From: an uncultured bacterium
Lineage (GTDB): Bacteria > Bacillota_I > Bacilli_A > RF39 > UBA660
NCBI GenBank assembly: GCA_900314225.1
Contig: OMUM01000185.1
Coordinates: forward strand, 1-34,142
DNA: 34,142 nt
Direction of reading: 5' to 3'
Below the pieces are notes generated by a model. It did no database searches, was not told the DNA's origin, and saw only the letters and a list, made by a program, of their open reading frames with translations. This document shows, one piece after another, positions 1-34,142 of this stretch. Numbering within the stretch: position 1 is the stretch's first letter; each line of letters starts with the position of its first letter. The position numbers and the translations under genes are program-made.

Positions 1-63
1 GATTTTATTGCCGGTATGACTGATGACTATTTTATTGATAAAGTAAAATTAATATCAAAATAA
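1..63 (+). CDS. 3' end of a CDS entering from upstream; the C-terminus resembles an HD-domain dNTP triphosphohydrolase (dGTPase family)
   Basis: Frame 1 reads DFIAGMTDDYFIDKVKLISK, then TAA at 61-63. D(Y/F)IAGMTD is the conserved C-terminal signature of dGTPase-like enzymes. Only 20 aa are visible. Confidence 0.4.
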   Translation, partial: DFIAGMTDDYFIDKVKLISK

Positions 64-105
64 AGCAATATAAAATACTAAGGTATTATTTAGTATTGCT
101 TTTTC
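64..105 (+). terminator. putative rho-independent terminator
   Basis: aatactaa (74-81) pairs with ttagtatt (90-97). An alternative outer pairing is agcaata (64-70) with tattgct (94-100). A T-run follows at 100-104. Confidence 0.45.
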
Positions 106-153
106 CCGATATTTGTGTTATAATTAGTCTGTTTTTAAAGGGGGAAATATTAT

Positions 154-780
154 ATGAAAGATTATTCATCAACCAAGAGTGAAAGAGAAAATTATATATT
201 AGACTATAAAAGAAATCACAAAAATGGAACAATTGATATAATGTTTGCTGATGGATCAATTTATAAAAACATAGATTATTGTGAAAAAAATGTTGAAATC
301 ATAGAAGCTACTCAAGAAAAACAGGCTGAAAAGGCAGTAAATAATCGTGAAAGAATTGTTAGTGAAAAAAATCGTGCCAAAGGATATAGTATAATTGGAA
401 GTATTGTTGGAGCTATTGGTAGTACCTTAGTTTTAGTTCCAATGAACACTGATTTGCCAAAATTAATTACTTCAGTTGGTATCATTGGACTATGTTCAGC
501 TATTCCTGGATTATGTAAGTTGAAAAAAGAAAATTCTAAATTAAAAGAAGTAGATAAAATATCTTATCTAAATCAAAATAGAGAAAGATTAGAGCAATTT
601 GATAATTATCAAAATTCATTTGTTGGAATTGACAAAGATGTATCACTAAAACTAAAAAAACGTAAAAATCCATTTTCTATTTTACATATAGATGATTTTA
701 GTCAAGATGATTTAGAAACAATGATTAGAAATATGGATAGAGAAGATAAATTCCAATTTGTCTATAAAAAAACAAAATAA
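154..780 (+). CDS. hypothetical membrane protein (two central hydrophobic helices)
   Basis: 208-aa ORF with a GGGGGA ribosome-binding site upstream and an extended -10 (TGtTATAAT, 116-124). The hydrophobic segments are IIGSIVGAIGSTLVLV and ITSVGIIGLCSAIPGL. I recognise no family. Confidence 0.55.
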   Translation: MKDYSSTKSERENYILDYKRNHKNGTIDIMFADGSIYKNIDYCEKNVEIIEATQEKQAEKAVNNRERIVSEKNRAKGYSIIGSIVGAIGSTLVLVPMNTDLPKLITSVGIIGLCSAIPGLCKLKKENSKLKEVDKISYLNQNRERLEQFDNYQNSFVGIDKDVSLKLKKRKNPFSILHIDDFSQDDLETMIRNMDREDKFQFVYKKTK

Positions 781-880
781 TCAATATTGCTATTTTTTAT
801 TAATTGTGGTATATTGTTGCAAGTTAAGTTTTTACTTAGCTCTCATAAAACATAGTAAAAATAATTGAGGTGAATAAAAA

Positions 881-1351
881 ATGGGAAATAAGAATACTGT
901 ATATTTAACTAAACAAGGTTTAGATAATTTAAAAAAAGAATTAGATGATTTAATTAATGTAAGACGTCCAGAGAACGTTAAAGCTATAAAAGAAGCAAGA
1001 TCATTAGGTGACTTATCAGAAAATGCTGAATATGATGCTGCTAGAAATGAACAAGCTGAAATAGAAGGAAGAATTAAACAATTAGAGAAAATGCTTGAAA
1101 ATGTTTCAATTATTTCAGATGTTGGAACAGATAAAGTAAGCATTGGAAATACTGTATCTATTAAATATGTTGATGATGATGAAGAGGATGAATATAAGAT
1201 AGTTGGAAGTCAAGAAGCAGATCCATTTGAAAGTAAAATTTCCAATGAAAGTCCAATTGCCCAAGCTTTATTTGATCATAAAGTTGGAGATATTGTTACT
1301 GTAGAAAGTCCTAATGGTAATTATCAAGTAGAAATAATTGATATTAAATAG
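881..1351 (+). CDS. greA: transcription elongation factor GreA
   Basis: GAGGTGA ribosome-binding site at 866-872. Typical GreA size (156 aa) and the signature GDLSENAEYDAARNEQ in the coiled-coil N-domain. Confidence 0.95.
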   Translation: MGNKNTVYLTKQGLDNLKKELDDLINVRRPENVKAIKEARSLGDLSENAEYDAARNEQAEIEGRIKQLEKMLENVSIISDVGTDKVSIGNTVSIKYVDDDEEDEYKIVGSQEADPFESKISNESPIAQALFDHKVGDIVTVESPNGNYQVEIIDIK

Positions 1352-1380
1352 ATAATTGTTTAGCAATTATCTATTTTTTT
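1348..1380 (+). terminator. rho-independent terminator of greA
   Basis: 11-bp stem atagataattg (1348-1358) / caattatctat (1364-1374), 5-nt loop, then T7 (1374-1380). The greA stop codon lies in the stem. Confidence 0.75.
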
Positions 1381-1406
1381 GTTATAATATCTTTTATGGT
1401 GATATT

Positions 1407-3263
1407 ATGCTTGAAAAAATTAATAAAACAAATGATATAAAGAAACTAAATATACAAGAAAAAGAAGTTTTAGCAACTGAAATTCGCAAATATATTATTG
1501 ATGTTGTATCTAAAAATGGTGGTCATTTAGCATCTAATTTAGGTAGTGTAGAACTAACTATTGCTTTAGAAAGTGTTTTTAATCCAAATAAAGATAAAAT
1601 AATATGGGACGTTGGTCATCAGTGTTATACTCATAAAATCTTAAATGGACGAAAAGAATCATTTAAAACAATTAGAAAATTCAATGGAATTTCAGGATTT
1701 CCTAAAACCAGTGAAAGTAAGACAGATACTTTTAATACCGGACATTCCAGTACTTCTATTAGTGCAGCTATGGGCTTTGCTAAAGCAAGAGACTTAAAAC
1801 ATAAAAATTATGATGTAGTAGTAGTAATAGGAGATGGAGCTCTAACTGGTGGAATGGCCATGGAAGCTTTAAATCATGTCGGAAGTACAAATACTAAAAT
1901 GATTGTTATTCTAAATGACAATGAAATGAGTATATCTAAAAATATTGGAGGTATTAATAAACTTCTAACTCATTTAAGAGCTAAAAAGAAATATTCCCAA
2001 TCAAATATTATAGGTAAAAAAGTTGTTTCTAATATTCCATTTATAGGTAATCCTATTATAAAAGGTATACAAAAAATAAAAAGTAGTATTAAACAATTAA
2101 TTGTACCAGGGATGTATTTTGAAGAAATTGGTTTCAGATACCTAGGTCCAGTCGATGGTCATGATATTTTGACAATGGAAGAGCTATTTTCTAAAGCTAA
2201 AGAATTGAGTGGACCAACTATAATTCATGTTCTTACAAAAAAAGGTAAAGGTTACAAGTATGCAGAAGAAAATCCTATGAAATTTCATGGAGTTGGACCT
2301 TTTAATATTTCTTCTGGAGAATTACTTACAAAAAGTAATCTATCATATTCCAAGGTATTTGGTAATAAACTAGTACAACTTGCTAAAAAAGATAAAAGCA
2401 TTGTAGCAATCACAGCGGCTATGAAAGATGGTACAGGATTAACTAAATTTGCTGAAACTTATCCCAATAGATTTTTCGATGTTGGAATTGCTGAACAACA
2501 CGCTATTACTTTTGCATCAGGACTTGCCAGTGCTGGAATGAAACCAGTAGTATCAATTTACTCCTCATTTTATCAAAGATGCTATGACCAAGTAATTCAT
2601 GATGTTTGTTTGCAAAACTTAGGTGTCGTTATGTGTGTTGATAGAGCTGGACTTGTAGGAGCCGATGGAGATACACATCAAGGTTTATATGACATGGCTT
2701 TTATGCGAAGTGTTCCTAATCTAATTATTATGTGTCCAAGAAACTATAAAGAATTAGAAGATATGTTAGAACTAGCTCTTAAACTAAATAAACCTGTACT
2801 TCTTAGATACCCAAGAGGTGAAGAAATAAAAGATAATTATCAAGTTAGTAAAATAAATTTATGTAAGGCAGAATTACTTGAAAATGGCTCTGATTTAACT
2901 ATTATCTGTATTGGAAAAACTTGCTCAACAGGAATATATCTTGCTGAAAAACTCAAAGATTCTAATAAATCATGCACTATTATTAATTGTCGCTTCCTAA
3001 AACCATTAGATTCTACATTAATAGTAAATAGTTTAAATAAAACTAAAAAGGCCATTGTAATTGAAGATAGTACTATAATTAATGGCTTATCAACAAGTAT
3101 TAAAGAATTAATTATCGATAATAAATTAAATGTAAAATTAAAATGTTATGCCTATCCTGATAAATTTATAGAACATGGAGATATAAAATCTTTAGAAAAA
3201 AAATATAATTTAGATGTTGATAGTATATATAAAGATATAATTAAAAATAAATTTATGGACTAA
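1407..3263 (+). CDS. dxs: 1-deoxy-D-xylulose-5-phosphate synthase
   Basis: Motifs GGHLASNLGSVELTIAL, WDVGHQCYTHKILNGR, GDGALTGGMAMEALN (ThDP binding) and IAEQHAITFASGLA. The start is moved from the track's 1356 to ATG 1407 (MLEKINK...) because 1356-1380 is the greA terminator and TATAAT sits at 1383-1388. Confidence 0.93.
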   Translation: MLEKINKTNDIKKLNIQEKEVLATEIRKYIIDVVSKNGGHLASNLGSVELTIALESVFNPNKDKIIWDVGHQCYTHKILNGRKESFKTIRKFNGISGFPKTSESKTDTFNTGHSSTSISAAMGFAKARDLKHKNYDVVVVIGDGALTGGMAMEALNHVGSTNTKMIVILNDNEMSISKNIGGINKLLTHLRAKKKYSQSNIIGKKVVSNIPFIGNPIIKGIQKIKSSIKQLIVPGMYFEEIGFRYLGPVDGHDILTMEELFSKAKELSGPTIIHVLTKKGKGYKYAEENPMKFHGVGPFNISSGELLTKSNLSYSKVFGNKLVQLAKKDKSIVAITAAMKDGTGLTKFAETYPNRFFDVGIAEQHAITFASGLASAGMKPVVSIYSSFYQRCYDQVIHDVCLQNLGVVMCVDRAGLVGADGDTHQGLYDMAFMRSVPNLIIMCPRNYKELEDMLELALKLNKPVLLRYPRGEEIKDNYQVSKINLCKAELLENGSDLTIICIGKTCSTGIYLAEKLKDSNKSCTIINCRFLKPLDSTLIVNSLNKTKKAIVIEDSTIINGLSTSIKELIIDNKLNVKLKCYAYPDKFIEHGDIKSLEKKYNLDVDSIYKDIIKNKFMD

Positions 3264-3334
3264 CATAGTTCATTTTTTGTTTCCTTTTTTGCCTAAATTG
3301 GTTTATACTTATATTGATAATAGGAGAGATAGTT

Positions 3335-4888
3335 ATGATTATAAGAAAACCATATGCTTTTTTAATTAAGAATTTTAGAAAAATACATATTGTATTATTA
3401 TTATTAAGTATTTTTGTAGCATATAAGCTAATTGACGTTAACTCTTTTGTTCAAGAATTTATGCAACTGGGTACTTATGATACATATTCTAATCCTATTA
3501 CAAAACACATTACTATTTGGTTACAAATAGCAATAATTATATTAATTGCTGGAAGTGGAGCCATAATACTTCTTTTAAGACATAAAAATAAACCATGGAA
3601 GATATATTTAGTACCATTTATTGAATATTTGGTTCTATTCTTCGTATTAAGTATGATAAAAAACTTTTTTAATGGATATACAGATGCCGTAGAAACAACA
3701 GATTTAAGAATGTCTAGGGATTTATTGGCGATTTTCCTAATTATTCAACTTGCCTCAATTGGAATATTTATAATGAGAACATTTGGTCTTGATATTAAAA
3801 AATTTAATTTTAATAGTGATGAAGAATTTTTGGAATTAAGTGAAGCCGATAGAGAAGAAATTGAATTAAGACTAGATATTGATATTAATACGTTTAAACG
3901 TACTTATAAAAAATTAATTAGAAATATTGGCTATGTATATAGAGAACATAAAATAATATGTAATTTTATAATTATTACACTATGTATATTAATTGTATTT
4001 AGTATATATAAATTTATTTTTATAACTAATAAAAGTTATAAACAGGGTGAATATTATAATACGGATGGCTATACTATAAAAGTAAATAATACTTATTATA
4101 CTGATAAAGATGATAGTGGAAATATTATATCTAAAGATAAAGATTTTGTTATTGTAGATGTTACAATAACAAATAATATTCAAAGAAGAAATATTAATTT
4201 AGACAATTTTCATTTGAAAACTGGTACAAGTGATTTTATAACTACCGATAAAACTTATGCAGAAGAATTTGAAGATCTAGGAGAATGTATTGATACAAAT
4301 GAAACAATAAGAAGAGGGCAAACTTTAAATACAATTATAATTTATAAAGTTGATAAGAAAAAATGGAATTCAAATTTTGTATTATACTACCAAGAAAATA
4401 ATAATAAAAATAAATTAAGAAAAATAAAATTAAATATAAAAGATATTTCAAAAATAGGTAAAGTTAGTCATTTAAAACTAAAAGATAATATTAAAATTAA
4501 ATCTAGCAATACTAACGAAACAATATCTTTTGATGATTATGAAGTAAATAAAACATTGAGTTATTATATAAATGATTGTAGCAGTGGTAGTTGTATTAGA
4601 ACTGAAAAAAATCTTAATGCCAATGATGACGATAATATTTTAATGATTAGGTTTGGTTCTAAATCATTTGATAATAAAAATATGATAGATTTTTTCAAAA
4701 AGTATTGCAAAATAATTTATGAAGAAGAAGATGGATCATCAGAAGAACTTGATATTGATTTTGCCTTAAATAATTCATATTATGGAAAATATGTATATAT
4801 ATTAGTACCAAATTTTATAACAAGTGATAGTAAATTAGATATTAAAATTATTTATAGAAATAAACAGTATCTTTATAAATTGAATTAG
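3335..4888 (+). CDS. polytopic membrane protein with a large C-terminal extracytoplasmic domain (function unknown)
   Basis: ATG 3335 is preceded by TAGGAGAG (3321-3328). There are about 5 N-terminal TM helices, one further TM (IICNFIIITLCILIVFSIY), then a beta-rich, N/K-rich domain of about 290 aa. Confidence 0.6.
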   Translation: MIIRKPYAFLIKNFRKIHIVLLLLSIFVAYKLIDVNSFVQEFMQLGTYDTYSNPITKHITIWLQIAIIILIAGSGAIILLLRHKNKPWKIYLVPFIEYLVLFFVLSMIKNFFNGYTDAVETTDLRMSRDLLAIFLIIQLASIGIFIMRTFGLDIKKFNFNSDEEFLELSEADREEIELRLDIDINTFKRTYKKLIRNIGYVYREHKIICNFIIITLCILIVFSIYKFIFITNKSYKQGEYYNTDGYTIKVNNTYYTDKDDSGNIISKDKDFVIVDVTITNNIQRRNINLDNFHLKTGTSDFITTDKTYAEEFEDLGECIDTNETIRRGQTLNTIIIYKVDKKKWNSNFVLYYQENNNKNKLRKIKLNIKDISKIGKVSHLKLKDNIKIKSSNTNETISFDDYEVNKTLSYYINDCSSGSCIRTEKNLNANDDDNILMIRFGSKSFDNKNMIDFFKKYCKIIYEEEDGSSEELDIDFALNNSYYGKYVYILVPNFITSDSKLDIKIIYRNKQYLYKLN

Positions 4889-4918
4889 AATTTTGTTTTT
4901 AAATAAAATTCTTTTTTT
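4886..4918 (+). terminator. weak putative terminator
   Basis: tagaatttt (4886-4894) pairs with aaaattct (4905-4912), followed by a T-run. The stem is almost all A/T. Confidence 0.3.
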
Positions 4919-4951
4919 ATCATATAAGTAAAAATTTTATAAAAAACTTAG

Positions 4952-4967
4952 TCTTAAAATTTTAAGA
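4952..4967. repeat. perfect 16-bp palindrome TCTTAAAATTTTAAGA upstream of the locus promoter (candidate operator)
   Basis: The sequence is identical to its reverse complement. It ends 33 nt upstream of the -35 at 5001. Confidence 0.35.
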
Positions 4968-5000
4968 TAATAAAAAAGCATTAAATTCCATGATAGTTAA

Positions 5001-5028
5001 TTGACTTTTTTTGCAAGTATGATAAAAT
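5001..5028 (+). promoter_or_regulatory. sigma-A-type promoter P1 (start of the locus)
   Basis: TTGACT (5001-5006), 16-nt spacer, extended -10 TGaTAAAAT (5020-5028). This leaves a leader of about 65 nt before ATG 5100. Confidence 0.65.
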
Positions 5029-5099
5029 TAACTATAAGAGTAGATAATCGTCATAAGATAGTTGTGAATATATTATGAAATTGAGAGGATGATATAATT

Positions 5100-6911
5100 A
5101 TGAGTAAGAAAAATAATAATTATTTAAGAATTTTCAAATTAATTATCGCAATAGTAATTGTCTTTTTATTTATTTGGTTTTTAATAATCTCACCTAAAAT
5201 TAAATTTCATAATAATGAGAAAAAAATGAAAGAAGCAGCTGAAAGATATTTTGAAATAAATAGTAATGAATTGCCTACAGGAAAAAGAGTAAAAACACTT
5301 ACATTAAGTAATTTATATTCAAAAAAATATCTTTCAGGTGACTTTTATGTACCATATAGTAACACTTTATGTGATCAAACAGATAGTTGGGTCAAAGTAA
5401 GAAAAAATAATAATGGTTCTTACGAATATTTAGTTTACTTAGATTGTGGTATTTTACAATCAAATGTTGATCATGAAGGACCAGAAATAAAACTTAATGG
5501 AGAAAAAGAAATAACTATATCTATTGGAGACAAATATACAGACCCTGGAGTAAAAAGCGTAGTTGATAATTCAGATGCTGAATTAAAAATAAGTGATGTG
5601 ATAAAAAAAGGCTCTATAGACACAAATAAAATAGGAACATATAATATTCAATATATTGCCTATGATTCTCTAAAAAATAAAACAACCATGACAAGAACAA
5701 TTAAAGTTGTTAAAAGCCTAAAAAGTGTGGTTAAAAAAGATTTAGGGCAAGCTAAAAATTATGTTGGAAATCCTACAAATAATTATGTTAGACTTTCAAA
5801 TATGATATATCAAATATATGGATTAGATTCAAACAATAATGTAATATTAGTCGCCGCTGAAGATGTTGCTAATGTAAACTTTACTAAATTAAACAAATGG
5901 TTAAATGGATACTATTATAATCATTTAAATGATAAAACAAAGAAAATGATAGTAAAAGCAAAATATTGTAATATGACAATTACAGATACAACATTAGATA
6001 CAACAGAATGTACAAGTTATACAAATAAAGTTAATATATATGTCCCAAGTGTTATAGATATAAATAAAGCCCAAGGCGATGGCAACTTTATGAAAACTAG
6101 TACAATGTCATGGACAGCAAATAATACAGATAATAATAAAGCCTATGTTACAAGATATATTTTCTTTGGAGATTATTTTGGAAAGAATTATTATCCTGAC
6201 AATGTTACTAATAATTATGGCGTTAGACCAATGTTTACAATAAAAGGTAATTCAAATATTGTAGAAGGTGATGGAACACTTTCTAATCCTTATACATTTG
6301 GAGATTCAAAGAAAATTAAAGGAGGAGAAAGTATTGATAAGCTTTCAACTGGAGAATATCTAGTCCTTTCCGATGTTTTATACCGAGTTGTGGATAATGA
6401 AAATGGCTTAGTAAAAGTAATTGGTGATGATTCAATTGTCAGTGATAATGAAGAAATAGAAACATTTTCAACTGCTCCAAATGACAAAGTTCTTTATAAT
6501 CCTAATGATAAAGATAATGTTGCATATTTTATTAACAATGAATCAGACAAGTATATTGATACTAGTAATTTTGCTCTGCATAATATTGAGGTACCAATAT
6601 ATAGTGGAAATATAATATATGGTGAAGAAAAGAAAACAAAAAAATATAAGGTAAAATTATTTGCACCTAATATGTATGAAATGTTTAGTGCTCAAACAAA
6701 TTTATATGGACATTTTTCACATAGCTACTGGTTAATAAATAGTTCAAGTGCAAAAAATGTTGCTGCAGCTATTACTGATATAGGAGTACCTGTTAATGAA
6801 GAATACGTTGCATATTCTAAATTTGGAATACGTGTTTGTGCTTATCTAAAAGATAATATAGTTATTACAAGTGGAAGCGGTACATATGGCGATCCATATT
6901 TGATTGGTTAA
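5100..6911 (+). CDS. N-terminally anchored surface protein: membrane-proximal Cys-pair domain, Ig-like surface domain, two W-x-L...VRP modules
   Basis: GAGAGGATGA ribosome-binding site and signal anchor LIIAIVIVFLFIWFLIISP. The segment GPEIKLNGEKEITISIGDKYTDPGVKSVVDN...GTYNIQYIAYDSLKNKTTMTRTIKVV matches the bacterial Ig-like surface domain I know as DUF5011. Two modules end in VRPMFTI...GDGTLSNPYTFG and IRVCAYL...GSGTYGDPYLIG. It is a paralog of 28412-29647. Confidence 0.7.
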   Translation: MSKKNNNYLRIFKLIIAIVIVFLFIWFLIISPKIKFHNNEKKMKEAAERYFEINSNELPTGKRVKTLTLSNLYSKKYLSGDFYVPYSNTLCDQTDSWVKVRKNNNGSYEYLVYLDCGILQSNVDHEGPEIKLNGEKEITISIGDKYTDPGVKSVVDNSDAELKISDVIKKGSIDTNKIGTYNIQYIAYDSLKNKTTMTRTIKVVKSLKSVVKKDLGQAKNYVGNPTNNYVRLSNMIYQIYGLDSNNNVILVAAEDVANVNFTKLNKWLNGYYYNHLNDKTKKMIVKAKYCNMTITDTTLDTTECTSYTNKVNIYVPSVIDINKAQGDGNFMKTSTMSWTANNTDNNKAYVTRYIFFGDYFGKNYYPDNVTNNYGVRPMFTIKGNSNIVEGDGTLSNPYTFGDSKKIKGGESIDKLSTGEYLVLSDVLYRVVDNENGLVKVIGDDSIVSDNEEIETFSTAPNDKVLYNPNDKDNVAYFINNESDKYIDTSNFALHNIEVPIYSGNIIYGEEKKTKKYKVKLFAPNMYEMFSAQTNLYGHFSHSYWLINSSSAKNVAAAITDIGVPVNEEYVAYSKFGIRVCAYLKDNIVITSGSGTYGDPYLIG

Positions 6912-6935
6912 TTTAATAAGATTGGAGTAATTAAC

Positions 6936-7763
6936 ATGAGAGCAAAAAAAAGAAAAAAAATAAAATTTAGCAATAAAAAGTTAATGCTTTTATTGTTAGT
7001 TATTATAATAATTTTTTTGATTTTCTTATTAATTGAGAAAATAGTTTTATCAAAAAATTATGATACTTCTTATTCATATAAAAATATATCACATATAGAT
7101 GATATAAAAAATTCTAAAGAAAAAAATGATAAAGATGGTTATAAAACTATTGGTTGGATAGATTTATATGATACAGATATCAATATGCCAATATTAAAAA
7201 TAGATGATGACTTTGAAGATAGAATAAGTTTTAATAAATTCGCATGGACAGATGGAGACGAAAAATTTTATAATTTCATAACTATTTATGGACATAATAT
7301 TGCTAACGTAGGTATTCCAAGCATTGATGGTAAATATTTTTATAGATTTGAAGAATTAATGGCTTTTATTTATAAAGATTTTGCAGAAAAACATAGATAT
7401 TTTCAAATTACTATAGATAATAAAGATTATATTTATGAAATATTTTCAGTTAATTTTGTTGATTCGTTTGATGCCTATCAACTACCTTCGGGAGATATAT
7501 CTAAATCAAAAATGCATAAATATTTAAAAGATTTTATTGATGATAGCATTTATGATTATAAAATTAAAGTAAACGAAGATGATGATATTGCTGTTTTAAC
7601 AACCTGCACAAGAATGTTTAGTAAAAAGAATGAAACAAGTAAAGATAGTCTAATTGTTGTTGGCAAACGAGTTGATAAAGATGAAAAAAATTATACTTTA
7701 AAGAAAAGTAGCAAATATGAAAAAGTTGAGAAAGTTTTAAGAGGTGATAGTTATGTGTCATAA
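6936..7763 (+). CDS. class B sortase-like transpeptidase
   Basis: N-terminal signal anchor, then GWIDLYDTDINMPILK. The catalytic triad is in order: His (TIYGHNI), Cys (VLTTCTR, the TLxTC-type motif) and Arg (VVGKRVD). The SrtB-like segment YEIFSVNFVD is present. Confidence 0.75.
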   Translation: MRAKKRKKIKFSNKKLMLLLLVIIIIFLIFLLIEKIVLSKNYDTSYSYKNISHIDDIKNSKEKNDKDGYKTIGWIDLYDTDINMPILKIDDDFEDRISFNKFAWTDGDEKFYNFITIYGHNIANVGIPSIDGKYFYRFEELMAFIYKDFAEKHRYFQITIDNKDYIYEIFSVNFVDSFDAYQLPSGDISKSKMHKYLKDFIDDSIYDYKIKVNEDDDIAVLTTCTRMFSKKNETSKDSLIVVGKRVDKDEKNYTLKKSSKYEKVEKVLRGDSYVS

Positions 7764-10404
7764 AAAATACAAATTAAAAAAGATTTTAATAATATTTATA
7801 ATTGTTTTTATTACAATATTTATTCCTAAAGTATATGCAGAAGACACGACGGACAAATGTTCGGAGGGATCTCTATTAAAAAGGTATAAAATTGAGTATA
7901 AAAATAATAGAATTACAATAACACCAAATGAAAATGATAAGAAGTATAAAAATGTAGTTTTTACAGTTGCAGAATTATTAAAGCACAATATATATGAAGA
8001 AAATGGTAGTACTAAAGAAAACTATACTAACATTGATATAAGTCAGTATAATTTTACTAATGGAACATCATTTGATTTAAGTGGTCTTAATATTGGTAAT
8101 AACTTTAGAATAAAATTAAGTACAACAAATGAACCTGATTGTAAAAGTGATAAGCCAATTGAATTTACTTTTGAATATGGAGAAGAAGGCATTCAAAATC
8201 CAAAGACAGAAACATTTGATTTATCAAACGGCTCTGATATAAAAGAAGTAACAATGAACAATACTTCAAGCGATACTGATGTATTCATAAATATAGCAAA
8301 AAATAATAAATCAAATAGTAAAATTGATTATACAAAAGACACAAATACTTTACAAAAATTTAAATGTGATGTAACAAAATTTTACAAAGAATCAGAACTA
8401 AAGGATGATAACTATTACAAAAGTGAAAATAGAAAGTATTTATATGGATATAAAAATGTAGAATTGGAAGCAACATATAATTATAACTATACATCAGGTA
8501 AAAAAGATAGTGAAACTACTAAATGTAATATTAAATGTGAAGAGGGAGTTGTAGTTGAATATGGTCCTCCAGTTGCAACTAAAGCTGGATTATGTTTTGA
8601 ATATAAAATTAAAGTAACTAGTAAAGTTAAATGCAATATGACAGAAAAGCCAAAAAAACCAAAAACAAATGCTAGTGTTTGTACTCCATCTCCTTATTGT
8701 GTACATCAAAGTTCAGGAGCTGTTTACAAGCAAGCAGGCCCATCAGAAGAATTTGATACATGCGTTAAAAAATGTGATGGAGGAAAGTATACAAAGAAAT
8801 GTACAAATAAATGTTACAAGAGTGTTTATGGGGAATCAAGTACGTCTAAAACATCTAATTTAGCATCAAATAATTATAATACTTTAAGATTAAGAGGAAA
8901 ATTAGATACATATAAAGGAAACTTTGGAAGTTATAACAAATGTGTTTCTTATTCCAAAAATAAGCAGTATGGTGGATGTTATACCTATACAAAAGGTGGC
9001 ATTGAATGGTTAAGTAAGCCTATTGTAAGAGGTAGATATTATATAAATCCAGGTTATGACCCTCACTCACAATTCCCAAGCCATAATTATTTTGTAGATA
9101 ATAGAGGATTCTACCGAGCTGATTATGGATGGAGTGTTTGTGATGATGTATGTTCTTGGGTTGGATGTGGCAGTAAATCATATTTAAATTATGGAGAAGC
9201 TGAAAACGACTACACAAGTAATATAGAAAAATATAATAGTTTAGTTAGTAAATGTGAAGCTGCAGCATCATGCTCAACTAAAACAGCAGAATTTACAATC
9301 AGTGTTGATTATACAAAGAATAAAGAAACAAAAATAACAACAATAAATTTCCCATATAGTACAACTAGCAATAGTAAAACAGATAAATTAGGTACATGTA
9401 AAGATGAGAATAATACATCTTCAACAGCCTGCAATTCAAGTGGAAAAACAGATAATAATAAATCAACAATTTGTAAAACAAGACCAAACGGAAGTGTTAT
9501 TTTACAATATGCTGGTTGCTACAATAATTGTGAAAATAATAATTATTATATGACTGAGTGGAGTTTCCCAGGTACCTGGATGAATGGAAAAACTGGTGAA
9601 ATATCATATGTTGATAAATCAAATTTCAAAGGTTGGAGAACAGAAAAGCAAAAATTCTGTGTTCCACTTGATGCAAAAAATGTAAATACAAAATGGTGGA
9701 GTAAATATTATGCTCATATATTAAGTGATACAAAGCTTCAAGAGTATAAAGACAAATATAATATTGATTTTACATCATTAAGAAATATTGCAGGAGCCGA
9801 AAGCGATGTAGATAGCTGGAATATTAAGGGAAAAGTTACTAAATTTGGATATATTGGTTGGGATATTGATGTTAGTTGCTTCTATTCAATGAATAAACCA
9901 ACTACTACTTGTACTGGTGATAATTGCAATAGTGCTCGTGTTAGAACAGTAGACTTGAAAAATTTGTTCCCAGTTACTGAAAGTGGTTCTAGCAATACAA
10001 GTAGTACTAGTAGACAACCAGGATTCAACTGGACATCTAATGCGTTAATAACTAATGATAGAGTTCACGATACTGGAAGTACAATTAGAAACGGCACTTC
10101 ATCAAGTTCAGGATATTTCTCAAATCCAAGTAGTTATGCTGAAAATGTTCAAAAAATTGGTTATAAAGTATATTCTGATAAATATCTTGATTATGAATTT
10201 ACTATAACACCTTCTGAATTAAAGACATTAAAAAGGAATGTATCTGATAATAATTATACTAACTATAATGGAAACATAAAACAAGGCAAAGATGGTGTCT
10301 CAAGATATAAAAGTAACATAATTCATGGTAGTACAATAAAAGATAAAAAAGTTACTGAAAACTTTGATTGTAATAATATGGAAAACTATCAGAATGGTTG
10401 CTAA
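7753..10404 (+). CDS. secreted cysteine-rich large protein (about 31 Cys in the mature chain), function unknown
   Basis: ATG 7753 is preferred over the track's GTG 7744 because AGAGGTGA lies at 7739-7746. The start overlaps the end of the sortase gene by 11 nt. There is a Sec signal peptide KKYKLKKILIIFIIVFITIFIPKVYA/ED. There is no C-terminal sorting signal; the protein ends ...NYQNGC. Confidence 0.7.
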   Translation: MCHKKYKLKKILIIFIIVFITIFIPKVYAEDTTDKCSEGSLLKRYKIEYKNNRITITPNENDKKYKNVVFTVAELLKHNIYEENGSTKENYTNIDISQYNFTNGTSFDLSGLNIGNNFRIKLSTTNEPDCKSDKPIEFTFEYGEEGIQNPKTETFDLSNGSDIKEVTMNNTSSDTDVFINIAKNNKSNSKIDYTKDTNTLQKFKCDVTKFYKESELKDDNYYKSENRKYLYGYKNVELEATYNYNYTSGKKDSETTKCNIKCEEGVVVEYGPPVATKAGLCFEYKIKVTSKVKCNMTEKPKKPKTNASVCTPSPYCVHQSSGAVYKQAGPSEEFDTCVKKCDGGKYTKKCTNKCYKSVYGESSTSKTSNLASNNYNTLRLRGKLDTYKGNFGSYNKCVSYSKNKQYGGCYTYTKGGIEWLSKPIVRGRYYINPGYDPHSQFPSHNYFVDNRGFYRADYGWSVCDDVCSWVGCGSKSYLNYGEAENDYTSNIEKYNSLVSKCEAAASCSTKTAEFTISVDYTKNKETKITTINFPYSTTSNSKTDKLGTCKDENNTSSTACNSSGKTDNNKSTICKTRPNGSVILQYAGCYNNCENNNYYMTEWSFPGTWMNGKTGEISYVDKSNFKGWRTEKQKFCVPLDAKNVNTKWWSKYYAHILSDTKLQEYKDKYNIDFTSLRNIAGAESDVDSWNIKGKVTKFGYIGWDIDVSCFYSMNKPTTTCTGDNCNSARVRTVDLKNLFPVTESGSSNTSSTSRQPGFNWTSNALITNDRVHDTGSTIRNGTSSSSGYFSNPSSYAENVQKIGYKVYSDKYLDYEFTITPSELKTLKRNVSDNNYTNYNGNIKQGKDGVSRYKSNIIHGSTIKDKKVTENFDCNNMENYQNGC

Positions 10405-10422
10405 TGGAGGTGAAGAAAGTAT

Positions 10423-10926
10423 ATGAATAAAGGTATGCTTACTGTTGGAATAATTTTATTAAGTTTAATTGCATTACTACTAATAAATGTATTAACAAAT
10501 TATTCTACTGGCAGTGAATTAGATTATTATTTAATTAAAGAAACAACAACAGCTGCAATGGTTGATGCAGAAGATTATGATTTTATTAGAAACTGTGGAG
10601 TTCCTAGAATCGATAAAGAAAAGTTCATTGAGAGCTTTCTTTATCGTCTAGCTTCAAATGTTGACACAACAAGAGGATATAAAATTGGTTTTTATGATAT
10701 CAATGAAGTTCCTCCTAAAGTTAGTGTAAAAGTTGATTCGTTAACAACATTAAGTTTCAAAGCAAAAGATGCTTCTGGAAAAACAAATAATGAAGCTGCT
10801 GATATTACAACTAGTTATGATGCAATACTTGAAACTCCATATAAGATGGATGTAACAGTTGACACAGGATTAAAAGATAAAAAAAGTGATATGTGCAAAT
10901 TAAGTAAATACAAAATTAATGAATAA
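10423..10926 (+). CDS. small membrane-anchored protein with a prepilin-like N-terminus (possible minor pilin)
   Basis: GGAGGTGA ribosome-binding site. The N-terminus MNKG/MLTVGIILLSLIALLLINVL is a short polar leader ending in Gly followed by a long hydrophobic helix. The gene lies directly upstream of the Tad assembly genes. Confidence 0.45.
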   Translation: MNKGMLTVGIILLSLIALLLINVLTNYSTGSELDYYLIKETTTAAMVDAEDYDFIRNCGVPRIDKEKFIESFLYRLASNVDTTRGYKIGFYDINEVPPKVSVKVDSLTTLSFKAKDASGKTNNEAADITTSYDAILETPYKMDVTVDTGLKDKKSDMCKLSKYKINE

Positions 10927-10937
10927 GGAGGATAAGA

Positions 10938-11750
10938 ATGGGAAATTTATCTACAAGTTTAAAAAAATTTTTACAAAATAAAAATACAGTTACTGTAGTT
11001 GGTGTGATTCTAGCAATTGTTGTCTTGTACGTTGCATATACAATACGTATAAGAAGTTCTATCAATCCAGTATCTGTTCCTTATGCAACTGAAAAAATTT
11101 ATTCTGGAACTCAAATAACAAAAAATCAAGTTGGTACTATCGAAGTACCTCCTTCTATGTTAGAGGGAGAAGTAATAACAGATGCTAGTCAAATAATTGA
11201 TAAGTATGCAGCTGCTGATACAGTAATTCCAGAAGGTAGTTTATTTTATAAAAGTGCAGTTGTTGAGAAAGAACAATTACCAGATAATATCATTCTAGAG
11301 TATCCAAAGGGTTATGTTTTATATAACTTAACAGTTAATTCAAATTCTACATATGGTAATTCAATTTATCCAGGCAATTATATTGATATTTATTTTAAGG
11401 CTGTTAATAAAATTGATGAATCTGATCAAACACAATTAACAGCAGCTGCTGATCAGGTAATTTTAGGAAAATTTATATCAAATATTAAGGTACTTGCTGT
11501 AAGAGATTCTACTGGTAAACCAGTATTCCAAAACTTAGATGAAAACAGAACTCCTGCTATGGTAATATTTGCTGTACCAGAAGAGTACTATATTCTTCTA
11601 AAGAAGTCTGAATTTATGCAAACATATGATACAACATTGATTCCAGTTCCAACAAACGAAAGTTTAAAAGATGAACCTGCCGATTTAGAGATGAGTAGTG
11701 ATACATTAAAGAACTGGATTAATAATCATACATATTATGATGTAAATTAA
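10938..11750 (+). CDS. cpaB: CpaB/RcpC-like Flp pilus assembly protein (SAF domain)
   Basis: AGGAGGA ribosome-binding site, N-terminal TM, then the SAF-like segment VPYATEKIYSGTQITKNQVGTIEVPPSMLEGEVITDASQIIDKYAAADTVIPEGSLF. It lies immediately upstream of the CpaF-like ATPase. Confidence 0.6.
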   Translation: MGNLSTSLKKFLQNKNTVTVVGVILAIVVLYVAYTIRIRSSINPVSVPYATEKIYSGTQITKNQVGTIEVPPSMLEGEVITDASQIIDKYAAADTVIPEGSLFYKSAVVEKEQLPDNIILEYPKGYVLYNLTVNSNSTYGNSIYPGNYIDIYFKAVNKIDESDQTQLTAAADQVILGKFISNIKVLAVRDSTGKPVFQNLDENRTPAMVIFAVPEEYYILLKKSEFMQTYDTTLIPVPTNESLKDEPADLEMSSDTLKNWINNHTYYDVN

Positions 11751-11779
11751 TTATTAAAATAAAAAGGGATGTGAGTTAA

Positions 11780-13231
11780 ATGAATGAAAATATATTTGAT
11801 AAATTAGATTTTGGACCATTTCGTTCATTACTTGATAATGATGACATAACAGATATTTCCTATGATAATGGTGGTCAAATTTGGGTTCGTTCTTTAACTC
11901 AAGGTTCCATGAGAGTTGAAGTTGAAGGAGCAACTCCAGAATTTGTTGAAAAACTTGCTTTTCAATGTTCCAATGTCATGGGTACAACTTTTAATAATGC
12001 AAAGCCATTTCTTGATGCAGAATCTTCAGAATTACGTCTGAATTTCGTTCATCAATCTATAGCAACAAATGGAATTGCCTTAGTTATTCGTAAAACTCCC
12101 GCTAAAATAAGATTAAATAAAGATAAGTTAATTAAAGAAGACTATTTTACTCCAGCTATACATGATTTTTTAATTAAATGTGTTGAAGGTCATTGTAATA
12201 TAATGGTTGCTGGAGAAACTGGTTCAGGTAAAACTGAATTTGTTAAATATTTAGCAGCTCATACCAAAACAGAAGAAAAAATTATAACAATTGAGGATAC
12301 ATTGGAATTGCATCTTGATAAAATATTTCCACAAAGAGATATTGTTGCAATGAAAACAAATAATGTAGCAAGTTATTCTGACGTATTAGTTACATGTATG
12401 CGTCAAAATCCAAAATGGATATTGCTTTCAGAAGTACGTTCAGCTGAAGCTGTTTCTGCTGTTCGTAACTCTATTTCATCAGGACATAATATTTTATCAA
12501 CTATTCATGCTGATAAAGCATCTGCTATCCCATATCGTTTATATTCATTAATGGAAACAGATTTGGATGTTAATCAGTTTTTGAATACAATTTACCGTTA
12601 TATTCAAATTGGAGTTCATATTAAAGCATTTTATAGTAAACAATATGGCAATTTTCATCGTGAAGTTGATGAAGTTACTGAATTTTATGTTGATGATGAA
12701 AATAAGCCAATTTCTCATACAATCTATCAAAAGATAATGGGAAAAGTTATGATGTGTAAACCAAGTGCTCATTTGATTGAATATCTGGACAATCAAAATA
12801 TTAATGTCTATGAAATAATTAAAGATTTACCAGATGAAATGCCAGTTGTTGAATTAAAAGATGATGATACAATAAACTTTGTTAATGCTTCAAGTAATAA
12901 TGCAAGTTTGAAAGAAAACGTAGAAGTTACAAAACAATCAACACAAAATATTGTTCCTGAACAGCAAAAAAATTTATCAATTGGTAATACAGGTAATATT
13001 ACAGTGTCTACACAACAACAAGATATTCAACATCCAGTGCAAATTCAAAAAAATGCTCAGGTACCTCAGCAATCGGTTACACAAAATGTGTTATCGCAGA
13101 AAAATATACCACAATCTAGTCAGCCAGTAATACCACAGCTTAATCCACAACAAATTGTTATGCCAATACAAAATGCAAATCAGCAAGTAGCACCATATAG
13201 ACCTCCAATTATTACTAAATTAGGAGAATAG
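11780..13231 (+). CDS. tadA: CpaF/TadA-type secretion ATPase (VirB11/PilT superfamily) with a Q/P-rich C-terminal extension
   Basis: Walker A VAGETGSGKTEFV, Asp box ITIEDTLEL, Walker B-like ILLSEVRSAEA and His box LSTIHA. The last 110 aa or so are low-complexity Gln/Pro-rich. Confidence 0.85.
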   Translation: MNENIFDKLDFGPFRSLLDNDDITDISYDNGGQIWVRSLTQGSMRVEVEGATPEFVEKLAFQCSNVMGTTFNNAKPFLDAESSELRLNFVHQSIATNGIALVIRKTPAKIRLNKDKLIKEDYFTPAIHDFLIKCVEGHCNIMVAGETGSGKTEFVKYLAAHTKTEEKIITIEDTLELHLDKIFPQRDIVAMKTNNVASYSDVLVTCMRQNPKWILLSEVRSAEAVSAVRNSISSGHNILSTIHADKASAIPYRLYSLMETDLDVNQFLNTIYRYIQIGVHIKAFYSKQYGNFHREVDEVTEFYVDDENKPISHTIYQKIMGKVMMCKPSAHLIEYLDNQNINVYEIIKDLPDEMPVVELKDDDTINFVNASSNNASLKENVEVTKQSTQNIVPEQQKNLSIGNTGNITVSTQQQDIQHPVQIQKNAQVPQQSVTQNVLSQKNIPQSSQPVIPQLNPQQIVMPIQNANQQVAPYRPPIITKLGE

Positions 13232-13246
13232 AATGGAGTTGATTAT

Positions 13247-14149
13247 ATGTATATTGAAGAACTAATAATAATTATTGTATTTGTTTTAGGAATATATCTA
13301 TATAGACATTATAATGGAGATAATGTAGGAAAATATGTTACACAACAGATACAAGGAATGTATGATAAATTTTCTCCTTATTCATTTAAGGTTGTTCGTG
13401 AAAAGACAAAGCAATTAGGACAAGAATATACAGTAAAACAATATACACTTCAAGTTACATTAATTGCTGGATTTGCTGCAATAGTCTCTTATCTATATTT
13501 TTACAATCTAATAATAAGTATTATTTATGTAATAATTGCTGTTTCATTTGTTCCATATTTAGCATATCTTCGTTGTAAAAGAGTATATTCAGAGTTTATA
13601 TTTGAACAAATACAAGTATATACTTCAAATACTATTATGGAGTTTGGTACCACACAATCTTTTGTTAAAGCAATTGAAGGAGTAGCTGATTCTGGTGTTT
13701 TAGAAGACCCTGTTTTAAGTGATGTTAGACAAATGATTACAATGTGTTATGATAATGGAACAATTGATGACGCTTTAGAATATATGAGTAAATTGTATCC
13801 ATATTATATTGTAAAAAATATGCATCAATTATTTTTACAAATCACAAATGAAGGAGCTCAAAATTCTGCAGATTCACTTGAAAATATGCAATTAGATATA
13901 GATATGTTAGTTGAAAGTGTCTATCGTGATAGAATCGATAGAGCATCATTTCATAAACGTTTTTTGCAATTTGGCGTTGTTCTATATTTATTAGTAATGC
14001 TAGTTCAATACTTGCTTGGTAGGGAAACATATTTACTACTTCTTGAAAGATGGTATGTTCAATTTCTAATGCATGGAGTTTTAATTGTTAATACATTTTT
14101 CTTACTAAAAGGTGAAAAATATTATAATGAGAATGTAGGTGCTGAATAA
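13247..14149 (+). CDS. tadB: TadB-like pilus platform membrane protein (T2SS-F-like)
   Basis: 300-aa polytopic protein with an N-terminal TM, a central TM pair and C-terminal TMs flanking a soluble helical domain. Its position after the ATPase is the canonical tadA-tadB-tadC order. Confidence 0.55.
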   Translation: MYIEELIIIIVFVLGIYLYRHYNGDNVGKYVTQQIQGMYDKFSPYSFKVVREKTKQLGQEYTVKQYTLQVTLIAGFAAIVSYLYFYNLIISIIYVIIAVSFVPYLAYLRCKRVYSEFIFEQIQVYTSNTIMEFGTTQSFVKAIEGVADSGVLEDPVLSDVRQMITMCYDNGTIDDALEYMSKLYPYYIVKNMHQLFLQITNEGAQNSADSLENMQLDIDMLVESVYRDRIDRASFHKRFLQFGVVLYLLVMLVQYLLGRETYLLLLERWYVQFLMHGVLIVNTFFLLKGEKYYNENVGAE

Positions 14150-14952
14150 TGGAAATTTTAATTGTTGGTGCAATAATAATATTTGTTTTAATTTATAATA
14201 ATACAATTGATAAAGACAAATTTTATGCTGATAATCAAAAATATCTAGAAGCATTAAAAGAAGATGATTATCAGTTCTTGGTATATGCAAGATATGGGGA
14301 AAATGTTGATATTGATCAATTATTTTCTCAAAGAGTTACATATGCCTTTATTGCTTTACTTATAGTTTTAGTACTATCAATTTCCGGAAATACATCTGCA
14401 GAAATAATAAATTCTCAGTTTTTCTTAAATTTAGTATTTTCTGTAGCTATAGCAGCTCTTGTATTTAAAATGCCATATTTTCAAATAAAAAGTTATTATA
14501 AGAAACATCTTCATGATATTGATATTATGTTACCATATTATTTAAAAGGATTAGAAATTCTTATTCAACATTATACTGTTCCAGTAGCAATAGGTAAAAG
14601 TATAAAAGACGCTCCAGAAATATTTAAACCAGGTTTAAGAAGAATGGTTGATAGAATTAATTCTGGTGATTCATCAGTCGATCCATATATGGAATTTGCT
14701 AATACATATCCTGTAAGAGATTCAATGAGAATGATGAGACTTTTATATAGACTAGGAATTGGTTCACAAGAGAGAAAACAAGAAAGACTTATGATGTTTT
14801 CTAGAAATGTATCTTCATTACAAAATAAAGCAAGAGAGACAAAATATAAAGAAAGACTTGATTATATGGAAAATCAAACAATGATTATGCTTGTTGTAAC
14901 CGGTATTGGAGTAATGCTTGTAATTTTAATTTCTATGACAACAATAATTTAA
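14149..14952 (+). CDS. tadC: TadC-like pilus platform membrane protein (T2SS-F-like)
   Basis: The start overlaps the previous stop (TAATG, 14147-14151). It has the same topology class as 13247-14149 and ends in a C-terminal TM. Confidence 0.55.
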   Translation: MEILIVGAIIIFVLIYNNTIDKDKFYADNQKYLEALKEDDYQFLVYARYGENVDIDQLFSQRVTYAFIALLIVLVLSISGNTSAEIINSQFFLNLVFSVAIAALVFKMPYFQIKSYYKKHLHDIDIMLPYYLKGLEILIQHYTVPVAIGKSIKDAPEIFKPGLRRMVDRINSGDSSVDPYMEFANTYPVRDSMRMMRLLYRLGIGSQERKQERLMMFSRNVSSLQNKARETKYKERLDYMENQTMIMLVVTGIGVMLVILISMTTII

Positions 14953-14969
14953 AAATTTATTATAAAATA

Positions 14970-14998
14970 TTGATAATATTTAATAAATTTGATAAAAT
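14970..14998 (+). promoter_or_regulatory. sigma-A-type promoter P2 in front of the Flp-like pilin gene
   Basis: TTGATA (14970-14975), 17-nt spacer, extended -10 TGaTAAAAT (14990-14998). The -10 block is the same as in P1. Confidence 0.6.
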
Positions 14999-15032
14999 AA
15001 AAATGATTATCATGAAAGGATAGGTGATATTA

Positions 15033-15182
15033 ATGAAGGCAGCAACAGGTGAATTAAACTTGACTGTAATTACGTTATTAGCAATCGCAGCAGTTATAGC
15101 TTTTTTCTGGCTAATGTTCCCACAAATACAAAAATCAATAAATTCTCAATGGAATAATATTTCTACATATAAAGGAGATTAA
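15033..15182 (+). CDS. Flp-like small pilin candidate (49 aa; absent from the ORF track because it is shorter than 60 aa)
   Basis: My translation is MKAATGELNLTVITLLAIAAVIAFFWLMFPQIQKSINSQWNNISTYKGD. AAAGGATAGGTGA lies upstream. The gene has its own promoter and sits between the tadC-like and tadE-like genes. The protein has a short leader ending in Gly followed by a hydrophobic helix. Confidence 0.55.
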   Translation: MKAATGELNLTVITLLAIAAVIAFFWLMFPQIQKSINSQWNNISTYKGD

Positions 15183-15194
15183 TAGGAGTTATTT

Positions 15195-15617
15195 ATGAGG
15201 GAATCTTTTAGTGGTATTGTAAATATTTTCTTTATTGCTATTTTTCTTGTAATAATATCTGGAATATTGGCTTTGATTGTTTCATATACAAAAGCATTTA
15301 AAATGAAGAATATTATTATTTCCACTATAGAACAATATGAAGGATCAGGATGTACAAATGATTCTTCTTATTGTTATAAAAAGATACAAGAAAGAGCTAA
15401 AAATTATCGATATAATGTTGGCAATTTAAAATGTCCTAATGATTTTTCAAAAGTTGGAAATTTGTATTGTATTAAAGAAACACATAACAAAGATAATAAA
15501 TATTTCTATACAGTTATAACTAGAGTTGATTTCTATTTTCCTGTAATTAGCGATTTTTTTAGTTTTAATTTTTTTGAAACATCTGGGGATACACAAGAAA
15601 TTGTAAAACCTAGTTAG
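15195..15617 (+). CDS. TadE-like pseudopilin (paralog 1)
   Basis: TAGGAG ribosome-binding site. The N-terminus is MRESFSG/IVNIFFIAIFLVIISGILALIV. It shares the block YTKAFKMKN-II-T-E-Y-G and a conserved four-Cys pattern with 15629-16111. Confidence 0.55.
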   Translation: MRESFSGIVNIFFIAIFLVIISGILALIVSYTKAFKMKNIIISTIEQYEGSGCTNDSSYCYKKIQERAKNYRYNVGNLKCPNDFSKVGNLYCIKETHNKDNKYFYTVITRVDFYFPVISDFFSFNFFETSGDTQEIVKPS

Positions 15618-15628
15618 AAGGTGGTTAT

Positions 15629-16111
15629 ATGAGTGATAGTCTTGGCGGAACAGTAGTAATCGTAATTATTGTTGTTTTTATCACATTAGTTTCTGGATAT
15701 ATGGCTTTTAATATTAATTATACTAAAGCTTTTAAAATGAAAAATAAAATTATCGATACTTATGAGAAATACAATGGTGCATGTAATACGGCGACAGACT
15801 GCAATAAAGAAATAGAAAATTATGCTAAAGAAATTGGATATAATACAGAAAGATTTAATTGTTCAAAAGGTACAGCTCATGGTACTATTGGTAAGTATTG
15901 TGTTTATGAAGTCACAGTAGCTAGTGAATATAGTGAATCGGATAAAAACGCAATATTTAATGGCAATGATTTTTGCGACGATTATAGAAAATATTATGAA
16001 ATTACAACAAAACCAGAGACACCAAAAATACCAATATTTTATTACTTTTTTAGAAATACAGGTTATTTTTCTGTTTCAGGAAATACAAAAATTTTATGTA
16101 ATGATGGATAA
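15629..16111 (+). CDS. TadE-like pseudopilin (paralog 2)
   Basis: GAAGGTGG ribosome-binding site. The N-terminus is MSDSLGG/TVVIVIIVVFITLVSGYMAF. It carries the same conserved block and Cys pattern as 15195-15617, plus two extra Cys. Confidence 0.55.
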   Translation: MSDSLGGTVVIVIIVVFITLVSGYMAFNINYTKAFKMKNKIIDTYEKYNGACNTATDCNKEIENYAKEIGYNTERFNCSKGTAHGTIGKYCVYEVTVASEYSESDKNAIFNGNDFCDDYRKYYEITTKPETPKIPIFYYFFRNTGYFSVSGNTKILCNDG

Positions 16112-16133
16112 ATAAAAAGGAGGTTGGTAAACT

Positions 16134-17147
16134 GTGAATGTTATTGTAGCAAATGAACAACAAAATCAACTTTCTAATTTAGATATCGATATAATAAAAA
16201 GTATTTCAGGAGTTTATGAAGCTTATGAAATAGTTGAAATGTTTAAAAATTTTTTCTTTAATATGATGATTTTAGATGTTACAGCATTAAAAAATTATAA
16301 AGATATTAGAACATATGAAGTTCTAGCAAGTGGCTTAGAACCAAGTAAAATTATATTTTTATTACCTGAAGGAAGTGAGATAACAACACCTAATTTTTTA
16401 TCACACCTTATTTCACTAAAAATATATAATTTTACTACCAATGTAAATGGAATAAATTATTTATTAAAAAAAAGAAATACATTAAAAGATGTAGAACAAA
16501 TAGTTAAAATGGCAAACATGAAAGATTCTAGCGATACTGGTGCCGCTGTAGCAACTATTTCAAAAAATAATTCAAACAAAGTTATTCATATATTAGGAAT
16601 TAAAAATATAACAGATGGTGCTGGAGCAACGACATTTATATATCTTTTAAAGAAAGAATTATCATTAATTTATGGTAAAGAAAATATAGTTGCCATCGAG
16701 ATTGATAAGAACGATTTTAAATTGTTTGTTGAAAAAAATATGTACTCAACTGATCACGATAATTTAAATAATTTATTATCCAAATTTTCAAGTTCAAAAG
16801 TAATATTAGTCGATTTAAATAATTATACTGATGAAAGTTTTTGTAATGATATAATTTATTTAATTGAACCGAGTACAATTAAATTAAATAGATTAGTTAG
16901 AAAAGATAGAAATATATTTACTAGGCTAGTTAATAAAAAAGTTGTCTTAAATAAAAGCTTACTATTAAATAATGATATTTATGACTTTGAGAGTGAAGCA
17001 GGAATAAAAGTTTTCTATAATATGCCACCTCTTGATGAAAGAAAAAGAAATTCAATAGTTCATGATTTTTTAAATAAATTAGGCTATTTTGAAGAAGATC
17101 ATGAAAATAATAATTCTTCAAAAATATTTGGATTATTTAGAAGATAA
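16134..17147 (+). CDS. TadZ/CpaE-like (ParA/MinD-fold) pilus localisation protein with a degenerate P-loop
   Basis: GTG start with AAGGAGG at 16117-16123. There is an N-terminal pseudo-receiver-like region. The P-loop position reads ILGIKNITDGAGATTF and lacks the signature Lys residues of GxKGGxGKTT. The gene lies at the end of the Tad block. Confidence 0.5.
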   Translation: MNVIVANEQQNQLSNLDIDIIKSISGVYEAYEIVEMFKNFFFNMMILDVTALKNYKDIRTYEVLASGLEPSKIIFLLPEGSEITTPNFLSHLISLKIYNFTTNVNGINYLLKKRNTLKDVEQIVKMANMKDSSDTGAAVATISKNNSNKVIHILGIKNITDGAGATTFIYLLKKELSLIYGKENIVAIEIDKNDFKLFVEKNMYSTDHDNLNNLLSKFSSSKVILVDLNNYTDESFCNDIIYLIEPSTIKLNRLVRKDRNIFTRLVNKKVVLNKSLLLNNDIYDFESEAGIKVFYNMPPLDERKRNSIVHDFLNKLGYFEEDHENNNSSKIFGLFRR

Positions 17148-17151
17148 ATAA

Positions 17152-17181
17152 TTGACAAAATTAGTATTATAATTATATAAT
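17152..17181 (+). promoter_or_regulatory. sigma-A-type promoter P3 in front of the T4SS module
   Basis: TTGACA (17152-17157), 18-nt spacer, TATAAT (17176-17181). Confidence 0.6.
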
Positions 17182-17234
17182 TATTTTAGTAAATATTGTT
17201 TTTAGCAATAAAATTTAGATAGGAGTTGATTTAG

Positions 17235-17546
17235 ATGGATCTTGATGCATGTGGTGGTTTACTTCCAATTGTTAAGGTTATTAGACAAGGACTTTTTCCT
17301 TTATTTCAAATAGGTATTCCAATAGTTTTAATTATATATGGAACAATTGATTTAGGTAAGGCAGTAATTGCTAGTGATGAGAAAGAAATAAAAGCCGCTC
17401 AAAGTAGATTAATAAAAAGATTTATATATGCTGCTATGGTATTCTTTGTAACTACCTTAGTTTCAGTTTTAATGAACATGATTTCAAAAGGTGGAGAAGG
17501 AGATACAACAAGTTGGAAATCATGCTGGAGAGCTGCTGGTAATTAG
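17235..17546 (+). CDS. VirB2/TrbC-like T4SS pilin-like protein (leaderless paralog)
   Basis: TAGGAG ribosome-binding site, with an in-frame TAG immediately upstream of the ATG. The 103-aa protein has two TM helices separated by a charged loop (ASDEKEIKAAQSRLIKRFIY). It aligns with 17621-17989, including the terminal Cys residues. Confidence 0.6.
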   Translation: MDLDACGGLLPIVKVIRQGLFPLFQIGIPIVLIIYGTIDLGKAVIASDEKEIKAAQSRLIKRFIYAAMVFFVTTLVSVLMNMISKGGEGDTTSWKSCWRAAGN

Positions 17547-17554
17547 TATTTTTA

Positions 17555-17582
17555 AAAAATAGTATTCTTACTATTTTTTTTG
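17555..17582 (+). terminator. weak hairpin plus T-run after the first pilin-like gene (possible partial terminator)
   Basis: aaaaatagta (17555-17564) pairs with tactattttt (17569-17578) around a ttct loop, and the T-run continues to 17581. An extended -10 TGtTATAAT (17583-17591) follows immediately. Confidence 0.4.
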
Positions 17583-17620
17583 TGTTATAATTTATGATAT
17601 AATAATGTCGGAGTGATTTC

Positions 17621-17989
17621 ATGAAAAATATTAAATCTTTTGTTTTTGTAATATTAACCAGTTTGTTAATCGTTCTACCATTAAATTCTTACGCTACAGA
17701 TTGTAGTGGATTATTAGGTAATCCTAATGACGAAAACAGTGTCGCTTGGTTAATTCAAACACTTTTAAATTATACAAGAATATTAGGCCCTCTTGCAGTT
17801 ATTATTTTAAGTAGTATTGATTTTGCTAATGTTATTATCCGTAGTGATGATGATGCAATGGCTAAAGCAAAGAAAAAGTTAATAAGAAGATTAATTATAA
17901 CTGCTTTACTTTTCTTCGTTCCAACAATAGCAAATGTATTACTAAATATATTTGGTATTACAGGTAATCCAACTTGTGGAATAAACTAG
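17621..17989 (+). CDS. VirB2/TrbC-like T4SS pilin-like protein (with Sec signal peptide)
   Basis: GGAGTGA ribosome-binding site and signal peptide ...LPLNSYA/TDC. Two TM helices flank the charged loop RSDDDAMAKAKKKLIRRLII. The C-terminus is NPTCGIN. Confidence 0.65.
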   Translation: MKNIKSFVFVILTSLLIVLPLNSYATDCSGLLGNPNDENSVAWLIQTLLNYTRILGPLAVIILSSIDFANVIIRSDDDAMAKAKKKLIRRLIITALLFFVPTIANVLLNIFGITGNPTCGIN

Positions 17990-18010
17990 AGGCAAATGAG
18001 GTGATATTTT

Positions 18011-20185
18011 ATGATAGAATCTGATTTAAGTGCACAAAATATAATTCTTGATGGAATTAGAAAAATCTTTTCCCTTCTAGATTTAGTTTTTTTTAATTTA
18101 ATGAATTTTATGTATCAACTATTTTTTAATGTCGCTTCTGCCGATATATTTAGTAATGATATGATACTAAAATTTTATGGTCGTATTCAGGTAATACTAG
18201 GAGTCTTTATGATGTTTCAATTGACTATGTCAATATTAAGAGGAATAGTTAATCCAGATGAATTTTTTGAAAGTGGAAAAGGGGTTAATGGAAGTGGATT
18301 TTCATCTATCATTATGAGAATTGTAACATCTCTTTTAATGCTTGCATTACTTACTCCAATTAGTATTCCAAATGCTAGTAATGAATATGAAAAACAGATA
18401 AATAATAATGGAATATTATTTGGTACATTATATTCTTTACAACACAGAATTCTTGCTAACAACACCTTAGGAAGACTAATTTTAGGTAATGAGAGTACTC
18501 AATCAAATTTATTAGATGATGATTCTGAAAATGATAGTGATAGTGAACTGGCAAAATCTTCTAGGACATTTACTTCCACAATTGTAAAAACTTTTTATAA
18601 AATAAATTTATTACCAGAAGATAAGAGAGCTAATCATTCAACTGATGGTGATGATGCTGGAGATCCAGAAAATAGAGTTTGTAGTGGTGATATAGATCAA
18701 GGCGGTTTTTTGACTAATTATAAGAAAGAAGATTCTGATTTTAACGAAATTATATTATCAGTTAATGATACTTGTGATACTAGCAGCATTCCATTTTTCA
18801 ATGCTATTTCAAAAGCTTTAAAATCATTAATTGGAAGTAATCATTATTTAGTTGCTTATACTTATTTCTTAGGAGGAGTAACTGCATTAATTTTTTCAGC
18901 AATTTTGCTTTCTTTCACAATAGATGTTGCTATACGAGCAATTAAGTTAGCTATACTGAGATTAATTGCTCCAATTCCAATTATTAGTTATATGGATCCT
19001 AAACAAGGAAAAGATGGCTCATTCAAGGCCTGGACAAAAACATTATCTACAACATATCTAGATTTATTTTTAAGATTATCAATTATCTACTTTGCCTTCT
19101 TCTTAATAGAAAGTATAATGACAGGTGGTTTACAAATTAATACAACTAGTGGTATAGTTGGAGGATTATCAACATTAATCATTTATATTGCTATATTTAT
19201 ATTTGCCTTCCAAGCACCTAAGTTTATTAAAGAAGCATTAGGTATAAAAGATAGCTTTAGTTTATTTGGAGGATTTGGTTCTATTTTAGGTGGTGCTGCA
19301 CTTGCTGCTGGAACTATTGGTTCAGCAGTAACTGGTGCCCGTTCTAGTTGGGCAGTAACGAGAGATGGAGAAGGAATCCATAAATTTGGTGCATTAAATG
19401 TAGGTCGAGCTATAGCCGGTGGAATAGCAGGTGGAGTTACTGGGGTTAGTGCTGCAGCTAAAGCTTTGAGTAGTGCTAAAGATCATCCTGGAAGTGCTGT
19501 AATACAAGCTTATCAAAAACAAAATGCTGCAAAGTATTCTCAAGGTGATGCTGGTTCAACATTGTTTGGTCGTATCGGAACAACAGCTACAAGATTATTT
19601 ACCGGTGAATCAACTGCTTCTAGAAATGAAAGAAACATTTCTAATCTTGAAGCTAGACAAAGTGCTTTGGATGCTATTAAAAAGCGTGTTAGTGGAGAAA
19701 TGGTAAAACAAGATTGGACATATGGTTCTTTAGGAATTAATGATAATAGAGGAAATACAATTGGAAATGTAAATTATAAAAGTTTTATGGCAGAGTATGA
19801 GGCTGCAAAATCTAGAGGTGATGGTATAGTAAGATTTACTGATCAGTCTGGTACACAGCACGAGATAAGTTTTGCCGATGCTGATCGTCAAAAGGGATAT
19901 TTGCTTAAAAACAATGAGGATAGTTATATTAGAGAAATTGTTAATGGCACTAATGGACATACTGATGTTGAACTTACAAGTTTGATTCAAGATGCTCAAG
20001 CAAAAGGTGGAGCTTACTTATATGATAGTGTCACTAATTCATATCTTTCTAATACTAGTGGTGGTGTTATTAACTCTAGGGATTCTTATACAAAGACATC
20101 AGAAGGTATTGGACAAGAAATTCGTGATGCTAAACGTGCAAATTCTAAGGCTAAGGCTGATGATATGTATGCTGGTAAAAAATAA
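18011..20185 (+). CDS. VirB6/TrbL-like polytopic T4SS channel protein with a long soluble C-terminal domain
   Basis: GAGGTGA ribosome-binding site. The 724-aa protein has multiple TM helices across the first 460 aa or so, including Gly-rich helices (GGFGSILGGAALAAGTIGSAVTGA). A hydrophilic tail of about 250 aa follows. Its position between the VirB2-like and VirB3/VirB4-like genes is canonical. Confidence 0.6.
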   Translation: MIESDLSAQNIILDGIRKIFSLLDLVFFNLMNFMYQLFFNVASADIFSNDMILKFYGRIQVILGVFMMFQLTMSILRGIVNPDEFFESGKGVNGSGFSSIIMRIVTSLLMLALLTPISIPNASNEYEKQINNNGILFGTLYSLQHRILANNTLGRLILGNESTQSNLLDDDSENDSDSELAKSSRTFTSTIVKTFYKINLLPEDKRANHSTDGDDAGDPENRVCSGDIDQGGFLTNYKKEDSDFNEIILSVNDTCDTSSIPFFNAISKALKSLIGSNHYLVAYTYFLGGVTALIFSAILLSFTIDVAIRAIKLAILRLIAPIPIISYMDPKQGKDGSFKAWTKTLSTTYLDLFLRLSIIYFAFFLIESIMTGGLQINTTSGIVGGLSTLIIYIAIFIFAFQAPKFIKEALGIKDSFSLFGGFGSILGGAALAAGTIGSAVTGARSSWAVTRDGEGIHKFGALNVGRAIAGGIAGGVTGVSAAAKALSSAKDHPGSAVIQAYQKQNAAKYSQGDAGSTLFGRIGTTATRLFTGESTASRNERNISNLEARQSALDAIKKRVSGEMVKQDWTYGSLGINDNRGNTIGNVNYKSFMAEYEAAKSRGDGIVRFTDQSGTQHEISFADADRQKGYLLKNNEDSYIREIVNGTNGHTDVELTSLIQDAQAKGGAYLYDSVTNSYLSNTSGGVINSRDSYTKTSEGIGQEIRDAKRANSKAKADDMYAGKK

Positions 20186-20199
20186 TATAAAGTTGGAGT

Positions 20200-20529
20200 G
20201 TGATACATGTGTATAATAACTATTTAATCCCTGCCAATACTAAGAGGGGACAATTAATATTAGGTATTTTTAGACCAATAGATTTATATTTATTTGGTAG
20301 TGGAGTATTTGTAACAATTATATTGCTTGCTTTTTGTCCATTGTCATCAACAGCCGTTACAATTCTCGTTTTAAGTCCGGCTTTAATTACTGCGTTTTTG
20401 GTAATGCCGGTACCATATTATCATAATATGTTAGTTGTTATATTAGAGGCTTATCAGTTTTTTACTAATAGGCAAACATATAGATGGAAAGGTTGGTGTT
20501 ATAAAAGTGGCAAAACAAGGAAGCGTTAG
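20200..20529 (+). CDS. PrgI/VirB3-like small T4SS membrane protein
   Basis: The N-terminal segment IPANTKRGQLILGIFRPIDLYLFGSG followed by two TM helices is the PrgI-family pattern. The true start may be GTG 20209, because GGAG at 20195-20198 is too close to 20200. The ORF overlaps the next one by 23 nt. Confidence 0.6.
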   Translation: MIHVYNNYLIPANTKRGQLILGIFRPIDLYLFGSGVFVTIILLAFCPLSSTAVTILVLSPALITAFLVMPVPYYHNMLVVILEAYQFFTNRQTYRWKGWCYKSGKTRKR

Positions 20530-21058
20530 TGGTTTTACAGAAGATTGGTTACCTGTAAGAGCTATTCAAAATAATATGATTATTACAAGAAATGGATTTA
20601 AAGTTACAGGAGTTAAAATTACTCCTAAAAATATATTTATTTTAGATCCAGATACACAAGATAATATACTAATTGGTCTAAGAAACTTCTACAATACAAT
20701 AGACTATGAATTTTGGCTAGTTGTTGCCGATAGACCAGTTGATATATCAGTTTATATGTCTCAAATGCAATTACTTCTTAATGAAACAACATCTCCAGCA
20801 GTCAGAAAACTTATTTTACAAGACATAGATAAAGGAGAAAAATTCATTAGAAATAATGTTGTCGACACAGAGTATTATTTCTTATTTAAATCAAAGGATA
20901 CAGATTTATTACAGAAACGTGTTAGACAAATGATTAATGGACTTGCTACTTGTGGAATGAATGCATCTCTTGCAAGTAATTCTGATTTAAGATTAATACT
21001 TGAAAACTTCCTTAATGGAGGTAATACTACAGAGTTTGGAACGGTGATGCCAGTATGA
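20507..21058 (+). CDS. VirB4-family ATPase, N-terminal fragment encoded as a separate ORF
   Basis: GTG start. The segment EDWLPVRAIQNNMIITRNGFKVTGVKITPKNIFILDPDTQDNILIGLRNFYNTIDYEFWLVV matches the characteristic N-terminus of Gram-positive VirB4/TraE-like proteins. The stop overlaps the next start (ATGA, 21055-21058). Confidence 0.7.
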   Translation: MAKQGSVSGFTEDWLPVRAIQNNMIITRNGFKVTGVKITPKNIFILDPDTQDNILIGLRNFYNTIDYEFWLVVADRPVDISVYMSQMQLLLNETTSPAVRKLILQDIDKGEKFIRNNVVDTEYYFLFKSKDTDLLQKRVRQMINGLATCGMNASLASNSDLRLILENFLNGGNTTEFGTVMPV

Positions 21059-22851
21059 GTATAGGTTTAAGAAGTCAATTAGCACCTAAGGGGCTAGATT
21101 TTAAAAGTGATCCAAGTTCTTTCTTTATTAGTGATAAATATGCAACTATATTAACTGTTGTATCATATCCGAAGTATATTTCACCAGGTTATTTATCATC
21201 TCTTACTAACATGTCTGGAATAAAGGTTGTAATTAAACACATCCCCGTTCCCTTTCAAGATATGGCTAAAATGTTAAATAAACAAGTAGCTGATTTGAAA
21301 GAAAGATATCAAAATGAAAGAGATCAGACCGTAAGAGAAAGAATTAGACAAGATGCCGAAAGTTTGGAATATTTTACTTCAATGCTTGCTGGTAGTCAGG
21401 CTCGTATTTTCGACTTTCAAATGCATATCATGATTACAGCTGATACTAAAGAAGATCTTGAATTAAAAAAATTAAATGTTAAAAATTATCTTGACGCCAT
21501 GGAATTAAAAGCAGTAGCCTTAAGATTTGAACAAGAAAAAGTATTAAAATCAATTATTCCTGTTTTCCCATCTCAAGATATTGAGCAAAGAATTGGAACT
21601 CCAATTCCATCTGTTACAATCAGTGCCATGTATCCATTCATATTTGATAGTTTAAAAGATCCAGGCTTATCTACTTTACTTGGTGTAGATTTTTCTGGTG
21701 GAGTAATTCTATTCAATCAATTCTTATATAAAATACGTAAAGAAAATAATAGAAATAATGCAAATATGATTATTCTTGGAACATCTGGTTCAGGTAAAAG
21801 TACAGCAGCTAAACTTCTTTTAAGAACACATATTAGAAATGGTTGTCAAATAGTCATAATTGACCCTGAAGATGAATTCAGAGAAATTACCAGATCATTT
21901 GGAGGAGACACTGTTGATATTGGTAAAGGTGGAGAATATGGACTTATTAATCCACTTGAAATTGTTATAGATGCTGATGAAGAAGAAATTAGACAAGGAC
22001 TTGGCTATACAGTTTTGACCAGAACCCTTCAATTTTTAAAAGCATTTATGAAATACTATGATCCTTCAATTGAAGAATCTGTTCTAACAATGTTTTCTGA
22101 AGTTGTTCAAGATACATATAAAAGATTTGGTATAGATTTTAATACAGACTTTTCTAGATTTACCTCAGCTGATTATCCTACTTTTAGTGATGTGTATGCA
22201 ACTATAAAAGGTCGACTTATGTCAATGACTGAACAGTCACAAGAACGCGATATTATGGAAAAACTAGAACTAAAAGTTAGGCCGATTACAAAAGAATTAA
22301 GATTCTATTTTGATGGTCATACAACTTTGAAAAAAGGTAGCGATTTCATGGTATTTAATATTAAGGAATTAATGAACAGTGATTCTAATGTAAGAAATGC
22401 CTTATTCTTTAATGTATTAAAATATGCTTGGGGACTATGTCTAGATTTCAACGTTGATACAGTATTAATGGTTGATGAAGCACACGTATTATTAGGTGAC
22501 AATAATGCTCTAGGTGCTGACTTTTTAGCACAAGTTCAAAGACGTGCTCGTAAATATAATACAGGAACAATAATAATCACCCAGCAACCTTCAGACTTTT
22601 CTGATCCTTCTGTTATTACACAAGGTAAAGCAATTTTTGATAACTCATCATATTATCTTGTTATGGGACTTAGAAAGCAAGCTGTTGAAGATTTATCAAA
22701 ATTAATTGATTTAAATGAAAGTGAAAAAGAAAGTATAAAACATTATTCTCAAGGAGAGGCCTTATTTGTATGTGGAAATAGAAGAATGAGAATTAATGTT
22801 GCGGTTACGCAAGAGGAACTAGACTCCTTTGGTATCGGAGGCGGTTTCTAA
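21055..22851 (+). CDS. virB4: VirB4-family T4SS ATPase, C-terminal part with the NTPase domain
   Basis: GGTGA ribosome-binding site at 21043-21047. Walker A is ILGTSGSGKSTAAKL and Walker B is VLMVDEAHVLL. The two ORFs give 183 + 598 aa, which together equal the usual length of about 780 aa. Confidence 0.88.
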   Translation: MSIGLRSQLAPKGLDFKSDPSSFFISDKYATILTVVSYPKYISPGYLSSLTNMSGIKVVIKHIPVPFQDMAKMLNKQVADLKERYQNERDQTVRERIRQDAESLEYFTSMLAGSQARIFDFQMHIMITADTKEDLELKKLNVKNYLDAMELKAVALRFEQEKVLKSIIPVFPSQDIEQRIGTPIPSVTISAMYPFIFDSLKDPGLSTLLGVDFSGGVILFNQFLYKIRKENNRNNANMIILGTSGSGKSTAAKLLLRTHIRNGCQIVIIDPEDEFREITRSFGGDTVDIGKGGEYGLINPLEIVIDADEEEIRQGLGYTVLTRTLQFLKAFMKYYDPSIEESVLTMFSEVVQDTYKRFGIDFNTDFSRFTSADYPTFSDVYATIKGRLMSMTEQSQERDIMEKLELKVRPITKELRFYFDGHTTLKKGSDFMVFNIKELMNSDSNVRNALFFNVLKYAWGLCLDFNVDTVLMVDEAHVLLGDNNALGADFLAQVQRRARKYNTGTIIITQQPSDFSDPSVITQGKAIFDNSSYYLVMGLRKQAVEDLSKLIDLNESEKESIKHYSQGEALFVCGNRRMRINVAVTQEELDSFGIGGGF

Positions 22852-22871
22852 AATAAATATTTAAGTGTTAG

Positions 22872-25211
22872 GTGGTGGTATCAGTGGCAAAGCAAAATAA
22901 TCAAACAAGTGAAGAAAATGAAACAGCACGAGCTAATAAAAATAATGCTAATAATATAAGAAATGCTGCTGATATTGCTATAGCTTCAAAGAATCCATAT
23001 GCTATGGCTGCTGGTGGAGCTGTTAAAGCAGCTGATAAATTAACCGGTGGAAAAGCATCTGAAGCCTTAGGTAAAGCACTAACGCATGCTAACAGTAGCA
23101 TGCCTGGAGGAAATCTACGACAAAAAGCTTTAAATAATATAAATGAAAGTGGTTTGGGAGACAAAGTAGGAAAAGCTGTCTCAATGAAAAATCAAATGGC
23201 TGGTAAAAATGGTACTAGTAAAGCCAATGAAGATTCTAAGCCAAATAATACTGAAAAAAGCAATAAAAATAACAATCAAAATAATATTCCTACTAATAAT
23301 GCAAATACTTCTGGAGGAGAACAAAACAGTTCTCCTTCTTCTAGTACACCAAGAGCTCCTTTTAGAGATAGCTTTTTTGACAAGCATAAAAATGATAATG
23401 CGAAAGATGATTCTGCTAAATCTAAAAGTTCTGGAATTTTTTCTGGAATGGGAACAATAACAAAAGTAATAATCATTTCCTACTTTCTTGGGATACTTGG
23501 TATTATTCTTTTTATAATATTGATACTAAGCATTGTAAATTCTAATATATCTAATTATGATGACGCTTTTGGTATTAGCCAAGAAATGGGAGAAGAAACA
23601 GGCAACTATATCCATGGTGGAAGTACAGAACAAAATGATTTTTATAAAAGAATTAATAATGTTAAATTAAGCTATCAAGCAGAAGGAAAATCAATAGATG
23701 GTTTGAAAATAGTTGCTGTTTATACTATTTTGAAAAAAAATGGAGCAAATGTTAGCTATGACAAATTTGGCGAATCAGAAATCAAAGAAATTGCCGACGC
23801 CATGTTTGATGAAAGTAATACATATAATGAAGAAACATTTAAAAACAATTTAATTAACAACATATTTCCTAAATATTTGCCTGAGTCTACTAAAAGTGAA
23901 AGAAAAAATATGGCTGATGATGTTTTCGAGTATATAGATAATTACTATAGTCTGATTGGAAAAGAAAAAAATAGTGATTCTGTCTGTTCATCTACTGGAA
24001 GTTGTAGTTATAATATAAAAGGTTATTATATTAATGGAAAAGGTAATGTTAAAGAAGATATTCAAATAAGCAATTTATATGTTAGATTGATGCAATGTGG
24101 AACAGGAAATGGACATAATTATGGTGGTACTTTTGGACAACCATTAGAAGGTGAAGAATTAGTTCCATTTGAAAAATATGTTTTAGGAGTTGCCTATCAA
24201 GAAATTGGACCAAGTTCACCAAAAGAAGCAATTAAAGCACAAATGATTGCAGCAAGAAGCTTTATATTGGCTCGTCATGCTGATATGGGTGGATGGAGAA
24301 CCTTAAAAGAAGAAAGTGATGGCAAATGGGTTTTACAAGTTGCAGCTTGTACACAAGATCAAGTATATTGTGATCCAGATAAAGGTTGCTCTGGAACTGA
24401 TGGACAATGGGGACAAGTATATAGTGGATTAGGACACGGTTCATTTCAAAGAGCTGCCATGGCCAAAGATTCACCGCTTAGAACCTATGCTAATGAAACC
24501 GCCGGAGAAGTGCTAGTAAATAATCAAGGCTATATAGTATACACAGATTATGGATCAACAATTCAAAATAAATTTATAAGTTTAGCTAAATCAGGTCTTG
24601 ATTATAAGCAAATATTATTACAGGTCTATGGTGGACAAAAGCATAATGCTTCTAGTATCCAAAAAAACAACTGTGGTGGTTCATCTTGTGTCAATGCTGC
24701 CAGTGGAGATTATGCTAATTGGAAGCAATATCAAGGTTCTTGGATTAATGTTCAAGTTGGTAATAGCGGTAGAACAATTAAAGATATTGGTTGTTTAGTT
24801 ACATCTGTATCAATGCAAATAGCAAGAAGTGGAGTTCAAACAAATATTTCAAACTTTAATCCTGGTACTTTTGTAGAGTATCTAAATTCTCATGGAGGAT
24901 TTGCCTCAGGTGGAAACTTTGTATGGTCAGCCGCAACATCCGCTGCTCCTTCATTTAAATTTGTTGGTAAAGCAAGTCTTTCAGGATTATCAAAAGATCA
25001 AAAATTAAATAAAATAAAAGAAGTAGTTAATCAAAGTGAAGTATATGCGGTAGCAGAAGTTAAAGGTAATACTGGACAACATTGGGTAGCAATTGATAGA
25101 GTAGAAGGCGATAAAGTTTATATGATGGACCCAGGAAGTACAGCAACTGATATGTGGGCACAATATCCTTGGTCAAATACTTCAGAAATAGCTTACTATA
25201 GAGTAGGATAG
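22872..25211 (+). CDS. membrane-anchored bifunctional cell-wall hydrolase (SpoIID/LytB-like domain plus papain-fold C39-like or CHAP-like cysteine peptidase domain); VirB1 functional analog
   Basis: The start is GTG 22872 or GTG 22884, after AGGTGGTGG. It has a low-complexity N-terminal region of about 195 aa and a TM (VIIISYFLGILGIILFIILILSIV). The SpoIID signature is YVLGVAYQEIGPSSPKEAIKAQMIAARSFILAR...CTQDQVYC...TAGEVLV. The C-terminal domain has Cys (DIGCLVTSVSMQIA), His (GQHWVAID) and Asp (YMMDPGS). Confidence 0.75.
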   Translation: MVVSVAKQNNQTSEENETARANKNNANNIRNAADIAIASKNPYAMAAGGAVKAADKLTGGKASEALGKALTHANSSMPGGNLRQKALNNINESGLGDKVGKAVSMKNQMAGKNGTSKANEDSKPNNTEKSNKNNNQNNIPTNNANTSGGEQNSSPSSSTPRAPFRDSFFDKHKNDNAKDDSAKSKSSGIFSGMGTITKVIIISYFLGILGIILFIILILSIVNSNISNYDDAFGISQEMGEETGNYIHGGSTEQNDFYKRINNVKLSYQAEGKSIDGLKIVAVYTILKKNGANVSYDKFGESEIKEIADAMFDESNTYNEETFKNNLINNIFPKYLPESTKSERKNMADDVFEYIDNYYSLIGKEKNSDSVCSSTGSCSYNIKGYYINGKGNVKEDIQISNLYVRLMQCGTGNGHNYGGTFGQPLEGEELVPFEKYVLGVAYQEIGPSSPKEAIKAQMIAARSFILARHADMGGWRTLKEESDGKWVLQVAACTQDQVYCDPDKGCSGTDGQWGQVYSGLGHGSFQRAAMAKDSPLRTYANETAGEVLVNNQGYIVYTDYGSTIQNKFISLAKSGLDYKQILLQVYGGQKHNASSIQKNNCGGSSCVNAASGDYANWKQYQGSWINVQVGNSGRTIKDIGCLVTSVSMQIARSGVQTNISNFNPGTFVEYLNSHGGFASGGNFVWSAATSAAPSFKFVGKASLSGLSKDQKLNKIKEVVNQSEVYAVAEVKGNTGQHWVAIDRVEGDKVYMMDPGSTATDMWAQYPWSNTSEIAYYRVG

Positions 25212-25219
25212 GTGATAAA

Positions 25220-25996
25220 ATGGATAATAAAAAAACTTATATATTTTTAATGACAATAGTTATAGCCTTTGGAATAATAATGTATTTTGTCTTTGCTAAA
25301 CCAAATATTAAAAGTGGGAAAGATTCAGCTACTTTTATTGTAGGAGATAATACTATTTGGAAATATAATAATAAAAAATGGCTAAATATTACATTATCAT
25401 CTTCTATAAAAAAACTAAATTGGCAAAAATATAAAGTTTTTTCTGATAATAAATTTCTTGGTACCTATCAACTAATGTATAATGATAAATGGTATGCTTT
25501 TACTGATAAAAATAAAGCAGTAAATTTAAATGGAAAAATTTTTGCTTATAAATCAAATTACAATATTAATTTATTGCAATTTGAAAGTAAAGAAATAACT
25601 CCTGATGATTACGTTTATCAAGTATTATCTAATAATAATATTAGTTTATCAAGTAAGCTTACATCATTATCAAAAACTGATATTGATTTTGATAATGATG
25701 GAAAGCTAGAATCATTTTATATAGTTAGTAATGCCTTTGCTGATAATTTTAGTCCTGAATATACATTTGCTTTTGTATTTATGGTAAAAGATAAACAGAT
25801 ATATGAAATATATAAAGACATAAGTAAAAATGAATTTTATAATGGTTGTAAACCATATTTTACATCTTTTTTAGATATTAATAATGATAATATATATGAG
25901 TTTATTTTAAGTTGTGGAAAATATAGTATAGAAGAAGAAGTCAATATGTTATATCAACTTGATAATGATAACTTTAAAATATTAATTTCTAATTAA
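25220..25996 (+). CDS. N-terminally anchored extracytoplasmic protein, function unknown (positional candidate for a VirB8/TcpC-like scaffold)
   Basis: AGGTGA ribosome-binding site and TM IFLMTIVIAFGIIMYFVF. There are two Asp/Asn-rich loops, DFDNDGKLE and DINNDNIYE. I recognise no diagnostic motif. Confidence 0.5.
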   Translation: MDNKKTYIFLMTIVIAFGIIMYFVFAKPNIKSGKDSATFIVGDNTIWKYNNKKWLNITLSSSIKKLNWQKYKVFSDNKFLGTYQLMYNDKWYAFTDKNKAVNLNGKIFAYKSNYNINLLQFESKEITPDDYVYQVLSNNNISLSSKLTSLSKTDIDFDNDGKLESFYIVSNAFADNFSPEYTFAFVFMVKDKQIYEIYKDISKNEFYNGCKPYFTSFLDINNDNIYEFILSCGKYSIEEEVNMLYQLDNDNFKILISN

Positions 25997-26002
25997 TAAA
26001 TA

Positions 26003-26031
26003 ATGACATTAGTTAAAAGTTACGTTATAAT
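26003..26031 (+). promoter_or_regulatory. sigma-A-type promoter P5 in front of the coupling-protein gene
   Basis: aTGACA (26003-26008), 17-nt spacer, TATAAT (26026-26031). Confidence 0.6.
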
Positions 26032-26057
26032 AAAAACTAGAAAGGGAGTAGTGATAT

Positions 26058-28397
26058 ATGAAATTAAAATTGAGGATAGATTCAGATGATTTATTAATTT
26101 TTATTGTATTCGCAATCTTTTTACTTTATATAGTTGCTATTGGTGTAGTTAATGTTCATTCGTTTGCTACACAAGGAGTTTTATCAGGATTAAATCCTTT
26201 TCCAGCATTTGCTCCCGAAACTATTTTTTCAACATTTGTAGTTTATTTTGTTTGCATTTTAATTCTATTATTAAGTGTAAGCTCTTATATTTTTGATAGA
26301 GATAAAGGTTTTGGAATAACTACTGATAAAAAGGATAAAGGATATTCTAGATGGGCCAAAGATAAGGAAATGAAAGAAGAATTGGAATGTGTAAAAATTA
26401 CCCAAAAAAATTCAAAAGCTGCTGGGATCCCTCTTATTTTGAATGATGAAGAAATGTGGGTTGATAATGGTGAATACCATTCTCTAGTAATTGGTGCTAC
26501 TGGATCAGGTAAAACACAAACCGTAGTCTTACCAATGATTTATAGTTTAGCTAAAGCACGCGAATCTATGATTATTACCGATCCAAAAGGTGAACTTTAT
26601 GAAAAGACAAGTAATATGCTTAGATCTCGTGGTTATCAAATATTACTTTTAAATTTTCGTGATCCACAAAGTGGTAATGCCTGGAATCCAATGACATTAC
26701 CATATCAAATGTATAAAAATGGAAATCAAGATAAGGCTATAGAGTTACTAGATGATTTGGCTATGAATATACTATATGATCCTTCAAATAAAAACGCTGA
26801 TCCATTCTGGGAAAAAACTTCAGCAGATTATTTTGCCGGTGTTTCACTTGGTTTATTTGAAGATGCTAAACCAGATGAAATAAATATTAATAGTGTTAAT
26901 CTTGTAACAACTGTCGGTGAAGAAAAGTTTGGTGGTTCTACTTATATAAAAGAATATTTTAATGCTAAGGATCCAGCCAGTCCAGCAGCAGTTGATGCAT
27001 CAAGTACAATCATGGCTCCAAACGAAACAAAGGGTAGTATTTTATCAGTATTTAAGCAAAAGGTTAAGTTATTTGCATCACGTGAAAACTTATCAGAAAT
27101 GCTTTCACATAGTGATATTAATTTGGAGTCTATTGGTGAGAGACCAACTGCTGTGTTTATTGTTATCCAAGATGAAAAAAAGACATATCATGCCTTAGTT
27201 ACAATCTTATTAAAGCAAATATATGAAACTTTAATCGCAACTGCACAAAGACATGGTGGACAACTACCAGTAAGAACAAATTTCTTGCTTGATGAATTTG
27301 CTAATATGCCACCATTAAAAGATGTCACAACAATGATTACCGCTGCTCGTTCTAGAAAAATTAGATTTACAATGATAATTCAAAACTTTGCTCAATTAGA
27401 TGATGTATATGGTAAAGAAGAAGCAGAAACTATCAGAGGTAACTGTGGTAACATTATTTACTTAATTACAACAGAACTAAAAGCTCTAGAAGAAATATCA
27501 AAAATGTGTGGTGAAGTAAAGTCTAAAAAGGATGACAAAACAGCTTCAACTCCACTTGTAACAGTTTCAGACTTACAAAGAATGAAACAATTTGAAGTAA
27601 TAATTTTACGTATGCGTAAACAACCATTTAAAACTAAATTTACTCCATTTTTCAAGTTAAATTGGGGAAGAAAATATCCAGTTGCTAAATATCCATTAAG
27701 AAAAAAACAAGAAGTACATACTTTTGATATAAAGACATTTGTTAAAGAACAAAAGAAGAAAAAATTACTTGAAATGATGAATGCAGCTGACGAAGAGGAT
27801 AAAATAAATCAATCTTTACCTGGAAATAGGGAAAATCAGATGCATAATGCACTCCCTCCAGAGTTACAAGCAATTCGTAATAATAGAAATAATAATAATA
27901 ATAGTGTTCCTGAATTTTTTTCAAATAAAAATAATTCTAGTAATAAAGATATTCCTGATTTTGAAACATTTAAAAGGCAAATGGAACAAAGCAATCCTTT
28001 TGAACCAAAAATAAATAATAATAATTTTGCAACAACACCAGTCAGTCAGACAGCACTTACTGAAAACGATAATGATGACGATATAGATTTTGATGTAGAT
28101 GAATTAGTTAAGAAGATAGATGCAAAAATTGCCGAACTTGAAGCTGAAGAGAAGAAAGAAGCAGAAGAAAAAAAGCAACAAGAACAAGCTACTTCAACTA
28201 CAGCCCCAACTACTGTTGCAACAACACCTATTAATAGTATTAATTCTATTTATAATACTTCAGAAAACCAACAGGTATCTAATAAAAATATTCCTGATGT
28301 TTCTAGTAAACAGGCAGAATCTAGTCCTCAAACATCAGATCTAAACTTGGATGATGATGACGATGATGATTTCTTTGATGATTTTTTTGATAGTTAG
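26058..28397 (+). CDS. virD4: VirD4/TraG-family type IV coupling protein with a long low-complexity acidic C-terminal tail
   Basis: AAGGGAG ribosome-binding site and two N-terminal TM helices. Walker A is VIGATGSGKTQTVVLP and Walker B is NFLLDEFANMPPL. The segment RSRKIRFTMIIQNFAQL is present. The last 210 aa or so are N/E/D-rich and end DDDDDDDFFDDFFDS. Confidence 0.88.
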   Translation: MKLKLRIDSDDLLIFIVFAIFLLYIVAIGVVNVHSFATQGVLSGLNPFPAFAPETIFSTFVVYFVCILILLLSVSSYIFDRDKGFGITTDKKDKGYSRWAKDKEMKEELECVKITQKNSKAAGIPLILNDEEMWVDNGEYHSLVIGATGSGKTQTVVLPMIYSLAKARESMIITDPKGELYEKTSNMLRSRGYQILLLNFRDPQSGNAWNPMTLPYQMYKNGNQDKAIELLDDLAMNILYDPSNKNADPFWEKTSADYFAGVSLGLFEDAKPDEININSVNLVTTVGEEKFGGSTYIKEYFNAKDPASPAAVDASSTIMAPNETKGSILSVFKQKVKLFASRENLSEMLSHSDINLESIGERPTAVFIVIQDEKKTYHALVTILLKQIYETLIATAQRHGGQLPVRTNFLLDEFANMPPLKDVTTMITAARSRKIRFTMIIQNFAQLDDVYGKEEAETIRGNCGNIIYLITTELKALEEISKMCGEVKSKKDDKTASTPLVTVSDLQRMKQFEVIILRMRKQPFKTKFTPFFKLNWGRKYPVAKYPLRKKQEVHTFDIKTFVKEQKKKKLLEMMNAADEEDKINQSLPGNRENQMHNALPPELQAIRNNRNNNNNSVPEFFSNKNNSSNKDIPDFETFKRQMEQSNPFEPKINNNNFATTPVSQTALTENDNDDDIDFDVDELVKKIDAKIAELEAEEKKEAEEKKQQEQATSTTAPTTVATTPINSINSIYNTSENQQVSNKNIPDVSSKQAESSPQTSDLNLDDDDDDDFFDDFFDS

Positions 28398-28411
28398 AAA
28401 GGAGGAATAAT

Positions 28412-29647
28412 ATGAATACAAATTTTAATATCGTAAAAAAGCCTAAAAAAGATGATGACATTGAACTTGAAGAAGATGAAGAGGAAGAAGAAATAGAAGA
28501 AGATTCTGACTCAAATACAAAAGCAAAATCTAATTCAATGGATGATTTAAAAAAAAGAATGTTCTTATTAATGGGAATTATTATTGGAGGAACTATTCTT
28601 CTATTAATTATCCTTTACATAGCTTCTTTAGCAACACCAAAAACTTACAGCTATGAGACCATTGAAAACATTATGACTACAGCTGCTAAATCATATTTTA
28701 AAGATAATTCTACATATTTACCAAAAGAAGATGGTGATGTCGTAGAAGTTGATGTTACCAATTTAGTTGCTGGTGGATATATGAAGGATTTAAGTGAATA
28801 TACTAAAGAGGGAGTATCATGTAGTGGTACTGTTCAAGTAGGAAAATCTGGTTCTGAATATTCATATACACCTACATTAAATTGTGGAGAAGCATATTCA
28901 ACTACAAAATTATATGAAAAAATAATTAATGATGATAATATTGTTACATCTGGATATGGCTTATATTCTAGAAATGGTTCATATGTTTATCGAGGAGAAG
29001 AAGTTGATAATTATGTTCAATTAGATAATTCATTATGGAGAATTGTTAAAGTAACTTCAAATAAAAATATTGTCCTTATCAGCGAAGGTCTACAAAGTGG
29101 ACAACCATGGGATGATAGATATAATGAAACTAGTAGTTATGCTGCAGGTATTAATACATATAGTGCAAGTAGAATTAAAGAATATTTAGATAAAATTTAT
29201 AAGAATCCATCAGAAAAAGATAATGAAAAAATTTTATCAAAAGGAGATAAAGCCAATTTAGTATCATATAATATTTGTACTGGTAAAAAGCCTGAAACAT
29301 CTAGTGCCTTTGATAATGTTGAAGAGTGTTCAGATCACTTAAATAATCAAAAATTAGGACTACTTACAGTCTCTGATTACGTTTATGCTAGTATTGATCC
29401 AAATTGTAAAACAATTACCAGCAAGACTTGTCAAAACTATAATTACTTAGATATAAATAAAGCTTGGTGGTTAGTAACAGCAAATTCTGCTAATACTGTA
29501 TCCGTTTACAAAGTTGATAATAGTGGTAATGTTAAATCAAGTGAAGCTAATACTTACGCTATAGTTAGACCAGTTATTTACTTAGATAGTAAAGTTTTAT
29601 ATAAGAGTGGTAATGGTACAGAACAAAAGCCATACAAAATTAGATAG
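28412..29647 (+). CDS. N-terminally anchored surface protein, paralog of 5100-6911 (acidic cytoplasmic N-tail, Cys-pair domain, W-W-L...VRP module)
   Basis: AAGGAGG ribosome-binding site and acidic N-terminus DDDIELEEDEEEEEIEEDSD. The TM is MFLLMGIIIGGTILLLIILYIA. It shares with 5100-6911 the pattern AA--YF--NS--LP...C...V-V-K...L-CG, and its end AWWLVTANS...AIVRPVIYL...GNGTEQKPYKIR is also related. Confidence 0.7.
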   Translation: MNTNFNIVKKPKKDDDIELEEDEEEEEIEEDSDSNTKAKSNSMDDLKKRMFLLMGIIIGGTILLLIILYIASLATPKTYSYETIENIMTTAAKSYFKDNSTYLPKEDGDVVEVDVTNLVAGGYMKDLSEYTKEGVSCSGTVQVGKSGSEYSYTPTLNCGEAYSTTKLYEKIINDDNIVTSGYGLYSRNGSYVYRGEEVDNYVQLDNSLWRIVKVTSNKNIVLISEGLQSGQPWDDRYNETSSYAAGINTYSASRIKEYLDKIYKNPSEKDNEKILSKGDKANLVSYNICTGKKPETSSAFDNVEECSDHLNNQKLGLLTVSDYVYASIDPNCKTITSKTCQNYNYLDINKAWWLVTANSANTVSVYKVDNSGNVKSSEANTYAIVRPVIYLDSKVLYKSGNGTEQKPYKIR

Positions 29648-29677
29648 GAATCTATAATTAAATAGATTCTTTTTTTT
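29648..29677 (+). terminator. rho-independent terminator closing the locus
   Basis: gaatctat (29648-29655) pairs with atagattc (29662-29669) around a 6-nt loop, followed by T8 (29670-29677). Confidence 0.75.
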
Positions 29678-29701
29678 GCATTTAATATTATAGGTGATTA
29701 A

Positions 29702-29986
29702 ATGAAAAATATTAATATTAATAGTTTATTATTGATAAATAATCCTAAGATAATTGATATTAGAAGTAATTATAATTTTATAAATGGACATATACCAGGA
29801 TCAATTAATATAACTAGTTCTGAATTATTAAATAATTATAAAAAATATTTAAATAAAAATGAAACTTATTATATATATTGTCAATCTGGCAGTAGAAGTA
29901 AATTAATTGTCAATGAATTAAGTAAACTAGGGTTTAAGGTAATAAATATTAATGGTGGCTATAATGCTTACTTGTTTAGATATTAA
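29702..29986 (+). CDS. single-domain rhodanese-like sulfurtransferase
   Basis: AGGTGA ribosome-binding site, 94 aa, active-site loop YYIYCQSGSRS (C-x4-R) and the C-terminal motif INGGYNAY. Confidence 0.85.
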   Translation: MKNININSLLLINNPKIIDIRSNYNFINGHIPGSINITSSELLNNYKKYLNKNETYYIYCQSGSRSKLIVNELSKLGFKVININGGYNAYLFRY

Positions 29987-30024
29987 ATTTATAATATAAT
30001 TATTCATAGAATAGAAGGTGTATT

Positions 30025-31095
30025 ATGGATTATATAATTATAGGATTACTTGTAGTTATACTTATTTTAGTAGTTATTTCTTTATTTAAAAATATAAATG
30101 AAGCTAATATTACTGAAAGATTAAGTAAATTAGAAATTAATATGATGAAAGAAATGGGAAATTTCAAAAGTGATCTAAGCCATTCACTTAATGATGATTT
30201 TTCTAAATTAAATGATGGAGTAGAGAGAAGATTAATTTTAATAAATGAAAAAGTAAATGAAAGACTTGATCAAAATTTTGAAAAAACTAATAAAACATTT
30301 CAAAATGTTATTGAAAGACTAAGTAAAATAGATGAAGCTCAAAAGAAAATTGAAAGTCTATCTGGAGATATAGTAAGTCTTCAAAGTATTTTAACTGATA
30401 AAAAGACTAGAGGTATTTATGGAGAAGTAAATTTAAAACAAATATTATCATCTGTATTTGGAGAAAATAATAATAGTATATATCAATTACAATATACTTT
30501 TCCAACCGGCGTAATAGCAGATTGTGTATTATTTGCTCCAGATCCTTTAGGAACTATTTGTATTGATTCAAAGTTTCCACTAGAACATTATCAAGAAATG
30601 GTTGATAAAAATAACTCTAAAGAACTAAGAGAAAAATATGAAAAATTGTTTAGATTAGATATGAAAAAACATATTGATGCAATTGCTGATAAATATATTA
30701 TTCCAGGAATTACTTCAAATCAGGCTATTTTATTCTTACCAGCAGAAGCTATTTTTGCTGAAGTTAATGCCTATCACTCTGATATTATTAATTATTCTTA
30801 TCGAAAAAAAGTTTGGATTACAAGTCCAACTACCTTAATTTCTACATTAACAGTTATTCAAATGATAATAAAAAATATTGAAAGAGATAAGTACACCAGA
30901 GTAATACATGAAGAATTAAATAAATTAGGTTTAGAATTCTCTAGATATAAAGAACGTTGGGATAAACTCGCAAGAAGTATTCAAACAGTAAATAAAGACG
31001 TAGAAAATGTTTCTATAACTACTGATAAAATTACAAAGAAATTTGAAAATATCAATAAAGTAAACTTAAAAGAATTAGAAAATAAAGACTCATAA
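30025..31095 (+). CDS. rmuC: DNA recombination protein RmuC
   Basis: N-terminal TM, long coiled coil, then the RmuC core TRGIYGEVNLKQIL ... DCVLFAPDPLGTICIDSKFPLEHY ... LFLPAEAIFAEV. Confidence 0.9.
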   Translation: MDYIIIGLLVVILILVVISLFKNINEANITERLSKLEINMMKEMGNFKSDLSHSLNDDFSKLNDGVERRLILINEKVNERLDQNFEKTNKTFQNVIERLSKIDEAQKKIESLSGDIVSLQSILTDKKTRGIYGEVNLKQILSSVFGENNNSIYQLQYTFPTGVIADCVLFAPDPLGTICIDSKFPLEHYQEMVDKNNSKELREKYEKLFRLDMKKHIDAIADKYIIPGITSNQAILFLPAEAIFAEVNAYHSDIINYSYRKKVWITSPTTLISTLTVIQMIIKNIERDKYTRVIHEELNKLGLEFSRYKERWDKLARSIQTVNKDVENVSITTDKITKKFENINKVNLKELENKDS

Positions 31096-31110
31096 TTTTG
31101 AGTCTTTTTA
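31084..31110 (+). terminator. rho-independent terminator of rmuC
   Basis: aaagactca (31084-31092) pairs with tgagtcttt (31099-31107), followed by a T-run. The stop codon lies in the loop. Confidence 0.7.
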
Positions 31111-31122
31111 ATATTATTTATT

Positions 31123-31317
31123 ATGAAAAAAATTATTCTCTATATAATTAGTATAATATTAATGAGTATAGGTATTACCTTTATCGCAATATATTTAAAC
31201 TTGTTTGCATTTGAATATAATATATTAGAATATTTACAATTTATTTTTACAAATTATTATTGCTTACTATTTATATTAGGTTTTATTCTATTAAATATCT
31301 TATTAATAAAAAAATAG
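31123..31317 (+). CDS. small hydrophobic ORF (64 aa, two predicted TM helices); doubtful gene
   Basis: The ORF has two hydrophobic helices but no convincing ribosome-binding site. Confidence 0.3.
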   Translation: MKKIILYIISIILMSIGITFIAIYLNLFAFEYNILEYLQFIFTNYYCLLFILGFILLNILLIKK

Positions 31318-31335
31318 ATTAATTAATAATCTATT
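31311..31335. terminator. possible bidirectional hairpin between convergent genes
   Basis: aaatagatta (31311-31320) pairs with taatctattt (31326-31335). An A-run lies upstream and a T-rich stretch downstream. The stem is A/T-rich. Confidence 0.35.
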
Positions 31336-32327
31336 TTCATTGCTTTTTTAACATCATTCATGACATTTTTTGCTTTTTCTTGTGCCTTTTTTGTCCCACT
31401 ATTTAAAATTTCTTCAACTAATTCAGGATTTTCCTCATATTTTTTTCTTCTATCTTGAATAGGCTTTAAGAAATTATTCATCGCCACTATTAACTCTTTT
31501 TTACACTGAACACAGCCACGACAACCTTTACGGCATTCTTCTTCAACAATTTTTGTATTTTCATAACTATTTATTAATTTATGATAATAATGAACCATGC
31601 AAACATCTGGGTTAGCCGGATCATCTTTTTTAATCTTATTTTTATCAGTTAATGCACCCATAACTTTCTTTTTTATAGTATCTTCATCATCAACTAAATA
31701 TATAGCATTACCTAAACTTTTACCCATTTTTTCATTTCCATCAAGTCCTTTAATTCTTTTATTTTCAGATAAATATGGAACTGGTTCTAATAAAGTTTCT
31801 CCATAAATTGAATTAAATTTTCTCACAATTTCTCTACATTGTTCAATCAAAGGTAATTGATCTTCTCCAACTGGAACAAGTTCACCCTTAAAAGCCGTAA
31901 TATCTGCAGCTTGTGACACAGGATATCCCAAAAAGCCATAAGTAATACTTTCTCCAGAATTACCAAATAACTCTTTTTTTTGAGCAATTTCATTCTTTAC
32001 TGTTGGATTTCTTTGAAGTCTCGCAACAGTAACTAAATTTCCATAATAAACAGTTAGTTCAGCAATTTCAGGTATCTTAGATTGAATAAAAAAATTAACT
32101 TTATTTGGGTCGAGTCCAATCGCAAGTAAATCTTTAGTTATTTCATAAACATTTACTCTAACTTTCTCTGGATTATTAAAATTATCAGTCAAAGCCTGTA
32201 CATCAGCAATCTCTAAATAGAATTCATAATCATCTTGTAATTTCAAATAATTTTGACAAGCTCCAAAATAATGACCTAAATGTAGGTTACCAGTTGGTCT
32301 AAGTCCTGTTAATATAGTTTTTTTCAT
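31323..32327 (-). CDS. trpS: tryptophan--tRNA ligase (with a C-terminal Cys cluster)
   Basis: AGGAAGTGA ribosome-binding site. The HIGH-type motif is TGNLHLGHYFG and the KMSKS-type motif is KMGKSLGN. The 334-aa length is typical of bacterial TrpRS. Confidence 0.93.
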   Translation of the reverse strand: MKKTILTGLRPTGNLHLGHYFGACQNYLKLQDDYEFYLEIADVQALTDNFNNPEKVRVNVYEITKDLLAIGLDPNKVNFFIQSKIPEIAELTVYYGNLVTVARLQRNPTVKNEIAQKKELFGNSGESITYGFLGYPVSQAADITAFKGELVPVGEDQLPLIEQCREIVRKFNSIYGETLLEPVPYLSENKRIKGLDGNEKMGKSLGNAIYLVDDEDTIKKKVMGALTDKNKIKKDDPANPDVCMVHYYHKLINSYENTKIVEEECRKGCRGCVQCKKELIVAMNNFLKPIQDRRKKYEENPELVEEILNSGTKKAQEKAKNVMNDVKKAMKIDY

Positions 32328-32429
32328 AATTTCACTTCCTGCTAACTATTTTAACATATATTATTTATTGATTCTACTTTTTATTCAAGAGTTTTTATAA
32401 TATAATATATCAACATAAGAGGTAGTATA

Positions 32430-33350
32430 ATGGAAAAAAATATTGGATTTAATGATAAATATAAATTTGGTATTGAAATTGAGTTTGCTAATGATGAAAA
32501 AATTTTGGATGAAATATATTATGATTCTTTAAAATATTTCATTCCAATTAAGTTTCAAATTAATCATAAATTATACCTAAATTTTTTTAATAGATGGATA
32601 TTAGATCATGATCTATCTGTTAGTAAAAACATAAATGGTAAGTATTATGGTGGAGAAGTTTCAAGCAGAATACTTACTGATGACATTGAAAGTTGGAAAG
32701 AATTAAAGAAGATATGTAAACTATTAAAAAGTAATAACTCATATATAGATACGCATTGTGGTGGACATATTAATATAGATATTTCTAGTTATTTAAATAA
32801 TCCAAAATTCTTTGAAGTTTTATATAAAACAATAATTGTTTATGAAGATGAAATTAGTAAGTTTTATATGGGTGATATGTATAAGATTAGAGACTCTAAA
32901 GAAAAGTATGCTAAATCAATGAAAGACAGATTATTTAATAATATTAACAAAGTAAATTTTTATAATAAAGATTTTATTGAGAATATTCGAGAAAATAGCC
33001 TTTCTTTTCGTATTGAAGATGGAATAAACTTTTTTAAATTATATAAAAGCAGTCTAATGGAAATTAGATATCCTAATAGTTCACTTAATCCAAATATTAT
33101 ACAAAATAATATTAATTTTTCTCTAAGTCTTATATCTGCTATTGGAGAAGATAAAATTGATTTAGATTTCCTAAATTACCTAATAAAAGCGGCTAAAAAA
33201 AATAAAGAAATATTTTATAATGATTTTAATAATTACTTTGAAAAAAATAAAAAATTTGATTATTTAATTAATCAAATTAGTTTAAATGAAAATTCTAAAA
33301 ATAATTTTAATAGCCAGTATCAAAAAGTCTTAAAAAAGACCAGTTATTAA
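32430..33350 (+). CDS. amidoligase-family protein (glutamine-synthetase-like fold, 'putative amidoligase enzyme' family)
   Basis: AAGAGGT ribosome-binding site. The ordered motifs are FGIEIEF, DHDLSV, GGEVSSRIL, HCGGHINID and MEIRYPNSSL. These match the G-x-E-x-E-F / D-x-S / E-x-x-S / C-G-x-H-x-H / E-x-R pattern of that family. Confidence 0.6.
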   Translation: MEKNIGFNDKYKFGIEIEFANDEKILDEIYYDSLKYFIPIKFQINHKLYLNFFNRWILDHDLSVSKNINGKYYGGEVSSRILTDDIESWKELKKICKLLKSNNSYIDTHCGGHINIDISSYLNNPKFFEVLYKTIIVYEDEISKFYMGDMYKIRDSKEKYAKSMKDRLFNNINKVNFYNKDFIENIRENSLSFRIEDGINFFKLYKSSLMEIRYPNSSLNPNIIQNNINFSLSLISAIGEDKIDLDFLNYLIKAAKKNKEIFYNDFNNYFEKNKKFDYLINQISLNENSKNNFNSQYQKVLKKTSY

Positions 33351-33938
33351 ATCTAATAAAGAATTATGATTTAAAAAGTATATTCCAAATAATATTCCAC
33401 ATAATGCACCTAGTAGATGACCATCATGATACGTATTATCACGCTTTTTTGTAATTTTATCTTTTAATTCACTTATAACATAGAATATTAATATTAAAAG
33501 AACAGTTATTGGAATCTTCCCTTCACTAATATTCGCAAAAGAACTTAAAACTATTAACATATAAACATTACCACTAGCTCCACATATACTATATTTTGTA
33601 AATAATGAGTTATATACACCTATAACAAGAGAAGTAATTAGTAACATGATAAGTAAATTTATACTGCCATATTTTTCTTCTATCATAGGACCAACTAATA
33701 AAATATATAAAAAATTATGTACTAAATGATCCCAATTAGCATGACCTATACTATGTGTAATTAATCTTATATATGTTAAGGGACTTAAAAGAGATGATCT
33801 ATATGAAGAAAAAAAATATTCATTTGTTTTGCCTTTAGTTATAATATTTAAAAACCAAGCTAATAACGATAAAAACAAATAACTTATTATTACTACTGAA
33901 TTATAATCAAATTTTATATTATTAATATTAAATGTCAT
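33330..33938 (-). CDS. rhomboid-family intramembrane serine protease
   Basis: GGAAGG ribosome-binding site and six hydrophobic helices. Motifs are HANWDHLVHNFLYILLVGPMIEEKYG, the catalytic GASGNVY and the catalytic His in HDGHLLGALCGILFG. Confidence 0.85.
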   Translation of the reverse strand: MTFNINNIKFDYNSVVIISYLFLSLLAWFLNIITKGKTNEYFFSSYRSSLLSPLTYIRLITHSIGHANWDHLVHNFLYILLVGPMIEEKYGSINLLIMLLITSLVIGVYNSLFTKYSICGASGNVYMLIVLSSFANISEGKIPITVLLILIFYVISELKDKITKKRDNTYHDGHLLGALCGILFGIYFLNHNSLLDLITGLF

Positions 33939-34023
33939 TTTATACCTTCCATATACATATATTATTATACATTAAAGATATCTTATATGAAATATATAAT
34001 TTAATTTTGATTATTTTAAATTA

Positions 34024-34052
34024 TTGACAAATTTATTAAAATAGTATATCCT
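34024..34052 (+). promoter_or_regulatory. probable promoter of the T-box-controlled gene
   Basis: TTGACA (34024-34029), then a -10-like tatatc/tatcct at 34045-34052. The spacer is 15-17 nt depending on the register. Confidence 0.4.
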
Positions 34053-34061
34053 AAACAATGA

Positions 34062-34142
34062 AATCAATGAAGAAGAAGAGTAAATTTAATTAATTTGTAG
34101 AGAGTTAGGGTCTGGTGAAACCTAATAATTAATTGCTTTGAA
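34062..34142 (+). promoter_or_regulatory. T-box riboswitch leader, stem I only (truncated by the window end)
   Basis: AUGAAGAAGAAGAGUA (34067-34082) is nearly identical to the GA/K-turn base of known stem I, as I recall the glyQS-type AUGAGAAGAAGAGUA. The AGAGAG bulge lies at 34099-34104 and the distal-loop GGUGAAA at 34114-34120. The window ends at the S-turn GAA, just before the specifier codon. Confidence 0.75.

Follow-up and report, generated by a model that had tools for sequence, protein, structure and literature searches.

A Tad-like type IV-filament module adjoining a monoderm type IV secretion system at a conserved chromosomal locus of uncultured Bacilli

Organisation of the locus

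The whole stretch of DNA analysed here (the window, 34,142 nt) contains the genes and signals collected in Table 1, and genes are referred to below by their first coordinate. As the preliminary description stated, 22 consecutive, co-directional plus-strand ORFs run from 5100 to 29647, with an 11-nt overlap at 7753-7763 (between 6936-7763 and the next gene, if the latter starts at 7753, the start chosen by metagenome gene callers), a TAATG junction at 14147-14151 and an ATGA junction at 21055-21058. The count becomes 23 once the conserved gene 3314-4888 is included. This gene falls outside the span of that description; its product has about five hydrophobic segments at the N-terminus, nearly every related locus has an orthologue (35-62% identity), and in other species the gap to the next gene has a median of 10 nt.

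Table 1. Features of the locus, all on the plus strand
Position	Feature	Basis
3314..4888	Polytopic membrane protein, weak DUF4352-like ectodomain	First gene of conserved block
5100..6911	N-terminally anchored surface protein, bacterial Ig-like and DUF6273	PF16403 3e-18, PF19789 6e-7
6936..7763	Sortase-family transpeptidase, weakly class B-like (srtB)	PF04203 2.9e-6 (barely over cut-off); TIGR03064 8.7e-15 (far under its cut-off)
7753..10404	Large secreted Cys-rich protein, 32 Cys	3.6% Cys, N-terminal hydrophobic segment
10423..10926	DUF5411 protein, short basic leader and hydrophobic N-terminus (MNKG/MLTVGII)	PF17424 3e-41
10938..11750	CpaB/RcpC-like, SAF and RcpC, N-terminally anchored	TIGR03177 9.2e-10, PF16976 1.8e-5 (both under cut-off)
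11780..13231	Type IV-filament ATPase, CpaF/FlaI group (T2SSE)	PF00437 2.4e-27
13247..14149	Platform-like polytopic membrane protein, TadB-like	Distant homology, topology
14149..14952	Second platform-like membrane protein, TadC-like	13247-type topology; family comparison
15033..15182	49-aa Flp-sized pilin-like protein, MKAATG-ELNLTVITLLAIAAVIAFFW	N-terminal conservation, position
15195..15617, 15629..16111	Two minor-pilin-like paralogues	Leader M(R/K)(D/E)x(F/L)GG
16134..17147	Cytoplasmic two-domain protein, TadZ-like architecture	Structure prediction, Foldseek
17152..17181	Sigma-A-type promoter TTGACA-18-TATAAT, 5' of T4SS half	12/12 consensus match
17235..17546, 17621..17989	Two paralogous VirB2-like small membrane proteins	PF18895 T4SS_pilin 7e-4 for 17621 (weak)
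18011..20185	VirB6/TrbL-like polytopic channel protein	PF19597 TrbL_4 5.4e-8
20200..20529	VirB3/PrgI-like small membrane protein	Position directly 5' of VirB4; no direct family match
20507..21058	VirB4, N-domain	NF045975 9.4e-14
21055..22851	VirB4, ATPase	NF045975 6.4e-106
22872..25211	Membrane-anchored wall hydrolase, VirB1 role, SpoIID-type lytic domain	PF08486 3.2e-11, TIGR02669 4.3e-11
25220..25996	N-terminally anchored protein, DxDxDG-like motifs	Conserved in locus
26058..28397	VirD4-type coupling protein, acidic low-complexity tail	PF02534 8.8e-57, PF12696 3.2e-25, PF10412 2.3e-24
28412..29647	Second N-terminally anchored DUF6273 surface protein	PF19789 1.1e-4
29648..29677	Putative terminator, AT-rich 8-bp hairpin then T8	Sequence inspection

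Promoter-like hexamers are not enriched in the window (105 observed against 108 expected from shuffled sequence), and of the several sigma-A-like promoters first listed only that at 17152-17181 is conserved in relatives; those at 5001, 14970, 17586 and 26003 are not. An exact TTGACA no more than 40 nt from the stop codon of the preceding gene was found at this junction in 118 of 120 related loci, compared with 1% of random windows, and among the related loci compared no other junction shows such conservation. The hairpin at the end of the locus (GAATCTAT-aattaa-ATAGATTC-TTTTTTTT), previously described as a strong terminator, is plausible and, from its sequence, likely to be the terminator of the locus, but it was missed by a consensus scan because it has fewer than three GC pairs.

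Surface proteins lie at both ends of the locus. The 5100 product has a single N-terminal TM segment and has in common with the 28412 product a conserved C-terminal motif, ...RPV..L...SG.GT...PY.I; in four related loci (L156, L163, L164 and L166) a 28412-type gene is placed between the two VirB2-like genes. The 7753 product, a candidate adhesin with no match in Pfam or NCBIfam, is fast-evolving, its orthologues having 24-42% identity, 840-1385 aa and 24-35 Cys. The sortase contains an LTTC motif. No C-terminal sorting signal, and no substrate for the sortase, was found among the three large surface proteins inspected (7753, 5100 and 28412).

The pilus-like and secretion halves

The earlier assignment of one half to the Tad-like systems and of the other to the monoderm T4SSs holds up. 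Direct profile matches support the calls for 6936, 10938, 11780, 17621, 18011, 20507/21055, 22872 and 26058, but the TadB-, TadC-, Flp-, TadE-, TadZ- and VirB3-like calls have none and were made from indirect evidence. DUF5411 is the signature first gene of such Tad-like modules, and the N-terminus of its product is conserved in relatives; it has been tied to operons with CpaF and PilC/GspF in Clostridia (PMC9523054). The ATPase has a core with about 83-93% identity between species and a variable, Q/P-rich C-terminal tail. Against PDB sequences it matches FlaI (1.7e-20) and CpaF (2.8e-18) ahead of VirB11 (1.2e-13) and PilB (1.9e-9). The order is opposite in NCBIfam, where VirB11 (TIGR02788, 1.5e-31) stands marginally above the TadA-type model, every model being under its cut-off and TIGR02788 far under.

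Neither platform-like protein has a direct T2SSF match in Pfam. The 13247 product has one TM, two TMs, a soluble domain of about 130 aa and one further TM, and its AF2 model is all-helical (pLDDT 82.6). Distant full-length relatives of it were found in a library of 1.8 billion proteins (phmmer E 1e-39 to 1e-6), and 2 of 20 of these match PF00482 T2SSF (best 2.3e-5), which provides a transitive link. Foldseek found no GspF/PilC-like structure for the platform-like proteins, and hhalign between the 13247 and 14149 families, with shallow alignments, was negative. The first 30 residues of the 15033 product are almost invariant between species; the canonical Flp G/xxxxEY motif is absent from it, and none of the 14 orthologues scanned matches a Pfam pilin family. 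The minor-pilin-like proteins (BLASTP 3.6e-16 with each other) have conserved N-termini; each consists of the leader, a hydrophobic helix and then a globular part that contains Cys. Pfam scans matched neither TadE nor DUF4320. The 16134 product has no sequence match in Pfam, NCBIfam or PDB. Its AF2 model (pLDDT about 90 for the N-domain, 65 for the whole) combines a receiver-like N-domain with a ParA/SIMIBI-like NTPase domain carrying a degenerate Walker A (..GAGATT), and Foldseek returned ParA 3cwq (prob 1.00), the RcsB receiver (0.99) and FlhF/SRP GTPases. The window encodes no prepilin peptidase.

Related pilus modules occur elsewhere on their own. In L168 there is no T4SS within 10 kb, and a 491-aa protein is a fused platform, 13247-like in its first half and 14149-like in its second; in L167 the module stands alone upstream of the contig end, and includes an RcpC-like protein (3e-24 with the CpaB-like family profile) and a second membrane protein related to the 14149 family (hhalign 98%). 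The 15033 profile matches same-position ORFs of 48 aa (L167, 4.7e-5) and 50 aa (L168, 1.6e-3), and the small pilin-like ORFs of both carry an EEYG/DEYG motif.

It could be argued that the first half makes no filament, the ATPase being a VirB11-type third T4SS ATPase and its neighbours T4SS accessory subunits. The NCBIfam ranking, the publication of the plasmid homologues pLS20 gene 37 and pAW63 CDS 22 as VirB11, and a window without prepilin peptidase, Flp motif or direct T2SSF or TadE match would agree with this. We consider it distinctly improbable, since FlaI and CpaF outscore every VirB11 in the PDB comparison of the ATPase, T2SSF is matched by distant relatives of 13247, and the CpaB/RcpC homologue, two platform-sized proteins and 49-aa hydrophobic protein form the canonical Tad gene order. 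The fused platform homologue, the conserved pilin-like N-termini and the existence of the whole module as a stand-alone operon likewise argue for a filament machine.

In the T4SS half, hhalign between the two VirB2-like families gave 99.6%, and PF18895 was matched by 12 members of a mixed set containing 28 VirB2-like orthologues (best 1.1e-6). The VirB6-like protein has five hydrophobic segments and a long, variable C-terminal extension (26-52% identity between species). The two VirB4 ORFs are translationally coupled, and the split is kept in all relatives (about 183 and 596 aa). The hydrolase has one TM at 193-229 and Cys/His motifs in its C-terminal region, which is putatively a peptidase. 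The 25220 product and its orthologues (27-58% identity), always sited between hydrolase and VirD4, have no family match in Pfam or NCBIfam. No VirB8-like protein was recognised in the locus.

Conservation across the lineage

In an ATPase-anchored set of 62 species-representative genomes, 60 have VirB4 downstream of the ATPase. All are MAGs of uncultured Bacilli/'Tenericutes' from gut or rumen, small bacteria that we take to be RF39-like. Of 34 metagenome contigs anchored on VirB4, 31 have the pilus half upstream of it, and VirD4 is present in all 42 related contigs that extend to its position. The adjacency noted in the preliminary description is retained in more than 90% of lineage members and is therefore not an accident. 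In L163, L164 and L166 the T4SS half stands without an adjoining pilus half, and where the pilus half is missing the TadZ-like gene remains beside the T4SS half.

The locus is chromosomal, and is very probably inherited vertically and not a mobile element. Two observations might suggest an ICE, intact or decaying, that is still self-transmissible: the top VirB4 family model, NF045975, is of the mycoplasma-ICE type, and in the plasmid collection the annotated proteins closest to VirB4, VirD4 and the ATPase are encoded by conjugative plasmids. Such an element is nonetheless very unlikely, given that in the 34-kb window, the part of the genome covered, there is no gene for an integrase, a relaxase or replication, nor was a tRNA-type or repeat boundary noticed, while position and housekeeping flanks (greA upstream, rhodanese and rmuC downstream) are constant in dozens of species. 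In addition, all genes are intact, and identities are high in core proteins (VirB4 79-96%, 13247 62-95%, 14149 57-92%) and low in exposed ones (24-60%), a pattern typical of a functional host locus and not of decay.

Counterparts in Bacillus plasmids and interpretation

Both modules are also paired in the transfer regions of two Bacillus conjugative plasmids, pCT72, presumably of the pAW63/pXO2 type, and a pLS20-family plasmid, in a gene order that differs from that of the chromosomal locus. Common to all three are DUF5411, a CpaB/SAF protein, a CpaF/FlaI-like ATPase, two platform-like proteins and small pilin-like ORFs and, from the T4SS, VirD4, VirB6, VirB3 and a split VirB4, with the VirB3-like gene preceding VirB4 in both plasmids. 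In the pLS20-family plasmid the pilus-like genes sit between adhesin and VirD4 in a single co-directional run. Matches in pCT72 and the pLS20-family plasmid, respectively, are 2e-33 and 2.5e-47 for the ATPase, 1.3e-82 and 1e-35 for VirB4, 3.9e-45 and 8e-59 for VirD4 and, by hhalign with the 13247 family, 99.6% (a membrane protein) and 97.8% (gene 38). DUF5411 matches a 134-aa ORF of pCT72 and gene 36 of the pLS20-family plasmid at about 1e-5. In pCT72 the CpaB-like profile also finds a SAF-domain protein (5e-31), the 14149 family a second membrane protein (hhalign 91.4%) and the 20200 family profile a PrgI-family protein (1.5e-4). VirB4 of pCT72 is homologously split, a 227-aa ORF matching the N piece at 1.3e-15; a 192-aa ORF at the same position in the pLS20-family plasmid has no detectable homology to the 20507 product.

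This pairing in two plasmids argues for functional coupling. It also bears on whether the locus holds simply two independent machines side by side, a Tad-like adhesive pilus for gut or rumen attachment and a separate T4SS, whose adjacency is a historical accident kept in a lineage with little genome rearrangement. Plasmids lose genes that contribute to neither transfer nor maintenance, and so the recurrence of the pair in differing gene order, together with the >90% retention and the TadZ-like gene that stays with the T4SS upon separation, makes independence rather unlikely, even though the pilus module is found alone in other organisms (L167, L168; PMC9523054) and the conserved internal promoter and the three T4SS-only contigs indicate that each half can be expressed, and retained, without the other. 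Of the single composite apparatus first proposed, coupling is supported, but not a single tight operon.

We think it probable that the locus represents a domesticated version of the two-module mating apparatus of Bacillus plasmids, fixed in the chromosome and inherited vertically. Module 1 (3314-17147) would comprise surface/adhesin proteins, the sortase and a Tad-like type IV-filament machine made of DUF5411, the CpaB-like protein, the CpaF/FlaI-like ATPase, two platforms, the 49-aa pilin, two minor pilins and the TadZ-like receiver/ParA protein. Module 2 (17235-29647) would be a monoderm T4SS transcribed from its own conserved promoter, with two VirB2-like proteins, VirB6, VirB3, split VirB4, wall hydrolase, VirD4 and the second surface protein. 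Filament and adhesins may contact a neighbouring cell and possibly shorten the contact, the hydrolase would open the wall, and a channel powered by VirB4 and VirD4 would move a macromolecular substrate from cell to cell. We infer that the filament is actually assembled and that the modules cooperate. Counting against this explanation are the lack of a prepilin peptidase in the window and of a Flp motif, pilin-family match, VirB8-like protein and direct T2SSF match, as well as the hhalign and Foldseek negatives and the NCBIfam ranking of VirB11. A domesticated function serving the host is favoured over mobile-element transfer because there is no relaxase or integrase in the window and the same site is occupied across the lineage. 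Such a function might consist in cells exchanging DNA or protein, and may be linked to a dependent lifestyle.

Our literature search found no paper placing a Tad-like set within a monoderm T4SS. That type IV pili and T4SSs operate independently of each other is not supported, as their partnership is established in Gram-negative transfer systems, R64 and PAPI-1 among them. Patescibacteria also speak against it: their T4SSs are encoded on the chromosome, mostly lack a relaxase and include VirB2-like pilins, and occur alongside type IV pili, both being essential for epibiotic growth (PMC12857230, PMC12102498). Nor is the architecture new, as had been supposed, for it is already there in sequenced, experimentally studied plasmids, in the papers on which the ATPase is annotated as VirB11 and its neighbours as 'unknown' (PMC8557374, PMC1196294). 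From sequence comparison, well-known Bacillus plasmids thus appear to carry the pairing of pilus and T4SS in their mating operons without its having been recognised, which suggests that some transfer machines of Gram-positive bacteria do make use of a pilus.

Content and conservation of the locus

The window has a G+C content of about 27%, and the ORF scan bears out the 22 plus-strand ORFs reported in the preliminary description as following one another, with short gaps or overlaps, from 5100 to 29647. The gene at 3314-4888 also belongs to the locus; its median gap to the next gene is 10 nt in other species. In what follows 3314-17147 is referred to as the pilus half and 17235-29647 as the T4SS half, and ORFs without an established name are designated by their start coordinate. 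Profile searches of the window ORFs found none resembling a relaxase, an integrase or a replication protein.

Features of the window, with the support for each assignment
Feature	Position	Support or remark
5' flank (greA, dxs)		housekeeping
Ig-like/DUF6273 surface protein	5100	direct profile support
Sortase-family enzyme	6936	direct profile support
DUF5411 protein	10423	profile, 3e-41
CpaB/RcpC-like protein	10938	profile match under curated cut-offs
T2SSE-family ATPase	11780	direct profile support
Platform-like (TadB-/TadC-like) proteins	13247 and 14149	
Pilin-like protein, 49 aa	15033	
Minor-pilin-like proteins	15195 and 15629	
TadZ-like protein	16134	
VirB2-like protein, first	17235	
VirB2-like protein, second	17621	profile (T4SS_pilin), weak
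VirB6-like protein (TrbL_4)	18011	direct profile support
VirB4, two ORFs	20507 and 21055	best model is the mycoplasma-ICE VirB4 family, 6e-106
SpoIID-domain wall hydrolase	22872	direct profile support
VirD4	26058	9e-57
DUF6273 protein, second	28412	direct profile support
3' flank (rhodanese gene, rmuC, trpS)		housekeeping

The two DUF6273 surface proteins (5100-6911 and 28412-29647) and all orthologues inspected share the C-terminal motif (I/V)RP(V/T)..L...(S/G)G.GT...P(Y/F).(I/L/V), and the sortase of the locus has no recognisable substrate. The ATPase tail (12880-13231) is a Q/P-rich low-complexity segment of very variable length across species, matched ATPase ORFs ranging from 174 to 752 aa with truncated ones included, and the VirD4 C-terminus (27700-28397) is N-rich and then ends in a strongly acidic tail (...DDDDDDDFFDDFFDS). 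An AT-rich hairpin followed by T8 is found at 29648-29677, where a terminator had been proposed. Another hairpin, a perfect 9-bp palindrome with T-runs on both strands, lies at 31084-31107 between rmuC and a small membrane ORF and is likely to be a bidirectional terminator. The presence of dxs (1356-3263) between greA and the first gene of the locus is limited to this species (L001-L006 among the compared loci); other genomes have greA upstream and no dxs inside the fetched flank.

Many metagenome contigs from gut and rumen encode an identical ATPase protein in an unchanged gene order, and a scan using one genome per species found ATPase relatives in at least 582 species-representative genomes. 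The best 80 of these are all uncultured MAGs labelled Bacilli, Tenericutes, Mollicutes, Erysipelotrichaceae, 'Mycoplasma sp. CAG:877' or Candidatus Faecimonas, the last filed by NCBI under Bacilli incertae sedis, and we take these labels to correspond to the RF39-type order. When all window proteins were compared by tblastn, the full order (gene 3314, surface proteins, pilus-like genes, T4SS genes up to VirB4) was seen in practically every locus that was long enough, and greA usually lay upstream of these ATPase-anchored loci. The downstream order of hydrolase, 25220, VirD4, 28412, rhodanese gene and rmuC was equally well kept in a scan of metagenome contigs anchored on VirB4. Counting only loci with sufficient flank, VirB4 lies downstream of the ATPase in 60 of 62 ATPase-anchored loci, the pilus half lies upstream of VirB4 in 31 of 34 VirB4-anchored loci, and VirD4 is present in 42 of 42. 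With such counts across related genomes the adjacency of the Tad-like and T4SS genes, on which a composite apparatus had been proposed, is not accidental.

The two ATPase-anchored exceptions (L066 and L083) were ruled out as cases of separated modules, since gene insertion in one, and a transposase-like ORF with low-quality sequence beyond it in the other, account for them. L066 carries an insertion behind a VirB2-like gene: four paralogous ORFs in tandem (15735-18223), each about 200 aa long and with an N-terminus ending ...VGYAALSS(T)L; further ORFs follow, and VirB4 is pushed past the fetched flank. The transposase-like ORF of L083 (13736-14506) comes after the second platform-like gene, with only short, odd ORFs beyond, and may reflect an IS insertion or a misassembly.

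Core proteins are well conserved between species (79-96% identity for VirB4, 62-95% and 57-92% for the platform-like proteins), and exposed proteins have identities of 24-60%. Because the gene order, the flanks and this pattern of core and exposed identities are kept across the lineage, the locus is probably a vertically inherited host locus and not a mobile element, and appears to be subject, at its fixed site, to strong purifying selection. The alternative of a mobile element or ICE was rejected on the fixed site and the want of an integrase or relaxase in the window. Of the marks of a self-transmissible element, the window contains no relaxase or oriT, no integrase and no replication functions, nor was a variable insertion site seen, and the genes flanking the locus are common to dozens of species.

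Components of the two halves and their junction

The ATPase contains PF00437 (2.4e-27) and in comparison with the PDB matched FlaI (1.7e-20), CpaF (2.8e-18), VirB11 (1.2e-13) and PilB (1.9e-9), while the VirB11 and TadA-type models of NCBIfam were near-equal and both far under their cut-offs. The locus has in this protein the TadA/CpaF-type hexameric ATPase of a Tad/Flp system, and by sequence it is probably a member of the CpaF/FlaI group and not the curated TadA equivalog. A CpaB/RcpC protein is represented by matches to TIGR03177 (9.2e-10), PF16976 (1.8e-5) and SAF (1.9e-3), all under curated cut-offs, and its family profile matches the SAF-domain protein of the Bacillus thuringiensis plasmid pCT72 at 5e-31.

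The membrane proteins 13247 and 14149 have the same topology, and their size and position fit TadB and TadC. Neither gave a direct family match, PF00482 (T2SSF) included, and the family profiles of 13247, 14149 and 16134 found chance matches only among PDB sequences. Comparison of the 13247 and 14149 families by hhalign, with shallow within-lineage alignments (Neff about 1.4-1.7), gave no signal. Among 1.8 billion representative proteins a full HMMER scan returned only 235 relatives of 13247, about twenty of them full-length with 20-33% identity; T2SSF was matched by 2 of the 20 full-length distant relatives (best 2.3e-5), and a profile of the distant relatives found 9 proteins in a search restricted by word index. 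Relatives placed on contigs (L167 and L168) belong to stand-alone operons of a T2SSE ATPase, one or more membrane proteins, a 48-50-aa ORF and an ORF of about 105 aa, headed by an RcpC-like gene in L167 only. No T4SS was found within 10 kb of the L168 operon or upstream of that of L167, downstream of which the contig ends. One product of L168 (P0277, 491 aa, 10001-11476) matches 13247 in its first half and 14149 in its second and is a natural fusion of both platform-like proteins. A two-repeat arrangement is known from PilC/GspF, and that of the fusion is of this type. The AF2 model of 13247 (pLDDT 82.6) is an all-helical membrane protein, for which Foldseek gave no GspF/PilC-like match in the PDB.

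The 49-aa product of 15033 (MKAATGELNLTV...) is without an EY motif and does not carry the G/xxxxEY processing motif of Flp. The product (MKAATGELNLTVITLLAIAAV...) hardly varies between species in its first 30 residues, and none of 14 orthologues scanned matched a Pfam pilin family. The pilin profile matches the small ORFs of L167 and L168, which have an EEYG/DEYG motif recalling Flp without the upstream Gly; the window pilin has TGELNL, and the motif of the stand-alone operons is the nearer to Flp. A short charged leader ending in Gly and then a hydrophobic helix are common to the DUF5411 protein and the two minor-pilin paralogues. The small proteins of the module would thus also suit a filament machine. 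The window gave no TadE or Flp family matches, and no aspartic-peptidase-like polytopic ORF that could be a TadV/CpaA prepilin peptidase was found within it. The product of 16134 had no sequence-level match. Its AF2 model, from a shallow alignment, has a pLDDT of about 90 in the N-domain and 65 overall; it was matched by Foldseek to receiver domains and ParA/SIMIBI NTPases, with no solved TadZ structure among the 50 matches listed. The protein is predicted from this model to combine receiver-like and ParA/SIMIBI-like NTPase domains, which is the architecture of TadZ.

As judged from these comparisons, the module appears to be a type IV-filament machine belonging to the CpaF/FlaI branch. We call it Tad-like and not a canonical Tad system because the peptidase, the processing motif and any TadE/Flp match are missing from the window and Foldseek was negative for the platform model. 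It corresponds to the DUF5411-CpaF-PilC system predicted for gut Clostridia (PMC9523054).

The VirB6, VirB4, VirD4 and hydrolase assignments in the T4SS half are secure. VirB4 matched NF045975 (6.4e-106), conju_CD1110 (3.2e-52) and TIGR00929 (2.8e-23), the VirD4-type coupling protein matched PF02534 (8.8e-57, above cut-off) as well as PF12696 and PF10412, and VirB6/VirB3/VirB1-like components are represented by TrbL_4 (5.4e-8, above cut-off) and SpoIID (3.2e-11), the VirB3-like call being based on position and a 1.5e-4 profile match to the PrgI-family protein of pCT72. The products of 17235 and 17621 are paralogues (hhalign 99.6%), and 12 of 28 scanned orthologues of these two VirB2-like genes matched PF18895 (T4SS_pilin; best 1.1e-6). 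No ORF of the locus matched a VirB8-like protein of the PrgL/TcpC type, including 25220-25996, the sole unassigned anchored protein in the right place for VirB8. In every relative VirB4 is split between two ORFs that overlap by 4 nt, one of about 183 aa for the N-domain and one of about 596 aa for the ATPase; both pieces lie within one protein in the mycoplasma-ICE VirB4 model. A homologous split is found in pCT72 (L171 16748-19327), and the pLS20-family plasmid (L170 30158-32645) has a 192-aa ORF at the position of the N-piece, without detected homology. The system presumably falls within the MPF-FATA/FA group. The monoderm T4SS block of the preliminary description is upheld by direct profile matches for VirB4, VirD4, the VirB6-like protein and the hydrolase; in its Tad set the ATPase and the CpaB-like protein stand by profile, and a canonical Flp motif and TadE/Flp family matches were not recovered.

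A perfect sigma-A promoter, TTGACA-18-TATAAT, follows directly on the stop codon of 16134 (17147-17235). An exact TTGACA is found no more than 40 nt from this stop codon in 118 of 120 related loci, compared with 1% of random windows, and no other junction of the locus has comparable conservation. Downstream of the junction promoter a strong Shine-Dalgarno sequence (GAAGGAGAGG) is present in many of the loci inspected at the same junction (L007-L166). Promoter-like hexamers are no commoner in the window than in shuffled sequence, and the further promoters proposed at 5001, 14970, 17586 and 26003 were rejected as neither above chance nor conserved.

On three contigs (L163, L164 and L166) unrelated genes stand ahead of a 16134 homologue and the T4SS half, and no pilus half is adjacent. 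The genes ahead (e.g. L164 1-4600) encode a diacylglycerol-kinase-like protein and a thioredoxin-like lipoprotein, and a DUF6273 gene lies between both VirB2-like genes on these contigs. Coupling of the halves is favoured by a pairing that more than 90% of the lineage retains and that is seen again in two plasmids whose module orders differ, and autonomy by the conserved junction promoter and the three contigs with the T4SS half alone. We read the locus as two transcription units held together by evolution, that is, as cooperating modules and not one indivisible operon. The single composite unit proposed before is retained as a conserved pairing and given up as one unit, the T4SS half having a promoter of its own and, in these three cases, no pilus half beside it.

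Related transfer regions of Bacillus plasmids

In a tblastn search of 72,556 plasmids the best ATPase matches were in Bacillus plasmids of the pLS20 type and the best VirB4 matches in B. thuringiensis plasmids, which we take to be of the pAW63/pXO2 type. Plasmid pCT72, presumably of the pAW63/pXO2/pBT9727 type, resembles the window in having both modules in one co-directional region. By annotation, its T4SS part comprises a relaxase, VirD4, TrbL, PrgI, a 227-aa ORF with VirB4, and a hydrolase. Two large surface proteins sit between its two sets and are followed by a 134-aa ORF, a SAF-domain protein and a ParA-like AAA ATPase, and then by a T2SS/T4P/T4SS-family ATPase, two membrane proteins and small ORFs including DUF4320. 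This makes up a pilus-like set of DUF5411-like, SAF/CpaB, ParA-like, CpaF/VirB11-family ATPase, two membrane, pilin-like and DUF4320 ORFs. Direct homologues among the pCT72 ORFs were found for eight window proteins; the VirB4 N-piece matched its separate counterpart at 1.3e-15, the platform-like proteins gave 99.6% and 91.4% in hhalign, and the 134-aa ORF, like gene 36 of the pLS20 family, matched DUF5411 at about 1e-5. As a plasmid pCT72 carries a MobP3 relaxase as well as recombinases, whereas the chromosomal window locus has neither. Its module order is reversed, with the T4SS first, and its TadZ-like gene lies between CpaB and the ATPase whereas that of the window comes after the minor pilins; no sequence similarity was detected between the TadZ-like protein of the window and that of pCT72.

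The conjugation operon of the pLS20-family plasmid (genes 28-74; a Bacillus subtilis plasmid family) contains a thioester adhesin, a 126-aa ORF (gene 36), the ATPase (37), membrane proteins of 267 and 245 aa (38/39), an N-anchored 120-aa ORF (40) and two identical 47-aa ORFs (41/42), a series that mirrors 5100-16111 of the window. VirD4, a VirB6-like protein, a VirB3-like protein (DUF5592), the 192-aa ORF and VirB4, a bifunctional hydrolase and a MobP2 relaxase follow. The ATPase gene 37 was matched at 2.5e-47, gene 38 aligned with the 13247 family at 97.8% (hhalign), and gene 40 matched DUF4320. No similarity to window proteins was detectable for genes 39-42 and the 192-aa ORF, nor did hhalign detect any between the minor pilins, pilin, VirB4 N-piece and VirB3-like protein of the window and their positional counterparts in this family. 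The 47-aa ORFs are hydrophobic, lie in tandem (L170 21137-21450) and are the positional counterpart of the pilin-like gene of the window. In contrast to the window locus this family is plasmid-borne, has a MobP2 relaxase and is under quorum-sensing control; its annotation has no CpaB or TadZ-like gene, and VirB2-like genes are not reported.

In published accounts pLS20 gene 37 is a 'putative VirB11', genes 36 and 38-45 are listed as unknown, and the pLS20-family operon is said to encode no pilus homologues (PMC8557374); for pAW63 (PMC1196294) and in a 2022 review (PMC9673590) only VirB11, VirB4 and VirD4 are named among the Vir-type components. We found no recognition of a composite pilus and T4SS architecture in the literature, and nothing relevant on RF39 with T4SS, Tad or pili. 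The homologies nevertheless suggest that the composite architecture is already present in known systems, and that a Tad-like filament module is part of the whole pCT72/pLS20 class; in pLS20 and in pAW63/pXO2-type plasmids this module would be the segment annotated as 'VirB11 plus unknown genes'. The window locus represents the pCT72/pLS20-class apparatus in a form that is chromosomal, found throughout the lineage and apparently without a relaxase. The observation that started this analysis is confirmed and its interpretation supported in part: the architecture had been called undescribed, and the same paired modules occur in the pCT72 and pLS20-family transfer regions.

Possible role and comparison with other systems

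By analogy with the plasmid relatives and also with the R64 and PAPI-1 systems (PMC12857230), contact with another cell would be made by the filament together with the fast-evolving surface proteins, the wall would be breached by the hydrolase, and a substrate would be carried by a channel energised by VirB4 and VirD4; the sequence is compatible with DNA or protein as substrate and with export or import. We argue for a domesticated host role because the window has no relaxase or integrase, the site is fixed, and the locus is conserved in the pattern described. The joint proposition, that a genuine pilus for mating or contact is built by the Tad-like module and that RF39-like Bacilli have domesticated the apparatus into a core, relaxase-independent machine for obligate exchange with partner cells, is tentative and somewhat unlikely to hold in full. 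If it did, a class of Gram-positive T4SSs, pLS20 and pAW63/pXO2 included, would work with a type IV-filament pilus, the textbook view of pilus-less monoderm conjugation would be overturned, and the RF39-like machine would have a parallel in Patescibacteria, whose T4SS and type IV pili are essential. How mating pairs form in Gram-positive conjugation is acknowledged as an open problem (PMC11730352), and the prediction of a pilus module is directly testable in Bacillus subtilis with the existing genetics of pLS20. A costly apparatus of about 26 kb has apparently been kept in a large, abundant, uncultured lineage of gut and rumen Bacilli, and knowing the transferred substrate could explain its lifestyle and any dependence on partner cells.

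The gene order of canonical Tad/Flp (type IVc) systems of Caulobacter and Aggregatibacter (CpaB, a TadZ-type protein, CpaF, TadB, TadC, a tiny pilin and TadE/F-like minor pilins) is resembled by that of the window, where the counterparts of TadZ, TadB and TadC are putative. The window differs from these systems in lacking a secretin, which is expected of a monoderm, in having no TadV/CpaA in the locus and no G/xxxxEY, and each of its Tad-like components is under curated family thresholds. Miller et al. 2022 (PMC9523054) predicted a stand-alone DUF5411-CpaF-PilC/GspF system for Clostridia of the gut; this module and those of L167/L168 resemble the window in their DUF5411-like protein, RcpC/CpaB, ATPase, two platform-like proteins (or one fused), 48-50-aa pilin and minor pilin of about 105 aa. 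A type IV pilus encoded together with a T4SS aids mating contact in PAPI-1 and in R64 (IncI), where the thin pilus matters especially in liquid (PMC12857230). Unlike the window, these are type IVb pili of diderms with secretins, on mobile elements with relaxases.

In Patescibacteria (e.g. Southlakia epibionticum) a T4SS and type IV pili are both needed for epibiotic growth, and the T4SS is chromosomal, lineage-wide, derived from monoderm conjugation, mostly without a relaxase and provided with VirB2-like (PF18895) genes (PMC12857230, PMC12102498). Both these organisms and the window host are monoderm with reduced genomes; Patescibacteria are another phylum, the window host belonging to the Bacilli, and have six pilin paralogues versus two in the window. 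For a member of the Bacilli, VirB4 would not be expected to fall in the monophyletic clade of Patescibacteria. We know of no report of type IV pilus genes physically joined to the T4SS in Patescibacteria. The window locus is likewise chromosomal and lineage-wide, with no nearby relaxase and with VirB2-like PF18895 genes, and the analogy is a functional one only; on this likeness the chromosomal T4SS of Patescibacteria would be its nearest described analogue.

Follow-up and report, generated by a model that had tools for sequence, protein, structure and literature searches.

What might a type IV secretion system (T4SS) that carries a coupling protein, and is accompanied by neither a relaxase nor an integrase, do for a monoderm bacterium? 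This question is raised by the window, i.e., the whole stretch of 34,142 nucleotides analysed here, the locus of which is placed in the order RF39 by anchor genomes (L056 and L054, corresponding to Ca. Faecimonas / CAG-877, with a 1.4-Mb genome). RF39 bacteria are uncultured, genome-reduced and auxotrophic (PMC6784871), and we did not find a description of such a T4SS in RF39 in the literature. In the present study, gene families were assigned by Pfam and NCBIfam profiles, and all of the sequences compared were MAGs and metagenome contigs.

Gene content of the secretion system

Judging from profile matches and gene layout, positions 17152-28397 encode a T4SS of the monoderm, MPF-FATA-like kind. 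The parts named in the preliminary description (VirB4, VirB6-, VirB3- and VirB2-like proteins, a hydrolase and VirD4) were all recovered, the VirB2- and VirB3-like calls being weak:

17152-17181, + strand: sigma-70 consensus promoter of the T4SS module, TTGACA-18-TATAAT (12/12 match)
17235-17546, + strand: VirB2-like hairpin protein B2a (PF18895 T4SS_pilin match in 9/23 orthologues)
17621-17989, + strand: VirB2-like protein B2b, with signal peptide, variable ectodomain and conserved hairpin (T4SS_pilin 7e-4, under cut-off)
18011-20185, + strand: VirB6-like channel protein, extended at the C-terminus by a hydrophilic stretch of 300 aa (TrbL_4 5.4e-08, above cut-off)
20200-20529, + strand: VirB3/PrgI/TcpE-like small membrane protein (from size, topology and position directly 5' of the VirB4 genes)
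20507-21058, + strand: TrsD-like protein of 183 aa, the VirB4 N-terminal domain encoded by a gene of its own (PF26593 TraC-like; VirB4_plasma profile positions 103-276)
21055-22851, + strand: VirB4 ATPase, Walker A and B intact (P-loop_TraG 1.8e-12, AAA_10; NF045975 6e-106)
22872-25211, + strand: VirB1-like wall hydrolase (SpoIID 3.2e-11)
25220-25996, + strand: membrane-anchored protein, ectodomain all-beta, DxDxDG-type motifs (AF2 pLDDT 92)
26003-26031, + strand: second promoter-like site, 5' of virD4 (11/12 match)
26058-28397, + strand: VirD4-type coupling protein (T4SS-DNA_transf 8.8e-57; TraG-D_C 3e-25)
28350-28394, + strand: acidic-aromatic C-terminal motif of VirD4, DDDDDDDFFDDFFDS, near-invariant across 73 species

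Of the two VirB2-like proteins in the window only B2b itself matches T4SS_pilin, and 13/19 of its orthologues match PF18895 (best 1.9e-07); B2a and B2b have in common a TM1-IDLGKAVI-SD(D/E)-K-A-RLI-R-TM2 motif and conserved Cys residues. Faint matches were obtained for 6/25 orthologues of the VirB3-like protein (TcpE 4/25, PrgI 2/25), which is conserved at 66%; the VirB6-like protein has a median identity of 42%. As a correction to the single VirB4 proposed earlier, VirB4 is split in two, a TrsD-like fragment and an ATPase, the genes of which overlap by ATGA; the TrsD-like gene ends 4 nt past the VirB4 start in nearly all of a sample of 26 orthologues drawn from 78 loci. The ATPase scores 355 bits against NF045975, the cut-off of 590 not being reached.

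The surface-exposed parts differ among species. The ectodomain of B2b ranges from 0 to ~450 aa and is minimal in the present species, and the domains of the hydrolase, which consists here of a cytoplasmic Lys/Gly-rich N-terminus, a TM segment, the SpoIID domain and a C-terminal Cys/His domain, are swapped elsewhere for NlpC/P60, CHAP+Phage_lysozyme2 or M23+Phage_lysozyme. The all-beta protein, replaced in ~12 species, has no PDB match by Foldseek at E < 0.03 and no PDB sequence match; its predicted fold is not VirB8-like, and the locus yielded no VirB8-like protein.

VirD4 scores 308 bits against NF045973 (CD1115-family T4CP; cut-off 250), and over residues 1-560 the top 120 clusters match it at 84-100% identity. 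The long acidic tail ascribed to it from the outset is real and ends with (D/E)n-FFDDFFD(N/S), near-invariant in the same 73 species, preceded by a disordered linker that varies in length and sequence. With at most one mismatch per hexamer, a promoter precedes the first VirB2-like gene in 80/96 loci versus 6/96 control segments, and a site resembling the one upstream of virD4 is found in 27/61 loci.

A Tad-like pilus module in the same block

The extent first given to the locus (17152-28397) proved too small. The conserved block spans ~3314-29647, with the T4SS and a Tad-like pilus module in one functional unit, and includes, besides the genes above:

3314-4888, + strand: polytopic membrane protein, ectodomain DUF4352-like, first gene of the block (Pfam DUF4352 0.0044, weak)
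5100-6911, + strand: membrane-anchored surface protein, Ig-like and DUF6273 domains (Bact_surface_Ig-like 3e-18; DUF6273 6e-07)
6936-7763, + strand: sortase-like transpeptidase, class-B-like (Pfam Sortase 2.9e-06; TIGR03064 srtB 8.7e-15, under cut-off)
7744-10404, + strand: secreted Cys-rich protein, 886 aa (no family match)
10423-10926, + strand: DUF5411 protein, hydrophobic segment at the N-terminus pilin-like (DUF5411 3e-41; conserved at 59%)
10938-11750, + strand: CpaB/RcpC-like pilus assembly protein (RcpC 1.8e-05, SAF; TIGR03177 pilus_cpaB 9e-10, under cut-off)
11780-13231, + strand: secretion ATPase, TadA/CpaF-VirB11-FlaI group, Q/N-rich tail (T2SSE 2.4e-27)
13247-14952 (13247-14149; 14149-14952), + strand: two polytopic membrane proteins, TadB/TadC-like platform (from position and topology only)
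15033-15182, + strand: Flp-like pilin gene, 49 aa, an unannotated ORF, MKAATG/ELNLTVITLLAIAAVIAFFW...
15195-16111 (15195-15617; 15629-16111), + strand: two paralogous minor-pilin-like proteins (short leader, Gly, then hydrophobic helix)
16134-17147, + strand: TadZ/CpaE-like protein, receiver-like N-domain and ParA/SIMIBI-like domain with a deviant P-loop (AF2 pLDDT 70)
28412-29647, + strand: membrane-anchored surface protein, DUF6273 domain, cytoplasmic N-terminus acidic, closing the block (DUF6273 1.1e-4, just under cut-off)

The Tad-like assignment is made partly by context, the secretion ATPase (median identity across species 83%) being equidistant from VirB11 (1.5e-31) and the TadA family (2.6e-30), both under cut-off. 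The TadB/TadC-like proteins, 73-76% conserved, have no match in Pfam, NCBIfam or PDB and resemble each other weakly (hhalign, E 0.0015, probability 17%). The Flp-like pilin gene lies directly 3' of the TadC-like gene in 96/97 loci, with 72-86% identity in the 25 matches listed, and the minor-pilin-like pair, which has a 42-nt repeat in common, is syntenic at 37-39% identity. No prepilin peptidase was found in the window. By Foldseek, the predicted fold of the TadZ/CpaE-like protein resembles ParA 3cwq, BcsQ 6yar, UreG and FlhF (probability ~1, E 1e-2 to 1e-3); this only cytoplasmic protein of unknown family was also considered as a relaxase and rejected, as it lacks an invariant His and is predicted to fold like ParA/SIMIBI proteins.

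Among the surface proteins, that at 5100-6911 is a paralogue of the closing DUF6273 protein and syntenic in 28 loci; the latter follows VirD4 in 73/80 loci (identity 48%). The sortase-like gene is syntenic in 29 loci, and no sorting-signal protein was seen beside it in the window. The 886-aa protein is syntenic yet fast-evolving (median identity 34%) and may be a pilus-associated adhesin.

Chromosomal position and inheritance

Close relatives of VirB4 occur at no fewer than 584 places in a collection with one genome per species, the best 80 being 84-97% identical. The comparison of positions among relatives, suggested at the outset, gave the same chromosomal place and the same order (greA / TM protein, pilus module, T4SS, DUF6273 protein / rhodanese, rmuC) in the best 80 of these at least 584 genome loci and in 29 metagenome loci; the former show the order for the CpaB-like gene through rmuC, the latter for the upstream half, greA through VirB4. 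Variable presence with att junctions was not seen. Extra genes within the loci of relatives are not recurrent and amount to sporadic IS elements. The flanks had been described as core genes, and indeed core genes extend 10 kb beyond the window on each side (ireB, ruvX, mltG/yceG, peptidase U32 and HD genes; gatCAB and aspS), with the rhodanese/rmuC side constant; dxs, however, is no conserved flank, since in the metagenome loci greA stands in its place, directly followed by the TM protein (28/29 loci; median identity 44%).

Profile searches of the window ORFs of at least 90 aa (Pfam, NCBIfam) upheld the reported absence of relaxase, tyrosine or serine recombinase, DDE transposase and Rep, and neither relaxase, recombinase, transposase nor att repeat was found within the window plus 10 kb past either end (54 kb in all). 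The window likewise contains no bracketing direct repeats apart from AT-rich chance matches, as had been noted by eye, and no tRNA was found in it. On this gene content and setting, we consider that the T4SS locus is not an ICE.

Purifying selection on the T4SS core genes is stronger than on the adjoining housekeeping genes. Across 80 species the median identity is 88% for VirB4, 79% for rmuC and 73% for trpS, and dN is 0.095 for VirB4 versus 0.161 for rmuC at equal pS (~0.6); dN/dS is far below 1, and pseudogenisation is absent. The pairwise identities of VirB4 and rmuC correlate, modestly (Spearman 0.30), and 0/500 permutations of a Mantel-like test reach the observed value. Beyond the clade the nearest VirB4 is at most 45% identical, and the nearest plasmid-borne one 29%. 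Fixed position, gene order and purifying selection thus lend good support to the earlier proposal of a domesticated, non-mobile T4SS in a monoderm.

Possible cargo and known analogues

We favour, at a probability of about one half, the reading in which the locus is a lineage-core envelope machine of RF39 Bacilli, non-mobile and passed on vertically, a T4SS exapted from MPF-FATA stock and permanently coupled to a Tad-like pilus, with proteins, or another substrate that is not self-DNA, as its most likely cargo. The pilus and its surface proteins would make contact with a neighbouring cell and the VirB1-like hydrolase would open the wall; VirB3, TrsD, VirB4 and VirB6 would constitute the membrane translocon, and the two VirB2-like proteins, one with a species-variable ectodomain, would form or anchor an extracellular conduit. 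The acidic-aromatic tail of VirD4 may recruit a cytoplasmic cargo or adaptor and feed it into the channel, and the delivery of proteins or another non-self-DNA substrate to neighbouring cells could belong to a way of life in which contact with other cells is obligatory for these auxotrophic bacteria. A fixed, conserved set of T4SS and pilus in many RF39 species of gut and rumen, with small genomes, suggests a dependence on direct cell contact.

The main rival to contact-dependent protein export is a chromosomal DNA-exchange machine, tentative and clearly the less probable of the two, in which the pilus would aggregate conspecific cells and chromosomal DNA would be exported or imported by the T4SS without a cis-encoded relaxase, or with one encoded elsewhere. 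The characterised close relatives of the locus proteins all move DNA, which runs against protein export, as does the score of VirD4, a bona fide T4CP with TraG-D_C, above the NCBIfam cut-off of the CD1115 conjugal-transfer family. Furthermore, the best VirB4 profile belongs to a Mycoplasma ICE ATPase, recombination-associated rmuC lies co-oriented downstream with no terminator predicted before 31084, and the acidic tail of VirD4, with aromatic residues at its end, recalls that of F TraD, which docks the relaxosome protein TraM. Such a machine would resemble Mycoplasma or mycobacterial chromosomal transfer, or archaeal Ups pili with Ced. Against DNA exchange, the conserved block is devoid of relaxase and DNA-processing genes and of oriT-like features, and VirB4 is conserved beyond two neighbouring housekeeping genes under a consensus-type promoter; gene-exchange systems are usually repressed or inducible, and such conservation and promoter are unusual among them. 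Ups/Ced does offer a precedent of a conserved chromosomal pilus with a T4SS-like DNA system (PMC11868833, PMC12857230). Nevertheless, the known DNA-import T4SSs ComB and Ced run without a coupling protein (PMC12857230), so that import of this type is disfavoured by the highly conserved VirD4 within the RF39 locus.

It is rather improbable that the system merely builds a surface organelle, i.e., a VirB2-type filament or a display of the B2b ectodomain as adhesin, with no cytoplasmic cargo translocated. Pilus biogenesis does not need a coupling protein, and the VirD4 of the locus has an ATPase part conserved at ~82-85% and a near-invariant predicted docking tail; on the other side stand the two VirB2-like genes, one bearing the variable ectodomain, the fast-evolving surface proteins of the block, and the role of VirB4 as a pilus-biogenesis ATPase in other systems (PMC12102498). 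Finally, an ordinary or decaying ICE with relaxase and integrase beyond the window is hardly credible: every T4SS part is of the Gram-positive conjugative-element type, but the constant position and order in the 80 genome and 29 metagenome loci, the core genes 10 kb out on both sides, the missing att repeats, the intact genes under purifying selection and a synonymous divergence about equal to that of flanking rmuC all stand against it.

For contact-dependent protein export, the nearest parallel known is found in Patescibacteria, whose chromosomal T4SS has no relaxase; in Southlakia it comes with pilins and TrsD and is essential to epibiotic growth (PMC10633639, PMC12102498, PMC12857230). The role proposed in RF39 is likened to that of this essential T4SS of epibiotic bacteria, although the analogy is imperfect, the coupling protein being remote and non-essential in Patescibacteria, whereas VirD4 is encoded inside the locus in RF39.

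Gene content of the window and its two modules

The window covers 34 kb at ~27% GC and carries nearly all of its genes on the + strand. Its gene map was drawn from Pfam and NCBIfam profile searches with every ORF of at least 90 aa, and the conserved unit from the polytopic membrane protein to the DUF6273 protein is hereafter called the block.

Features of the window (+ strand for nearly all genes)
881-1351, greA (Pfam/NCBIfam)
1356-3263, dxs (Pfam/NCBIfam)
3314-4888, polytopic membrane protein
5100-17147, pilus-type module
17235-28397, type IV secretion system (T4SS) module
28412-29647, DUF6273 surface protein
Downstream of the block, rhodanese, rmuC, trpS (minus strand), an Amidoligase_2 gene and a rhomboid gene

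The secretion genes that the preliminary description had placed at 17152-28397, a VirD4 coupling protein among them, proved to be real by their Pfam and NCBIfam matches. VirD4 (26058-28397) is unambiguous (T4SS-DNA_transf, 8.8e-57; TraG-D_C, 3e-25) and scores 308 bits against NF045973, the model of the CD1115-family coupling proteins (T4CP), above its cut-off of 250. VirB4 (21055-22851) matches P-loop_TraG, AAA_10 and DUF87, and among NCBIfam models it scores best against NF045975, that of the Mycoplasma ICE ATPase (6e-106), though at 355 bits well below the cut-off of 590. This ATPase is split, in that a free-standing 183-aa protein (20507-21058) represents the VirB4 N-terminal part (PF26593; profile positions 103-276) and its gene overlaps that of the ATPase via ATGA. 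The fragment was found in 78 related loci; in a sample of 26 orthologues it ended, with hardly an exception, 4 nt past the VirB4 start, in agreement with the 'TrsD' described for pGO1 and Patescibacteria (PMC12102498). VirB6 (18011-20185) matches TrbL_4 above the cut-off; the hydrolase (22872-25211) contains a SpoIID domain, and a PDB sequence search with its C-terminal domain returned nothing significant. The VirB3-like call is weak, its grounds being the protein's position, its topology and faint matches to TcpE and PrgI. The two VirB2-like proteins at the head of the module, B2a (17235-17546) and B2b (17621-17989), are paralogous small hairpin proteins with the common motif TM1-IDLGKAVI-SD(D/E)-K-A-RLI-R-TM2 and conserved terminal Cys residues; PF18895 (T4SS_pilin) was matched by 13 of 19 B2b and 9 of 23 B2a orthologues, mostly below the gathering score.

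VirB7, VirB9 and VirB10 are absent from the locus, and tRNA and Rfam scans of the window yielded nothing. For the VirB8-like (NTF2-fold) membrane protein of the monoderm T4SS core set, the protein at 25220-25996 was rejected, its confident model (pLDDT 92) being a TM helix with an all-beta ectodomain and not NTF2-like, and no other candidate was identified at the locus. Neither its sequence nor its predicted structure gave a significant PDB match.

The pilus module is Tad-like, as judged in part from gene context. Its ATPase matches T2SSE (2.4e-27) and scores about equally against the NCBIfam models of VirB11 (1.5e-31) and the TadA family (2.6e-30), in all cases below the cut-off. The TadB/TadC-like platform proteins carry no T2SSF domain and found no Pfam, NCBIfam or PDB match, and hhalign of one against the other gave a weak signal, so that they are assigned by position and topology; the CpaB/RcpC-like protein has CpaB matches below the cut-off. 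The TadC-like gene is followed immediately, in 96 of 97 related loci, by an unannotated 49-aa gene (15033-15182; its product begins MKAATG, followed by ELNLTVITLLAIAAVIAFFW...), located in a 243-bp 'intergenic' gap and missed by the gene callers of the source contigs. This pilin-like protein, which has no canonical G/XXXXEY motif, is likely the major pilin. No prepilin peptidase (TadV/CpaA) was found in the window, and it may be encoded elsewhere. The predicted fold of 16134-17147, the sole cytoplasmic protein without a recognised family, is of moderate confidence; it combines a receiver-like domain with a ParA/SIMIBI-like domain and fits TadZ/CpaE; as a hidden relaxase this protein was rejected, given the ParA/SIMIBI-like fold and the lack of an invariant His. 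A class-B-like sortase (6936-7763) is conserved in the module as well, and no protein of the window shows an obvious C-terminal sorting signal.

A sigma-70 promoter with a 12/12 match to the consensus (17152-17181) stands ahead of the T4SS module, and a near-consensus promoter was found at the same place in 80 of 96 loci, compared with 6 of 96 control segments. Furthermore, in four related loci (L059, L063, L064 and L075), two extra genes of ~500 aa each sit exactly between the TadZ-like gene and B2a. The T4SS's own promoter and the insertion of a gene pair at this border mark the pilus and the T4SS as adjacent but separate modules. By eye, the extra pair seems to encode a membrane protein and an FAD oxidoreductase.

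Chromosomal position and inheritance of the block

None of the window's ORFs of at least 90 aa matched a family of relaxases, recombinases, transposases or Rep proteins (Pfam/NCBIfam). Using contigs with identical VirD4 and GreA proteins, we extended each flank by 10 kb. The upstream extension contains a rhomboid gene, ireB, ruvX, yceG/mltG, a methyltransferase gene, an NlpC/P60 gene, two peptidase U32 genes and an HD protein gene, and the downstream extension gatCAB and aspS; with this gene content, and with neither a relaxase nor an integrase in the precomputed Pfam annotation of the 10 kb beyond each end, the cognate mobility gene that might have lain just outside the window is not there. 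The repeat search returned just low-identity AT-rich matches and nothing bracketing the block, which agrees with the earlier observation by eye that the locus has no flanking direct repeats.

Scanning GTDB with a single genome for each species recovered at least 584 stretches encoding a VirB4 relative, of which the best 80 are 84-97% identical. In these 80 loci the gene order from the CpaB-like gene to rmuC is conserved wherever the contig reaches: CpaB-like, ATPase, two platform-like and the pilin-like genes, TadZ-like, B2a, B2b, VirB6, VirB3, TrsD and VirB4, followed by the hydrolase, a small TM protein, VirD4, DUF6273, rhodanese and rmuC. Metagenomes were scanned as well; with the sortase as query no relatives were confirmed, its peptide patterns being low-complexity, and the pilus ATPase was used instead. 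It retrieved 29 long loci in which the upstream half is equally conserved, in the order greA, TM protein, DUF6273/Ig protein, sortase-like, Cys-rich protein, DUF5411, CpaB-like and on to VirB4. Wherever greA was seen (15 loci), it lay just upstream of the TM protein, and a dxs match occurred in none of the 29, so dxs adjoins the block only in the window's own lineage and does not belong to the conserved flank. Thus, of the proposed conserved position between dxs and rmuC, the position and order held in the 80 genome and 29 metagenome loci, and the dxs side did not.

The adjacency to rmuC is kept in 68 of the 80 loci. Their unmatched ORFs are differing downstream neighbours, swapped surface parts and sporadic IS elements, with no extra gene that recurs, and no recurrent relaxase or integrase in particular, among them. 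Two further features of the downstream side were observed: rhodanese and rmuC (29702-31107) are co-oriented with the block, with no predicted terminator before the bidirectional hairpin at 31084-31107, and the Amidoligase_2 gene between trpS and the rhomboid gene (32430-33350) has no counterpart in the 80 loci, occurring in near-identical contigs only, and may be a recent acquisition.

Across the 80 loci, the median amino-acid identity to the window is 88% for VirB4, 83% for the pilus ATPase, 79% for rmuC, 74% for TrsD and 73% for trpS; full-length VirD4 stands at 72%, while its first 560 residues share 84-100% identity across the top 120 protein clusters. Synonymous divergence is about equal in the T4SS genes and rmuC (pS 0.60-0.62), and dN is 0.095 for VirB4 versus 0.161 for rmuC. 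Pairwise identities of VirB4 and rmuC are correlated across 66 species (Spearman 0.30; 0 of 500 permutations reached the observed value). Outside the RF39 clade, the closest VirB4 clusters are 45% and 42% identical and the rest at most 35%, and phage and plasmid collections contain only distant homologues (at most 29%, the best from a plasmid). Taken together, these identities, divergences and distances indicate an old, vertically inherited and strongly constrained system rather than a circulating element. All the named outside clusters belong to Bacillota or Mycoplasmatota (Thomasclavelia, Solobacterium, Erysipelotrichaceae, Clostridium, Desulfocucumis), with no Patescibacteria among them, most clusters being nameless; with named relatives of this kind at 45% or less, it is unlikely that this VirB4 falls inside the monophyletic Patescibacteria clade.

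Conserved core, variable exterior and possible role

The extreme C-terminus of VirD4, (D/E)n-FFDDFFD(N/S) (28350-28394; DDDDFFDDFFDN in the window), is near-invariant, only a few of 73 species departing from it, and the linker of ~200 aa ahead of it is hypervariable in length and sequence (orthologues L012-L090). An invariant end behind a hypervariable linker implies a tethered short linear motif with a conserved binding partner. The motif resembles other acidic-aromatic tails that serve in docking, for example the C-termini of F TraD and SSB. Long low-complexity Q/N/E/D-rich tails follow the ATPase domains in both the pilus ATPase (11780-13231) and VirD4.

The outward-facing parts behave differently. 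The hydrolase slot after VirB4 is domain-swapped across species, holding SpoIID in the window and elsewhere NlpC/P60, CHAP+Phage_lysozyme2 or M23+Phage_lysozyme (L068:11818-13578, L071:11804-13942, L083:11873-14071), while the cytoplasmic N-terminus, rich in Lys and Gly, and a helical region are retained; the small TM protein that follows is likewise replaced between species. B2b carries a signal peptide and, ahead of its conserved hairpin, a species-variable ectodomain of 0 to ~450 aa without any Pfam match; the protein is at least 200 aa long in 27 of 73 species (e.g., L083:5552-7255 and L046:5447-6952). In sum, the core in the cytoplasm and membrane is frozen, and the parts exposed outside all diversify.

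The contigs with related loci are gut and rumen MAGs deposited as Bacilli, Tenericutes, Mollicutes or Erysipelotrichaceae, and every sequence compared here is a MAG or metagenome. Two of them anchor the lineage, 'Mycoplasma sp. CAG:877' (L054) and Ca. Faecimonas gallistercoris (L056), Ca. Faecimonas being the GTDB genus CAG-877 of the family CAG-611 and order RF39, with a type genome of 1.4 Mb and 28% GC for Ca. F. gallistercoris (PMC8035907). Three contigs with an RF39-type locus (L041, L072 and L086) were deposited as Acidaminococcus fermentans, Muribaculaceae and Clostridia, probably through mis-binning or mislabelling. The order RF39 is uncultured, and its highly reduced genomes are without fatty-acid synthesis and several amino-acid and vitamin pathways; in the guts of humans and animals, few uncultured lineages with reduced genomes are more prevalent (PMC6784871); a peptidoglycan wall is predicted to be kept in most of its species (PMC10868615). 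In the literature searched, we found no published link of RF39 with T4SS, pili, epibiosis or conjugation.

The idea of a domesticated T4SS, put forward in the preliminary description, gains support and is extended by the absence of mobility genes from the window and its 10-kb flanks, the fixed position and purifying selection, and the locus is best regarded as an exapted monoderm T4SS. The Tad-like filament and surface proteins would contact another cell, and the hydrolase would open the wall; VirB3, TrsD, VirB4 and VirB6 would constitute the translocon, the VirB2-like proteins would build or anchor an external conduit, and VirD4 would recruit cargo via its acidic-aromatic tail. The coupling protein speaks for a cytoplasmic substrate that is exported, since ComB- and Ced-type import systems have none (PMC12857230). 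Because the block lacks a relaxase, a consensus promoter stands ahead of the T4SS and the ATPases are more conserved than rmuC and trpS, we favour a non-conjugative role, in which the system would deliver to neighbouring cells, or exchange with them, upon contact. The strongest competing explanation is that the block mediates chromosomal DNA exchange, either independently of a relaxase or via one encoded elsewhere, in an Ups/Ced-like or MCT-like manner. An ordinary ICE is rejected by the flank extension, the repeat search and the cross-species synteny.

That small genomes keep a block of 24-26 kb (~1.8% of a 1.4-Mb genome), with ATPases more conserved than rmuC and trpS, offers a testable lead on RF39 biology; it suggests that cell-to-cell contact is central to these bacteria and could guide co-cultivation. 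Moreover, FFDDFFD at the VirD4 C-terminus is a defined short linear motif with which a cargo or adaptor could be fished.

Comparison with known systems

Among known systems, the T4SS of Patescibacteria/Saccharibacteria (Wang et al. 2023, PMC10633639; Quinonero-Coronel et al. 2025, PMC12102498) comes nearest to that of RF39. Both belong to reduced-genome monoderms and are chromosomal, lineage-wide, of MPF-FATA ancestry and relaxase-less (for RF39, within the window and the 10-kb flanks); both have VirB2-like (PF18895) pilin genes by virB4, a free-standing TrsD, VirB3, VirB6 and wall hydrolases downstream of virB4, and a VirB8 structural homologue was found in neither. Alongside their T4SS, Patescibacteria have a type IV filament that host contact requires; RF39 has a pilus module too, of a Tad-like type and physically adjacent to the T4SS. 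There are further differences: VirD4 lies in the RF39 locus and is highly conserved with an invariant tail, whereas Patescibacteria mostly encode their T4CP far from the T4SS, and Southlakia can do without it; the pilin-like genes number two in RF39 versus arrays of up to 11; and the RF39 host, like its named nearest VirB4 relatives, belongs to Bacillota, not Patescibacteria. The Patescibacteria T4SS is essential for the epibiotic growth of Southlakia (PMC10633639, PMC12102498, PMC12857230). A bolder proposal, which we consider rather improbable, is that RF39 bacteria are obligately contact-dependent (epibiotic, parasitic or tightly syntrophic) and the block is their essential interaction organelle, a Bacillota parallel to the Patescibacteria T4SS and perhaps the donor type for it, seeing that a Bacillota T4SS already combines VirB2-like pilins, TrsD and VirB4, with the VirD4 tail as a new cargo/adaptor code. 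With this locus, monoderms would have two independent exapted T4SSs that lack a relaxase, the other being that of Patescibacteria.

With the conjugative MPF-FATA systems (pGO1/pIP501/pCF10; C. difficile CTn CD1110/CD1115), the locus has in common VirB4, TrsD, VirB3/PrgI-like and VirB6/TrbL_4 proteins, a multi-domain PrgK/TraG/CwlT-like hydrolase and a VirD4-type T4CP (NF045973, above the cut-off). Unlike them, it has no relaxase, oriT or integration/excision genes and is not mobile, and the best plasmid homologue of its VirB4 reaches just 29% identity. A consensus promoter precedes the RF39 T4SS, whereas operons for conjugation are as a rule repressed. The RF39 locus also has VirB2-like genes, which the conjugative MPF-FATA classes lack (PMC12102498).

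The Mycoplasma ICE (MICE; CDS5/CDS17; PMC6030558) supplied the best VirB4 profile, its hosts are phylogenetic neighbours of RF39 (Mollicutes and RF39 being related Bacilli), and a relaxase is recognised in neither system. However, the RF39 VirB4, at 355 bits, falls far short of the 590-bit cut-off of the Mbov_0397/CDS17 family, and MICE is mobile, with a DDE transposase and without VirB1- and VirB8-like parts (PMC12857230), whereas the RF39 locus has a hydrolase and no CDS22-type transposase.

The Ups and Ced systems of Sulfolobales (PMC11868833) likewise join a conserved chromosomal contact type IV filament to a relaxase-less VirB4/VirB6-type translocon, but are archaeal, occupy two separate loci, have no coupling protein, import DNA and are induced by DNA damage. 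The CedD match in the RF39 locus is weak (1e-11, far below the cut-off). ComB (VirB7/9/10) and Ced (CedA/CedB) both work without VirD4, which is conserved here.

Among Gram-positive T4SSs, nearly all known functions are DNA transfer, VirB2 subunits are absent except in Patescibacteria, and dedicated effector translocation is a long-standing open question (PMC12857230). Streptococcus suis 89K, a VirB1/B3/B4/B6/B8/D4 set for which VirD4-dependent secretion of the effector SspA-1 was reported (PMC12857230), resides on a pathogenicity island, whereas the RF39 locus is lineage-core and brings with it an adjoining pilus module and VirB2-like genes.
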